64,000 nt of DNA, taken from Octopus vulgaris (taxonomy: Eukaryota). The notes beneath the pieces were generated by a model. It searched no databases and was not told where the DNA came from. It worked only from the letters and a program-made list of their open reading frames with translations. Position numbers and translations under genes: made by a program. Shown here in pieces: positions 1-64,000 of this stretch; positions within the stretch are counted from its first letter, which is position 1; each line of letters begins with the position of its first letter. The DNA is taken from the NCBI GenBank assembly GCA_951406725.2, contig OX597815.1:139562001-139626000 (forward strand), read 5' to 3'.

Positions 1-182
1 AAACTAGAAAAAATACTTCATGGTGACCAAGAAAAACTTCATGGTGACCAGCACCGCACATTTTAAGTAAAAGTATTTTTCTCCCGTGTGTAAATATATA
101 CACATATAAATACACGTTCATATGCACATGAATATACATGCATATATGCTCAAGTAGGAACATACACATTAGCAAATTTCAT

Positions 183-403
183 AAACGTGATAATTCCACT
201 TTTCGATTTACATACAATATCCCCCATGTTATAAGACAATAGGCTGTGATTTCAGGAAATTTTACTGCTAACCCTAGCAGTATAAATGTTAAGAAGTCAT
301 TTGAACTGATAGGGTTAGCAGTAAAGTTTCCTGAAATCACAGTCTATTGTCCTATAACCAGGAGGATATTGTATGTAAATCAAAAGGTGGCATTATCACG
401 TTT
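183..403. repeat. Imperfect long inverted repeat (arms ~183-276 and ~310-403)
   Basis: AAACGTGATAATTCCACTTTTCGATTTACATACAATATCC...GCTAACCCTA is the reverse complement, with few mismatches, of TAGGGTTAGCAG...GGATATTGTATGTAAATCAAAAGGTGGCATTATCACGTTT. Confidence 0.9.
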
Positions 404-849
404 CACATGCCTAATTGTAGCCTTGTCGGCTAAGAGCTGACTTTATGCTAAACAGCATAAGCGAAAATTAATGAAAACTGGTTATTTGCCAACCCAATAC
501 GTTATGTCATGTCAATGTACAGAAATATATTTGCTACAATTTACTAGAAGTGCTAAGAGAGAATGAAGTACAGTAAAGAAGTTGTCTGAGGTTGTTCGTA
601 GATTTTAAAACTTCTGGTAATCATATAGTACGAAGTGTGTAGGAATTTGTCAAAGTCAGTGGTTACCTGGGTTTAGTTCTTTGAAAAGGGAAGTGTGAAA
701 TTCGAACATAATTAGCTCGATAACATAATTAGCTTGATGTGTTCATTAATTAACGGAGATGAGTGTAAACGAATCATTAATATAAACCACACCATTATAT
801 CGTGGAGTTTAAACTTGACTAGGAGAGACGAACTTTATCATTCTCTTAC

Positions 850-883
<34 letters not shown>

Positions 884-1449
884 GTGGCGATGACGGTGGT
901 GAGGATGACGGCGATAATGGTATGAACCCGGAGTCTATGCGATAAATCTATTCATACATTTAGATAAGTGTTATAAATATTTAACTGCATTAGCTTCTGA
1001 CACTATTTAAACTAATAAAAGTGTCTACCATATATAATGTGTTTGCGTGTGTATATGTGTAAGCACCTGTGTAAGAATATGAATATACAAGAACGTATAT
1101 GCGTGTCCTTGTGCGTGAGAGTGTGTGTGTGATTATCCACAATGCAGTATTAGTGGATTGGATATTATCGTGTGCTGAAAATCTAAAAATAATCTATTTG
1201 ACTTCTTTAGTTTTCTTTTTTGTGGTTTTTCATATCCTACTATGTAATCTACATAAAAGCTGTCCTTTAATTTATAGCCATATTGTCCCCTATTCTGTAA
1301 AGATAAATAGTATCCCATACTTTGTGGACATAGCGTCAATCAATTTGCAAATGCAGCTTGCCGTATTTTGTATATATATTAATCAATATTTTTTGGAATA
1401 TTAATCGCATTTTCTTAAAATATGTTCAAAATATGGAATATTGTATATA

Positions 1450-1720
1450 GTCTCCTATATCTTGTAAATACAGTGTCTCAAATTTTGTATACATTTTGTC
1501 CCATATAATGTCCCATAGTTTGCATACATAATATCCTATAATTTATTGACACGGTGTCCCATAATTTGTATGCATAATGTTCTATAGTTTGTATACACAG
1601 CGTCCTATTCTTTGTGGGCCTAAACTGAATCCCATGTTTTTGTATACATAGTATATCATATTTTGTAGACATAATTAGTGTCCCATATTTTGCATATATA
1701 TCGTCCCATATTATAAATAT
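1450..1720. repeat. Degenerate ~23-bp minisatellite (consensus approx. TGTCCCATAnTTTGTATACATAn)
   Basis: About 11 recurrences of GTCCCATA/GTCCTATA followed by TTTGTATAC-like words. Confidence 0.7.
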
Positions 1721-1748
1721 GTGACGATAAATAGCGTCTTATAAATTA

Positions 1749-1950
1749 TACCATTTTCTTGGTATACAAATCGAATTAGTATACGCATATAGTGTAAACA
1801 TTCGAATATCGTTACTGTCTTTCGAAATACTGCTGCATTTCACATAGAAGTTTTCATCATTCAGAATCGTTTTGCTGTATAAGTCGACCTACTTTTTTGG
1901 ATATAAATTTTGGCTTGAAAATTTCGACTTGTATGCCTTAAAATACGGTA
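1749..1950. mobile_element. Small Tc1/mariner-superfamily (pogo/Tc2-like) MITE
   Basis: Ends TACCATTTTCTTGGTATACAAATCGA and TCGACTTGTATGCCTTAAAATACGGTA are imperfect inverted repeats bounded by TA. Confidence 0.55.
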
Positions 1951-2040
1951 TACAAGGTACCATATATATTGTAGAGACAGTATCTAACAGTCTGCCAATT
2001 TTCTGGATGTCATACAAGTTGTGACGTAACCTTTAACATA

Positions 2041-2460
2041 GGCGCAGGCGTAGCTATATGGCAAGAAGCTTGCTTTCCGGCCATATGGTTCCAGTTTCAG
2101 TCCCACTGGGTGGCATCTAGGGCAAGTGTCTATTAAAATAGCATCGAGCAGACCAAAACTTTGTGAGTAGATTTGATAGGCGGAAACTGAAAGAAGCCCG
2201 TCATATATTTATACATATATATGTGTGTGTGTGTGTGTGCGTGTATATCTTTGTGCCTATTTTTATCCACCACCACCGCTTGACAACCGGTGTTGACATA
2301 TTTATGTCCCTGTAAATTAGCGGTTCGGGTAAAGGAACTGACAGAATAAGTGCCAGGCTTTAAAAGCTAAGCACTGGAGTCGATTCATTCGACTTAAAAC
2401 TCTTCGAGGTGGTGCTCCAACATGGTTGCAGTCTAATGACAGAAACAAGTAAAAAATGAA
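2041..2460 (+). mobile_element. tRNA-derived SINE, family A (diverged, internal microsatellite)
   Basis: tRNA-like head GGCGCAGGCGTAGCT...GGTTCCAGTTTCAGTCCCACT, body GGAAACTGAAAGAAGCCCGTC, tail GACAGAAACAAGTAAAA; homologous to 2948-3345 (-). Confidence 0.85.
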
Positions 2461-2947
2461 AAATAAAAGACGAAAGATAACTCAACGCTGGTACATTCTG
2501 AATGTTTTAAATACGAAATAGTTATTGGTTATATTAATTGGGATACATTATTATCGTCGTTACTGTTGTTGTTTAATCCTATCCGAGGCCAGCCTTTGCC
2601 CTTCAGATTTATAATCAATAATTTTCCAACTTGATCGCTTGTCTTTTATTTATTTAGAATGTATCTACTGCTTTTAATAAGACGGTTGAATGTGATTTAA
2701 AGTATTTGTGGCTGTTATTTCAACAAATCATTTTTTATTCCTATTTATCACCTCAGATCAGCACTGATCGGGTAGGCCTATAATATTAGGTATTCTAACT
2801 GGAACCATCCAATTTTTTTTTTTTACCCACATTGTAATTAAGGCTACATTATCTAAAGTAGCTTCCCTTTTTAACAGGTTAGAGTGCTATTTAAAAGTGA
2901 ATTGGCTGGTGACTACTTCTCTTATCAAGCGGTGTCCGGATATATAC

Positions 2948-3382
2948 TCTTTTACTTGTTTCTGTCATTTGACTGCGGCCATGCTGGAGCACCGCCTTTA
3001 GTCGAGCAACTCGACCCCGGGACTTATTCTTTTTGTAAGCCCAGTACTTATTCTATCGGTCTCTTTTGCCGAACCGCTATGTGACGGGGACGTAAACACA
3101 CCAGCATCGGTTGTCAAGCAATGCTAGGGAACAAACACAGACACACAAACACAAACACATACATATATATATACATATATACGACAGGCTTCTTTCAGTT
3201 TCCGTCTACCAAATCCACTCACAAGGCTTTGGTCGGCCCGAGGCTATAACAGAAGACACTTGCCCAAGATGCCACGCAGTGGGACTGAACCCGGAACCAT
3301 GTGGTTGGTTAGCAAGCTACTTACCACACAGCCACTCCTGCGCCACTCCTGCGGCACTCCTGCGCCACTCCTGCGCCACTCC
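2948..3382 (-). mobile_element. tRNA-derived SINE, family A, with the 5'-terminal 11-mer tandemly repeated
   Basis: Reverse complement of the 2041-2460 family; CCACTCCTGCG-like unit repeated ~4-5 times at 3331-3382. Confidence 0.9.
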
Positions 3383-4233
3383 TATATGTATAAAGCGAAG
3401 GACAGTATAATCTACAAAATCACTTCATTTTCAGATTGTTATTGTAAAGCTTCAACTTCAATGAATTTGGTCTTTGTCATTTGACAAACAAACGAAGGAT
3501 CTGAGCGAAGCACTTATTGATCTTCAAATAGTTTCCTAGATTTGACGAAATCTTTGAGTTTTTGTAAGGTTTTACTACATCAATCAAGAACTGTTAACAA
3601 GTACCAATGCAATGCGCTACGACACTTTACAGGTAAATGTGTCTTCAAAATGCCAATTTTTCAGGTTTTACAGTACGAAATTAATTTTCAATTCTCGTTA
3701 GATTTAACGAGTTGATCTACGCTTTTTACTCAATTATTCTCTCTAGAACAATTTTATCGCTTTTATAATGAGAATTCATTTGGTTTTGGTACTGAAGTGT
3801 ATATGAATTGTCTGGTTTGTTTATGATGGGTGGGAATGTGGTAGTTATTATTTCTTTTTTTTCACCGATTTCATAAATAGTTTTGTCTAGCAGTCTCTTT
3901 GTGTACTTAATATTGATTAAGTTTTGTTTACGCGAGAGGCTTTCTTTTAGTATGGTAAACCAGCGTCATATTAGAATTGAATATAATTTGCACACTTATT
4001 GGTACGATAAATAGGAAATTCCACTAGCTGAAAACACTTGGTGAACTGTTTTAAAAATTAGAATATAGACATTCTCAACACCTTACATACATACGTATAT
4101 ACGAAAATACACATATACATACACCTCTATCTATCTATCTATCTATATATATATATATATATATATATCTACCTCAGTGTGTCTCTCTTCATACACACAT
4201 GCGTGTACACACACATACACAGATGCAAACACA

Positions 4234-4314
<81 letters not shown>

Positions 4315-4621
4315 ATATATATATATATATATATATACATACATATACATATAGACAATATAATATAGTACATGTATATGTACATATCCACACACATATA
4401 TATATATAAACATATTTATATGCATCATTATACATATATATGCATATTTATATATGTGTGTATGTGTACACACATATATACATACATATATATGTGTGTG
4501 TGTGTACATGAGGCTGTTACTAAGTGTATTCATATGTTGATAATTTATTTTTATATGCATTGTCGCTTACTAAATAAAGATAAAATGGAAACCTAACGTT
4601 GCCATGCAGAAAAAAATCATC

Positions 4622-4810
4622 TTTTATCTTTTCCTGGTTTCAGACATTGGGTAGCGGTCATGCTGGGGTATCTCCTTGAAGGGAATTTTAGTTGAACAAA
4701 TCGACATCAGTACTTATCTTTTAAATTCTGATACTTATCCATCGCTTACTTTTGCCCGGCCACTAAGTTACAGCGATGTAAACGGTTGTCAAACGGTGGG
4801 GAAAGAAGCA
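4622..4810 (-). mobile_element. SINE family A, 3' fragment
   Basis: Similar to 2950-3130 (CATGCTGGGG...TAGTTGAACAAATCGAC...CGGTTGTCAA). Confidence 0.7.
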
Positions 4811-4881
4811 CACATACACACCTACACACATACCCATATATACATGCGCACAGACATGTATACGACGTATCTATCTGTATG

Positions 4882-4925
<44 letters not shown>

Positions 4926-4944
4926 ACTATATATATATATATAT

Positions 4945-5370
4945 ATTAGAAATATTAAATTTCTAAATCTCTCATAGAGATATGTACGGTGGTGGGGCGA
5001 TAGAATGGTTGTATACTGTCAATCTAACGTGAACGTGACAGTAGGGGGTTTACATCACCGCTATTTAGCCCTAGGAAGCATCGACACTTCCTGATGGCTT
5101 TGACACATTATTCCTGTGTCCTTTTATACATTTACGAAGGGGAGACAAACACCCCCAGCAGCCAGGCCTGCATCTAGAGACACGCATGTTTCAGGATCTT
5201 TGTCCTTCATCGGTCTAGAGTAGCAGACGGCCGTCAGCCGCGAATATCTGTCCCGATCTGCAAATGTATATATCTAATTTTCAGTGAAGTTTATTCACTG
5301 ATTACCAAAATTAGAAATATTAAATTTCTAAATCTCTCATAGAGATATGTACGGTGGTGGGGCGACAGAA
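4945..5370 (-). mobile_element. Retrozyme-like HHR element, 365-nt unit plus 61-nt terminal direct repeat
   Basis: 4945-5005 is repeated at 5310-5370 with 1 mismatch; internal HHR at 5173-5219; homologous to 23273-23741 and 52568-53003. Confidence 0.7.
5173..5219 (-). ncRNA. Type I hammerhead ribozyme motif (U4C core variant)
   Basis: Minus strand UCUAGA-CCGAUGA-A-GGA(caaaga)UCC-U-GAA-ACA(ugcg)UGU-C-UCUAGA: all three stems pair and the cleavage triplet is GUC. Confidence 0.75.
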
Positions 5371-5374
5371 CAAA

Positions 5375-6637
5375 TATCAGTTCTGTCTTTTTTAAAATTG
5401 AATGAAATTTAATAGTATTTTAGAATGTCTAATGGAATTTAAAATTATTGTTAAGCATTTGTGTACATTTAAACTAATTAAATATTATTTTACAGAATAA
5501 TAAAATTAAAATGTCTTTGATTAAACCCATTCTAACATGTAAGTATCCAAAGAGCATTTGAGGCACATAATGCTTTATGAGTACAAAAAAGGAAACTCTG
5601 CAGCCGAAGCGACTCAGAACATACACTCCGTTTATGGGAAAGAATACTTGAATGAAAAAACTTGCAGAAGATGGTTTGCAAAATTCAGAAGTGGAGATTT
5701 CAGACTTGAAGATGATGATCGATCAGGATGTCCAGTTGAGTTTGATGATAAGCTCCTTGAGGCATTACTTGAAAATCCTGCATTATCAGTTGAAGAATTG
5801 ACAATAAAGCTTCGTTCAAACCATACAACTGTTTATCGTCATCTTCAACAACTTGGAAAGGTTCCTAAACTTGGAAAATGAGTGCCTCATGAATTGTCTG
5901 AAATCAACCGCAAATTTCGAGTTGGCATCTGCTCTTCTCTCAGTTCTCGCGAACTCATTTCACCCTTTTTGGATAGACTCGTGACTAGTGACGAAAAATG
6001 GATCTTCTATCGAAATGTTAAACGTCGTAAACAGTGGCTTGGTAAAAGGGAAAAAGCTCAACCACAACCGAGAAGGGAACTTCATGGGAAAAAGGTTTTT
6101 CTCTCTATCTGGTGGGATTGCAAAGGAGTAATTCACTTTGGATTGTTACCATCTAATGCAACAATCAATGCTCAAGTCTACTGTCAGTAATTAAAGCGTT
6201 TTAACCAAGCTTTGAAGAAAAAAAAGACCCGCTTTAGTTAATCGAAAAGGAGTGATGTTTCATTAGGATAATGCGTGACCCCACGCTGCAAAGATCACAT
6301 CACAGAAGATGGAAGGGCTTGGTTGGGAAAAAATTGCTCATCCACCTTATTTTCCCGACCTTGCTCCTTCAGACTTCCATTTGTTTCGTAGTTTACAGAA
6401 TCATTTGGGAGACATAACTTTCGCAAGCCAGGAGGAGGTCGAAACTGACATTTCAGAGTTCTTCGCTTTGAAACCAAAATAGTTTTACATTGATGGGATC
6501 TAAAAGCTTGTAAGTAGATGGAAGGAAGTCATAGATAATCAGTGAAAGTACATTGATGATTAAATTTCAATTAAATATAACATTTGATCACTTTTCTTTA
6601 TTCAAAATATGGACAGAACTTATGGGATGACCTGATA
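5375..6637 (+). mobile_element. mariner (DD34D) transposon, decayed; left TIR internally deleted
   Basis: Right TIR GGACAGAACTTATGGGATGACCTGA+TA; left end TATCAG/TTCTGTC lacks the middle of the TIR; transposase remnants inside. Confidence 0.92.
5537..6563 (+). pseudogene. mariner transposase pseudogene
   Basis: HTH (RHIMLYEYKKG...RRWFAKFRSG), (W)VPHEL, SDEKW, DNA*PH and SPDLAPSDFHLF motifs with several stops and a frameshift. Confidence 0.92.
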
Positions 6638-6974
6638 GTTTATAGGGAGGGAAGAGAAACCATAAATCATAGATTTCTGTCACATGAAGCAGTAAGTCGA
6701 GCTGTTGAGTTATGCTGAAACCAAAGACTCCTTGTATGTTCAAGGGCAATCATATGAACGGGAAATGTAAAAGCCCTGCAAGGGCCGAGTGATTAAATTA
6801 AACGGGTTGTCATTTTAGATCTAACTGAACCAGGGGATTCTTTCTCTGTGCCTTTTACATGTCTGATATATTCTCACACACACATACATACGCGCACACA
6901 CGCGCTCGCATACGCATTCACATACGCACACAATCACACATACATGTCTTTTCTGCTGGTGCAATATATCAAGG

Positions 6975-7260
6975 TATAAAACTGATGTCTAATGTGCCTG
7001 AAGGTTTGATGTCACCTTCACAATTTTTTTCTAATAGTCAAGAATTCACTTGCCGCGACCTTTAGCAACGCCTACTTATATACAGTTGACACTACCCTTC
7101 ATTCATCCGCAAAACAACATCCTTCACTCAAGTGACGCTTACATGCAATCTTCATGTCTCACCACAAACATATTGCGGCTTCACGAACTAAGACCTCAAT
7201 AACATCCTCGAAGGGTGTCCTTGTAATACTGCTACCTTGATAAGGTGCCAGTACATAAAT
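6975..7260 (+). mobile_element. Highly decayed CR1/Jockey-like reverse transcriptase remnant
   Basis: NVPEGLMSPSQFF resembles GVPQGSVLSPTLF, and YTVDTTLHSS resembles YADDTTLHSS, in the expected order. Confidence 0.35.
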
Positions 7261-8210
7261 ATATAGCAACAAGTGAACTAAAGAAAGACTCTCTCTGCTT
7301 TCCTTGTGGTTCAGATATAAATCTCAATCAAATGTCTCTCAAATAATTCTCGTTGATTTGAATGTATAGGATAATGTAACCTTAAAAAAGACACTAGTAA
7401 TTACTGCTATAATGTCTTTGATTATCTGTCTGTGAAATTGAGTTTACTCTAGATTTGAATGACAATAACGAATGTGAGAAGTTATATCGTGATAATCACT
7501 GATGTATTCTTCTGATAAGAAATTCGTTCCTTTCATTATTTTCCAATTGATAGTTACATTGAGGATACTATCATCCTAGCAAATCCGTGTTACTTAAATT
7601 GAAATATTGTCTGAGTATGCGATATAGCTCGGAAACACCACACAAATACCGGAAACGTCTGCATGGAGTTGTCGGGGTCTTTGATTCTGTTTCTAGAGAT
7701 GAACTTGGAATAATTCTATCCAAAACCCCCAGAACGAGCATGTATGGATATGCTCATTGGAGTTAGCCAAGCTGTTTTACAACTGTCTCGTAATTTTAGG
7801 TGGGAAACTTCCAATCGAGCCACATTCAATGTGATAAGTGCCAATGGAGTTCTTTTTCTTCACTAAATAAATTATCGATTTTCTACCTTCTCTATACTGA
7901 TAATGATATTCTTAACATGTAAGGTGTTTAAGTTGCGTGTGCCATCCACATGCAGCTTAATCACCTTACGTCAGACTTAGTTTTCATAACTAATTACTTC
8001 GACAGCATTCTTTAATGAATATGTAGTATCCTAACTTTTGACAACAGAATGTCTAAATTACTTCAGATGTAGAGGAAACAGAAATTGTTATTAGCTTCTC
8101 CAATCAACCAAACGAAAACTAGGAATGTTGTCATAAATGCTACTCCTCAAATTCTTTGATGAGCCTTTATGGTGGTCACCATGAAAGTTCGTCATTATAT
8201 AGTTTAGTAA

Positions 8211-8413
8211 TACGAGGGGGTATTGAAAAGTTCCTCACTTTAAGGGTATCGTGAAAGGCCTGGTTGGAGGCCCAAGATTCCTAGTTGTTTTACAAGGCTT
8301 AGAAAGCCCAGAGGAGCGCTGCAACAAGTGTGTGAATCTGTGAGGGATCATAATTAACTGATCCTACTATATTTCCTTTTACCCCAAACCAAGAACTTTT
8401 CAGCATCCTGGTA
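8211..8413. mobile_element. mariner-derived MITE (~200 bp)
   Basis: TIRs TACGAGGGGGTATTGAAAAGTTC / GAACTTTTCAGCATCCTGGTA; homologous to 12696-12911. Confidence 0.8.
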
Positions 8414-9205
8414 TATAACTTTACTAAAAATCACATCGCCGAGGCGAGAATTCCATTTTAAAACCAAGAAAAACTTCAGTCATGTTTAGTGGTTCAAATA
8501 AAAAGTTACATTACAATATTGCTTTCATGTATGGAATATTGATGCTGCTGCACACGCAACCATCAGAAAATCCAACCAAAAGAGAACTATTCCACTGACT
8601 CGCAGCGATAATTTAATCAATTTAATCACAAACATGTTGCTGGAAACATTGCTTAGCAATCATTAGTCAAGTAATGTTTTACAAGAAGTTTCTGCCCAAT
8701 TCTTATGACGCATGCAGACTTGATCCATGCACAAATTTGATCCAGACGTGTAGTGATTTGTAGATGTTGCCAAAAGGACTGATGTGAGACTCAATGGCTG
8801 TATGAATCGATGTTAAACCTCCGCCGCCTTGCTTTCGTTTAAATTAGGGGCGGTCTTTATAACATTCGACGTAGATATTTTTGGTGTGAGTTGATAATTT
8901 TTAGGGTTTTGACATCAGGATCCCATGCGGGGTCAAATCGAATAATTTAAAAATTGATCGAGTGATCCAAATATACTTGAACAGAAAATGGGCTGTGAGC
9001 TATTAATTTATTGTAAACGAAAAATTCTAAGGATTATATAATGCGGTTATTTTTTATATAATCGTCAATGGTTACAAGATCCTTTTTTTTTTTATAGGCT
9101 CTATACCAGAATATATTTTCATTCACTCGTAATTACCAGTAACATCGATAGGATATATCCAGCGAGAACGTTTGAAGAGCTGATCCGTGCTTAAATAACA
9201 ACTTA

Positions 9206-9351
9206 ATGATGATGAGGAGGACAAGGAAGAAGTGAAGGAGTCAAGGAGGAGGAGGAGGGGATACGACAATGACGAAGACCTAGATGATGATGATGATGAT
9301 GATGACGTTGATGACGACGACGATGATGATGATGATGACGTTGATGACGAC

Positions 9352-9398
<47 letters not shown>

Positions 9399-9431
9399 CG
9401 AGGTTGATGATGATGATGATGATGATGATGA
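9206..9431. repeat. (GAT/GAC)n microsatellite with GAG-rich leader
   Basis: Direct inspection; explains the poly-D and poly-M ORFs. Confidence 0.95.
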
Positions 9432-10094
9432 AATTATATGCAGAACGATATCGAATTGTGAAAAATCTTGTCAGTGCTTGAAAATGCTATTAGTGTTGCT
9501 GTAATAGAGGGCAATGAGAATCACGATGAATATCAATGGTAAGCATATAAACCTATTGAAAGTACGTTGTTAACTGTTTAGTATTTATAGTTTTCCATAG
9601 TAAAAGGGTTTTGTGTGCAGAGTCGGATTGTTAATATGTAACAGCAGCATAAACTGGTCGTTTTTTGTGATATTTAATATTACTGCCAGTCATCGCTAAT
9701 GCTGTTATTTTCCTAGACACTTAATTAAAGTCAGCTTCCTTGCTTTAGTATAAATATATACCAGACGTACATGAATTGAACATCTGTCATATTAACAGAT
9801 CTGTTTAATGGTTTTGTTTGAAATATACAGAAACATTAATAGTCCTGCCACTTTATACAAATACATCCCTCTCTCTCTCTCTCTCTCTCTCTTCCTCTCT
9901 CTCACACACATACACACACACGCACACACACACATACGCTCAAACACCAGCATACACACGCGATGCACGTGCAAGCATACATAAATGTCTATGTAAAAAT
10001 TAAAAGGGCCATAATTCTTTGAATGTCTAAACCGTAGCCATTCCAAAACAAAACCGACAATTTATATACTTCATATTATTTATATTCTGTTTAA

Positions 10095-10095
<1 letters not shown>

Positions 10096-10166
<71 letters not shown>

Positions 10167-10228
10167 CATTATTATTATAATTATTAATATTATTATTATT
10201 ATTATCATCATCATCATCATCATCATCG

Positions 10229-10292
<64 letters not shown>
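10096..10292. repeat. (ATT)n/(ATC)n microsatellite
   Basis: Direct inspection. Confidence 0.95.
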
Positions 10293-10535
10293 CTTTATAT
10301 GATTTGTCTTCGTTTTGTTTTTGCTTGTTTTTCTTTTTTTTTTTGTATGTTGAGAGCGCGCGCTTCTGGTTTACTAAGTTTGTAGCTTGCAGATATAGCC
10401 ATATAAGACGAAGAAATTTGCTTCCTAATTATGTGTTCGCGAGTTCCCTCTCACTGCATCGGCTACAATAACCTAGCTTCACCAAGAACTTGAAATTTTG
10501 AAAAATTTTGAAACTGTGGAGGAGCAGTCTAGTGA

Positions 10536-10633
10536 GTATGTATGTACGTATGTATGCATGTATGTATGTATGTATGTATGTATGTATGTATGTATGTATG
10601 TATGTATATATGTATGTATGTATGTATGTATGA

Positions 10634-10665
<32 letters not shown>

Positions 10666-11063
10666 CATTATTCAGTTTTATTTCAAGATTTCTAACCTAG
10701 ATCCAAGACCTCTTCGTTGGGATTACAGCATGGTATGTATGTATGTATGTATGTATGTATGTATGTATGTATGTATGTATGTATGTATGTATGTATGTAT
10801 GTGTGTGTGTGTATGTATGTATGGATGGATGGATGGATGGATGGATGGATGGATGGATGGATGGATGGATTGATGGATGGATGTATGTATGTATTTATGT
10901 ATTTATGTATGTATGTATTTATGTATGTATGTATATATGTATGTATGTATGTATGTATTTATGTATGTATGTATGTATGTATGTATGTATGTATGTATGT
11001 ATGTATGTATGTATGTATGTATGTATGTATGTATGTATGTATGTATGTATGTATGTATGTATG
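10536..11063. repeat. (TATG)n/(TGGA)n microsatellite array with a short unique insert at ~10666-10732
   Basis: Direct inspection. Confidence 0.95.
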
Positions 11064-11105
11064 TGCAGATTTGTACGTTCTGTTTTATGTATGTCTTCTC
11101 ATGCC

Positions 11106-11296
11106 TATCTCTTGCATATCTAGACATGCATGATCAACTTCTGGAAAGATTTACAGACTTTTACAGTTCCAATGATGGCTTGAATCAACCTTCTCTTTCT
11201 GATTTTGAGAAGGTTGATTCAAGCCATCATTGGAACTGTAAAAGTCTGTAAATCTTTCCAGAAGTTGATCATGCATGTCTAGATATGCAAGAGATA
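11106..11296. repeat. Perfect 90-bp inverted repeat with an 11-nt spacer
   Basis: 11106-11195 (TATCTCTTGC...CAACCTTCTC) is the exact reverse complement of 11207-11296. Confidence 0.95.
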
Positions 11297-11411
11297 TGCG
11301 CTACCCGGAAATGTAAGTATGTTAAGATAAATTTATAAGATAAATTTTAACGTATTCTAACGTGTTGGAACATGAACGACTAAAAATTGACATAAACTTT
11401 CTGGACAACCC

Positions 11412-11493
<82 letters not shown>

Positions 11494-11501
11494 TGTGTGT
11501 G

Positions 11502-12556
11502 CATCTCTTCTGTTTTTTTAATTATTATAAACATTCCACTGAGGAGGGAGCCGGTTTCCAACAAAGATACAAGGTTACATCTTTGAGATATAGTTAACAC
11601 AGACAAATTCACGTTTGGAACTTGAGAAAAGTCTTGCATATTTTTACTATTCTACTCACAGACTGGGCTTGTAATATAAGAATCAGCCAGTCAATTTCTC
11701 TTTCTGAAAATCCCAATTTATCCAGATTTTCCTTTAAGCATTTACTAACAAAACCTAGTGCTCCAATTATTATTAGTATGAATATGAATTCATAGTCTGG
11801 ATATAGAAGCTGGAGGTTTCGAAGCAGTTGTCCATAGATATCCTCTTTTTTCATTTACAAAGAGATACTGATATCTGCAGGGCAGCTAACCTCTATGATG
11901 GTACATGCGTTTGGCCCTTTGTCCCAAACAACAGTATCCAGCCCGTTATGCTTACATATGACAGAAATTTTGATGGGGATATTCCACCTGTAATCCTTGA
12001 GTTGGTGTTTATGAATGTATTCCATAACACAGGGATTTTCTAAGTTTATTTCAGGACAGTCTTTTTTGCGGATGGCATTGTAAATTGTTTTAGCAACAAC
12101 ATCGTGCTGCTTAGGGAGGTAGTACCGTGACAGCTGCTAATCACAGAAATATGACATAGCCTACACATGCGATTGCGCCTTGGGGTTACAAGAGCGTCAC
12201 TGTCTCTCTTGTTCACTAAGTACTTTGTGGCAATTTCCTGTTCCTGTGTTGCAAACGCATAGCCTTCAAAGTGTAGTGTGTTGTGGTGGTCTTGTGTCCA
12301 AGAGAGGCTGCGCTTCGTGTCAATTCTACTGTCTTCTTCAAGCTTCTGGGCTTTTTCCTTTTTTTTTTTTGTATGCTGAGTGCTTTCCATCCAGGTCTTC
12401 TCTGAAGTAAGAGAAGGCTGTTTTGGGGGTGTATAGGAGATCATCAGGAAGAAAGTGTTTCTTGAGGAGTTTACTGCCAACTCGTACAATGTTGCTCACT
12501 TCACTTTTCAGGACTGCATTAATATATTTTGTTTTTGCTGCTGTTGTTTAGCAGGT
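11502..12556 (-). mobile_element. 5'-truncated R4/Dong-like (RLE-endonuclease) non-LTR retrotransposon, decayed
   Basis: Minus-strand peptides FATQEQEIATKY, CRLC zinc knuckle, HNGLDTVVWD...IIEVSCPAD (PD..E RLE motif) and IIIGALGFVSKCLKENLDKLG...KICKTFLKF. Confidence 0.85.
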
Positions 12557-12695
12557 GTATGTATGTATGTATGTATGTATGTATGTATGTATGTATGTAT
12601 GTATGTATGTATGTATGTATGTATGTATGTATGTATGTATGTATGTATGTATGTATGTATGTATGTATGTATGTATGTATGCATGTATGTATGTA

Positions 12696-12911
12696 TACGA
12701 AGGGGTGCTGAAAGTTCCCGGTGTTAAGGGTGTCGCGAAAGGTCTGGGTGGAGGCCCAGCCTTCCGAGTTCTTTTACGGGGCTTAAAAACTGAAGAACCG
12801 CTGGAATAAGTGTATGAATCTGTGAGGGGAATGTTGAATAAAACCATAATTAACTGATTCTCCTGTATTTTCTTTTACTCAAAGCCAGGAACTTTTCAGC
12901 ACACCTTCATA
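12696..12911. mobile_element. mariner-derived MITE (same family as 8211-8413)
   Basis: TIRs TACGAAGGGGTGCTGAAAGTTCC / GGAACTTTTCAGCACACCTTCATA. Confidence 0.85.
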
Positions 12912-13307
12912 TATATGTATACGTATGTGAATATGCATGTGTGTCAGTATGTATGTATGTATGTAAGTATGTATGTACGTATGCATGTATGTATGTATGT
13001 ATGTATGTATGTATGTATGTATGTATGTATGTATGTATGTAGGTAGGTAGGTAGGTAGGTAGGTAGGTAGGTAGGTAGGTAACCAGGTAGGTAGGTATGT
13101 GCGGCTGATGTATTGTGTGGGTATATTGACTGGCGGATAGCAGAATCGGTAGAGCGTTGCTCACAAAATCTTGAGGTATTTGGTTAGCTCCGTTTACATT
13201 CTGAACTTTCATCCCTACAATCTCACCCCCTCTCACTCTGTCTGCTTCTCTCTCTTGCTCTCTCTCTCTTTCTCTCCCTCTCTGTTAATGATATTATATG
13301 CTATTAA

Positions 13308-13530
13308 GGCGGCGAGCTAGTAGAATCGCTACCGCGCCGGGCAAAATACTTTGCGGCATTTCGTCCGTCTTTACGTTCTGAGTTCAAATTACACCGAAGT
13401 CGACTTTCGCTTTCATCCTTCGGAGTCGATAAAATAAGTACCAGTTGAACACTGGAGGGGGGGGGTCGATGTAATTGAATATCCCCTTTCCCCAAAATTG
13501 TCAGTCTTTGTACCTATAGTAAAAGGGAAT
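13308..13530 (+). mobile_element. tRNA-derived SINE, family B (Meta-domain-like core)
   Basis: GGCGGCGAGCTAGTAGAATCG...GAGTTCAAAT (A/B boxes) and GTCGACTTTCGCTTTCATCCTTCGGAGTCGATAAAATAAGTACCAG; at least 10 copies in the window. Confidence 0.85.
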
Positions 13531-14024
13531 ATTTTATGTTATTGATATTGCGTGTGTGTGTGTGTGTAAGAGCGTAAATCAAGTATGTCTTTCATATTTT
13601 GTCACAATGAAGAATATTCTATCTACTGAACAAGCAATTAATATATGATTATAGAAACTTGTCAGTTCATGTTACTTATATATTCAAAAATATTTAGAGT
13701 TTCTGAGTACTTATTGTCTGATAGGGTTGATTCATGTTACCTGTGCAACTCAATAAAACTATTTATTTTGTGTGTAAAATGTATCCCTTATTCTCCTGTC
13801 CGCTCTGAGCATTCGGCGAAAAAATTGTTTTTCCTTTCTATTTAATCTTAAAATATAAAATGTGGTTAAGAAGAGATTTACATATAATTTTTCATTTTGT
13901 GATTTATACAATGTCAAGACAGTTTAGAAAACAATGGATATTTTTGGATATTAAAAGTGCAGGTGCCACCAAAGTAATGCACCAACTGCAGCATTCAAAT
14001 CTCCAAACAGAAGAGGTTGGTAGA

Positions 14025-14500
14025 AAAATGTCAAACTCGCTGTTTGAATTCACTTTTCGCTCATATCCTCACTTGTGGTCATGAATTTTGGGTAATGAAC
14101 GAAAGCGTACGATCGCAAATATAAGCGGCCAAAATTAAGTTCCTCCAAAGAATCTCAGAAGCAGTGTTACCCGACAAGGTGCATAGCTCGAAGAGCAAGG
14201 TACCTCTCCTGGTCGAGCCGCAATTTCTCCGCATGTAATTAGAATGTCACAGGAAGGAATCGCAAGACGGATTCTTCAAACCAAGCCAACCGGCTGAAGA
14301 TCTGGGTCTAGATCCAAAATGAGACGGTTGAATGATATCCATAGTCTCAGTTGGTCAAGCGTGGGAATCAAGCAGGAAAGTCTAATGACGGTTGTTTCCG
14401 ATAGGATCTATCAGAGAATGAACTGTGTGATAGGATTCTATCGAGCATTCTAAACCCACGGCCTACCTGGTAACAGTGGGCGAAGATGGATATATGGATG
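14025..14500 (+). mobile_element. RTE-clade (Rex3/Expander-like) LINE 3' fragment, decayed
   Basis: Translates to LTCGHEFWVMNESVRSQI*AAKIKFLQRI...RMSQEGIARRILQTKPTG*RSGSRSKMRRLNDI, matching the RTE C-terminal pattern. Confidence 0.75.
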
Positions 14501-15007
14501 GTTATACTTGGTTTTTTGGGGTTTTGAAAGTTAACGATTTTTTAAACTTACTCTTTACCTCATAAAAAGTTCGTACTCCAAAGTTCCACTGCTTCCACCA
14601 ACATTCTGTAGTGCTTAAAGGATTGAACAATTACGACATTTGAAATCATACATGTTTTTTATGCATGTACTCATTCATATATTCCTAATCGAAATATGTA
14701 TTCAAAATATGTCCTCCATCTCATCCTCTTAACTTGAGATCAGGATGACTTTGCAATAAAATCTTTAACGGCTGCTTATGCATGCTCAACATTTATGGCT
14801 CTGGCTGTGAGTAACGGTCAACAAATGAAGTAGATTTGATCGTTTCAATCACAAACTTCAAACAGGTATATGTGTATATGTGTGCACATTTTACACACAC
14901 ACACACACACACACACTCACACAAACAAACACACATGTGCATGCATGCATGCATATATACATGCACATATATGTGGGTCTTTATTACCCTGAAGGACAAT
15001 AAAACAA

Positions 15008-15098
<91 letters not shown>

Positions 15099-15278
15099 CT
15101 CTGTTTCTAATTTTCTTCTCTTTCTTTTTTCCTTCTGCCACCACTTATTATTCTCTGATTTTCTTTTCGTTTTCTTTCTCTAGCTCGTAACAACTAGGTT
15201 GTATATTTAGAAATACACACAGAGAAGTATTATGTGTGTGTGTGTGTGTACGTAAATACCTTTATATGCATTTATATA

Positions 15279-15312
<34 letters not shown>

Positions 15313-15822
15313 TAAATACCTTTATATGCATTTATATATATATATGTGTGTGTATGTATGTATGTATGTATGTATGTATATTGCCTGTATTTGTTTGTAT
15401 ATGTATGTAGGCATGTACCAACACTTATATGTTTAGTGTGTATATGTATATATAGTTTTTTTTGTATGTTTATGTATTACTAGATATATGTGTATTTTTA
15501 TGATGTTAGTTCTTTGTAAATGTTATTATTTTAAACGGATATATCTTTTTAATTTAAATTTATTTTACCATTCATTAATTTACCTGAGTATACAGGATTT
15601 TTTTCTTTCTACTAAAGCTGATTTTTTTTTCATCCGAGGTTTTCTTCGATTTTAAGCAATATGATTTCAAATCGTAATTTTTAATTTCATATAACCGGTT
15701 ATTGAAAAGACCATTAGTTGAAAAGGACCAATGAAGCAAAACCAATTTCAAATGTGTACCTATCAACGTAATTGTATATTTATAAATATAAATATAACCT
15801 TATTTTTGTTCCATTCTCAATC

Positions 15823-15868
15823 AAAACTCTCCGACGAACGTGAACGTGGAACTCTGAGTAACAGTTTT
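15823..15868 (+). ncRNA. Degenerate minimal HHR motif (same family as 28022-28067)
   Basis: AAAACUCU-CCGACGA-A-CG(ugaa)CG-U-GGAA-CUCUGAG-UA-ACAGUUUU. Confidence 0.55.
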
Positions 15869-17459
15869 TGTGATGTCTTTGCATATATATCCCCCGTAAA
15901 CATGGATGTTCCGTTAGAACAAATTATACTGCGGTAGTTACCATGAGAGAAACTCTCATATTGACTTTCGGTGCAAAATGCACTCTCCAGCGCCGTGACC
16001 ACCGAATCCACGATGCTAGCCAACCACACCTGCAAACAAAAGGTAAGAAATGCTAACTACCACATTAAATGAAAGATCTTGGCCGGGCAGAAGCCATAAA
16101 TCAACGGATCAAGAAACTGCTGGCTTTGATCAGCAGAAATAGCACTTATTTCGTTCATATTATAGAACACTGGAAGTTGTCTGAACAGCAAACGGAAATT
16201 TTTAGTAAATGTTCATACGTAGAGATATATATTCTTTCTTAGTGATAACATTACACCATTACCAGATTAGCCTTGACAGGAGGTATGCAAATCTAATTTT
16301 ATCATCTTACTTTCTCCACACCCTTTCTCATTTTTACACTTTGAACAGTTTTTCAGAGCCTTTTTCTGTATAGCTTCTATAGTGCCTTCAAAATTATTCA
16401 TATATAAATATACACCAATATACATATACTTGCATATGTATTTTTGCGTCGTATGTACGTATCTGCATGTGCGTGTGGAAGTATCTATGTACGCGTGAGT
16501 GTATTTGCATATCCATTACATTAACTTCATTTTGCAAAGATTCTTATATTGACGTACAAAACAATCCAAGGAGCTTAATCTGGTTCGTGAATAGCTGTGT
16601 CGCCCCCTCTCATATATTTGCACTTCTCTAAAATAATTTGTTCTACACTTGTTTTTACCAACTTTTCACACAAATTATTGATAGCCATATTGGATCTCGA
16701 CCGATTTTTGGCATATTTCTTGTAATGAGCACAATCTGCAGACAGTAGCGAGAAATTTAAAACAGCCATTTATGTTCCTTCAATATTATATAGACCATTC
16801 TATATATATATGTGTGTGTGTGCGTGTGTGTGTGTGTACATATGTGCGTAGGTGCATGCGTACGTATATGTGTGTAGATGTATGTATTATACATGTGTGT
16901 GTGTGTTTACCCCATTTAAATTTCAACACCAACAGGTTATTCTTATATGTATGTTTGTATATATACGGTATTTGGATTCAGTTCTTGTGAAGATTTGCAT
17001 GTTTTGTTTTCTGTATGCATTCTCATGCTTATAGATGCATGTCTAGATATGTGCATATATACTTAAATGATAAGATTCCGGGAACTTTTACAGATTTCTA
17101 CAGTTCCACTAATGGCTTGGATCTGTAGTCTTGGAAACACCTTCCTCTTTTGTATGTATGTATGCATTCGTGTATGTATGTATGTGTGCATGTATGTATT
17201 TATGTATGTATTTATGTATGTATGTTCAGTGATTGTACAGTATAAGGTAGTCTTGAGCACACAATGATCCTAAAGGTCAGTAATAGTTTTCCTCGCTTAC
17301 GAGTGGTCGGCCATCATGTATGTATGTATGTATTTATGTATGTATGTATATATGTATGTATGTATCTGTGTGCTTGTACGCATGTATGCATGCATGTATG
17401 TATGTATGTATGTATGTATGTATGTATGTATGTATGTATGTATGTATGTATGTATGTAT

Positions 17460-17660
17460 GACTCTATTCTATTTTTGATTATTTGAATTCTTCCTCTGAG
17501 GAAGGAATTTGTTTCTGACAAGGATACAAAGCTCCATCGCTGTAACATAAACGAAACATTCCGATTTTGAACTCGAGAAAAGATTTGCATATTTTTACTG
17601 ATTATGTTGCAAACAGTAGTTGTAATATATGTCTAATGTCGGTTGTATATCGTATGCCTG
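17460..17660 (-). mobile_element. R4/Dong-like element, 3' end fragment
   Basis: CTGAGGAAGGAATTTGTTTCTGACAAGGATACAA...GAACTCGAGAAAAGATTTGCATATTTTTACT matches 11539-11650. Confidence 0.75.
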
Positions 17661-17694
<34 letters not shown>

Positions 17695-17794
17695 TGTATG
17701 TATGTATGTATGTATGTATGTATGTATGTATGTATGTATATATGTATGTATGTATGTATGTTTTTTTTCCTTAAGTTAGTGTGTATGTGAGTGT

Positions 17795-18035
17795 ATGTTC
17801 TGCTCTCTTTTTTAATTATTTAAATTCATCAACTGGAGAAGGAGCTGGTTTCTAACAAAAATAAATAGTCCCATCGTTGAAATGTAGACAACGAAGACCA
17901 TATCATATTTTAAATTTGAGAAAAGACTTGCATATTTTCACTTTTCCACTTAACAGATTCTATTTATAATGTGCGATTGAGTTGGTTGATTTTTTTCTGA
18001 AAGCCATAGATTATCCAGATTGTTACTTAGGCGAT
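17795..18035 (-). mobile_element. R4/Dong-like element, 3' end fragment
   Basis: GGAGCTGGTTTCTAACAAA...TTGAGAAAAGACTTGCATATTTT...TTTCTGAAAG...TTATCCAGATT matches 11547-11730. Confidence 0.75.
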
Positions 18036-19209
18036 GTATGTATGTAAATAAGTATGTTTGTATGAATATTTGTATATATGTAAATAAGGTCTTATGCAAT
18101 TGTAAATTTACGTAAACATTCCTCCGAGTGTGTTGGTGTCTACTCGTGTATATATTTTTGTTCGCAGATGCATGTGTATGTATGCATTATTCTTCATTTT
18201 CTATGAAACATTCAGAATATATTTATTTACTTCATGCCTCACTCCTCGCCCCCTAATTTCATTCCTTTTCTCTTTCTCCGATGCAACATGGCGCATTTTC
18301 ATATCTTCTCTCTATTCTTTTAGCTCAGTCACTCTTAGTTTATATTCTTTTTATTTAATTAATACACACAGTTCCCTTTGTTCTCTTTGATACCCTAAAC
18401 AGCACACACACACACTCTCTATCTATCTATCTCTTATTCCCCCACTTTCTCTTTCTTTTCCTTTCTCTCTTCTTGCAAAATAAAGACACAAACGTCTCCT
18501 TCATCTTGCATATATAATAACCAACCACTAACTTCACAATTTTCTACCTCAAACTTCCACCCTACCTAATGAAGTGACTGGGTACATTGCATCAAACATT
18601 TATTGGTTATCTCTGTTTACCATTCATACAAAGCTAAACTTCAACAAATCCTAAATTATTGAACACAACTTCATGCTAGGGTTCTAATTCTCTGGTAGAA
18701 AAAAAAAGGTCAACTTCGTAAATACAAAAATTCAAAGATTTCCTATAACTAAAATATATATGTATTTTCGAAATAATGTTTATATGTATGTATGCAAACT
18801 AGTAATATGTTTATACATACATTACAACACGCACGCACAAACGCATGCGTACCGCACAGAATGTATAAACACGCACAAACACACGAGCACATACACATAT
18901 GTACATACTTATACATCTATATGTTTCGTGTATAAACTATACACAAATGTCAATAGACATAAATGTGTGTACGCGCTGTTACATCAAAAGTTGTACTATT
19001 GATTCCTAATCTACGAAATAATATCGATTTTTCCAGTTGCCTTGACTCCCAACTGTTCAAAAGAACGGGATAGTTATTCGAAGCAATAATTTACATTTAC
19101 ATAATTTCTGATAAGATTTTATCAATGTTTGTTTTCATGCTTATAATTCTATGTATGTATGCATCTGTGTATGTGTGCATGCAAGTATTTATGTATGTAT
19201 GTGTATATA

Positions 19210-19257
<48 letters not shown>

Positions 19258-19390
19258 TGTGTGTGTATGTGTATAAATATATATTATGTATATATATATA
19301 TACATGCATACATACTTAGATGCATATATATATGTATATATATATATATATATAAATATATATATATACATACATACATATATATATAAT

Positions 19391-19443
<53 letters not shown>

Positions 19444-19975
19444 TATGTTTATATGTATGAATATACATGTATGAGTATGTACGTATTTATATATTTATAT
19501 ATGCAATCATACGTGTACCTGTGTCTGTATGTACGTACGTGTGTAGATGTGTATGTATGTCTCAGATCCGTGCCATTTTGGTGTACAAGTTAACTAAAAC
19601 TATAAATATTAATCATTAAATATAAACAGAAAATGATTTCCAATTCATTATAAAAATGCTAATTTAATGCATAGGTTTTAAGTGTATAATTCAGTAAATG
19701 GTAACTATTTTGATGTTATACAGGTACAATTTCCGCTACCTTTCAACTTCGCTGTTTAGACTAGGCGTAAAGCTATTAAACACATGTGCTGTAAGTTTAG
19801 CACCATAATACATAAAATATAGTGAAAATAGAAGCTGAATACAAACTGTCTTCATAAAGGCCATTACAGAGTGAAAGTTCGCGTGCTGTGTTACATTGCG
19901 TGTGTGTTTGCCTGTAATGGAAGAGTTAATTTTAAGAGATATTATCCTCTGCTAATGTATAATGTATAACATGAA

Positions 19976-20028
<53 letters not shown>

Positions 20029-20077
20029 TTATATATGTGTGCATGTATATATGTTTATATATATATATTTGTATATA

Positions 20078-20124
<47 letters not shown>

Positions 20125-21074
20125 GTGTGTCCGATGTGTGAGTGTATGTGTACGAGCGTGTGTATTAGGGTGTGTGTATTGGTAAAACTGTGTAAAAAAA
20201 TATAAATGTTTGTCTATGCTTATGTGTATAAGAATCTTCAAGTTTCTATGCATGCGTGCAAAGGTACACTCACCAACTTACCAACTTAGTTTATTTCTAT
20301 ACAAGCGTACATACATACACACATAAATGCGTACATACGTACGTACATCCATACATACGTACATACATACGTACATGCATCCATACGTACGTATGTACGT
20401 ATGTTCGTATGTATGTATGTCGCTAAGCCGAAAGACATTCTATGTATACGTATATTTGTTTTTTGTCATTTTCCATTTGTTTTCATTATATTGTCCTCGT
20501 CTATTTGTTGGTTTTGTTCTTATTTTTTCCTATTTCCATAGCATGTTTCTATTTACCGTTCGGTCGAAGGACAACACTTCTTTTTTTTTTTAGTATTCTT
20601 GTTTTAAATTTTCCTGTTCTTGTTCGCCTGTCGTGTCCGTTCGTTTATTCCCCTGTGGCTGACACTGCCAAATTGGACAGTGTTGTCTGATGGTATGAAC
20701 TTGGGATGGTATTTGGTCGACATCTGATGAGGATGAAACGTGTTTGCATCTGCTGGGTATTTCTTCTGTTTTATCAACTTAATTGCTTCGCCATCCCTCT
20801 ATACTGCATTTTTCTTTATTATACACACAGACATACATGCATACATACATTATTATGGCTGCCCCTCGTTATCGAGTATGGCCATTGCACGAAGCTTAAC
20901 TGTTACTGGTGCTGTGATCGAATGTGACTTTTTAGCCCAGCTAAAGAACTACAATGTCTCTACATACATACATACATACATACATACATACATACATACA
21001 TACATACATACATACATACATACATGTATGTATGTATGTATGTATATACGTATATATGTATCATCTATCTTTTC

Positions 21075-21425
21075 TTTTTTCAAAAATACGTTTCTCCCAG
21101 CGTCCACTACTTTCCTCACGTTCTGGTCTAATGACCCTCCATATTTGTTTTCGTTCGGTTTCCTTGTATGCCTCCACTGTCATTTTTGTTCCCAGCCTTT
21201 ATTTTAGAATTTATGGGAGCAACTGTCTTAGAAGACTCATATTGTCGTTGAATGATCAAAATAAGTAGTTGATAGACAGCCGGCAACTGATGAAGGGTTG
21301 TTTCTCTTTATTAACTTGTCCTATTTCCTATTTTTTGCGCTGTTTTTGTATTTCACTCATCTTTCCCTCGTTTGTTTACGTATTTCACGTTATTTGCACC
21401 ATTGGTGACGTCCTGTACTCATATA
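21075..21425. repeat. Unclassified interspersed repeat, copy 1 (others at 22851-23260 and 23813-24435)
   Basis: Shared blocks TTTTCGTTCGGTTTCCTTGT...CTCCACTGTCATTTTT...TTTATTTTAGAATTTATGGGAGCAACT...GAAGACTCATATTGTCGTTGAATG. Confidence 0.85.
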
Positions 21426-21428
21426 TGC

Positions 21429-21499
<71 letters not shown>

Positions 21500-21504
<5 letters not shown>

Positions 21505-22766
21505 GAGTTGAAGAAAATAATGGAAGCACTTTAACATTTCAAGCAAATTTATTTTGATATGGAGTAATTTATTTTGATATGACAGTAATTACAGCATGAA
21601 TTCTACGAGGTATGGACTCGTACAAAGTTTCAATTGTTTCCAAAGGAATGTGTGTCCATTCTTCAGTTAAAACAGTCTCCAGTTCTTGTAGTGATGATGG
21701 CGGAGGATATCGACTCCTTACTTGTTTTTCTAAAATGTACCAAAAATGTTCAATAATATTGGGATCTAGGGACTGTGGGGGTCAGATAAGATGTTCAACT
21801 TCACTAGAATGCTTCTCGTGCCATTCAGTAACAACTTTAGCTGTGTGAATTGGTGCATTATCATCCTGAAAGATTGTGTTTCCCTCCGGAAACAGTTCCG
21901 CAATCACAGGATGAATTTGATCAGATAAAAGATGTAAATAGTCTTGACTGTTAATTCTGCCATGAAGGGAAACCATTGGGCCGGCGGATTTCCAAGATAT
22001 AGCCCCCCCACCCCGATCATCATAGATCCTTCTCCATGTTTAACAGTTCTTGTAGTGATGATTAACAGTTTGAAGAAGGCAGTGTGGGTCAAATGCTTCT
22101 TTGGCTGTTTCCACACGTATACCCGGCCGGTGGTTGGAAATAAGGTAAAGGATGACTCGACCGAGAAAATAACATTGGTCTAGGGACCAATTCTGTAGGT
22201 ATTTACTCCACTCAAAACGCTTTGCAACGTTTGTTTTTGAAAGTAGTGGTCTTCTGATTGCAGCCCTCCCGTGAAATCCGGTTTTGTGTGGCGAACAGTT
22301 TTTGTGGAAACTAGGTTCTCGAGGTGGTCATTAAGCTCTGCAGTAATTTGGGAGCTGTACCTTTGTGATCCTTTCTAACAATTCGCGGAAGAGTCCTACG
22401 GTCTCTATCTGAAAGTTTTGGTTTCTTCTGGAGTTTTGTTTCGACGAGGAGGTTTTTCCCTTTTCTCAAAGGCTGTCATCACTTTCGAGACGTCTTGATA
22501 CATAAACATTTCGGCTGTTTTCGTTAGGCTAGCGACTGCCATACGAGTACCTACGATTTGACCTCTTTGAAAGTCCGATAGATTTGTCATTTTAATGAAT
22601 TTTAATTACCTTTTCTGATGATATGTGAAAAGAAACAGCAATTTTAGCAAAACATATTAAGCAACACTAATAATAAATCAAAAAACATAAAAATAAACAA
22701 GCTTTTGACGGTTTTATAAATTTCAAAATTATGATGCTGTGATGCTAGGTGTTTTCATTATTTTAT

Positions 22767-22772
<6 letters not shown>
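21500..22772 (-). mobile_element. Tc1-like (DD34E) transposon, decayed
   Basis: LSDFQRGQIVG, TVKHGEGS, GRINSQDY, IFQDDNAPIHTAK and PPQS.D.N.IE motifs; imperfect TIRs (..AAAATAATGGAAGCAC / GTGTTTTCATTATTTT) embedded in (TA)n. Confidence 0.9.
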
Positions 22773-22830
<58 letters not shown>

Positions 22831-22850
22831 ATATATTTTATTGAACGCGA

Positions 22851-22931
22851 TGTATCCGTTTCCAAGTAAGTTTATCTTCACCTTTTTGATGCCACTCTCA
22901 ACTGTTTTCTTCCTCCATGCTTCTCTAATCC

Positions 22932-22985
<54 letters not shown>

Positions 22986-23260
22986 CATCGTCCATCTTCC
23001 TTTTCCTCACGTGACAATCTTTCCTTTCCTGCACTGACGTTTAAATGAACAGATGTGTTTTTCTCTCTCTCTCCTGTCTTTTCTCTTTTCAAAAAAAAAA
23101 TACTTCTCCTACCGTTCACTATTTTCCTCTCGTTCTCGTCTGACGTCCTTACATGTTTGTTTTCGTTCGGTTTCCTTGTATGTCTCCACTGTCATTTTTT
23201 TCCCAACGTCGACCCTGCATAAATCCTAAATTTTATTTTAGAACTTATAGGAACAATTGC
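22851..23260. repeat. Unclassified interspersed repeat, copy 2, cut off by the HHR element at 23273
   Basis: TTGAACGCGA...TTTCCAAGTAAGTTTATCTTCACCTTTTTGATGCCACTCTC matches 23813 onward. Confidence 0.85.
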
Positions 23261-23272
23261 TGTTTAGCCCCC

Positions 23273-23740
23273 GTTTCCTGGGGCTAAATAGCAGTAGCAT
23301 TCTTCCCTTTCATGGGACTGCCACATTAAGTTGGCAACATAACATCACTTTATCGTGCTGCTACTGTATAAATCTTTCTGAGAGATTTAAAAATACAATA
23401 TTTCTAATTTTGTCGAATTCACTTGGAATTCTATAAGTTTTCAAAGGCGAATAAGCATCGGCAGCTAGCAAGCCAAGCTACTCCAGACTGATGAAGAGCA
23501 ATGACTCTCAAACTAGACTTTGAATGCTGGCTTTGCTGGTTGGAGGTCCTTATCGTCCCTGTTTGAAAACTTAAGGACACAGAACGCTTATGTCACATAG
23601 CCAACTGGAGACGGTGTTTCTTGGGACTAAATAGCAGTAGCATTCTTCCCTTTCCTGGGACTGCCACATTAAGTTGGCAACAAACCATCACTTTATCGTG
23701 CTTCTATTGTATATACTTAAAAATGCGATATTTCTAATTT

Positions 23741-23741
<1 letters not shown>
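23273..23741 (+). mobile_element. Retrozyme-like HHR element, 343-nt unit plus ~130-nt direct repeat
   Basis: 23273-23411 is repeated at 23616-23741; HHR remnant CUCCAGA-CUGAUGA-A-GAG..CUC-UCAAAC at 23481-23513; homologous to the reverse complement of 4945-5370. Confidence 0.7.
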
Positions 23742-23793
<52 letters not shown>

Positions 23794-23812
23794 TATATTA
23801 TTTATTATTTAA

Positions 23813-23961
23813 TTGAACACGACGCCTCCATTTCCAAGTGAGTTTATCTTCACCTTTTTGATGCCACTCTCTACCCTATACTGTTTTTTCTTCCATCCTT
23901 CTCTATTTCCCTTTTTCATCCCGTCTCTCTTTCACCGTTTTCTACCTGTCTCTCTCTCCCT

Positions 23962-24006
<45 letters not shown>

Positions 24007-24435
24007 GCTTACATGTGACCATCGTCCATCTTTCTTTTCATCACGTAACCATCTTTCTTTTCCTGCACGGACGTTTAAACAAACGGGCGTGTTTTACCCT
24101 CTCTCTCTTCTATCTCTTCTTTTTAAAAAAAGTTTCTTCCAGAGTTCACTGTTTTCCTCTCGTTCTGGCCTAATGACAATCTGTCTTTGCTTTCGTTTAG
24201 TTTCTTTGTGTCTCCACTGTCATTTTTTTTTTTGTTCCTAACTTTGACCCTCCATAAATCCTAAGTTTTATTTTAGAATTTATGGGAGCAACTCTCTTTG
24301 AAGACTCATATTGTCGTTGAATGCTCAAAATAAGGAGTAGATAGACAGCCGACAACTGATAAAGGTTCCTTTCTCTGTATTAACTTGTCCTGTTTATTTG
24401 CACCGTTTGTGACGTCCTGTACCCATATATGCATG
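23813..24435. repeat. Unclassified interspersed repeat, copy 3 (longest)
   Basis: Overlaps both copy 1 and copy 2 in sequence; internal (CT)n tract. Confidence 0.85.
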
Positions 24436-24488
24436 TATATATATATATATATATAAGAGAGAGAGAGAGAGAGACGAGAGAGAGAGAG

Positions 24489-24559
<71 letters not shown>

Positions 24560-24584
24560 ATATATATATATTATATATATATAA

Positions 24585-24650
<66 letters not shown>

Positions 24651-24656
24651 CAAAAA

Positions 24657-25377
24657 AAGAAAATGGACAAATACATCGAAATCAAGTATCAATTACCAGA
24701 TAATACTCAATCACATACTTTATTAAACCACCACATAAGAAACTATAAGGTTAAACATAATAATGTAGGGTAAAACAGTGTATATGAAGGAGTGTACATA
24801 AAATAGTAATGTTATACAATAAGTAGAATACGTATAATAGAAAATAAATATAAGTACACATAAATATAAATATAGACTATATCTTACACCTGTTTCGGCC
24901 ATGTAGATAAGCATGTCTAATTTAACTTATATTAGCCATTTATGGTAGGTCAGTATGTAGTTATAAATAAGACATTTACAAAAACATCCTAAGGCCTATT
25001 CAGAGATTACAAATTAGATTACATACATACTTATATAGGTGTGGGTACATACCCATAATAAAACATATACATATGAGTGTATATACTCATACTCCTATAC
25101 ATATAAATATACATATACATAATGATATAAATAATATAAATTAATAAACATACATATGCTCCACTTATATTTATGTGTACTTATATTTATTTTCTATTAT
25201 ACGTATTCTACTTATTGTATAACATTACTATTTTATATACACTCCCTCATATACACTGTTTTACCCTACATTATTATGTCTAACCTTATAGTTTCTTATG
25301 TGGTGGTTTAATAAAGTATGTGATTGAGTATTATCTGGTAATTGATACTTGATTTCGATGTATTTCTCCATTTTCTT
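24657..25377. mobile_element. 213-bp inverted repeats flanking a ~295-bp spacer containing an HHR motif (non-autonomous Penelope-like architecture)
   Basis: 24657-24869 is the reverse complement of 25165-25377 with about 4 mismatches. Confidence 0.8.
24881..25007 (-). ncRNA. HHR motif with long stem II insertion (G8U substitution)
   Basis: AUCU-CUGAAUA-GGCC...~90 nt...GGCC-GAAACAGGUGUA-AGAU. Confidence 0.55.
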
Positions 25378-25988
25378 ATTTTGTATTATGAATTTGTGGT
25401 AAAACATTTTACCTTTGCCCATATAATACAATAAATGAATTAATTGTATCGCAATTCTTAACATTTATGTATTAACTTTGTTGGGTACTTCACTAGCAAT
25501 ATATTGGATATATGTTATCCCATGGAGGGTTGCATTTACAACCCCTATCTCAATTTGTATATATATATATAAATCTATTGACACACGCACACACACACAC
25601 ACACACACTCACCTGTGTACACGCAAATACACAAAGATACACATACAGCTAGACGTACGCTTATATGTACGTGTGAACATATGTATGTATGTATGGATGG
25701 ATGGTTGGCTGGATGGATGGATGGCTGAATTGTGCATACTATAAATGGCTCCAGTAAAAATGGCGCAGTTAAAAAATATAAGTGAAATAATAGAAAATAA
25801 TGGCACGACAATTAATCGTAGCTTCACCATAAAATAATTAATGCACTTCGTAATATTATATTAAAAGACATTACACTTATTATTATACACAGTTTATTTT
25901 GAACTGCTTCTTTTTTGTGTCTGTGTCTGTGTTCGGGTATTTATTTATTTATATTGTGCCTCATTCGAAATTTTCGTAATTAATACCT

Positions 25989-26219
25989 ATTTCTTTACTA
26001 CCCACAAGGGGCTAAACACAGAAAGGACAAACAAGGACAGAAAAACACATTAAGTCGATTACATCGACCCCAGTGCGTAACTGGTACTTAATTTATCGAC
26101 TCCGAAAGGATGAAAGGTTAAGTCGATCTCGGCGGAATTTGAACTCAGATCGTAGCGGCAGACGAAATACGGCTACGCATTTCGCCCGGCTTGCTAACGT
26201 TTCTGCCAGCTCGCCGCCT
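25989..26219 (-). mobile_element. SINE family B, tandem copy 1
   Basis: Reverse complement of the 13308 family; flanked by TTTTCGTAATTAATACCT. Confidence 0.9.
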
Positions 26220-26237
26220 TTTTCGTAATTAATACCT

Positions 26238-26468
26238 ATTTCTTTACTACCCACAAGGGGCTAAACACAGAAGGGACAAACAAGGACAGACAAACGGATT
26301 AAGTCGATTATATCGACCCCAGTGCGTAAATGGTACTTATTTAATCGACCCCGAAAGGATGAAAGGCAAAGTCGATCTCGGCGGAATTTGCACTCAGATC
26401 GTAGCGGCAGCCGAAATACCGCTAAGCATTTCACCCGCCGTGCTAACGTTTCTGCCAGTTCACCGCCT
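26238..26468 (-). mobile_element. SINE family B, tandem copy 2
   Basis: As above; a third copy of the flank lies at 26469-26486. Confidence 0.9.
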
Positions 26469-26808
26469 TTTTTGTAATTAATACCTTTAGGTCTTTGTCT
26501 GTCTAATTTCTCTATCTACTGCATGCCTTCTAATCTCTTCCACCTCTCCTTTCTGCTGTGATTGCTTACTTTACATATTTGGTAAAAATGTCAAGTATAA
26601 CTATCAGTATCGTTCAACTTAGCTGCTATCTCCTCTTCTTTTTTCTTTTTTCCGCTTCTCTCTTCCTCTTTTCTTATTCTTTCTTCCTTATATGTCACAC
26701 CCCTTTTTTTATTTACTTCTTTTTGTTTTTACTTTTTTTGTATTTATTATTTACATCTTTTCTGTGATATACATTCGTCCTTGTATTAATTCTTAATTAT
26801 TTATTTTA

Positions 26809-27090
26809 ATTTTTACTTTTTATGACATATTTTCCTTAAACTCTTGATTTCTAAAAAGGCTTTTCCAATCTAATTATTATATCTATTTCAATGTTTATCG
26901 GCAAATATATTTTTTCCGTCAAAGTTAGTCGTTTCCATCCAGCGTATTCCTGTAATTTTGAAAAGTTATATGATCCTCTCCATTCATCTCTAAATGTTTG
27001 TTTGATAAGTTACAAAGTATTCAAATTGCTGCCTGATGATTGATTACGTGAAACACTGCGTAACGGTTTCTGAATCTTTTCCGCTCTCCA

Positions 27091-27091
<1 letters not shown>
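26809..27091 (+). repeat. ~280-bp direct repeat, copy 1, with degenerate HHR core (27027-27068)
   Basis: Near-identical to 28074-28355; contains CUGAUGA-uugauuacgu-GAAAC-acugc-GUA. Confidence 0.9.
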
Positions 27092-27156
<65 letters not shown>

Positions 27157-27173
27157 ATGTATATATATAAACA

Positions 27174-27209
<36 letters not shown>

Positions 27210-27623
27210 TGTATATGTACATACATGTATATATATACATACTTTAAATGATAATATAATAATGGTATTTTTATATAAGCTGAAAACTTATGGCGATCAC
27301 AGTGACTAAAGAAAATAGTCTAATAAAGGGGCATATATGCCCTCGACAGAAAAAAAGAAAAGAAGAAGGCTTTCCTATCCACGTGGGAGGCGAACCCATA
27401 TCCCTTTGTTAACGCGACCAGGAGTGTTACCAGGTAACACACTTTGTCGCGCACACACACACACATACATATATAAGTTAATTAGAGTATATCTTAACAT
27501 CTTAAAGGGATGATTACATCCAAGAATACACTGGTTCAATATCTTATATCTTTGAGAAATTAATTTCCTTAAATCAATAGGTATATATTAAGCATATAAT
27601 TCCTATTCAATTAAGAGAAGAAA

Positions 27624-27963
27624 ATGGAGAGATAAAGGTTAATAAGTGTTTATTAATAAATTAATAATCATTCATTCCTATAATTGTTTCAATTTGTACT
27701 CATTCAATAAATTACAAAGTTATGCAATAGATCAACATTTGTAAGTTCTGAGCAAAATCTGTTCTTTCTGGAAAGAACAGATTGTTCAATATGTAATTTT
27801 TTTTAATATCTAATATTTCCCTGGTGATATTTTGCTCATAACTTATAAATGCAGATTTACTGCATAAATTTGTAATTTATTGAATGAGTACAAATTGAAA
27901 CAATTGTAGGAAAGAATGATTATCAAATTATCAATAAATAATCATTAACATTTATCTCTCCAT
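27624..27963. repeat. Imperfect ~135-bp inverted repeat (27624-27758 / 27829-27963)
   Basis: ATGGAGAGATAAA...TTGTTTCAATTTGTACTCATTCAATAAATTACAAA...GAGCAAAAT versus its reverse complement in the right arm. Confidence 0.88.
27817..27912 (+). ncRNA. HHR motif with extended hairpin stem II (A6G substitution)
   Basis: UUCC-CUGGUGA-[AUUUUGCUCAU..UUAUAAAU-GCAG..CUGC..AUUUGUAA..AUGAGUACAAAU]-U-GAA-ACAAUUGU-A-GGAA; palindromic stem III and GUA triplet. Confidence 0.65.
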
Positions 27964-28021
27964 GTTTTAATCGAATGTGGATTGTATATATACTTTATTA
28001 AAAAGCAGCAAAAATATCACA

Positions 28022-28067
28022 AAAACTGTTACTCAGAGTTTCGCATTCTCCTTCATCGAACAGTTTT
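28022..28067 (-). ncRNA. Degenerate minimal HHR motif
   Basis: AAAACUGU-UCGAUGA-Aggagaaugc-GAA-ACUCUGAGU-A-ACAGUUUU; 8-bp stem I. Confidence 0.55.
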
Positions 28068-28073
28068 GTTTAG

Positions 28074-28355
28074 ATTTTTACCTTTTATCACATATTTTCT
28101 TTAAACTCTTGATTTTTAAAAAGGCTTTTCCAATCTAATTATTATATCTATTTCAATGTTTATCGGCAAATATATTTTTCCGTCGAAGTTAGTCGTTTCC
28201 ATCCAGCGTATTCCTGTAATTTTGAAAAGTTATATGATCCTCTCCATTCATCTCTAAATGTTTGTTTGATAAGTTACAAAGTATTCAAATTGCTGCCTGA
28301 TGATTGATTACGTGAAACACTGCGTAACGGTTTCTGAATCTTTTCCGCTATCCAA
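28074..28355 (+). repeat. ~280-bp direct repeat, copy 2, with degenerate HHR core (28292-28332)
   Basis: Near-identical to 26809-27091. Confidence 0.9.
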
Positions 28356-28359
28356 TATA

Positions 28360-28439
<80 letters not shown>

Positions 28440-28579
28440 TATGTATGTATGTATGTATGTTTTTGGTGCTTTTTAATAAACCATATTACTCTACCTCTGG
28501 TATTCGAGTACTATACTTTCCACTTTGTTTCGCATTTATGTGCTTACTCTGGAATATATATATATAGAGAGAGAGAGTG

Positions 28580-30545
28580 AATCCTCTAAACAAAGAACAA
28601 ACAAGAAAAAGCAATAACGCTAGGACGTGGTACTAGTACTGCATTATCAGACGCTCAAGAAAGGAAAGAAAGAGGATTTAACGTTTCGAGCCAAGCTCTT
28701 TGTCAGAAATAGTAAAAGTCCTAAGGAAGGGAAGACGTAAGGAGAAAATCGCCAACGATACACACGCGGTTACATTTTGAAATGACCGGAAGGGAAAGGG
28801 TGAAGAAAAAGTTCTAAGACGGGAGAGTGCAAGAGAAGGAGATATGTGTGTGTATGTATGTTTGGGTATGTACGTACGTGCAAGTCTGTGTGTGTGTGTT
28901 TAATGATAGCACGTGTATGTGCGTATGTGTGTATGTGGCTTTGGCTGTTTCTACGTGTGTGTGTGTGAGTAGATTTTCTGTGGCTTATTGTCGTAGGAAG
29001 AATATACAGTAAGAATTTTAGGTAGGAATGGCTGTTTTTTGTGTCTCCTTTCACATAAGCGAAGGAGAATGGTCAGCAGAAAGGTGTTTGACTGGTAGCT
29101 TGAAGTATGTGTGTGTGCGTATATGTATATGTTGTGTGTGCGTGTGTGTTTTGTGTGCAATGTGTGCTTGTGTCTGTGTGTGTATGTGCGTATGCGTGAG
29201 GTTGTGTGGGGGGTTGTCTCTGTGGAGCAAATGTGCGTTACTCTGTGTGCGTGCGTGTGTATGTGCGTCTGTGTATGTGTGTGCATGTGTATATATATAT
29301 ATGTGTGTGCGTGTGAGTGTATGTGTGTGTACATGTGTGTGTGCGCGTATGTATTTTGTGTGTGCATGTGTTTGCGCGTGTGTACATGCGTGTATGCGCC
29401 TGTATGTGCGTGTGTGTATGTGTGCGTGTGGATGTATGTGTGTATACGTGAATGTGTGTTGTATGTATGTGGTGTGTGTGTGTGTATGTGCGCGTGTATA
29501 TAGAAATAAAATATAATAAATTATAATAAAAAACGGTTGATAGGGGATAAAGAAGATGTTAATACAAAGTAAAATGGCGCAATAAAAAACAAAAAAAAAA
29601 ACAAAAGATGAAATAAAGTTGCTTTGTTGCAGGAGGTTGTAGAGACACTCATTAGGAGGAGGGGTTCTGTTTAGTCCGAAGGGGAAGTTGTTCGTAGATT
29701 AAGAATATAACGCTGTTCCAGGCGGAGTCGTTAATGTGTGGATCCGTGGTGCAAAGCGAGGCCAGAGAAGATGTTAGAGGGAGCGTGGTTTACCAAGCAG
29801 AAGTGACGGGCGACGGGGGTGTTCGGACGTAGCGAAACATCCCTTAGATGTTCGGTAAACCAGGTGGCTTGTCTGACCTACACATAATTTACCACGGAGG
29901 TTGCATCTAATACAATATATGATGCAAGAGAAGGAATTTATGATGTGAAGAGTGTGCTGATTGGAACCAATGAGGGAGGAAGTATTGGTGATGAAGGAGC
30001 AAGTGTAGCAGCGGGATCTGGAGCACGGGAAGGATCCAGGTGGGGCTGGGGGGAAGAGGAGAAGGTACTACGGATCAGTAGATCGCGTAGGTTCCGGGTG
30101 CGTTTAAAGGAGGACAAGGGTAGGCTGGGGAAAATTGGGCGGGTGGTGGGATCGAGCTGGAGACGACGGAAGGCCCATAGGATCCTCTGACGAAGGGGTA
30201 GGGTGGGGGCGGAAAAGAGGGGAAAGTGGGTGCGGTTTGGGGTTTGGTGTGGGGAAAGAGAGAGGGTAGTGGTGCGATTGATTCGACGAGTGCGGGCAAG
30301 GACGGTTTGGACAAGAGTTGAAGGGTATCCTCGATGCATGAACAGGAGGGCAAGGTACTGGGGCTGGGTCTCGAAATCCTGGTCCCGGTTGCACAAGCGT
30401 CGGAGGCAGAGGAACTGGGAGTAGGGGATGGCCCGTTTGGTGTGGAAGGAATGGGAGGAGGAATGCGGCGTGAGAGGCGTGAAGCGGAGACCCCTACTGA
30501 GGAGTGATCACTCAGCAGCGGATAGAGGGAGGCTTGGTGGTATAG
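28580..30545 (-). mobile_element. 5'-truncated Penelope-like retroelement (RT thumb + GIY-YIG remnant + HHR-bearing 3' pLTR)
   Basis: Minus strand HTKRAIPYSQFLCLRRLCNRDQDFE...RGYP...FKRTRNLRDLLIRS, then IIYCIRC...VGQT...FTEHLRDV...PVARHF...RLRLEQR...PFGLN; a (CA)-rich tract and the HHR lie downstream. Confidence 0.88.
28676..28710 (-). ncRNA. Minimal HHR in the Penelope pLTR (G8A substitution)
   Basis: AUUU-CUGACAA-A-GAGC(uug)GCUC-GAA-ACGU-U-AAAU; palindromic stem III. Confidence 0.7.
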
Positions 30546-31161
30546 TGAACATTTTGAATGTAAGAACATCGAGTTATCTTCTACCTTTTATTGACGTCTT
30601 CATATTTTGTCTAGTCATATCAAAATTCTTTCGAAGAACAAGTAATTTTAAAAGATCTGCAACAAACAATGTAGTCTTCGTTTCATTAAAAAATACCAAG
30701 TTTTTTTGACATCTAATATAAATATTATGTATTTGTATTTGATGCAAATATATGCAAATCATCAACAAACAAATGTCCAACTACTGCCTTATTGATTAAT
30801 AGAACAATTACACCAGTACTAAGTGGGTTAATGGTTTCCTTTCTAAAAATATTATTCTAAACAATATTCGTCTGTGAGAGCTGTTTAAACATATATTTTA
30901 TGTTCTGTCTGAGTTCAGTGATGTTTATCACATTGAGACATTATTTTTGTTGATATTAAAATATATTTGACAACCTCAGTTGAGAGGTGAATCTTAATAC
31001 CACAAAAGAAAATAGAATAGAAAAAAATAAAATAAAATTAAGCTTTAAGACTTAACATTCATCTTGAACCAGGTCAGATAAAAAAAACACCAATATTGCT
31101 TTTTTAAAGGTGCTGTTCAAACATAACCATATAGCTATACATAACTGATCATGGAACAGCA

Positions 31162-31226
<65 letters not shown>

Positions 31227-31241
31227 CACTCACACACACAC

Positions 31242-31294
<53 letters not shown>

Positions 31295-31341
31295 TATGCA
31301 TGCATACACGCGTATACATATATATACGCATACATATATAC

Positions 31342-31398
<57 letters not shown>

Positions 31399-31545
31399 TG
31401 ATGTGTGTGCGTGTGTTAAAACACACATGCATATTTATAGAAAAAGTACTGTATTATATTCATGGACATATATGGGTCTTAGAAACAGCAGTATATATTT
31501 GCTTAATCCTTTATATTTGCAATATATATTTACTTAATCATATAC

Positions 31546-31578
<33 letters not shown>

Positions 31579-32324
31579 TGTATGTATGTATGTATGTATG
31601 TATGTATGTATGTATGTATGTATGTGTAAGTGCGCATACGCGCGTGCATGAATGAATTGGGTTGAAATGATTGAAATGGTAAGTATAGAAGAAATATATG
31701 CGGAAATGAGCTCTTATAAACCTCTTATTACTGAATATGTCTGTACATATGCATACATATTTCTGTGAGTGTGGATGATTAACCAAATCTCACAGCAAGT
31801 TTGACCGGGTAGTATATATAATGCTTTCACTCATTATTTGTAGGTGTCTGCGAAGTCACGAGCAGTCATGAACGCCTTCTTGTTCCTGCCACTGATTCAA
31901 CGGAACAAAGAGGATGACAACTGGCAAAAGAAAGGGCCTACACTAGCACTTGGCTTGTAAGCATCTTCAGCGAAGTTGACTGGATTGAAGCGGACGTGCC
32001 ATAGTTAAGGACGAAGACGATACATCGCCTAGTCCGGAACACGAACCCATGACCTTATTGTGAGACTAAGCTAATATAAACACTCCTGAGCCATTACAAA
32101 GAAATTGTGGTCTTATTGTAACTTGTGCGACAAAGTCAATACGCTGCACAATTCAATACCATTTCCTGCTTTTGGGGTGCTTTAAGAGAGTAGATTAGAA
32201 TTTACATGTTGGTCGAGTATGCGTTCCTTTCTTTCTCCCATTAATCCAGGAGACTCCAAAAAATGTCATAACTGCAATCTTTTCGTCATTGACTAAGCTA
32301 TGAAAAAAGAATAAACCTTTAATA

Positions 32325-33118
32325 AGCTCAAGGCCCGAAATTCGGTGGGAAGGGTCCAGTCGATTACATCGAGTCCAGTACATGACTGGTTCTTATTTTA
32401 TCGACCCCAAAAGGACGAAAAGCAAAGTCGACCTCGGTTGAATTTGTACTCAGAACATAGAGATAGCCGAAATGCCGCTTAGCATTTTGTCCGGCGTGCT
32501 GACGCTTCTGCCGGTTAGCTGCCTTAAATGCGATAATTTAATGATAAATACAGTTTATCTTGCTATGAAAAAGCAATGCACTCAGAATGATGAATACGAA
32601 ATAGAAAAAGAAACGAACTTCAGATTTTCAAGTAAAACCCTAGAGTCTGAGGAAGCTAATGATGCTCTTAAGGAAACTAGAGATACTACGAGATGGTAAA
32701 CGGTAATAATTTCAAATTTTGGCACAAAACCGGCAAGTTCAGGGGACGGGATAGGTTCATTAAATCAATTCCAGTATTCAGCTGATATACTTATTTTATC
32801 GACCTCGAAGGGATGGAAGGCAAATTCAACCTCGATGGAACTTGATCTCAGAAAGTTAAGTCAGGCGGAATGCAGCTAAGCGTTCAGACCGGGTGCTAAT
32901 GATTCTGTCAGATCGCCAATAATAATTATTTCTACTCTTTTGGGGGAAGAGGTCTAGTCGATTATATCTACCCCAGTGCGTAACTGGTACTTATTTCAAA
33001 GACTCCGAAAGGATGAAAGGCAAAGTCGACCTCGGCGGAATTTGAACTCAGAACGTAACGGCAGACGAAATACCGCTAAGCATTTCGTCCAGCGTGCTAA
33101 CGATTATGCCAACTCGCC
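32325..33118 (-). mobile_element. Cluster of three SINE family B copies (~32325-32523, ~32712-32917, ~32940-33118)
   Basis: Each shows ATCGAC...AAAGTCGACCTCGG..GAATTTGAACTCAGAAC-like blocks. Confidence 0.85.
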
Positions 33119-33141
33119 ATCTTCATGCTCACCAATAATAA

Positions 33142-34415
33142 TATTGGGTTGTCCGGAAAGTTCGTGCCGATTTTGAAAGGAAAGAAAAAGGTCAATAAAT
33201 ACTTGCCATTACATTTTTAATCAACCAAATATGAACCATTTTGTTGCACAATGCGTCTCCACCTTTCCTTAAACTCGAAAATACCCTCTTCCCAGAATTG
33301 AGGTGGTTTCATGGCAAAGAATTCATCAAGGTATCTTTTCACGTCACCCAAGGAATTGAAATTTTCACCATTAAGATTATTCTGCAGAGACCTGAATAAG
33401 TGGAAATCCGAAGGAGCGATATCTGGTGAATATGGAGGGGGGTAACACATCTCAGCCGAGCTGCAGTAATTCCCAAAGGAACATGCGGTCTTGCATTATC
33501 ATGTTGGAAAGCAACACCCTTCCTGTTGACCAATTCTGGACGTTTCTCTTGAATTGCTGTTTTTAACTCGTCCAGTTGTGTGCAGTATTTCTCAGAATTA
33601 ATTGTCTGGTTACTTGGGAGAAGCTCATAGTACAGAATTCCTTTCCAATCCCACCAGACACAAAGCAAGACTTTTTTAGGGCGAAGACCTGCTTTTCGGG
33701 TGGCTAAGGGTAGCTCATGTCGCTTACTCCAAGATCGCTTTCTCTGAACATTTCGGTAGATAATCCATTTCTCATCACCTGTCACAATTTGCTTTAAAAA
33801 AGGCGCGTTTTCATTCCGTTTATAAAGCGAATCACAGATGGAAATGCGATCCAAAAGTTTCTTCTCACTCAACTCATGTGGTACCCAAACATCGCAGCAA
33901 TTTGTGTACTCGAGCTTTACCAGGTGTCATGAACGACAGCTTTTGATAGGCTGAGGCTTTCTGCCAATTCTCGGGTTGTGCAATGTGGGTTATTCTCAAT
34001 TAATGGCTTGATTTGGTCATCATCTGTAGTGGATGGTCTGCCTGATCGCCCTTTATCTATAAGGCTACCATATCCAGCTCGGAACCTTGCGAACCACTTC
34101 CGTACAGTGCTTTCGGATAAAGAAACATCACCGTAAACTGCGTATATTTCTTTGGTTGCTTGTGAGGCATTTTTCCCTTTACAGAAAAACAAAAGCATCA
34201 AGTGCCGAAAATGAACTTTCTTATCTTCCATTTTAAAGGGTTACAGAATTAACACAGGTTATAGGAACATAAACCTTCTTCCACGAAATGATAACTTAAA
34301 CTGTGCTCTAAATGGAGGTCTAATCAAATCCTATTTTATGGACTCAACCATGTTCTACAATAAGTCGAAAATTAAGCTACTATAAATCAGCACGAACTTT
34401 CCGGACAACCCAATA
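33142..34415 (-). mobile_element. Full-length mariner (DD34D) transposon with TIRs and TA duplication
   Basis: TA-TTGGGTTGTCCGGAAAGTTCGTGCCGATTT ... AAATCAGCACGAACTTTCCGGACAACCCAA-TA. Confidence 0.95.
33217..34231 (-). pseudogene. mariner transposase pseudogene (frameshifted)
   Basis: MEDKKVHFRHLML, RSGRP, WVPHEL, GDEKW, HDNARPH and YSPDIAPSDFHLF spread over three ORF pieces. Confidence 0.93.
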
Positions 34416-34914
34416 GAAAAAGTTTAATGAATTTATTTCTCCTGAACCACCACTTACCATTTCTCTTTCACTCTCTTTTCCCCCTCCTTTCCCTACCACT
34501 CACTGCGCTCTTTGTTCAAGCCCTCTTCTTCCTTTTTTTTTCTTCTTCACAAGCTAATTTCACAATTTGTTCTTCTTAGATCGATTGTCGACAAACAATA
34601 ATTTCTGATGTGATCGAAATCTGTTGTTTACACTTATTCAGCACGTTCTACATTTGTGCGAGCTTACGCGTATCCACACACACACATTCACAAGCATGCA
34701 ATAAACACATACATAAACACGCACACACACTCATACATACATGCACACATAGAAACATTATACACAGAAACATACCTACACACGAACACATGCACTCATA
34801 CACACACACACACACAAACACACACAGTACACTATACGTTACACCATGCACTTACACACACATACACATAGCCTTCATACACACACATCGCAATAAGCTA
34901 CATTTATCGATCTT

Positions 34915-35250
34915 CTATCAGTTTCGATGAGGAGCACTCGATCAGTTGCTTTACCTTTTCATTGAATTAGCGTGTAACTGGCCGAGTATTCCTCTCAGAC
35001 ACATGTTACACTAACATAAGGTGGTAAGTTGATTCAATGTGACACGGTCTATGTGACAAGGTTGAATCTTTGAATTATAAGTACAGTCCATCCATCCAGG
35101 CTTCCACGCAGTTTCTGCATTCCCATTTCACAAACGAGGCTTAGTTTAAGCGTAGGCTATAGTAAAAGACATTTGCGCCAGTTGAGACCCAGTGGAATCG
35201 AACTCGGGGTCTCATGAACGAATAGTGAACTTCTTAATCACTCGGCTATG
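34915..35250 (-). mobile_element. Old SINE fragments (family C body, then family A head)
   Basis: 34915-35090 resembles the reverse complement of 50270-50440; 35095-35250 resembles 3185-3335. Confidence 0.55.
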
Positions 35251-35362
35251 ACCTCTTCACTATACAGCACGCTACATACACACTACATATATACAATAAG
35301 ATTATACTTCTTGTGTGTTTATACACTACTCAACGCACGTATACTACTTAAAGAGTACACTT

Positions 35363-35672
35363 CGCATGGTTCAGTGGTTAGAGCGTCGAGCTCTCAATTA
35401 TGAGGTAGTGAGTTCGGTTCCCTGACCGGACTATGTGTCGTGTTCTTGAGCAAGACACTTTATTTTTCACGTTGTTCCAGTTCATTCAGCTGTAGAAATG
35501 AGTTGCGACGTTACTGGCGCCAAGTTGTATCGGTCTTTGCTTTTCACTTGGACAACATCGGTGACATGAAGGAGAGAGACTTGTACGCATGGGCGATTGC
35601 TTGTCTTGCATAAACAACCTTGCCCGGACTTGTTCCTTGGAGGGTAACTTTCTTGGTGCAATCCCATGGTCA
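35363..35672 (+). mobile_element. tRNA-derived SINE, family C (CORE-like central domain)
   Basis: CGCATGGTTCAGTGGTTAGAGCG (A box), GAGTTCGGTTCCC (B box), GTTCTTGAGCAAGACACTTTATT. Confidence 0.85.
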
Positions 35673-36053
35673 ACACACTACGAAATATGCTATACGTACA
35701 TCACCGCACTGTAAAATGCTACGCTACATTCTACATAACCCAACTCTACATTACACAGTAAGCAACACGCTATGGTATACAGCTACACACTACCTTCGTA
35801 CTACATTCTACGCTACATATTTATTTACACTCTGTCCAACGCATCACCACACAAACACTAAACATATGCATCTACACACACGCGTACATGCACATACATA
35901 TGCGCACTCACGTACACATAAACATACGTACGCACACGCACGTTCACACGGACGTATACACACGCACACACGCACACACACACACACACACACCATACAC
36001 ACATACACACTATGTTATCTAGCACTACTCAACGCACACATTACATTAAGCGT

Positions 36054-36113
<60 letters not shown>

Positions 36114-36118
36114 CACGT

Positions 36119-36400
36119 GGAGGCGCAATAGCCCAGTGGTTAGGGCAGCGGACTCGCGGTCGTAGGATCGCGGTTTCGATTCCCAGATCAGGCGTTGTGA
36201 GTGTTTATTGGGCGAAAACACCTAAAGCTCCACGAGTCTGGTGGCGATCCCTGCTGTACTCTTTCGTCACAACTTCTCTCACTCTTTCTTCTGTTGGCCT
36301 GCTCGCTTAGCCATTTGAAGGCTAAAACAATGCGAAGCGCATTGTGACTAGCTATGTATAACAACATCTGATAACCTGGTCGGTCGCGGTGACCACGGTG
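36119..36400 (+). mobile_element. tRNA-derived SINE (tRNA-like head, distinct body)
   Basis: GGCGCAATAGCCCAGTGGTTAGGGCAGCGGACTCGCGG...GGTTTCGATTCCC followed by a non-tRNA body; inserted in (TA)n. Confidence 0.8.
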
Positions 36401-37342
36401 ATATATATACACTCACCACGAAGCTTTTCTACACACGCATTATACACACTCTACATTTACAACACCACATATACACATACACACACACACGCACACATAC
36501 AAACTTGCATGAAAACAAAAATCACACACAAATATAGATTCATCGCACACAATCACACACACAGACACATACACTCACAATCACACACAAGCACATACAC
36601 TCACAATCACACACGCTACAAACACAAAATTGCATACATTTCATACTATGACACTGCCAAACCTTATAGTTACCAGAAAATATAATTCTGATACGACCAC
36701 ACGCGCACGCTCATATGCATCCATGCTCACAGCGTGTGATTCGACAACTAGATTCCCAATATTCAAGTGATAAGGTTCGGTTAATAGGTACTAAAGTATC
36801 TTATACAAAACACAGAGCTTATCTCAATTAATTTTGTATCAATGCCGAATCTTTCTAGGTTGCCTTCCATTGCTTTCAATTGGTATAATATGATTTATTT
36901 TTCTCTATACTTTGTGATAATTCTGTATATCACACTGTCTTTGGGAAGAAGAACCTCTAGCAACTGGAAAGACTCCAAAAATCCTACAAAAACGTTTTTG
37001 TTTTTTTTTATAACAGAAATAACTGATTTAATAGTAGTTGACTAGCACAGAACACTGTAAATGTTGCAGTATGAAATATATAGATTGACAGGGATATTTC
37101 AGTTCACACACACACACACACGCACGCGTGTGTGTATATCAGTGTATGTAATTATGTATAAGCATATGGCTTCGTAGTGGGTAGCTTTAGGTGAAGATTT
37201 CATTGCGTGACACGTTGTTCATGTGTCTTCAACAGTAGATTCTGGGAGCGTCAGGTTGACCAACACGTCATGGGAGGGATTATAGAATTTGATAGAAGAA
37301 AACTGGGCGAAAGCCCGTCGTGCACACATATGTTTACACACA

Positions 37343-37390
<48 letters not shown>

Positions 37391-37862
37391 CACACATACA
37401 CATGCACGCACACATACAGACATACATATATACATACACACATACATGCTTGCATGCATGAAACAGCATTAGATAAAAGTAACGGTGCCCATAACATTTT
37501 TAATGTATATACAAAAGTAGAGTGGTGCTATCTGTAATATTTTGTTTTAGAGAAACTTTTCTCAAGATGCTTTGCGTGTAAAAACCACAACTCGCGCAGA
37601 CAGATGAGAGTGGACCATCAGACACCAATGTTTCTGCCTGATTTAGCCACCTCAGTGATGAACCTGCCCCTTTCAGATATAGATACATATATTTGTATCG
37701 CTATCTCGATATCAGCTCACCTGGTTTCTTCTTATAGCCACTCTTATACACCGTGGATTTAGTACTCAATGAATATTTCAGAGTGAAGTTCAGATTATTT
37801 CAGCACTACTACTTGTTTTCTGTATTGAGCACCTCTAGATCTCATCTGTTTGTATATATATA

Positions 37863-38216
37863 TATAGGGGCTGGAGAAAATAATGGAATCACCTTAAAAT
37901 TTCAAACCAATTTATTCTAATATGGGGTAGTAATTACAGCTTGAATTCTGCGAGGTATGGACTCGTACAAAGTTTCAATTGTTTCCACAGGAATTTTTGT
38001 CCATTCTTCAGCTAAAACAGTCACCAGTTCTTGCAGTAATAATGGTGGATGATACCGACTCCTTACTTGTTTTTCTAAAATACACCATAAAGGTTCAATA
38101 ATATTGAGATCTGGGGACTGTAGTGACCAGATAAGATGTTTAACTTCACTAGAATGTTCCTCGTGCCATTCAGTAACAACTTAAAGATTGAGGTTCCCTT
38201 CGGAAACAGTTCCGCA
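37863..38216 (-). mobile_element. Tc1-like transposon 3' fragment (same family as 21500-22772)
   Basis: Aligns with 21500-21900, including the TIR AGGGGCTGGAGAAAATAATGGAA. Confidence 0.88.
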
Positions 38217-38267
38217 TAATAATAACAACATCGAAAAATACCTTAGGAATGAGAACCCAGGTGCCAA

Positions 38268-38313
38268 GATACCTGATGAAGGCTGGAGAGTATATCAGCC
38301 GAAACATTGCGTT
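38268..38313 (+). ncRNA. Minimal HHR motif within a short repeat (same family as 49252-49494)
   Basis: GAUAC-CUGAUGA-A-GGCUG(gagaguauau)CAGCC-GAAAC-AUU-GCGUU; stems I and III partly decayed. Confidence 0.65.
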
Positions 38314-38620
38314 AACAATAAACAAGATGAGGACAAATATCCGTCAATTGTTAATAATGTAAATAAATACGAAAGGCCTTTAGTGTTCGTGTAATGTGCG
38401 TTGACAGAATGAGTCCTCGAAAGAAAATTACTTTGTAGTATTTTGATTCTGTTCGTGCTATTTCCTTTACATCAATAAAAATGTACCAGCCCAAGTACTG
38501 GGGGTTGGCAAAATAATTTAAATCTCTTTAAGGCCAAAACCCAGCGTGGTCGAAACTAGGGAAAAGAAGAAAAAATGAAAATAATGAATGCCATCGAAAA
38601 CGCAAAAATTATCTATCATT

Positions 38621-38890
38621 TACGAAGGCATACCCAAAAGAAACTGGAATTTTACAAAATTATTTTATTCACTTAGTCTTACATGTTTACACTTTTATCG
38701 CCTTCAAAGTATTCTCCATTTGAAGTAATGCATAGGTCCGGAACCGTTTTCCACTGCTCAAATAAGTCCTGGATTTCTTATGAAATGGTGCCTTTTAACG
38801 GCTCCATTTTTTTTATGATTTTACCTCTTCCACATCTGTAAAACATTTTCCTTTAAGTTGCATGGAGAAAGATTGGATGAATAGGAAAGG
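38621..38890 (-). mobile_element. mariner 3'-end remnant
   Basis: Minus strand ...FEQWK...CITSNGEYFEGD, followed by a TIR-like end finishing in CCTTCGTA. Confidence 0.55.
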
Positions 38891-40539
38891 TGTGTAAGCG
38901 AGGTGTGTAAGCGAGGATCAAAACCTGTCTCACAAATTAGTTTGGAGTTTCAAACTTGTGCTTCTTTTCGTCGTTTAGCTAGAAAGGGAATGAGTGGACC
39001 CAGTAGCCTTTTATTCTTTTCTTATTTTTTTTTCGAGTTGGGGTCAATGATTCTGAGATTGACGGGTAGAAGGGATGAAGTTATTCTCAAACTGGAGAAT
39101 TATACCGGAATTGTTTGAAAATGGGTGTATTCCACTACAGATACCTTAGCACAAGTTGGTCGTGTTGAACCGAGCAACAGTTTAAGTCCACCGACAAAAG
39201 TAACTGCAAATAGCATGAACCGAAACGAATACCACAAAAACAGCTCATATAGCGTTTTTAACAAACCCTTTAATCCTCTTACCAGGATTGGCACCTTAAC
39301 TTATCAACGCCTAACGGCTGAACGATGATCCTGACCTCTATGGTATTTCAGTTTAATGGATTAAGTTATTTCTTATGTTATTTTGCTTGAGCAATAACAT
39401 TTCAGATACACCACACCACTTATTACACCCAATTATTATCATAAGACCCCTGTTCAGGGAGTTTTTAAATATCACGAGATATCACCATACCAACACGAAT
39501 ATATATCACTTTGCGAAAAAAGCTAGCAACGTAGTCACCCGACCAGTTAAAAATGGCAGCCAACATTCCTTCACATTACTGCCTATTAGCTGAAAAGAAG
39601 AAAAACCACATCGGATCGTGTGACGTTTAATGCTATATGCCTGTGAGACACATTGAATAAAATACTCCTACATAAAAAAGACAAAAACGAAGCAATACAA
39701 TATTTTATCAGAGGTCGGCTTGATCAAAGCTGCCCTGAGGCTAAACAGCAAGAAGAGAATAATTATTCTGAAAGAAATTTCCCAAACTAAATTTCTCTGC
39801 GTTAAATTCTATCTGTTAATAGATTTGTCCCAGCAATGGTATTTGTCGAATTGTCTAATGATATTAATATGAAAATAACAATAAGCTGGAGGGTTCATAT
39901 CATGTAAAGCAGAGTTCATATCTTTTCGAATAAAAATGGACGAGAATCAATCAATATTCGTATCAAAGTGTGGGACAACACTTACCGGTAACTTGCAAAA
40001 TATAGAGGTAACGCTTTCTTTTGAGTTTTGAAGAGCAACACTAGAAAAGCAGCCAAATGTCACTGAAGTTATGCCCCAACTTTTTCAGAGAAGAAAGATG
40101 CATTACATAAAGTGGTCGAAGTCTGGGGGGAAAAATTGATTTGCCTTAACAAGAACGTCTTTGTCCATGCTCATCCTCAATAGGGGCTGACTTAAGACTA
40201 CATGGATCTCCTCGATCAGGACTGAGCTGGGGCTAAACAACCAATGTTGCTGGGAAGTTTAATTTACAATTTAATTCTTATCTAAGGCGTGGCATAGTAA
40301 AGTTACAGATATTCAGTTTCTAATTAAATAACGCTCATTATTGAAATAAGATACAAATTAGAAACTCTTGTTTATTTAGACAAGCTACTTCAAATTTGAA
40401 GTAAAATATCATGGAATTAAATTACAACCAGATCAGATAAATATCCAGTAAGAGGTATTTAGAGATATCATTATTTGTCTGTTTATCTCCTTTTAATTAA
40501 AGGTTATAGGTTAGGCAAGTACAAATTAACAAGACAAGA

Positions 40540-41042
40540 TGAAAATCTTTTAAAACTTTATTTGAAAACAAAATAAAAAATATATATCATTACAGCTATA
40601 CACATAACATACATAGAAACATAATTAACTTTATATATATGATTATATATTCGCATATGTGGCATTATATATATATATATACGTATTTATATGCGTAAAT
40701 ATATATACATACATATGCATATACATATAGATAAATACATACATATTTATGATTAATAACATTTTTTTTCCTGAACAAGCTCAATCGAAGAGATGACTCT
40801 ATGTTTGTATAGTTCAGAATGATGGGGGTTGAGTTTCTGTAAGGGTTTGATTGTTAGGAAATAATTATAAGAAAACGTCCAAGTAAACAGGTCTCTGTTA
40901 TTGAGCTTGTTAGAATAAAGTATAAGATACAGTTAACTATAAAGACATAGGTATGTATGTGTGTGTATTTTTTATGCAAGTGTATGCATACATACATGTA
41001 TGCATGCAATAAATACATATTATGTATGTGTGTGTGTGTATA

Positions 41043-41097
<55 letters not shown>

Positions 41098-41281
41098 GAC
41101 AAACCAGCCTATATTTAGTGTGAGAGTGGAGTTTTAGGGTAGGCCCATTGAGTTCGGGGCATTTTTTATCACAATAGGACTGTTAACTATAACAAAAACC
41201 AAAAAATGTAATTAATGTTGCTAAAACTTTATAGCAATCATGGACTTTTGAGCAACCCTATATACATATATACATGCCTAC

Positions 41282-41340
<59 letters not shown>

Positions 41341-41609
41341 TATACATATATGAATATATGTATATATATATGTATATATGTGTATATGTGTATAATATGT
41401 GTATATATATATATATATATATATGTGTATATGTATGGATATACGTATATATATGTGTATGTATGTATGTATATATAAATATATATATACACACACATAT
41501 ATACAGATGTCTATACATATCTATATATATATAGATATGTATATGTGTATGTATGTATATATGAATATGCATGCCTATATATATGCGCATCTATGTATGT
41601 AATGTGGTT

Positions 41610-41666
<57 letters not shown>

Positions 41667-41797
41667 TAAAAGCAAACAGAACTAACAAATGAATAAAGAA
41701 AACAAGCCAAAAAGTGTTCAAAACCGTGTTTGCTTTTAACTACGTGTATGTCAGTGCGAGTATATGTATGTATATGTATATGTGTATGTATACATAT

Positions 41798-41880
<83 letters not shown>

Positions 41881-42328
41881 CATATATATATTTATGTATG
41901 TATGTATATATGTATGTATGTATATCAATTAATAAATAATATTTATATATATATATATATATATATACATACATACATATATAAACATAAACATATATAA
42001 TGTATATGTGTATACCTGTGCATGTGTCTGTGTGCATGCTTCCATGTGTGTGTGTGTGTGTATGTGTGTGTGTAGAACAAGCTCATTAGTCTGTGTGCAA
42101 GACACACAACACCACCAACAACAACATCCACAACAACACAACAGTACAACAATTCAACAATATTCAGCACATGAATATGAAAATACAGCAAGGTGAAATC
42201 CGTACAAGCAAATAGAGACAATAAACGGTTAATGTTATATACACACACGCAAACATACGTCACGATATTGAGATAGGTACAACATATATACATACATACA
42301 CCTACTATATATACATATATATATATCG

Positions 42329-42395
<67 letters not shown>

Positions 42396-42414
42396 TTATA
42401 TATACATGTGTATA

Positions 42415-42476
<62 letters not shown>

Positions 42477-43603
42477 GTATTTGCTCTGTTGTTTGATGCT
42501 TTGATGCGATGGTATGAATCCATATCAGTTTCTTCAGATCTCTTGGCAGATACCAAATTTTCTTTTCTTAATTTCTTATTTTTGTTTGTTTGTTTTGTTT
42601 TGTTTTGTTCTTTTTTTAATATATATATAATTGAACCAGCTTCGGCAGTCTAACAGGTCACAGCAGCACCAGGTATTAAGCCCAGCGTCGTCCTTATTTT
42701 AAATCCATATTTAATGTATTCAAAAATGGATCGTTCTCGAAGTTGTACACTGTCAATCCTTTTTTTTTTTTTTTCTTCTTCGGTTTGCATAAATTGTCGG
42801 TTTGCATAAATTTACATCCACCCTCCAAACATACGCTCTAACACAACTCAACTCTCCACATAATGATACATAATCGTGCCCGTCAGGACCGACACTCAGC
42901 GACGTCCTTAGATCACGTTCCATTTTGTGTAAGTATTATAGAAGTCTGATTGATATTGCAAGAGTGGAAAATATTCAAATAGATAACACTCTGCAAAAAA
43001 AAATTGGCTTCTTTTCTTCAAATGTTCTTTGTAATGAGCAATGAAACGGTAGAAGTTATAAACTAGTATTTATTAGAGATAACTTATTTCCGTAGAATGG
43101 TACCATGACTAGAAAAATAAACAGATTTCCGTAGTTATATCCTGGTTTTAATAGGTTTGAAGTAGTTCAGATCACTGGGTAATTATGCGTGTGTCTGATA
43201 GGAGCAATGTGCGAGCAGAGAAAACTTCAGTGTTAGCCTTATATATATTTGATATATACAATATCATGTATATGTGTGTATATATAACTATGTATGTAAT
43301 ATGTATGTAATATGTATATATATATATATACATATATATATGTAGATATATGTGTATATATGTGTGTATACACAATTATATATGATCTATATATGATATG
43401 TATAATATTATGTCTATGTGTGTATTTATAATTATAATATATATACGAAGGGCGTAGGCTCGAAATGTAAAAGACAGTTTCCCCGAGCATTAAACTAATA
43501 CACCTGCTTGTTGTTTCTACAACTGTCTTCGTCTTTTGTTTTGTGTTTTGTTTTCTGTAAATTTGAACTATACATATATATGTGTGTGTGTGTGTGTGTG
43601 TAA

Positions 43604-43645
<42 letters not shown>

Positions 43646-43652
43646 ATGCATG

Positions 43653-43707
<55 letters not shown>

Positions 43708-44179
43708 GTATACTTATAATTATAAATATAAACATATATAAGTATATATATACATATATACATATATATATATACATATATGCATATATATATATATATA
43801 TATGAATATATATATATGTGTGTTTATGTATACATATATGTGTGTGCGTGTGTTGGGGTGGGGTGCCATCACCACAACATTTGAAAGAGATAGACTATGG
43901 GAAATCATTATACTTGCATATTTCATATAGGAAAGCTGTCGGTTGGTTTTCTGAAGGAAAGCCGGTTTAGACATTTTCATCACACGAAAGCTTGCAGACA
44001 AAAGGACATTACAACTTAACGGCGGAATTCCACCTGATAAACTGTTTTAATTCACTTCGTCCTTTCTTTCTCTTACTTGTAGCCTATTTGTTGTTTTTCC
44101 ATCCTATAAGTATGCCATTTGTCGTATCGAAATGTCAGCTGTAGACAGTTCAGATAAGCTGTATATATTACTTAACTAG

Positions 44180-44235
<56 letters not shown>

Positions 44236-44553
44236 ATACACGCACACGGATGTGTGTGTGAGACTTTGATTCTCATATTCCATTTGTCAATTTATCTCCC
44301 ATTTATTACTTCTTTATATCGCAATTTCTCTGTTTTAGTAATCTCTCCCTCTCTTTCTCACTCTCTCTTTCTCACTCTCTCTTTCTCACTCTCTCTTTCT
44401 CTCTCTTTCTCTCTCTCTCTCTTTCTCTCTCTTTCTCTTTCACTCCCCCCTATTCTTCTCACACTTGTTCTTTGTATACGTGGGATCACCATATCATCAT
44501 CATATACACAAAACATTCAAACACACACAGATACATTACCATATGATTACAAG

Positions 44554-44627
<74 letters not shown>

Positions 44628-44837
44628 TGTGTGTGTGTGTTTGTGTGTCTGTATGTTTGAGCGCATAATTTATTTCTCTGAAAGTACATATTGTTACGTA
44701 ATATATTCGTGTGCATATGTGTACAAAGGCGTGTTTTGTTTATAGATCTCCAGTATGTCTTCTCTACTTTGTAGTGTAGTCCATTTATACGGTTCCAGAT
44801 CTTTGTGAATATGTCTGATTCTTTTGGTAAGTGCTGC
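40540..44837 (-). other. Candidate terminal exon (short coding end + ~4-kb 3'UTR) of an unidentified host gene
   Basis: Strong acceptor CTTTCTCTTTCCAG at 44838-44851 (-); AATAAA at 40557-40562 (-) with a downstream GT-rich tract; no recognisable SINE or DNA transposon in between. Confidence 0.3.
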
Positions 44838-46476
44838 CTGGAAAGAGAAAGTTTAGAAAAAAATCATAAGATATAGGTATATATATATACATAAAAAAAT
44901 AAGTAAATATATTTACTCAGGGACTGGAATTTATGGTATTATCTTTAATTCTTTAGTTACTATTGTTTCCATACAACATGAAATATGCATTTCATGAATA
45001 TAAATATGAATATGAATATAATGAATTCATAATATCATAACAATATATCCTTTTTCTCAATGTAAACCATGTGCATTTTTTCCGACTAAGTCCCAAACAG
45101 TAATACATTTAACACTTGGAATATGTTGGTATTCATGGATTTTTACAGTTCAGCAGGAAAAGAGAGAGAGGAGAGAGGTAGATGGATATATATATATATA
45201 TATAGTATGTAGTATATATAGAAAGAGAGAGATAGAGAGAGAGAGAATAAACCATATAGTTGGTAACACATATGCACACACATTCAGTTACATTTATGAA
45301 TATATTTGCTGCATCTGTCTGTTAAAAAACAGTTATCAATTTGGTTAGTTTTGTTTTCAGTTACAGAGATTCGTATTTCTTTCGGTTTTTGTGAATATAT
45401 TCACATTTTATAGAAGATTTTTTTTAATATTGTTCTGAAAGGGAAAATTCATATTAAAATTGCAAGATATGTAAGCTAGAAATATTAGAGATATACTTCG
45501 CCCAGACAAGTGATTTGATCTGAGATCATGTGTTGAAACTAAAATGATTACAGCCTGAACACATATTAGCCTTTCAAACATACACTAAAACTCAAATCTT
45601 TATCAAACTTCACTTAGACGTTCATTATTTGGTGTCTTCGCCACAACTGTGATTTGATCACTGACATGATTCCACTAAATGCAATCACAGAGAATTAAAT
45701 ACAAGTTAATGAATGATGAAAGGCTGTATAAACAACAAGAGACATTTCGGAGCCAATAATATTTAGATATCGTACGCAGTTAGAATACACACTATAATGT
45801 TTAAGATTTTAAAGTAGCCGCTTAAATAATTGTCTGTTTTATAAGTATGTTGTATTTCAGTTAGATATACCTGATTTTTATTTACATGAGACATATCTTT
45901 GTTTCATTTAATATTAATATGGATATCAATGCAGTAACTGATGATAGATGCACTAGCTGGAAGAAAACCTGTCCAAATTAATCTCTAACATCCATTTGAC
46001 AATAAGAGATATGTTCGCTATTTGAACAGCAAGCCGCAATGTCAACACTTATTCCTTAAATTCTAAATAGCAAGCTTGATCCTAAGATTTCAAGATTTCT
46101 CTTTGATAGATTGTAAAGTCTTCCTTTGAGAGAATAATCAGGATTAGACAATGGTAATATATCACGCCAAACTTTAGATGCTTCTTGCCTTCTGTACATT
46201 TACGTGGAGGGTGATACTCAGAGTGTATGCATGTGTGTGTGTGTGTATGTGTCTGTGTGTGTGTGTGTGTTTAAATGTGTGCGTTAGTTGAGTGGCAATA
46301 TAGCTGACACCGTATTTTCTTCAGTATAGTTGCATCATGTCTATATATGTGTGCATGAGTCTAGGTGCCAATGTATTTGTACGTATGTATATATGTATGT
46401 GAGTGCTCGGGTGTGCTTAGTTAATTTATCGGTTCAAATCTCCTGCTACTTGTGTGTTAGCGAAAGAGAAAGAGAG

Positions 46477-46519
<43 letters not shown>

Positions 46520-46654
46520 GAGAGAGAGAAAAGGAGAATCTGCTATGTTGTTGTACAGGGGTATTTCGCTATGTTCGTTCAGATGTGGGTGAAAAGTGAT
46601 GAGTGATTGAAAGTGTGCATATACGTAGTTACGTTTGTATATGTGTGCGCATGC

Positions 46655-46692
<38 letters not shown>

Positions 46693-46712
46693 GTGTATAT
46701 ATATATATACAC

Positions 46713-46799
<87 letters not shown>

Positions 46800-47201
46800 T
46801 ATACATATATACATATACACATGCCTCACATCTGCTGCGGTATGAGCAGTTTAAAAATATCTTGTAAAATACAATACAATTGTGAGTAGGCTTTTAAAGT
46901 ACTTTGGTTTCTTAGACAATAAAGAAAAACAAAAACAAAAAAAAACTTGAAATACTTGCTCAAAGAAGCAAAGATTATAAGAAGGCTTTTAGAATAAATA
47001 GTTGGCGGAAAAACAAGATAACTTTCTCAGTAACGATTTATAATGCAACAGAATGCGTGTGTTGAGAAAATAAGCCTCTCTGCGTAACGAACTTGATAAA
47101 CCTACAAGGAATTGCAGCTTCCAGAGTTGAACAGTAACTTCTTACCATTTAATGATTCCGTTGAAAGATGGTTAATAACTTTGAGAATTACAAACGATTA
47201 T

Positions 47202-47244
<43 letters not shown>

Positions 47245-47729
47245 GCACGCACGCACGCATTCACACATACGCACACATGCATACATACATTCGTACATGC
47301 ATACAGACACTCGCACGCATTTGTCTGTCAGTGTATGTGTGTGTATATATATATATATATGTCTGTGTGTATGAGTGTGTGTGCGTGCATATGAAAATAT
47401 ATATGTATTTATGTATGTGTGTTTGTATACATATATATATATCTATATATATATGTACGTGTGTATGTATATATATGTGTGTGTGTGTGTGTGTGTATGT
47501 ATATATGTGCGTGTGAGTGTATATATATATATATATTTGTGTGTGTGTGTATATATGCATGTATGTATGTAAATGTATATGTATATATAAACAAACACAT
47601 ACGCGTACATGTTATATTGAAATAATTTGTTATTATTGAGGATATTTGGACCAACATAGGATGGTGGTGAGTTCCAAGCAAACTGAATCGGATATCCATG
47701 TTTAGCCTCTTGTGGGCAATAAAGAAATA

Positions 47730-47930
47730 AGAAACGTTAGCTCGCCGGGTGAAATGCTTAGCAGTATTTCGTCTGTCTTTACGTTCTGAGTTCAAATTCC
47801 GCCGAGATCGACTTTGCCTTTCATTCTTTCGGAGTCGATAAATTAAGTACCAGTTGCATACTGAGGTCGATCTAATCGATTGGACCCCTCCCCAAAACTT
47901 TCAGGCCATATGGCTAGAGTAAAAAAGAAT
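47730..47930 (+). mobile_element. SINE family B, 5'-truncated
   Basis: GAAACGTTAGCTCGCCGGGTGAAATGCTTAGCAG...GCCTTTCATTCTTTCGGAGTCGATAAATTAAGTACCAG. Confidence 0.85.
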
Positions 47931-49251
47931 ATCTATTACATCTAAGATAGTTTCCTCCGCATTCGTTCTTTTCATCTATCATGTGTGTCTGTTTATATGT
48001 AAATGTGTGTGTGTGTATGCATGCATATATATTTATACACACTCATGACATAGAAAACAGCAGTTTGTTCCTGCAAGCCAGCATACAGTGGGTCAACACA
48101 CCGTGAGTTACAGTTCATATTCGTGGATGGAACAAACTCTTGGTTTGGTGGAAGGTAACTTGGTAGTGGACTATGGAAAACCATAAAAGCTAAGGGGCAA
48201 GTCTGGAAAGAGTCGAGGAAAGACAGAGAGCGAGGATTAGTATTAGGTTGCTAGATGTGATAAGCGTCAGAGATATCTAGCGAAGAGTGAGAGACGAAGC
48301 CGAAAGTAAGAAATTTTCTTATGCATGCCGTAAGTATCTGGGACATGAGGTATTCCGGAGTGTGAAGTAATGCGTCAAGATAAAACAAGACATCGATGGC
48401 TTCCTCCCTCTCAGCCATGCTGCGACAAGGACGTGGAACCGCTACTAGTGCCTGATAAAGAGAATATATGGGGAAAGAGGGATTAATCCAAGTAAATCCA
48501 ACAGTGAGGCCAACACGTGTGACTGTTTATGGAAGAAAGAGCCATTAAGAATATGAAGGTAGGAAAAGTAGTTAGGCCAAAAGAGACAGTTGCCGAGGAG
48601 CTTGTATTATTCGGTCAAGTAGAGGATGCACAGGTAACTCGCTTAGTAAATCAGGTTATCCAGAAAAGTGTCACCCCTGCCCTCCAATAACTGGCATAGT
48701 AGTGATATCTTCAACCCTGGGCGGACAAAAAGTTATGTTTTGGCAAGAAATAACTACAGAGGCATTAAACTAATGAACCATGTCATAAAAGTAGCAGAGA
48801 ATGTTATAACAGATGTTTAAATGAAATACAAATTTGTATTGTGATAAATGAGGAACCATGAATACTTTTTCTAAGAGAAGAAGCAACAGGAGAATTTCTG
48901 AGCCAAGCACAAACCATTACGCCTAGCATTTGTTGGCTCGGGAAGCCTTCAGATACGATACGGGAAATGAATTCTGGCAGTCTTTAAGAAAACTGAGTTT
49001 AGAAGAATCGCTTCGGGAAGCTGAGTAAGCTGTATACATAGAAGATATTAGTTAAATTAGATTTGCAACGAAATGAGTTCAGTAATTTAGCATGCAAATA
49101 CTTATCATAAGAGAAGCTCTCACCTCACTCTCTTTATGATAATTTTCCAGGTCATAACAGAGGAACTCGAGGCTCGTTGCTCGTGAGAACTCTTGTATGA
49201 GACAAGTTAGCTCTCTAGTTCTATATTTAAGAGATGAGGAATTATGTACAT

Positions 49252-49494
49252 TATTTACATTATTTATATTTGACGAATATTTGTCCTCATCTTGTTAGTT
49301 GTTAACACAAAATTTCGGCTGATATACCCTCCAGCCTTCATCAAGTGTCTTGATATACCCTCCAGCTTTCATCAAGTGTTGTCGAAATTTCCCCAAGACA
49401 CCTGATGAAGGCTGGAGGGTATATCAGCCGAAATGTTGTGTTAACAACAAACAAGATGAGGACAAATATCCGTCAAATGTAAATAATGTAAATA
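49252..49494. mobile_element. ~100-bp inverted repeat carrying an HHR in each arm (49304-49349 minus, 49397-49442 plus)
   Basis: GACAC-CUGAUGA-A-GGCUG(gaggguauau)CAGCC-GAAAUGUU-GUGUU on plus; the minus-strand copy is more decayed; spacer holds a ~29-nt duplication. Confidence 0.8.
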
Positions 49495-49769
49495 GTGAAC
49501 CAAATCAGTTCTAAACGTGGAAACAAAGACTATCAATAGCGAAATAACAATTCTTGGTCTGAGAATACGGAGTAAATAGGAACTGTATAAGTAAAGTAAA
49601 CAATGGAGGTACAATATAGCTACCATAGCATATTAAATATACTAACAGAAAAGGAATTCATATATAATAAATGCACAGGAGCACTTAGCAATAAGAATAA
49701 ACAAGAAATGAAATGTTTGAACGAAGTAGTGGATAGTTGTTTTTATCTATGAGGCTTAAACAACAGTGG

Positions 49770-50070
49770 CGATGAAGGTTGGGAAAAATTAGTTTCTCGC
49801 AAGCAATTTAAGGAGTTTCTACCTCGGTTGACAATAAAACGCTTGCCTCCTTGAGTAAAGGGTAGGACTGCATGACGCTTGTATTACGAAGTACGATATT
49901 AGTAGTGAAATATAGGCGCTGAACGTGAAGGACATACAAAGACAGGAAAGAAATGAGGCGAGTACAATCCGCAGAGTGTGCAATGTTAGTAAGCATGACC
50001 ATTAGAGCACAAGTATGCTGAAGGTAAAAACCAAACATCAGAGGTGTTTCCTTGATGCACTGAGAGAAGA
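49770..50070 (+). mobile_element. RTE-clade LINE fragment, decayed
   Basis: KEFLPRLT...VKGR...DACI...SEI*ALNVKDIQRQERNEASTIRRVCNVS matches the RTE region downstream of the RT core. Confidence 0.65.
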
Positions 50071-50127
50071 TTTTGGTAGTAATCTTTATCTGCTTTTGTC
50101 TTATTGTTTACTCGTTTCAGTTGTGAA

Positions 50128-50450
50128 GGCGCGTGGCTTAGTGGTTAGGGGCATTCATTCGGTTCATGATCGTATGGTCGTGATTTCAAATACCCGGCGG
50201 CGCGTTGTGTCCTTGAGCAAGACACTTTATTTCACGTTGCTCCAGTCCACTCAGCTGGCAAAAATGAGTAGTACTTGTATTTCAAAGGGCCAGCCTTGTC
50301 ACATTCTCTGTCACGCTGAATCTCCCCGAGAACTACGTTAAGGGTACACGTGTTTGTGGAGTGTTCAGCCACTGGCATGTTAATTTCACGAGCAAGCTGT
50401 TCCGTTGATCGTATCAGCTGGGACCGTCATTGTCGTAACCGATGGAGTGC
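50128..50450 (+). mobile_element. tRNA-derived SINE, family C
   Basis: GGCGCGTGGCTTAGTGGTTAGGG...GTCCTTGAGCAAGACACTTTATTTCACGTTGCTCCAGTCCACTCAGCTG, shared with 35363. Confidence 0.85.
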
Positions 50451-50479
50451 TCCTTGTTTCGGTTATTACCTGCTGGGAG

Positions 50480-50770
50480 ACCGTCTTGAAAGATTTAGTC
50501 GAGCAGATCAACCCCAGTATTTAATATTTTAAGTTTGGTACTTATTCTATCGGACTCTTTTGCCGAAACCACTAAGTTACGAGTACGTAAACACACTACC
50601 GCTTAACAACCGGTGGTTGAGGACAAAGACAAACACGCACACATAGATGTATCCATATTTATACGAGGGGCTTCTTTCAGTTACTGTCTATCATATCCAC
50701 TCACAAGTCTTTCGTCGTCTGGGGGCTATAGTAGAAGATACGGTCGGGAAGCAAGTTTCTTACTATCTAG
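50480..50770 (-). mobile_element. SINE family A fragment
   Basis: TAGTCGAGCAGATCAACCCCAG...GTACTTATTCTATCGG...GGCTTCTTTCAGTT matches 3000-3260. Confidence 0.8.
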
Positions 50771-51012
50771 CCAGATGAATGAAAATAATCAAGCGCTGTA
50801 TGTAGGACACTGCATGAGTTGAAAGTAGAAGGATGTGTGAGTATATATAGGTGATGAGGGATCAATTCAAAATGCCGATCCCGCGAAGATGAAGGGCCGG
50901 GCAACAAGTGGAGGGACGCGGTATTGAAACAGAGACGACCAGTCTATATCAGCGTGGAGAAAAGAATGAAAACTTGATACTCATGTGTATATGTATATAT
51001 TCTAACAGTGTG

Positions 51013-51054
<42 letters not shown>

Positions 51055-51129
51055 AAAGAGAGAGAAAGAAAGAAATATTACTGTGTGTGTGCGTGTGTGT
51101 GTGTGCGAGAAAGAGAGAGAAAGAAAGAA

Positions 51130-51184
<55 letters not shown>

Positions 51185-51552
51185 TGTGTCTTTAAGGAAA
51201 GATATGTTATCTCTGGACTTACTTAAGTTAGAGAGCCGAAATCATTTATCAATAATTACTAAAGAAAGTAACGGCAAAACAGAGATTCTATCAATTTATA
51301 TTGATATTCAGTACTCAGATGACCTCTATTCTACATCTCATAATTTCGTCGACATATAGTTTGCAAGGAAAATTAAACTAATTCCAAGACATAAGAAATG
51401 CAGCTGAAATATATCGATACTTTCTCTCACACACTTTCGTACACACAAAGACGTACATAAGTATCTGTGCAGATATATATATATATATATATATAATACA
51501 TCAATATATAATTATATACATATACATACACTTACTTTTTCATATAAATAAT

Positions 51553-51604
<52 letters not shown>

Positions 51605-52409
51605 CATACATGTGTGTATGTATGCATATATATACATATATATACATGTATATATGTAATTTTAAACATATATATATAATTTTATTTATATATATATATA
51701 TTTATATATATAAAAATTATATATATATATATATGTATAAAATTATATGAATATATGTATATGTAAGTATATGTAAATATCTTTGTGTGTGTGTATGTGC
51801 ATATATATATATATATATATAAAGTTACACATATATAAAATTATATATATATATATACAGAAAGAGTGCGGTAGTGGGGTATGACTAACAAAAAGAATAG
51901 CTACTAGTAAAAATATATTTAAGTCATGACCACATATACAGAGATATATCACTTTTTGGTTTCATTTGTTAACTTTTCTGTTAATATAGAGCCAAGTATG
52001 TTTCAGGCTATGTTAAGGAATAGGAACAAGGTGTATATCAAACGTACAGCAACTTCTTTGATCATTTCAGAGTAAATATATCCATTAAAATCAGTTACTT
52101 TTCTCATGACGAACTGTAGAGTCTCCACCGAGCGCCTACGGTACATTAAAAGTCAGAAATCACGTTTTTTTTTTCGTTTTTTCATTCGGCTATTTTCTGG
52201 TAACATACACATGTTCACGAAACAGATATACATATACACATGCCTCCTATTTGTGTGTGTGTAAGCGTGTATGTTTGTGTGTATGTATGTGTGTGTATAT
52301 ACACGCATGTACGTATATACATTCATACACAGAAATGCACATACACATACACACACGTACGAGCACACATAATGTAAGTCTTGATATCTGTGTTGTGTGA
52401 AAGCACACG

Positions 52410-52447
<38 letters not shown>

Positions 52448-52567
52448 CATATATATATACATAGTACATACATACATACATACATACATACATACATACA
52501 TACATACATACATACATACATACATACATGCATACATACATACATAAATACACACATACATACATAC

Positions 52568-53003
52568 AGGACTCCACTTTACGTTGGGAAATAGATTTTA
52601 CTATGAAGTATAGTAACTACTTAGATCTCATTCGGAGATTTAAAACTAGCTGTTTTACTCATTACGAGATCAGTAACTGTCTGTCACTTACATATTTATA
52701 TACTGTGAGTAGTGTCGAGTAAGCTGCTGCCTCTGACCGACGGTTGGCCAGCACCGAGGACGGGAAATTATCCCAAAACCATTGGTCTGTTGGTACTGCT
52801 AGTGAATAGGAGGGAGTAGTACGCTCACAGTATATTTCAGACACAGAATAACCATCTGGAAAAGATGTTTTCTTGTGGTTAAATGGTAGTAACATGGTCT
52901 TACGCAGGCCTGCCACCTTACGCTGGCAAATAGATTTTATTATGAAGTATCATTACTACTTAGATCTCATTCAGAGATTTAAAACTGGCTGTTTTACTCA
53001 TTA
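52568..53003 (+). mobile_element. Retrozyme-like HHR element, 339-nt unit plus ~97-nt direct repeat
   Basis: 52568-52664 is repeated at 52906-53003; internal HHR; flanked by (CATA)n and (TA)n. Confidence 0.7.
52748..52793 (+). ncRNA. Type I HHR motif (U4C and G12A substitutions)
   Basis: CCAGCA-CCGAGGA-C-GGGA(aauua)UCCC-AAA-ACCA(u)UGGU-C-UGUUGG; all three stems pair and the triplet is GUC. Confidence 0.65.
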
Positions 53004-53094
53004 TATATATATGTATGTATATATGTATATGTGTGTGTGTGTGTGTATACGTATATATATATATACATACATATACATATATACATATACATAC

Positions 53095-53768
53095 ATCAGA
53101 ACAACTGAATTTATCCAGCAAGTTCAACAGACCCTTGATTACAATCCCAGAAAGTCCAATTGCAAAATATCTCCATGTGTCAGAAGGAACAGTCAGACAT
53201 GTTGTCCACGAAGACATCAGATACAAGTCTTATAAGATGAAGAAAGGGCAATTTGTCAGAAATAGCAAAAGAAAGCCACTACATCAGATCTAAGAGGCTC
53301 TTAAACAAACTGGAAAATCCAGCAGAGTAAATTTGATTTGGTTTTTCTCAAACGAGAAAAACTTCGACCAAGATCAAAACGTTAACAGAAGAAATGCCGC
53401 CTACATTGAGGTCCTGAAAATAATTGTTAAACCCTAGATAGACAGTGTATGCAATGGAAGGCCATGTGTGTTTCAATAAGACTCTGTACTATCACACATG
53501 GCTCTAGTAACACAAGAATGCATGGCTGAAAATTTTCATGACCACATGACCCCTAACATTTGGCCTCCTAATTCCCAGATTGGACTATTACATGTGGAGC
53601 GTTGTTGAGGGAGACGTCAATGAACACGCCCATAACACCAAAGATTCCTTGAGAGCTGCCATAGTCAGAGTAATGTCTAACATGAACCAGGACCACTTGA
53701 TTTGGGCGTGTAGATTTAGATTTCTTATAGAAGCAGTTGTTGAAGCTGAAGGTGATTTTATTGAATAA
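53095..53768 (+). pseudogene. DD37D/maT-like transposase remnant with internal deletions
   Basis: VSEGTVRHVVHEDIRYKSYKM, WFFSNEKNF, VFQ*DS, WPPNS..DYYMWSVVE...HNTKDSL, IEAVVEAEGDFIE*. Confidence 0.85.
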
Positions 53769-55125
53769 CATTATAGAAAAGAATGTATGTATGTTGTTAA
53801 ACAATTTTAGGCTCAGTACTTCATCCAGAGAGGTCCCTTTAAACACGTAGAATGTTAACAGAAGCAGTATACTTTACAAAACCAGGGAAAACGAACAACC
53901 CCGAAGGTAAGCAGGAACGACGAATATCGATAATTGTAGATATTTCTGCTCATCGAAGCTGTATACTTTTTTTGTGTTTTTCTTTGTTTCTTACACTGCA
54001 CGTCTTAAAAGGGCCCTCCCCTGGACGAAAAATCGCGGCCTAAAAGCATTTAACAACACACTTACTTGAAATACGTGACATTGATAATGTTTACGTTATC
54101 GAACTGCTTCTGACACAAGCGTGGAACGAAGTCATGGAAGGATCATTTGTTCTATCACACAATATGTTGAAAGCAAATCTGAAATTACCTTTTTAATCAT
54201 AATTTTTGTAATTTTTAAAGTTTTCGTATCCTATATATAATTATGCCATTACAACTTCACTATAATTTTATGAAATATGTAAATTTCTTTTATTCAACAC
54301 ACATCTTCCTGGTCTGAATGGACACCAGTCGTTGTTTCAGTTTCGTGTTGTCTAACGTCATTTTTCTTCATGACCAACAAATATCAAAGGTCAGGTGTGA
54401 GGAGGCTATTGCAGTTAGAATGTCTCAACAATAGCATTGTAGTCCGTGGTCTGTCTGTTGAGGTCAGCAAATGTCCTTTGAATCAAAATAGCTTTGAAAT
54501 TTATTGGTCAAGCATAATTTACCGGTAGACAGCTCCAAGCTAGACGAATGGCCGATGTACATTTAAAGCAAGAAAACAAAAGACATACATATGAATTTTG
54601 AAACTATTTTGTTTTTCCAATGAAGATAACTTTCAACAATGTTGGTGTCCAGTGAGTCAATAAATCATCCATAAAATGGTAGTCAGCCAGCTCAGGAAGT
54701 TTATGGCGGCTATCTTTGATTCAGAGAAGACATTCAGACTGCTGAAATTAACAGAGCGACACGACAAAGAGTTTTAACCTGTTGAATTTTGGATGTAGAG
54801 ATAATTATGTTGTTATCTCAATTCGTCATTAATAATAATATTCTTAACTGATTTAACTATCACTAATTTCCTTAGTATTGTTATTACTGTTGTTGTTCAG
54901 CCCCAAAGCTTCGAATTTTTTTTCAGCTTACACAGGCAATAACTTCAGCCGTCACTTGCCAGCATCTATAGTTTAGTAGCATGTATTATGCTTTTACTAA
55001 TTTTTAAGTGTCTATCTAATCAAGACTAGACGCAGATATTCTATGCATTGATAATACTACAATAAATAGTATTATCTGTGGTTCTGTTGAAATTAATAAA
55101 TTTTGTTTTCAATTTAGTTTTGTTT

Positions 55126-55970
55126 TACGAGGGCGGGATGAAAATTTCATAGGCTGACTAAAAAAGGAGTGTGATGCTAGAGCTGTGAAATCTTGCAAGC
55201 ATTAATTTCAACCTTTCTTATTAATAATCTGTTTTGGTTTCTGTCCAAGTAAACTAACATCTCACTCTTCAAAGACTTCAGAAGTAACTAATTGCGACTT
55301 CTCTTGAAAATGGCCAAAATTTGGCATCGTGGTGTTATCAAGTACCTATGGAAAAAGGGTTTATCCCCCAAGGACATTGATACTGACATGGTTGTTACAT
55401 TAGCGCATGACGCGCCAGCTTTATCAACTGTGCAAAAGTGAGTAACTGAATGTTGGTAGAGAACGGAGAGTACTGAAGATGATCCAAGGTTTGGACATCC
55501 TGCAACTGCCACCACCAAGGGAAATATTGATCGTGTTCACCACATGCTGATGGATGGCAGGGGATTGACCATAAATCAAATAACCATTACTATTAGCATA
55601 TTGCGTAAGAGAGTTGTCTTCAGGCACCTGATAAAAAGCGCATTATTTGAGGCAGATTCAGCTGGTTTCCTTCGACGTTTTCTACGCCAGGATGAATTTT
55701 GGGCTCATCACTTTCAGTCTGGGACCCACGCCTCCTCAACTCTTCCAGAGAAGGCCAGCGTCGTTTCATCTGCAGGAAAGGTGATGGCCTCAGGTTTGGG
55801 GATGCAAAAGGCATTAGGCATTGTGTTTATTGACTATCTTCAAAAATATCACACAATCAACGGAGAGTACTATGCCAACTTGCTGAGGTAGATACGAAAG
55901 GCTATTAAGACCAAAAGCCCATGGAAACTGACGAAAGAATTGTCTTCAGGCACCTGGTCAAAAGCGCATT
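55126..55970 (+). mobile_element. mariner transposon remnant, rearranged
   Basis: TACGAGG TIR-like start; RGVIKYLWKKGLSPKDI...APALSTVQK*...DDPRFGHP, SAGKVMAS, IDYLQK..TINGEYYANLL; ~30-nt block repeated at 55614 and 55940. Confidence 0.85.
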
Positions 55971-56609
55971 TGCAACCCTCTTTAACCACTGTAACCATGT
56001 TGCCTGCCTAATGAGGAGTGGTGTTTGATCGATTTCTATTGAGTTCCTAACGCTTTCTTGCTTGTTACAAACAATCAACTATGAGGAAAAACTTTAAAAT
56101 ATATTTTTAAAAAAGAATGCTGGTTTAAACGAAAGTAAACTGATATATAAGAAAATAAAAAACTATAAAAATAATCTATGACAGAAAATCAGGAACATTA
56201 AATATGAAAATCCCAAATTTCCTGACATATTGTCACAATTGACAAATCGTTCTTACAAACAGAATAACGTCTTACAGATCTTCTTTCATAAAAGCTATTA
56301 TGTCTTATTCAATTATTTTGAGTACAGAAAAATAGTCAAATAATATCCGCGAAAATATAATAACTAAAATTATCTAAAGCATTAAATTACATTTTAAAAT
56401 TTAGTCATATTCGGAGTCGATGTGTTTTTACCGACTTTGACTCCGAGAACCCACTAATTGCTTTCGACTCTAATCTTATCACCGACTGGATCCCACAGAT
56501 TGGATCCCACGAGTTTTAGTTAACTTCTCATTACCGATTTGGATCCCACAGACATGGAAAGAAACCGAGCCATAAACAGAGTGCGCGAGCGCAAAATAGT
56601 CCATCGACT

Positions 56610-56681
<72 letters not shown>

Positions 56682-56728
56682 TGTGTGTGTGTATGTTTAT
56701 TCATTGGCTCAATATCTTTTTGTCTATG

Positions 56729-56765
<37 letters not shown>

Positions 56766-56803
56766 ATGTAAATATAATATAAATACCATTTTTTCGATGG
56801 CCG

Positions 56804-56864
56804 GATAACTCAAGAGATGGCGGCGTGGGTTTCCGCCCCGACATCCGAAACTCGGAGTTTTATC
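56804..56864 (+). ncRNA. HHR motif (G5C substitution)
   Basis: GAUAA-CUCAAGA-GAUG-GCGG..CCGC..CAUC-C-GAA-ACUC(g)GAGU-U-UUAUC. Confidence 0.6.
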
Positions 56865-57017
56865 ATAGCTACTGAATAATTATCACATATTATATTTACA
56901 GATAAATTCCTCTATTTACATAATATCGAGGTCTCTTTCATTCTTTTGTTGTCTTACCATTTCTATCAATATATATATATACATATATACATATATATAT
57001 CTACATACATACATACA

Positions 57018-57053
<36 letters not shown>

Positions 57054-57503
57054 TATATCTATATATATAGATATATATATATATATATATATCTATATAT
57101 ATATATATATGTATGTATGCATATATGACCTTTTATCTATTTCTGTATATCCTTTTATATACACAACCATTTATCTATATCTATTTACATCCTTATATAT
57201 ATATACATCCTTTTATCTATTTCTTTAAACATATTTGTGTGTATATATATGTATATGTGTGGGTGTATATAGATATTTGTATGTATGTGTGTATGCATGT
57301 ATGTATGTATATATGTATGCAAATGTGTTATGTAAGTACGTATGCATATGAAAAGTTTCGAAAAAGTTATTAACAATGTTTTTTTTAAATCTTAGAAAAA
57401 CGAAAGACACGAACCATTTGGAATGAAGATTTCGCATTGTGTATGTGTGTAGGCTCCTTCGTTGTTCAGTTTTTCAGACATATGGAGTAATCCGTAGAGA
57501 AGG

Positions 57504-57716
<213 letters not shown>

Positions 57717-58599
57717 AATATACTTCTGTATGTGTGTATTGCGTGATGTGTAACATGAACTTGTAGTTGACTGTATGCAAAGTCTCTTCTATGCTCTGAT
57801 GCATATGTCTAGGTGTATGAGTATGTGTGTGTATGTGTGTGTGTGTGTAGAAGGTATGCTCGTGTGTGTCTAGATGGATATGTGAATGTATCTATGTATG
57901 CATGTGTGTGTAAATGCTTGTGTGTATGCCTGTATGTATGTATGTATGTATGTATGTATGTATGTATGTATGTATGTATGTATGTATGTATGTATGTATG
58001 TATGTATGTATGTATGTATGTATGTATGTGTTTGCTCATATCTCCATACAGGATTAGCTGCTTAAGAAATGGAAATATACATTAGACACGCATAGTGTAC
58101 ACTTATGTTTTCTTAGACGATATTGAAGCAACTATCGATATAAGAGGACTTGCTGGATATAAACTTGCTTTTCTTTTTTTAACTGTTTCTTTATTTCTTC
58201 AAGTATATTCGATGGCAGTTGAATACAGTCTATAGCTGTTTTTGGTTATTTCTTCCGGAAGAATCCAAAAAGACATGCTACTTGATATTTCAACAGATCG
58301 GTGAAGTTGTTTTAGTTAACTTATTACAGTAATAGTTTCTTGTTGACACAGAAGTAGTTTAGTGTTGAGGGACTGTAAGATTATCCTATGCTTTCGCTTC
58401 AGTGCAGTGTGAGATAAAGGTTTGCAAAATCCGGGTAGATACTAGGATATAGTTAGTGACTACATTGTTTATTTTTGTTATTGTCTAATCTCAGATCCTG
58501 GGTGAAGTTGGTGCATTGATCTTTACCATTAGCATTCTTTTTTCATTAATAGGCATTTAAAACCAACGCTATAACTTTTGATATCATATGTAGCTCACA

Positions 58600-59030
58600 A
58601 GGAGGAGAGCTGACAGAATCGTTAGCGCATTTAATCCGAGTTCAAATTCTGTCGTTCTGAGACCAAATCCCGTCGATGTTCACTTTGCCTATCATCATTC
58701 AGGATCGATAAAATTAGTACCAGTCGAGGACTGGGGTCAATGTAATCGATTTGCCCACTGACTTGAAATTGCTGGCTTTGTGCCAAAAATTTCTAATCAG
58801 TATCATACAGAGCTCATAAGGCGGCGAGCTGGTAGAATCGGTAGGGTGCCGGGCAAAATGTTTAACTATTTCATCCATCTGTACGTTCTGGGTTTAAATT
58901 CCGTCGAGGCCCACTTACCTCTCATCCATTCGGGATTGATAAGATCAGTATAAGTTGAACATTGGGGTCAGTGTAATCAACTTACATCCTCCCCTGAAAC
59001 TGCTGGCTTTGTACAAAAATTTCTAACCAA
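58600..59030 (+). mobile_element. Two tandem SINE family B copies (58600-58800, 58820-59030)
   Basis: Two GG(A/C)GG(A/C)GAGCTG..AGAATCG heads, separated and flanked by a TATCATAnnnAGCTC-like motif. Confidence 0.85.
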
Positions 59031-59855
59031 TATTATACGTAGCTCGAGAATAATAGCAATTTAATCATTTATAGTAATATATCAGTCTTTAGCAACCATA
59101 CATGGTAACCACATACTGAATTAAATGAATAAATTAGAATCTAATTTAATAAATCACTTACAACAATGCATCTGGATACCATGACGTCTGAGTATTTAGC
59201 TTATAAAGAGCTGACTTATAATAAAAAGTGACTTTTAAATATATTTTAAAAACTTATAAATTAACCACAATTTACATATATCCACATTGATTCCTATAAA
59301 CAACTCTCGATATACAATAATTTTTTGAGACAAAGAAACTATGACTATAGACCAACATGGTTAGTTTCTCTTGGGATTTGATACTTTGATATTAAAACTG
59401 AATATCTGCTGTTTTACTTAGAACTTGCATGGGCGCCGCAATTAGGTATCAACATCTCGTCATTAACATAACGAAGTTGAACGCAAAAGAAAAGTTGTGA
59501 TATTAAACTGTTAAATCAGGAAGAAAGTTTTACAATCGATATAGGCAACATTTGAAGCCTATTTTCAGCGTGGAACAATATTTCTTATGATGTATGATAT
59601 ATTAGCAGTCATTTATAGCCGGATTTCGGCTATTTCCAGTAGCTAACTCTAGATGATCGATGTTCACAAAAATATTAGTGCAGATTATTGCAACACAGCT
59701 TGTAAAAAGTCATAAGTTAATATAGCGTAAGATTCTCTGTCTAAAAGGTTCACCATATTATTGAACACGGCTAAAAACATCTCTTTATGCTACAAGGCAC
59801 ACCAATTTATTTTTAAAGCACCACGTTGTCTTTTCTTTGTCAATAGAATGATTAA

Positions 59856-60070
59856 GGTGGCGAGCTGGCAAAGTCGTTAGCACACTGGACAAAATCTTGA
59901 GTAGCATTTCGTCCATCTTTACGTTCTGAGTTCAAATTTCACCGGGATCCATTTTCTCTTTCACCCTTTCGGGGTCGATAAAATAAATATCAGTTAAGTA
60001 CTGGGGTTGATGTGATCGACTTAACCCTTCCCCAGAAATTGCTGACTTTGTGCCGAAGTCTGAAACCGTT
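59856..60070 (+). mobile_element. SINE family B
   Basis: GGTGGCGAGCTGGCAAAGTCGTTAGCAC...CCTTTCGGGGTCGATAAAATAA. Confidence 0.85.
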
Positions 60071-60551
60071 ATTAATACATTTTTTATTGTTCCAATTAGC
60101 TTACTGAACTTATATCATCTTCACCGAAACCAGTAGCATACAACCTTTACTTAAAAATAAACAGAAATTCTGTCTTCTAAATATTTATAATGCCTTATCA
60201 GTTGCTGAAATTTTGTTGAAGACTATTAATATTCATAGGTCGTTAATAATGAACAATGACTAAATTAAAGTTGCAGGTGGACAATACTTACGAATTGAAA
60301 TGGAACTGGTTAAGATACCTTTTACACAGCATCGAAAGAACAAGAACAAATAAATTTGTCGCAGAAAGCCCTTAATTATCACCACGTTGTTTTTCTTTGT
60401 CAATAACATTGACGTCATAATGATAACGTAAAACGTAAGAATTTTATAGGAAAATATTCTAACCATAATTTCCATCACTTCTCTCTAATTTTGTTGCCCC
60501 TTCCTTTACGGAAGAGTTTCGATAAAAATCCAGTCTAAAATAAGATACGGA

Positions 60552-60583
60552 TTTTTTTCCCTTTTTTTCCGAACCTTACACAG
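60552..60583 (+). promoter_or_regulatory. Candidate splice acceptor of a 5'UTR intron of the tubulin gene
   Basis: Polypyrimidine tract TTTTTTTCCCTTTTTTTCC followed by ACACAG ending 7 nt before the ATG. Confidence 0.5.
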
Positions 60584-60590
60584 GGACAAC

Positions 60591-61880
60591 ATGAGAGAAA
60601 TTGTTCATATACAGATCGGACAATGTGGAAACCGCATTGGAGAGAGGTTCTGGGAATATATTTCGGACGAGCATGGAATTGATCCTCTAGGAAGGTTTAA
60701 CGGAGATTCAGATCTTCAGATAGAAAGAATCAACGTTTATTTCAATGAGGCACGAATGGGAAAATACGTACCAAGGGCTATTTTAGTGGATTTAGAGCCC
60801 GCAGTATTAGATTCAATAAGAGGCTCTCCTTTTGGACAATTATTTCGACCAGATAATTTTGTTTTTGGTCAAGGTAGCGCATCAAATAATTGGGCCAAAG
60901 GATATTTTACTGAAGGCGCTGAGCTATGTGATACTGTGTATGATATTGTACGAAAAGAAGCTGAAAGTTGTGATTGTATTCAAGGATTTCAACTGACTCA
61001 TTCCATTGGTGGTGGCTCAGGCGGTGGTCTCGGAGCCTTGTTAATGAGTAAAATAAAAGAAGAATTTTCAGATCGTATCAATCTCAACTTCACTGTTATA
61101 CCGTCACCGAAGGTCTCCGAAACTGTTGTAGAACCTTACAATGCTGTACTATCGATAAACACGCTGGTGGATAATTCTAATGAAACAATGTGCTTTGACA
61201 ACGAGGCACTTTTTAATATCTGCAATCGCACATTAAAACTGTCGCACCCTAGTTTGGAAGATCTAAATCACTTAATATCTACGACAATGTCTGGGATGAC
61301 GACATGTTTTCGATTCCCAGGTCAGTTAAATGCTGACCTGCGAAAGCTAGGAGTTAACATGATCCCATTTCCTCGTCTCCATTTCTTTATTCCGGGGTTC
61401 GCTCCTTTAACCGCTCGCAGTGTACAACCATATCGTGCAATGACAGTCCCAGAACTGTCGCAACAAATATTTGACGCCAAAAATATGATGGTTGCAGCTA
61501 ACCCGCTAGACGGTCGATATCTATGCGCAGCTTGTGTCTTCCGTGGAAGATTATCGATGAAGGAAGTAGATGAGCAGATGTTCAATATTCAAAATAAGAA
61601 CAGTTCATATTTTGTTGAGTGGATTCCGGATAACGTGAAAACTGCTGTGTGTGACATACCACCACGAGGACTTAAGATGTCAGCAACCTTTATTGGTAAC
61701 TCTACAAGTATTCAAGCCCTTTTTAGGAGAATCATGGAGCAATATGATACAATGTTACGACGACGCGCATTCTTGCATTGGTATACTGGAGAAGGAATGG
61801 AAGAAATGGAATTCACTGAAGCTGGATCCAATTTGGCTGATCTGATTTCAGAATACCAACATTATGAGACAGTTCATTAA
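60591..61880 (+). CDS. TUBB: Divergent beta-tubulin, intron-free CDS, 429 aa, no acidic C-terminal tail
   Basis: MREI start, [49 protein letters not shown] and [11 protein letters not shown]; uninterrupted and colinear with canonical beta-tubulin up to residue ~425. Confidence 0.97.
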
Positions 61881-62789
61881 ACTGTACATCCATTGAGAGA
61901 TTTATCAGACGGAATTTGGTAAATATTGTTGAAAAGAGGGATCTGATGTTAAATGGAACAGGCCAGAAAACATGGAGGTTTCTTTGTGTCAGATATTTAT
62001 TGTGATAAAACCTAATTAATCATGTTAGCTTTCTTCGATATTTATTCCATTTATCGCAAATACAGAGTACCTATCAACAGGAGTTAGTAAGTACTTATTA
62101 ACATGAGTTTATATTATAATCGCTTTCTCTTTTTTCTTCTCTCCCTCTTTCTCTCCTTCACTCTTTCTCTCTGCTAGATAAGTTATTCATATCTTCATGT
62201 TAAACCACCCAACAATTTCTCCTCTCTGTGCTGACTTCTAAGAGTTTTATGTAGAATGAAATGCTCTTGTTAATTCGTACTCCAAAACTCAGTTTCCATT
62301 CCTTCTTAAATTACTTCAAAGAAATACTAATCAATCTTCCTAACTTATTTTCTTCATTCTCTGTTATTCCTGATATTAAATCCAACGTGGACTGGTGAGA
62401 GGAAAATATTCTGGTGTATTCTCAAAGAGAAGCAGTGACAGTATAAGGATGAGCTGTAGCTAGTAGAGGTTACGTATTTTCAGATGAATAGTATAAATGA
62501 GTCTAGGAAGATCAATAAGATCAAGGAAAGATAGAAAGATACGATGGACCAGTGTTTTGTCCATAAGGGGAATATATGAGCCATGGAAACCGGGAAACCG
62601 GCCCTTTGAGTCGATGACTCGAGAAGGAACATTACTACTTTACTAAAAACACACGCTGTTAAGTTTACCTTATATCTTTATTTAGTCTAAAGGTGTGAAC
62701 ATATTTTATATACATGGTATAATACGCACAAACATGTACAAAGCCACCAGACAACCGGAAACAAAAGACAATGAGAAAGACAGATACCG

Positions 62790-63300
62790 TCCTAAATCCC
62801 ATTTCAGCCACGGAAGCAAATGCAAACCCGGATCAGGTAACCTCCACACCTAAACATTGGATCCAACAAGTCCTTGGTACTGTGGAGTCACTGGAAGTTC
62901 CTCTCTCCGATGATACCCCAGAGATAACAGTCAAGGATGATTGCGTCAGGACCGCTAGGACCAACATGATGCTGCGGCCACATGATCACAAGAGATTTCT
63001 GGATCTTGTAGGCCAGGAACTATCCGCTCCTCACCAAGGAGAACTTGTACCTAATGTGTTTGTGTAGCAGTCTTCACCCTTTTGAGCTGTTCTGTGATGA
63101 CCCCCGTCGATACGTTGCAGTTGTCATTGATGTTCTGGACCTGCTAGGCGGTCCAGAACATCAACGTCTGACTTTTGAAAATGTTCCATGCTCTTGGCCA
63201 CGGATAATACATCTTTTACAGAAGATTCCAGCTCTTTCCCAATCCGGAACACAAAGGGCCGGGCCCCTTTCGAGAAGCTGACAAAATTTAAGTCACTTAG
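62790..63300 (-). mobile_element. Very decayed Tc1/mariner-superfamily (DD37D-like) transposase remnant
   Basis: Minus strand GPSGPDAIILDCYLWGII...HSTKDLL resembles PPSSPDLNPLDYYLWG...HNTKDSL. Confidence 0.45.
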
Positions 63301-63565
63301 GTGAGCAGCTAGAGAGACACAAAAAATGGCGTGCGAGTTCATTTCCGGTAGAAAATTGGAATTTTTTACGTTGATGTCTGTCGGTAAGCTTAAAAGACTA
63401 ATGACAAAGTTAAAATTTGGTGGATGATACGTAAGTTAGGCACTTTTCCATTTATGACCTGCTGAATCTTGCTCACAAATACTTAGCGCATTCTTTCTAG
63501 CCCCATCTCTCTGTCTCTTTCTATTTCTGTCTCTCTCTCTCTGTTTCTCTCTGTCTGTCTGTCTG

Positions 63566-63602
<37 letters not shown>

Positions 63603-63629
63603 ATATATATATATATATATATATGTATA

Positions 63630-64000
63630 AGGGTGAAAAGGAACACACGAGTTGATATATATGAAAAAACAAGTAAAAAATAGAAAATGCTAAAATAATT
63701 TTATAGTGAACATTTCAGTACCGGTTTCGGTCATTTTGAGACCTTTTCAACTGTAACGATTAAATAATTAAATTTAGAAAAATTAGAAGAAAAGTTTTTT
63801 AAAACAATATTTCTATAGTAGTGTTCAGATTTAAGTGGCATTCTGCCTTTCTCTGACTCCCTTGTTTGCACTTGTGTGTTCGAGGTAGTTGTGAGTTCTT
63901 GGTAGGGTAGTAGAGGGAAGGCTGGTGAGGAAAGGGGGGTGGGAGAATCTGGGAGTGCCCAGTGGCGGCTGGCAGTCTCAGTTCAATTCAGGAGAATATT
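63630..64000 (-). mobile_element. Probable 3' end/pLTR of a second Penelope-like element running off the window
   Basis: HHR at 63713-63756; minus strand at the window edge reads YSPELN*, like the P.LN end of Penelope GIY-YIG domains; abuts (TA)n. Confidence 0.5.
63713..63756 (-). ncRNA. Minimal HHR with U3-A8 compensatory core
   Basis: UUACAG-UUGAAAA-GGUC(ucaaaau)GACC-GAA-ACCGGU-A-CUGAAA; palindromic stem III and GUA triplet. Confidence 0.7.

Follow-up and report, generated by a model that had tools for sequence, protein, structure and literature searches.

Retrozymes and Penelope-like elements

The closest described systems are the metazoan non-LTR retrozymes (Cervera & de la Pena 2020, PMC7229834), which consist of a non-coding unit of about 350 nt (350-390 in mussel, 330/350 in axolotl) and share with the octopus inserts reported here a GC content of 41-43%, a canonical-type type I hammerhead, a self-paired predicted circle, the lack of LTRs or of a 4-bp target-site duplication, and a host containing Penelope-like elements (PLEs). 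In the available parts of that paper they occur as dimers to multimers and no cephalopod host is mentioned, whereas the octopus inserts comprise 1.2-1.4 units with one hammerhead and a U4C core, and their family is described here at the sequence level. Solo retrozymes, derivatives of PLE pseudo-LTRs (pLTRs), resemble the inserts in unit length and PLE origin (Li, Clavereau & Pollet 2026, bioRxiv 10.64898/2026.07.22.740005). Dispersed monomer retrozymes are seen there as offspring of active tandem retrozymes; the survey, in its accessible part, lists 31 vertebrates, 3 insects, 1 coral and no mollusc, and insertion ends are undescribed. By its rule of two consecutive complete hammerheads, the octopus loci are not 'active'.

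PLEs themselves form partial tandems with 5' inversions and a bias towards (TA)n (Craig et al. 2021, PMC8557442), and their reverse transcription starts internally, with AT-rich nicking (Frangieh et al. 2024, PMC11167929). More-than-unit copying of a circular template was proposed for PLEs (Cervera & de la Pena 2014, PMC4209133), and a circle-templated model is published for both PLEs and retrozymes (PMC4209133, PMC7229834). Octopus vulgaris has recently active PLEs (PMC13282606). Among the papers listed in our literature searches there was no report of a cephalopod retrozyme or hammerhead, and Dfam, Repbase or published supplements could already list the family or its U4C variant; as far as the literature searched shows, the inserts would extend animal retrozymes to cephalopods.

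Three homologous inserts in an octopus contig

The window, that is, the whole 64-kb stretch of contig OX597815.1 analysed here, contains three inserts. Each comprises one 338-365-nt unit plus 61-139 nt that duplicate its own 3' end, with (TA)n directly after. E1 (4945-5370, minus strand) is 426 nt long, a 365-nt unit plus a 61-nt terminal repeat (1.17 units); the 5' copy of the repeat (5310-5370, minus strand) is 98% identical to the 3' copy (4945-5005, minus strand), with 1 mismatch in 61 nt at a period of 365, and the 3' copy ends in two hairpins before (TA)n (4929-4946, unstranded) and then (GATA)n. E2 (23273-23741, plus strand) spans 469 nt, a 343-nt unit with terminal repeat copies of 139 and 126 nt (about 1.4 units); a 13-nt deletion shortens the 3' copy, and 11 of 126 sites differ at a period of 343. 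E3 (52567-53003, plus strand; 437 nt, about 1.3 units) sits between (TACA)n and (TA)n and has a unit and period of 338-339 nt and a repeat of ~98 nt, in which 10 of 98 sites differ. E1 is probably the youngest of the three copies. The initial annotation had located the same three inserts with their terminal direct repeats, correctly but for a slight adjustment of E3 to the values given above, and the sequence blocks it described as shared do occur in the claimed order, with small deviations such as the deletion of GAGATTTA in the 3' copy of E2.

The units are non-coding, their longest ATG ORF after circularisation being 32-77 aa, and with a GC content of 0.41-0.43 they fall among the short (150-450 nt), low-GC non-coding units typical of retrozymes. 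E1, E2 and E3 are colinear homologs, 54-59% identical, with local alignment scores at z=24.4 for E1/E2 (59%), z=8.0 for E1/E3 (54%) and z=11.8 for E2/E3 (56%). No pairwise score was reached by any of 300 dinucleotide shuffles, and unrelated segments, 728 of them from the window, gave best scores of 70-79 with a median of 37. The three units therefore align significantly (z 8-24), and the alternative outcome, in which no pair would have done so, did not occur.

A scan of the window with the family model recovered three copies, all of 426-469 nt, and no sub-unit fragments. A fourth hammerhead-like motif, at 37621-37655, was not accepted into the family (z -0.4 to 2.5; missed by the family model). 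Scans with exact patterns returned 0 matches in viral contigs and 0 in two scans of metagenome contigs; the single match in prokaryote genomes was a chance 20-nt identity with no similarity beyond it. The cephalopod host that had been proposed is confirmed by a beta-tubulin in the window that is 98% identical to that of Octopus bimaculoides. ARAGORN reported 0 tRNA genes in the window and also missed its probable tRNA-SINEs, so that it is insensitive for tRNA-like heads.

Hammerhead motifs

Each insert has one type I hammerhead motif, located outside the terminal repeats by descriptor scan and covariation. That of E1 (5173-5222, minus strand; C3 at 5213, U4C at 5212, predicted cut after 5179) has a 6-bp stem I with a 3-nt/1-nt internal loop, a 4-bp stem II with a 6-nt loop and a 3-bp stem III. 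These stem lengths, 6 bp for stem I and 4 bp for stem II, together with the shortness of stem III, match the metazoan type I architecture that PMC4209133 terms 'canonical', as found in retrozymes. The E2 motif (23479-23524, plus strand; C3 at 23488, position 17 at 23518) is decayed, with G12C and GUC changed to GAC, and stem I pairs at 5 of 6 positions. In E3 (52745-52793, plus strand; C3 at 52754, C17 at 52787) we found U4C, G12A and an extra C ahead of stem II. None of the three inserts thus carries a canonical hammerhead, E1 keeping all core positions but U4 (C), and the earlier count of two complete hammerheads was overstated. The catalytic cores of E2 and E3 have since decayed.

The claim that the hammerhead stems covary fared better: stem I with its internal loop and stem II show covariation among E1-E3, and covariation across subfamilies that are only 54-59% identical argues for selection on the ribozyme fold. 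Rfam gave no hammerhead family at the gathering threshold over the whole window (0 matches), and at E<=10 around E1 it gave 10 and 3 weak matches, none to a hammerhead family; the hammerhead call therefore rests on the descriptor scan and covariation. In the predicted minimum fold the core is paired with stem III, and adopting the hammerhead fold costs 3.9 (E1) and 5.8 (E3) kcal/mol.

U4C is found in two of the three subfamilies (E1, E3), and C4 seems to be carried by most members of the high-copy E1 family. The same substitution is described in a viroid hammerhead, where it lowers activity in vitro yet remains functional in vivo (as cited in Perreault et al. 2011, PMC3088659). In the viroid it is a rare variant, according to the available text of that study, whereas in octopus it marks two of three subfamilies and the apparent majority of a high-copy animal family. 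A U4C core throughout the family, if true, would be uncommon among natural ribozymes.

Predicted RNA fold

The whole unit is predicted to have a conserved, covarying fold consisting of a hammerhead-tipped rod and a 3' domain. In E1, the predicted rod is a long imperfect one that extends stem I and bears the hammerhead at its tip (5127-5269, minus strand), while the 3' domain is predicted to be multibranched (4986-5061, minus strand), with a closing helix (helix 8) that covaries across E1-E3. Circular folds of single periods were compared with shuffles, giving z of -5.5 (E1), -3.9 and -3.2 (E2) and -2.4 (E3); for each period, 0 of 40 shuffles was as stable as the sense-strand circle, and the antisense strands fold well too. 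The self-pairing expected of a retrozyme unit is thus predicted, from three sequences.

The consensus fold reached -37.8 kcal/mol, against -14.3 +/- 3.8 for 150 column-shuffled alignments (minimum -25.4). Both sides were changed in 24 of the 71 predicted pairs, a proportion attained by 0 of 500 shuffles and falling to 4-10 pairs when slid, with the fold and the covariation count drawn from the same three sequences; taken alone, the number of compensatory pairs stands out little from column shuffles (27, with a shuffled mean of 17 and maximum of 29). One alifold helix (4 pairs), produced spuriously by the ends of the alignment, was left out before the pairs were counted. Hammerhead regions folded alone gave no significance (z -1.9 to +0.3), nor did three of four isolated 3'-domain folds, and RNAalifold on the 3' repeats alone recovered two hairpins only, with 1 of 13 pairs compensatory. 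A pair broken at 5055 in the 3' domain of E1 is restored by the family majority base, whereas at 5230 the majority base would disrupt a predicted pair of the E1 rod unless its partner changes too. The covarying 3' domain, which is not part of the ribozyme, is a candidate recognition signal for PLE proteins.

Insertion ends

The 3' ends of E1-E3 coincide within 3 alignment columns, 216-234 nt downstream of the predicted cut site and just past the terminal hairpin, and (TA)n abuts them in three of three inserts (chance per end about 0.007). The 5' ends vary, lying 61-139 nt into a second round. At the 5' end of E2 there is an inversion (23258-23293, unstranded), a 14-nt inverted copy of the E2 start with 8 nt between the arms and 13 of 14 pairs formed, which was equalled in 2 of 300 background windows. 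An 8-bp fold-back at the E1 5' junction was matched by 22 of 300 background windows and is not significant; no fold-back was found at the E3 5' junction, and no target-site duplication at any of the three inserts.

The partial tandems with (TA)n, the fixed 3' end, one clear inversion among three inserts and the lack of a short target-site duplication are insertion marks of PLE type: PLEs likewise show partial tandems, a 3' end fixed at an internal position behind a stem-loop, AT or (TA)n targets, 5' inversions and type I hammerheads (PMC8557442, PMC11167929, PMC4209133). Unlike PLEs, the inserts have no RT/GIY-YIG ORF, and their hammerhead is of the full 6/4/3-bp form rather than the minimal PLE type; the distance from the cut site to their 3' end is also greater, 216-234 nt compared with about 90 nt in the anole PLE (computed from PMC11167929). 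We see none of the hallmarks of plant LTR retrozymes, which carry a type III hammerhead in each of their two LTRs and have a 4-bp target-site duplication.

The resemblance to PLEs raises the question of whether the inserts are ordinary pLTR remnants of 5'-truncated autonomous PLEs: hammerheads reside in pLTRs, to which retrozymes are related, and PLEs are marked by (TA)n targets and by inversions (PMC8557442). We consider this origin quite improbable, and already unlikely from the three loci themselves. The upstream copy of the 3'-terminal sequence runs straight into the hammerhead arm, which yields the period of 338-365 nt and leaves no room for an ORF between the repeats, such as the RT and GIY-YIG ORF of an autonomous PLE; insert ORFs are 77 aa or less. 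Tblastn with 15 PLE proteins matched the window at 29677-30555 only, an internally deleted RT/GIY-YIG relic that both Pfam and a word-index protein search missed, and gave no match at E1, E2 or E3. In the window, nothing connects the inserts in sequence with the pLTR of an autonomous PLE, and this relic shares no sequence with them. The distinction from an ordinary ORF-bearing pLTR drawn in the initial annotation accordingly stands, the non-coding unit being too short. Genomic copies flanking an RT ORF, if any, would name the parent element and would leave the explanation favoured below intact.

Fragments of a tandem satellite, dispersed as DNA by circle excision and reinsertion or by array deletion and never reverse-transcribed, are a further conceivable source, as retrozymes form satellite-like arrays and arrays easily yield partial repeats. 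This is highly improbable, since in all three inserts the 3' end abuts (TA)n and falls within the same 3 columns while the 5' end varies, a polarity expected of target-primed copying and not of random DNA breaks.

We regard E1-E3 as dispersed non-coding, hammerhead-bearing inserts of one old, many-copy Octopus family, quite probably a non-autonomous retrozyme that PLEs would mobilise. In the mechanism we propose, source loci with at least two units would be transcribed, and the hammerheads would excise the unit, which may be ligated into a circle. A PLE protein, probably of Neptune/Nematis type, would bind the structured 3' domain and nick (TA)n. Reverse transcription would start at one set position inside the unit, 216-234 nt beyond the cut and right behind the terminal hairpin (the end of the 3' repeat of E1, at 4945-5005, being its putative start), would read through the hammerhead site, resealed or never cut, and would stop 60-140 nt into the second lap, the 5' end then being joined via microhomology or a fold-back. 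The repeats of E1 differ at 1 of 61 sites, against several percent among family members, as expected if one template gave both copies.

Copy number and the template of insertion

In public DNA runs, sequences of the E1 family occur in high copy number under four organism labels. Two DNA runs with different labels yielded 4,499 and 3,822 contigs, mostly 90-99% alike, counts that refer to the E1 subfamily only and take in its mariner flank (5377-5480). With three copies in 64 kb and thousands of variant contigs in both DNA runs, the family is multi-copy and dispersed, as had been predicted. Two other runs, guessed to be RNA and possibly DNA, gave 83 and 116 contigs, which are not counted as expression since their RNA nature is a guess; none of the 24 listed runs is on record as RNA. 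Strand inversions make up five of the nine listed joints in E1-family contigs. No 365-nt go-back joint, the sign of a head-to-tail array, is among these nine, the contigs being too short to span the repeat; the sole weak hint of one is a contig joining 5176 to 5007.

Two or more head-to-tail hammerheads are absent at E1, E2 and E3, and with one hammerhead per locus these loci cannot release unit-length RNA by double cleavage. The family might instead be a linear, SINE-like parasite of PLEs, in which PLE reverse transcriptase copies either 1.x-unit transcripts or uncut tandem ones from an internal start and no circle is formed, the hammerhead being a weak or vestigial inheritance from a pLTR (U4C) and the fold conserved for protein recognition. 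The single hammerhead at each locus, the lack of arrays or circles among E1-family contigs, the reduced activity of U4C (PMC3088659) and the anole PLE, whose template is mostly uncut RNA with no reads ending at the cut site (PMC11167929), speak for it. Such a parasite is nevertheless rather unlikely, given the covariation of the hammerhead elements across subfamilies, the near-identity of the E1 repeat copies, which would not be expected of the two ends in an old 1.x-unit master, and the clustering of insert lengths at 426-469 nt (n=3).

For the PLE-mobilised retrozyme, both a circle and an uncut tandem transcript fit, and nothing in the data separates the two templates; we lean slightly towards the circle, while an uncut multimer has a good chance of having been the one copied. 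In the one in vitro PLE test, on a single anole element, uncut RNA was the main template and the hammerhead was dispensable (PMC11167929), and 8 of 9 Xenopus dimers did not cleave. Of the original interpretation, insertions of a circular-RNA family reverse-transcribed past one full circle, the multi-copy family, the type I hammerhead, the PLE-type marks and copying beyond one unit are retained; canonical cores are not, and the circle becomes one of two fitting readings.

A bolder reading, which we hold to be clearly less likely than not, is that the high-copy octopus lineage runs on a U4C hammerhead and spreads mainly as dispersed 1.2-1.4-unit inserts copied off an RNA circle, because the PLE reverse transcriptase would start at one hairpin and stall soon after one lap. 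Thousands of junctions would then record circle-templated retrotransposition on the scale of the genome, and the covarying 3' domain would be an RNA signal read by PLE proteins; if there are no circles or cleavage, the family is one more non-autonomous PLE derivative. The family bears on the 2014 model, in which the reverse transcriptases of PLEs go round an RNA circle more than once, a step undemonstrated in the available parts of the publications consulted. With thousands of copies, a fixed end and a measurable overshoot, insert lengths and repeat-pair identity could separate circular from linear templates computationally.

Among the E1-family contigs, another copy has its end at 5306, which is 4 nt beyond that of E1, and depth is low at 5225-5300, where there are also many differences from E1.

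Three related inserts with a common 3' end

Re-inspection of the window sequence bears out the presence of three non-coding hammerhead-bearing inserts, each consisting of one unit plus a repeat of its own 3' end. E1 (4945-5370, minus strand) has a 61-nt direct repeat with one mismatch and a period, the unit length between repeat copies, of 365 nt. The repeat copies of E2 (23273-23741; period 343 nt) are 139 and 126 nt long and differ at 11 of 126 sites, the 3' copy having lost 13 nt, and those of E3 (52567-53003; period 338-339 nt) are about 98 nt long and differ at 10 of 98 sites. E2 and E3 are older, their repeats being 9-10% apart and their cores decayed.

The shared ancestry proposed in the initial annotation is upheld, as single periods align colinearly at 54-59% identity (z of 24.4, 8.0 and 11.8; 0 of 300 shuffles reaching the score in each case) and the pairwise scores exceed those of every unrelated segment among 728 window segments. 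A sequence model of the inserts, searched against the window, recovers all three, their repeats and one weak extra match (E 2.1). The near-common 3' endpoint described there is also present, the 3' ends falling within three alignment columns, and each adjoins (TA)n as claimed (chance about 0.007 per end). No target-site duplication is evident at E1-E3. We conclude that the three-insert observation is real.

Hammerhead motifs and predicted fold

A relaxed type I descriptor scan of the window matched E1, E3 and a third, unrelated locus at 37655. Taken by itself the scan offers modest evidence, because ten shuffled windows also gave 0-4 loci (two in total with at most one core mismatch); the case for hammerheads is carried by position within homologous units and by covariation. 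An Rfam search of the window and of the region around E1 reported no hammerhead family. The E1 motif comprises a 6-bp stem I, the core CCGAUGA (U4C), a 4-bp stem II with a 6-nt loop, GAAA, a 3-bp stem III and GUC, with a predicted cut after 5179. The annotation had counted two complete hammerheads; the descriptor does recover both E1 and E3, but E1 carries U4C, and E3 carries U4C, an extra C preceding stem II and A at G12. E2 has U4, C at G12 and GAC for GUC. Given the deviations in E2 and E3, only E1 is predicted to be plausibly active.

In each of the inserts stem I extends beyond an internal loop (3-nt/1-nt), with differing sequences. The 6/4/short stem geometry is the one that PMC4209133 terms "canonical" for metazoans, in contrast to the minimal type of Penelope-like elements (PLEs). 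U4C has been described in a viroid, with lower in vitro activity (PMC3088659), and the U4 of E2 could represent CpG decay of an ancestral C4. In the predicted lowest fold the core pairs with stem III, and the active fold costs 3.9 (E1) or 5.8 (E3) kcal/mol, estimates that leave out tertiary contacts.

Circular folds of single periods on the sense strand beat 40 of 40 shuffles (z -5.5 for E1, -3.9/-3.2 for E2, -2.4 for E3); antisense folds give -5.3, -3.3/-1.2 and -3.1, respectively, as expected for helices. In the predicted three-way consensus the hammerhead tips a long imperfect rod, followed by a hairpin and a multibranch 3' domain, with an energy of -37.8 kcal/mol versus -14.3 +/- 3.8 in 150 column-shuffled alignments. 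Compensatory pairs alone give a weaker signal than energy (27 versus 17.4 in column shuffles, maximum 29). With one end helix dropped, both sides change in 24 of 71 pairs (0 of 500 shuffles as high; 4-10 when the structure is slid), which extends the covariation noted in the hammerhead stems over the whole unit, in three sequences from which the structure itself was derived. One independent check agrees with the predicted fold: at 5055, where a pair is broken in E1, about 97% of the summed depth in X1, a public sequence run aligned to E1, carries the restoring letter. Another variant, at 5230, would disrupt a predicted pair if the partner base stays the same. Two adjacent hairpins end 1 nt before the E1 terminus, the first folding also in E3 and in the 5' copy of E2.

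Copying beyond one unit

In the inserts the 3' end is fixed, the 5' overshoot varies and the sequence continues across the predicted cut site. An ordinary PLE pseudo-LTR is excluded at these loci, since no ORF intervenes where the upstream copy of the 3' end meets the hammerhead arm. The template must have spanned more than one unit without a break, as a circle or an uncut multimer. Copying of a circle, for which circle-templated, more-than-unit synthesis was already proposed in 2014 (PMC4209133), is consistent with insert lengths clustered at 426-469 nt (n=3) and with the lack of shorter family fragments within the window, both expected if an enzyme on a circle would stall upon meeting its own cDNA; the near-identical repeats of E1 and the predicted conservation of the ribozyme fold point the same way. 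A linear, uncut multimer is favored by the attenuating U4C and by the preference for uncut RNA as in vitro substrate (PMC11167929), and a homogenised array would likewise yield identical repeats. Of the proposal that these units were reverse-transcribed past one full circle, copying past one unit stands; the data do not tell a circle from an uncut multimer.

PMC8557442 gives partial tandems, 5' inversions and a (TA)n bias as PLE hallmarks and ascribes the bias to the cysteine linker that Neptune elements carry; in one PLE, reverse transcription begins internally in a stem-loop after a nick in AT-rich DNA (PMC11167929). The first 14 nt of E2 are also present in inverted form at its 5' end (13 of 14 pairs; equalled by 2 of 300 background windows). 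On its 3' side E1 adjoins (TA)8; on its 5' side it meets the left terminus of a mariner element (HTH_48 by Pfam at 5543-5878), with loose ends at 5387-5389. E3 is flanked by (TACA)n and (TA)n. The window also holds a decayed PLE (~29677-30555, minus strand), whose homologs of about 900 aa have RT and GIY-YIG domains and mostly a cysteine linker (Neptune/Nematis-type). Its RT core is gone, homolog residues ~200-229 being joined directly to ~645 onward by an internal deletion; no hammerhead was found near it, nor any sequence link to E1-E3. PMC13282606 counts 31 PLE families as recently active in O. vulgaris.

The unit resembles those of non-LTR retrozymes, small non-autonomous hammerhead-bearing retroelements (PMC7229834), in its size, GC and type of ribozyme as well as in its predicted self-pairing. 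Judged by sequence, E1-E3 appear to work like retrozyme offspring; strict membership would also take tandem source loci, cleavage and circles. Solo monomers and a PLE origin of retrozymes are described in a 2026 preprint that includes no molluscs (bioRxiv 10.64898/2026.07.22.740005). None of the papers listed by the literature searches reports a cephalopod retrozyme. The covarying 3' domain, the apparently family-wide U4C and a testable length signature lift E1-E3 above a routine repeat.

The E1 family in public sequence runs

Words from E1 occur in 20 of 24 runs listed (nine studies, four organism labels). Contigs from two DNA runs, compared for the E1 subfamily only, align to 4940-5480 in numbers of 4,499 and 3,822, which partly belong to the flanking mariner, and are mostly 90-99% alike. 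Summed depth across most of E1 is 10^5-10^6, with single contigs at about 23-94; although in itself no copy number, it implies that copies number in the thousands, as an order of magnitude. Of 91 difference sites, the 40 listed each reach a share of at least about 50% in one run or another, and they include neither 5212 nor any other core position. We infer that most copies of the E1 subfamily carry C4, a minority U being possible within the other 51. The base of stem II (5206) is U in about 30% of X1 depth, giving a U-U mismatch that resembles axolotl HHR_Amex2 (PMC7229834).

Inversions account for five of the nine joints listed, among which there is no 365-nt go-back joint; one contig jumps back from 5176 to 5007, a weak hint of such a joint. 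One copy, present in both runs guessed to be RNA, stops at 5306, a position equivalent to 4 nt beyond the end of E1. No depth step occurs at the predicted cut site, a weak test.

Other features of the window

A fourth type I hammerhead-like motif (37621-37655, minus strand) has a 5-6-bp stem I, a missing or changed A9 and a stem III resembling that of E1, and sits between two microsatellite tracts. It lacks a terminal repeat, does not align to E1-E3, and is possibly a decayed member of another family or a chance match (about 0.2 per shuffled window).

A 249-nt unit with a B-box-like motif, by eye a putative tRNA-derived SINE in minus orientation, is present in 2.1 head-to-tail copies at 25971-26486, with relatives at 13303-13514, 32347-33126, 47730-47932, 58582-59045 and 59851-60074. 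This repeat also slightly exceeds a whole number of units and might share the copying route of E1-E3.

Decayed Tc1/mariner-type pieces, two confirmed by Pfam and the others by eye, lie at 5379-6190 (plus), 33339-34240 (minus), 53090-53300, 55460-55891, 21490-22200 and 37853-38182; E1 and E3 each directly adjoin one, a shared preference for TA targets being the probable reason. Flanking E2 are two copies, 72% identical, of another repeat of about 450 nt (22820-23256 and 23794-24291; third copy at 21061-21326), which are too diverged to be a target duplication. A 397-nt direct repeat (26800-27196 and 28065-28460) is 95% identical, its copies 1,265 nt apart. Finally, an intronless divergent beta-tubulin gene at 60594-61877 (plus), which places the window in an Octopus species, shares 98% identity with a protein of Octopus bimaculoides, 84% with Argonauta and at most 76% with the non-cephalopod matches listed.
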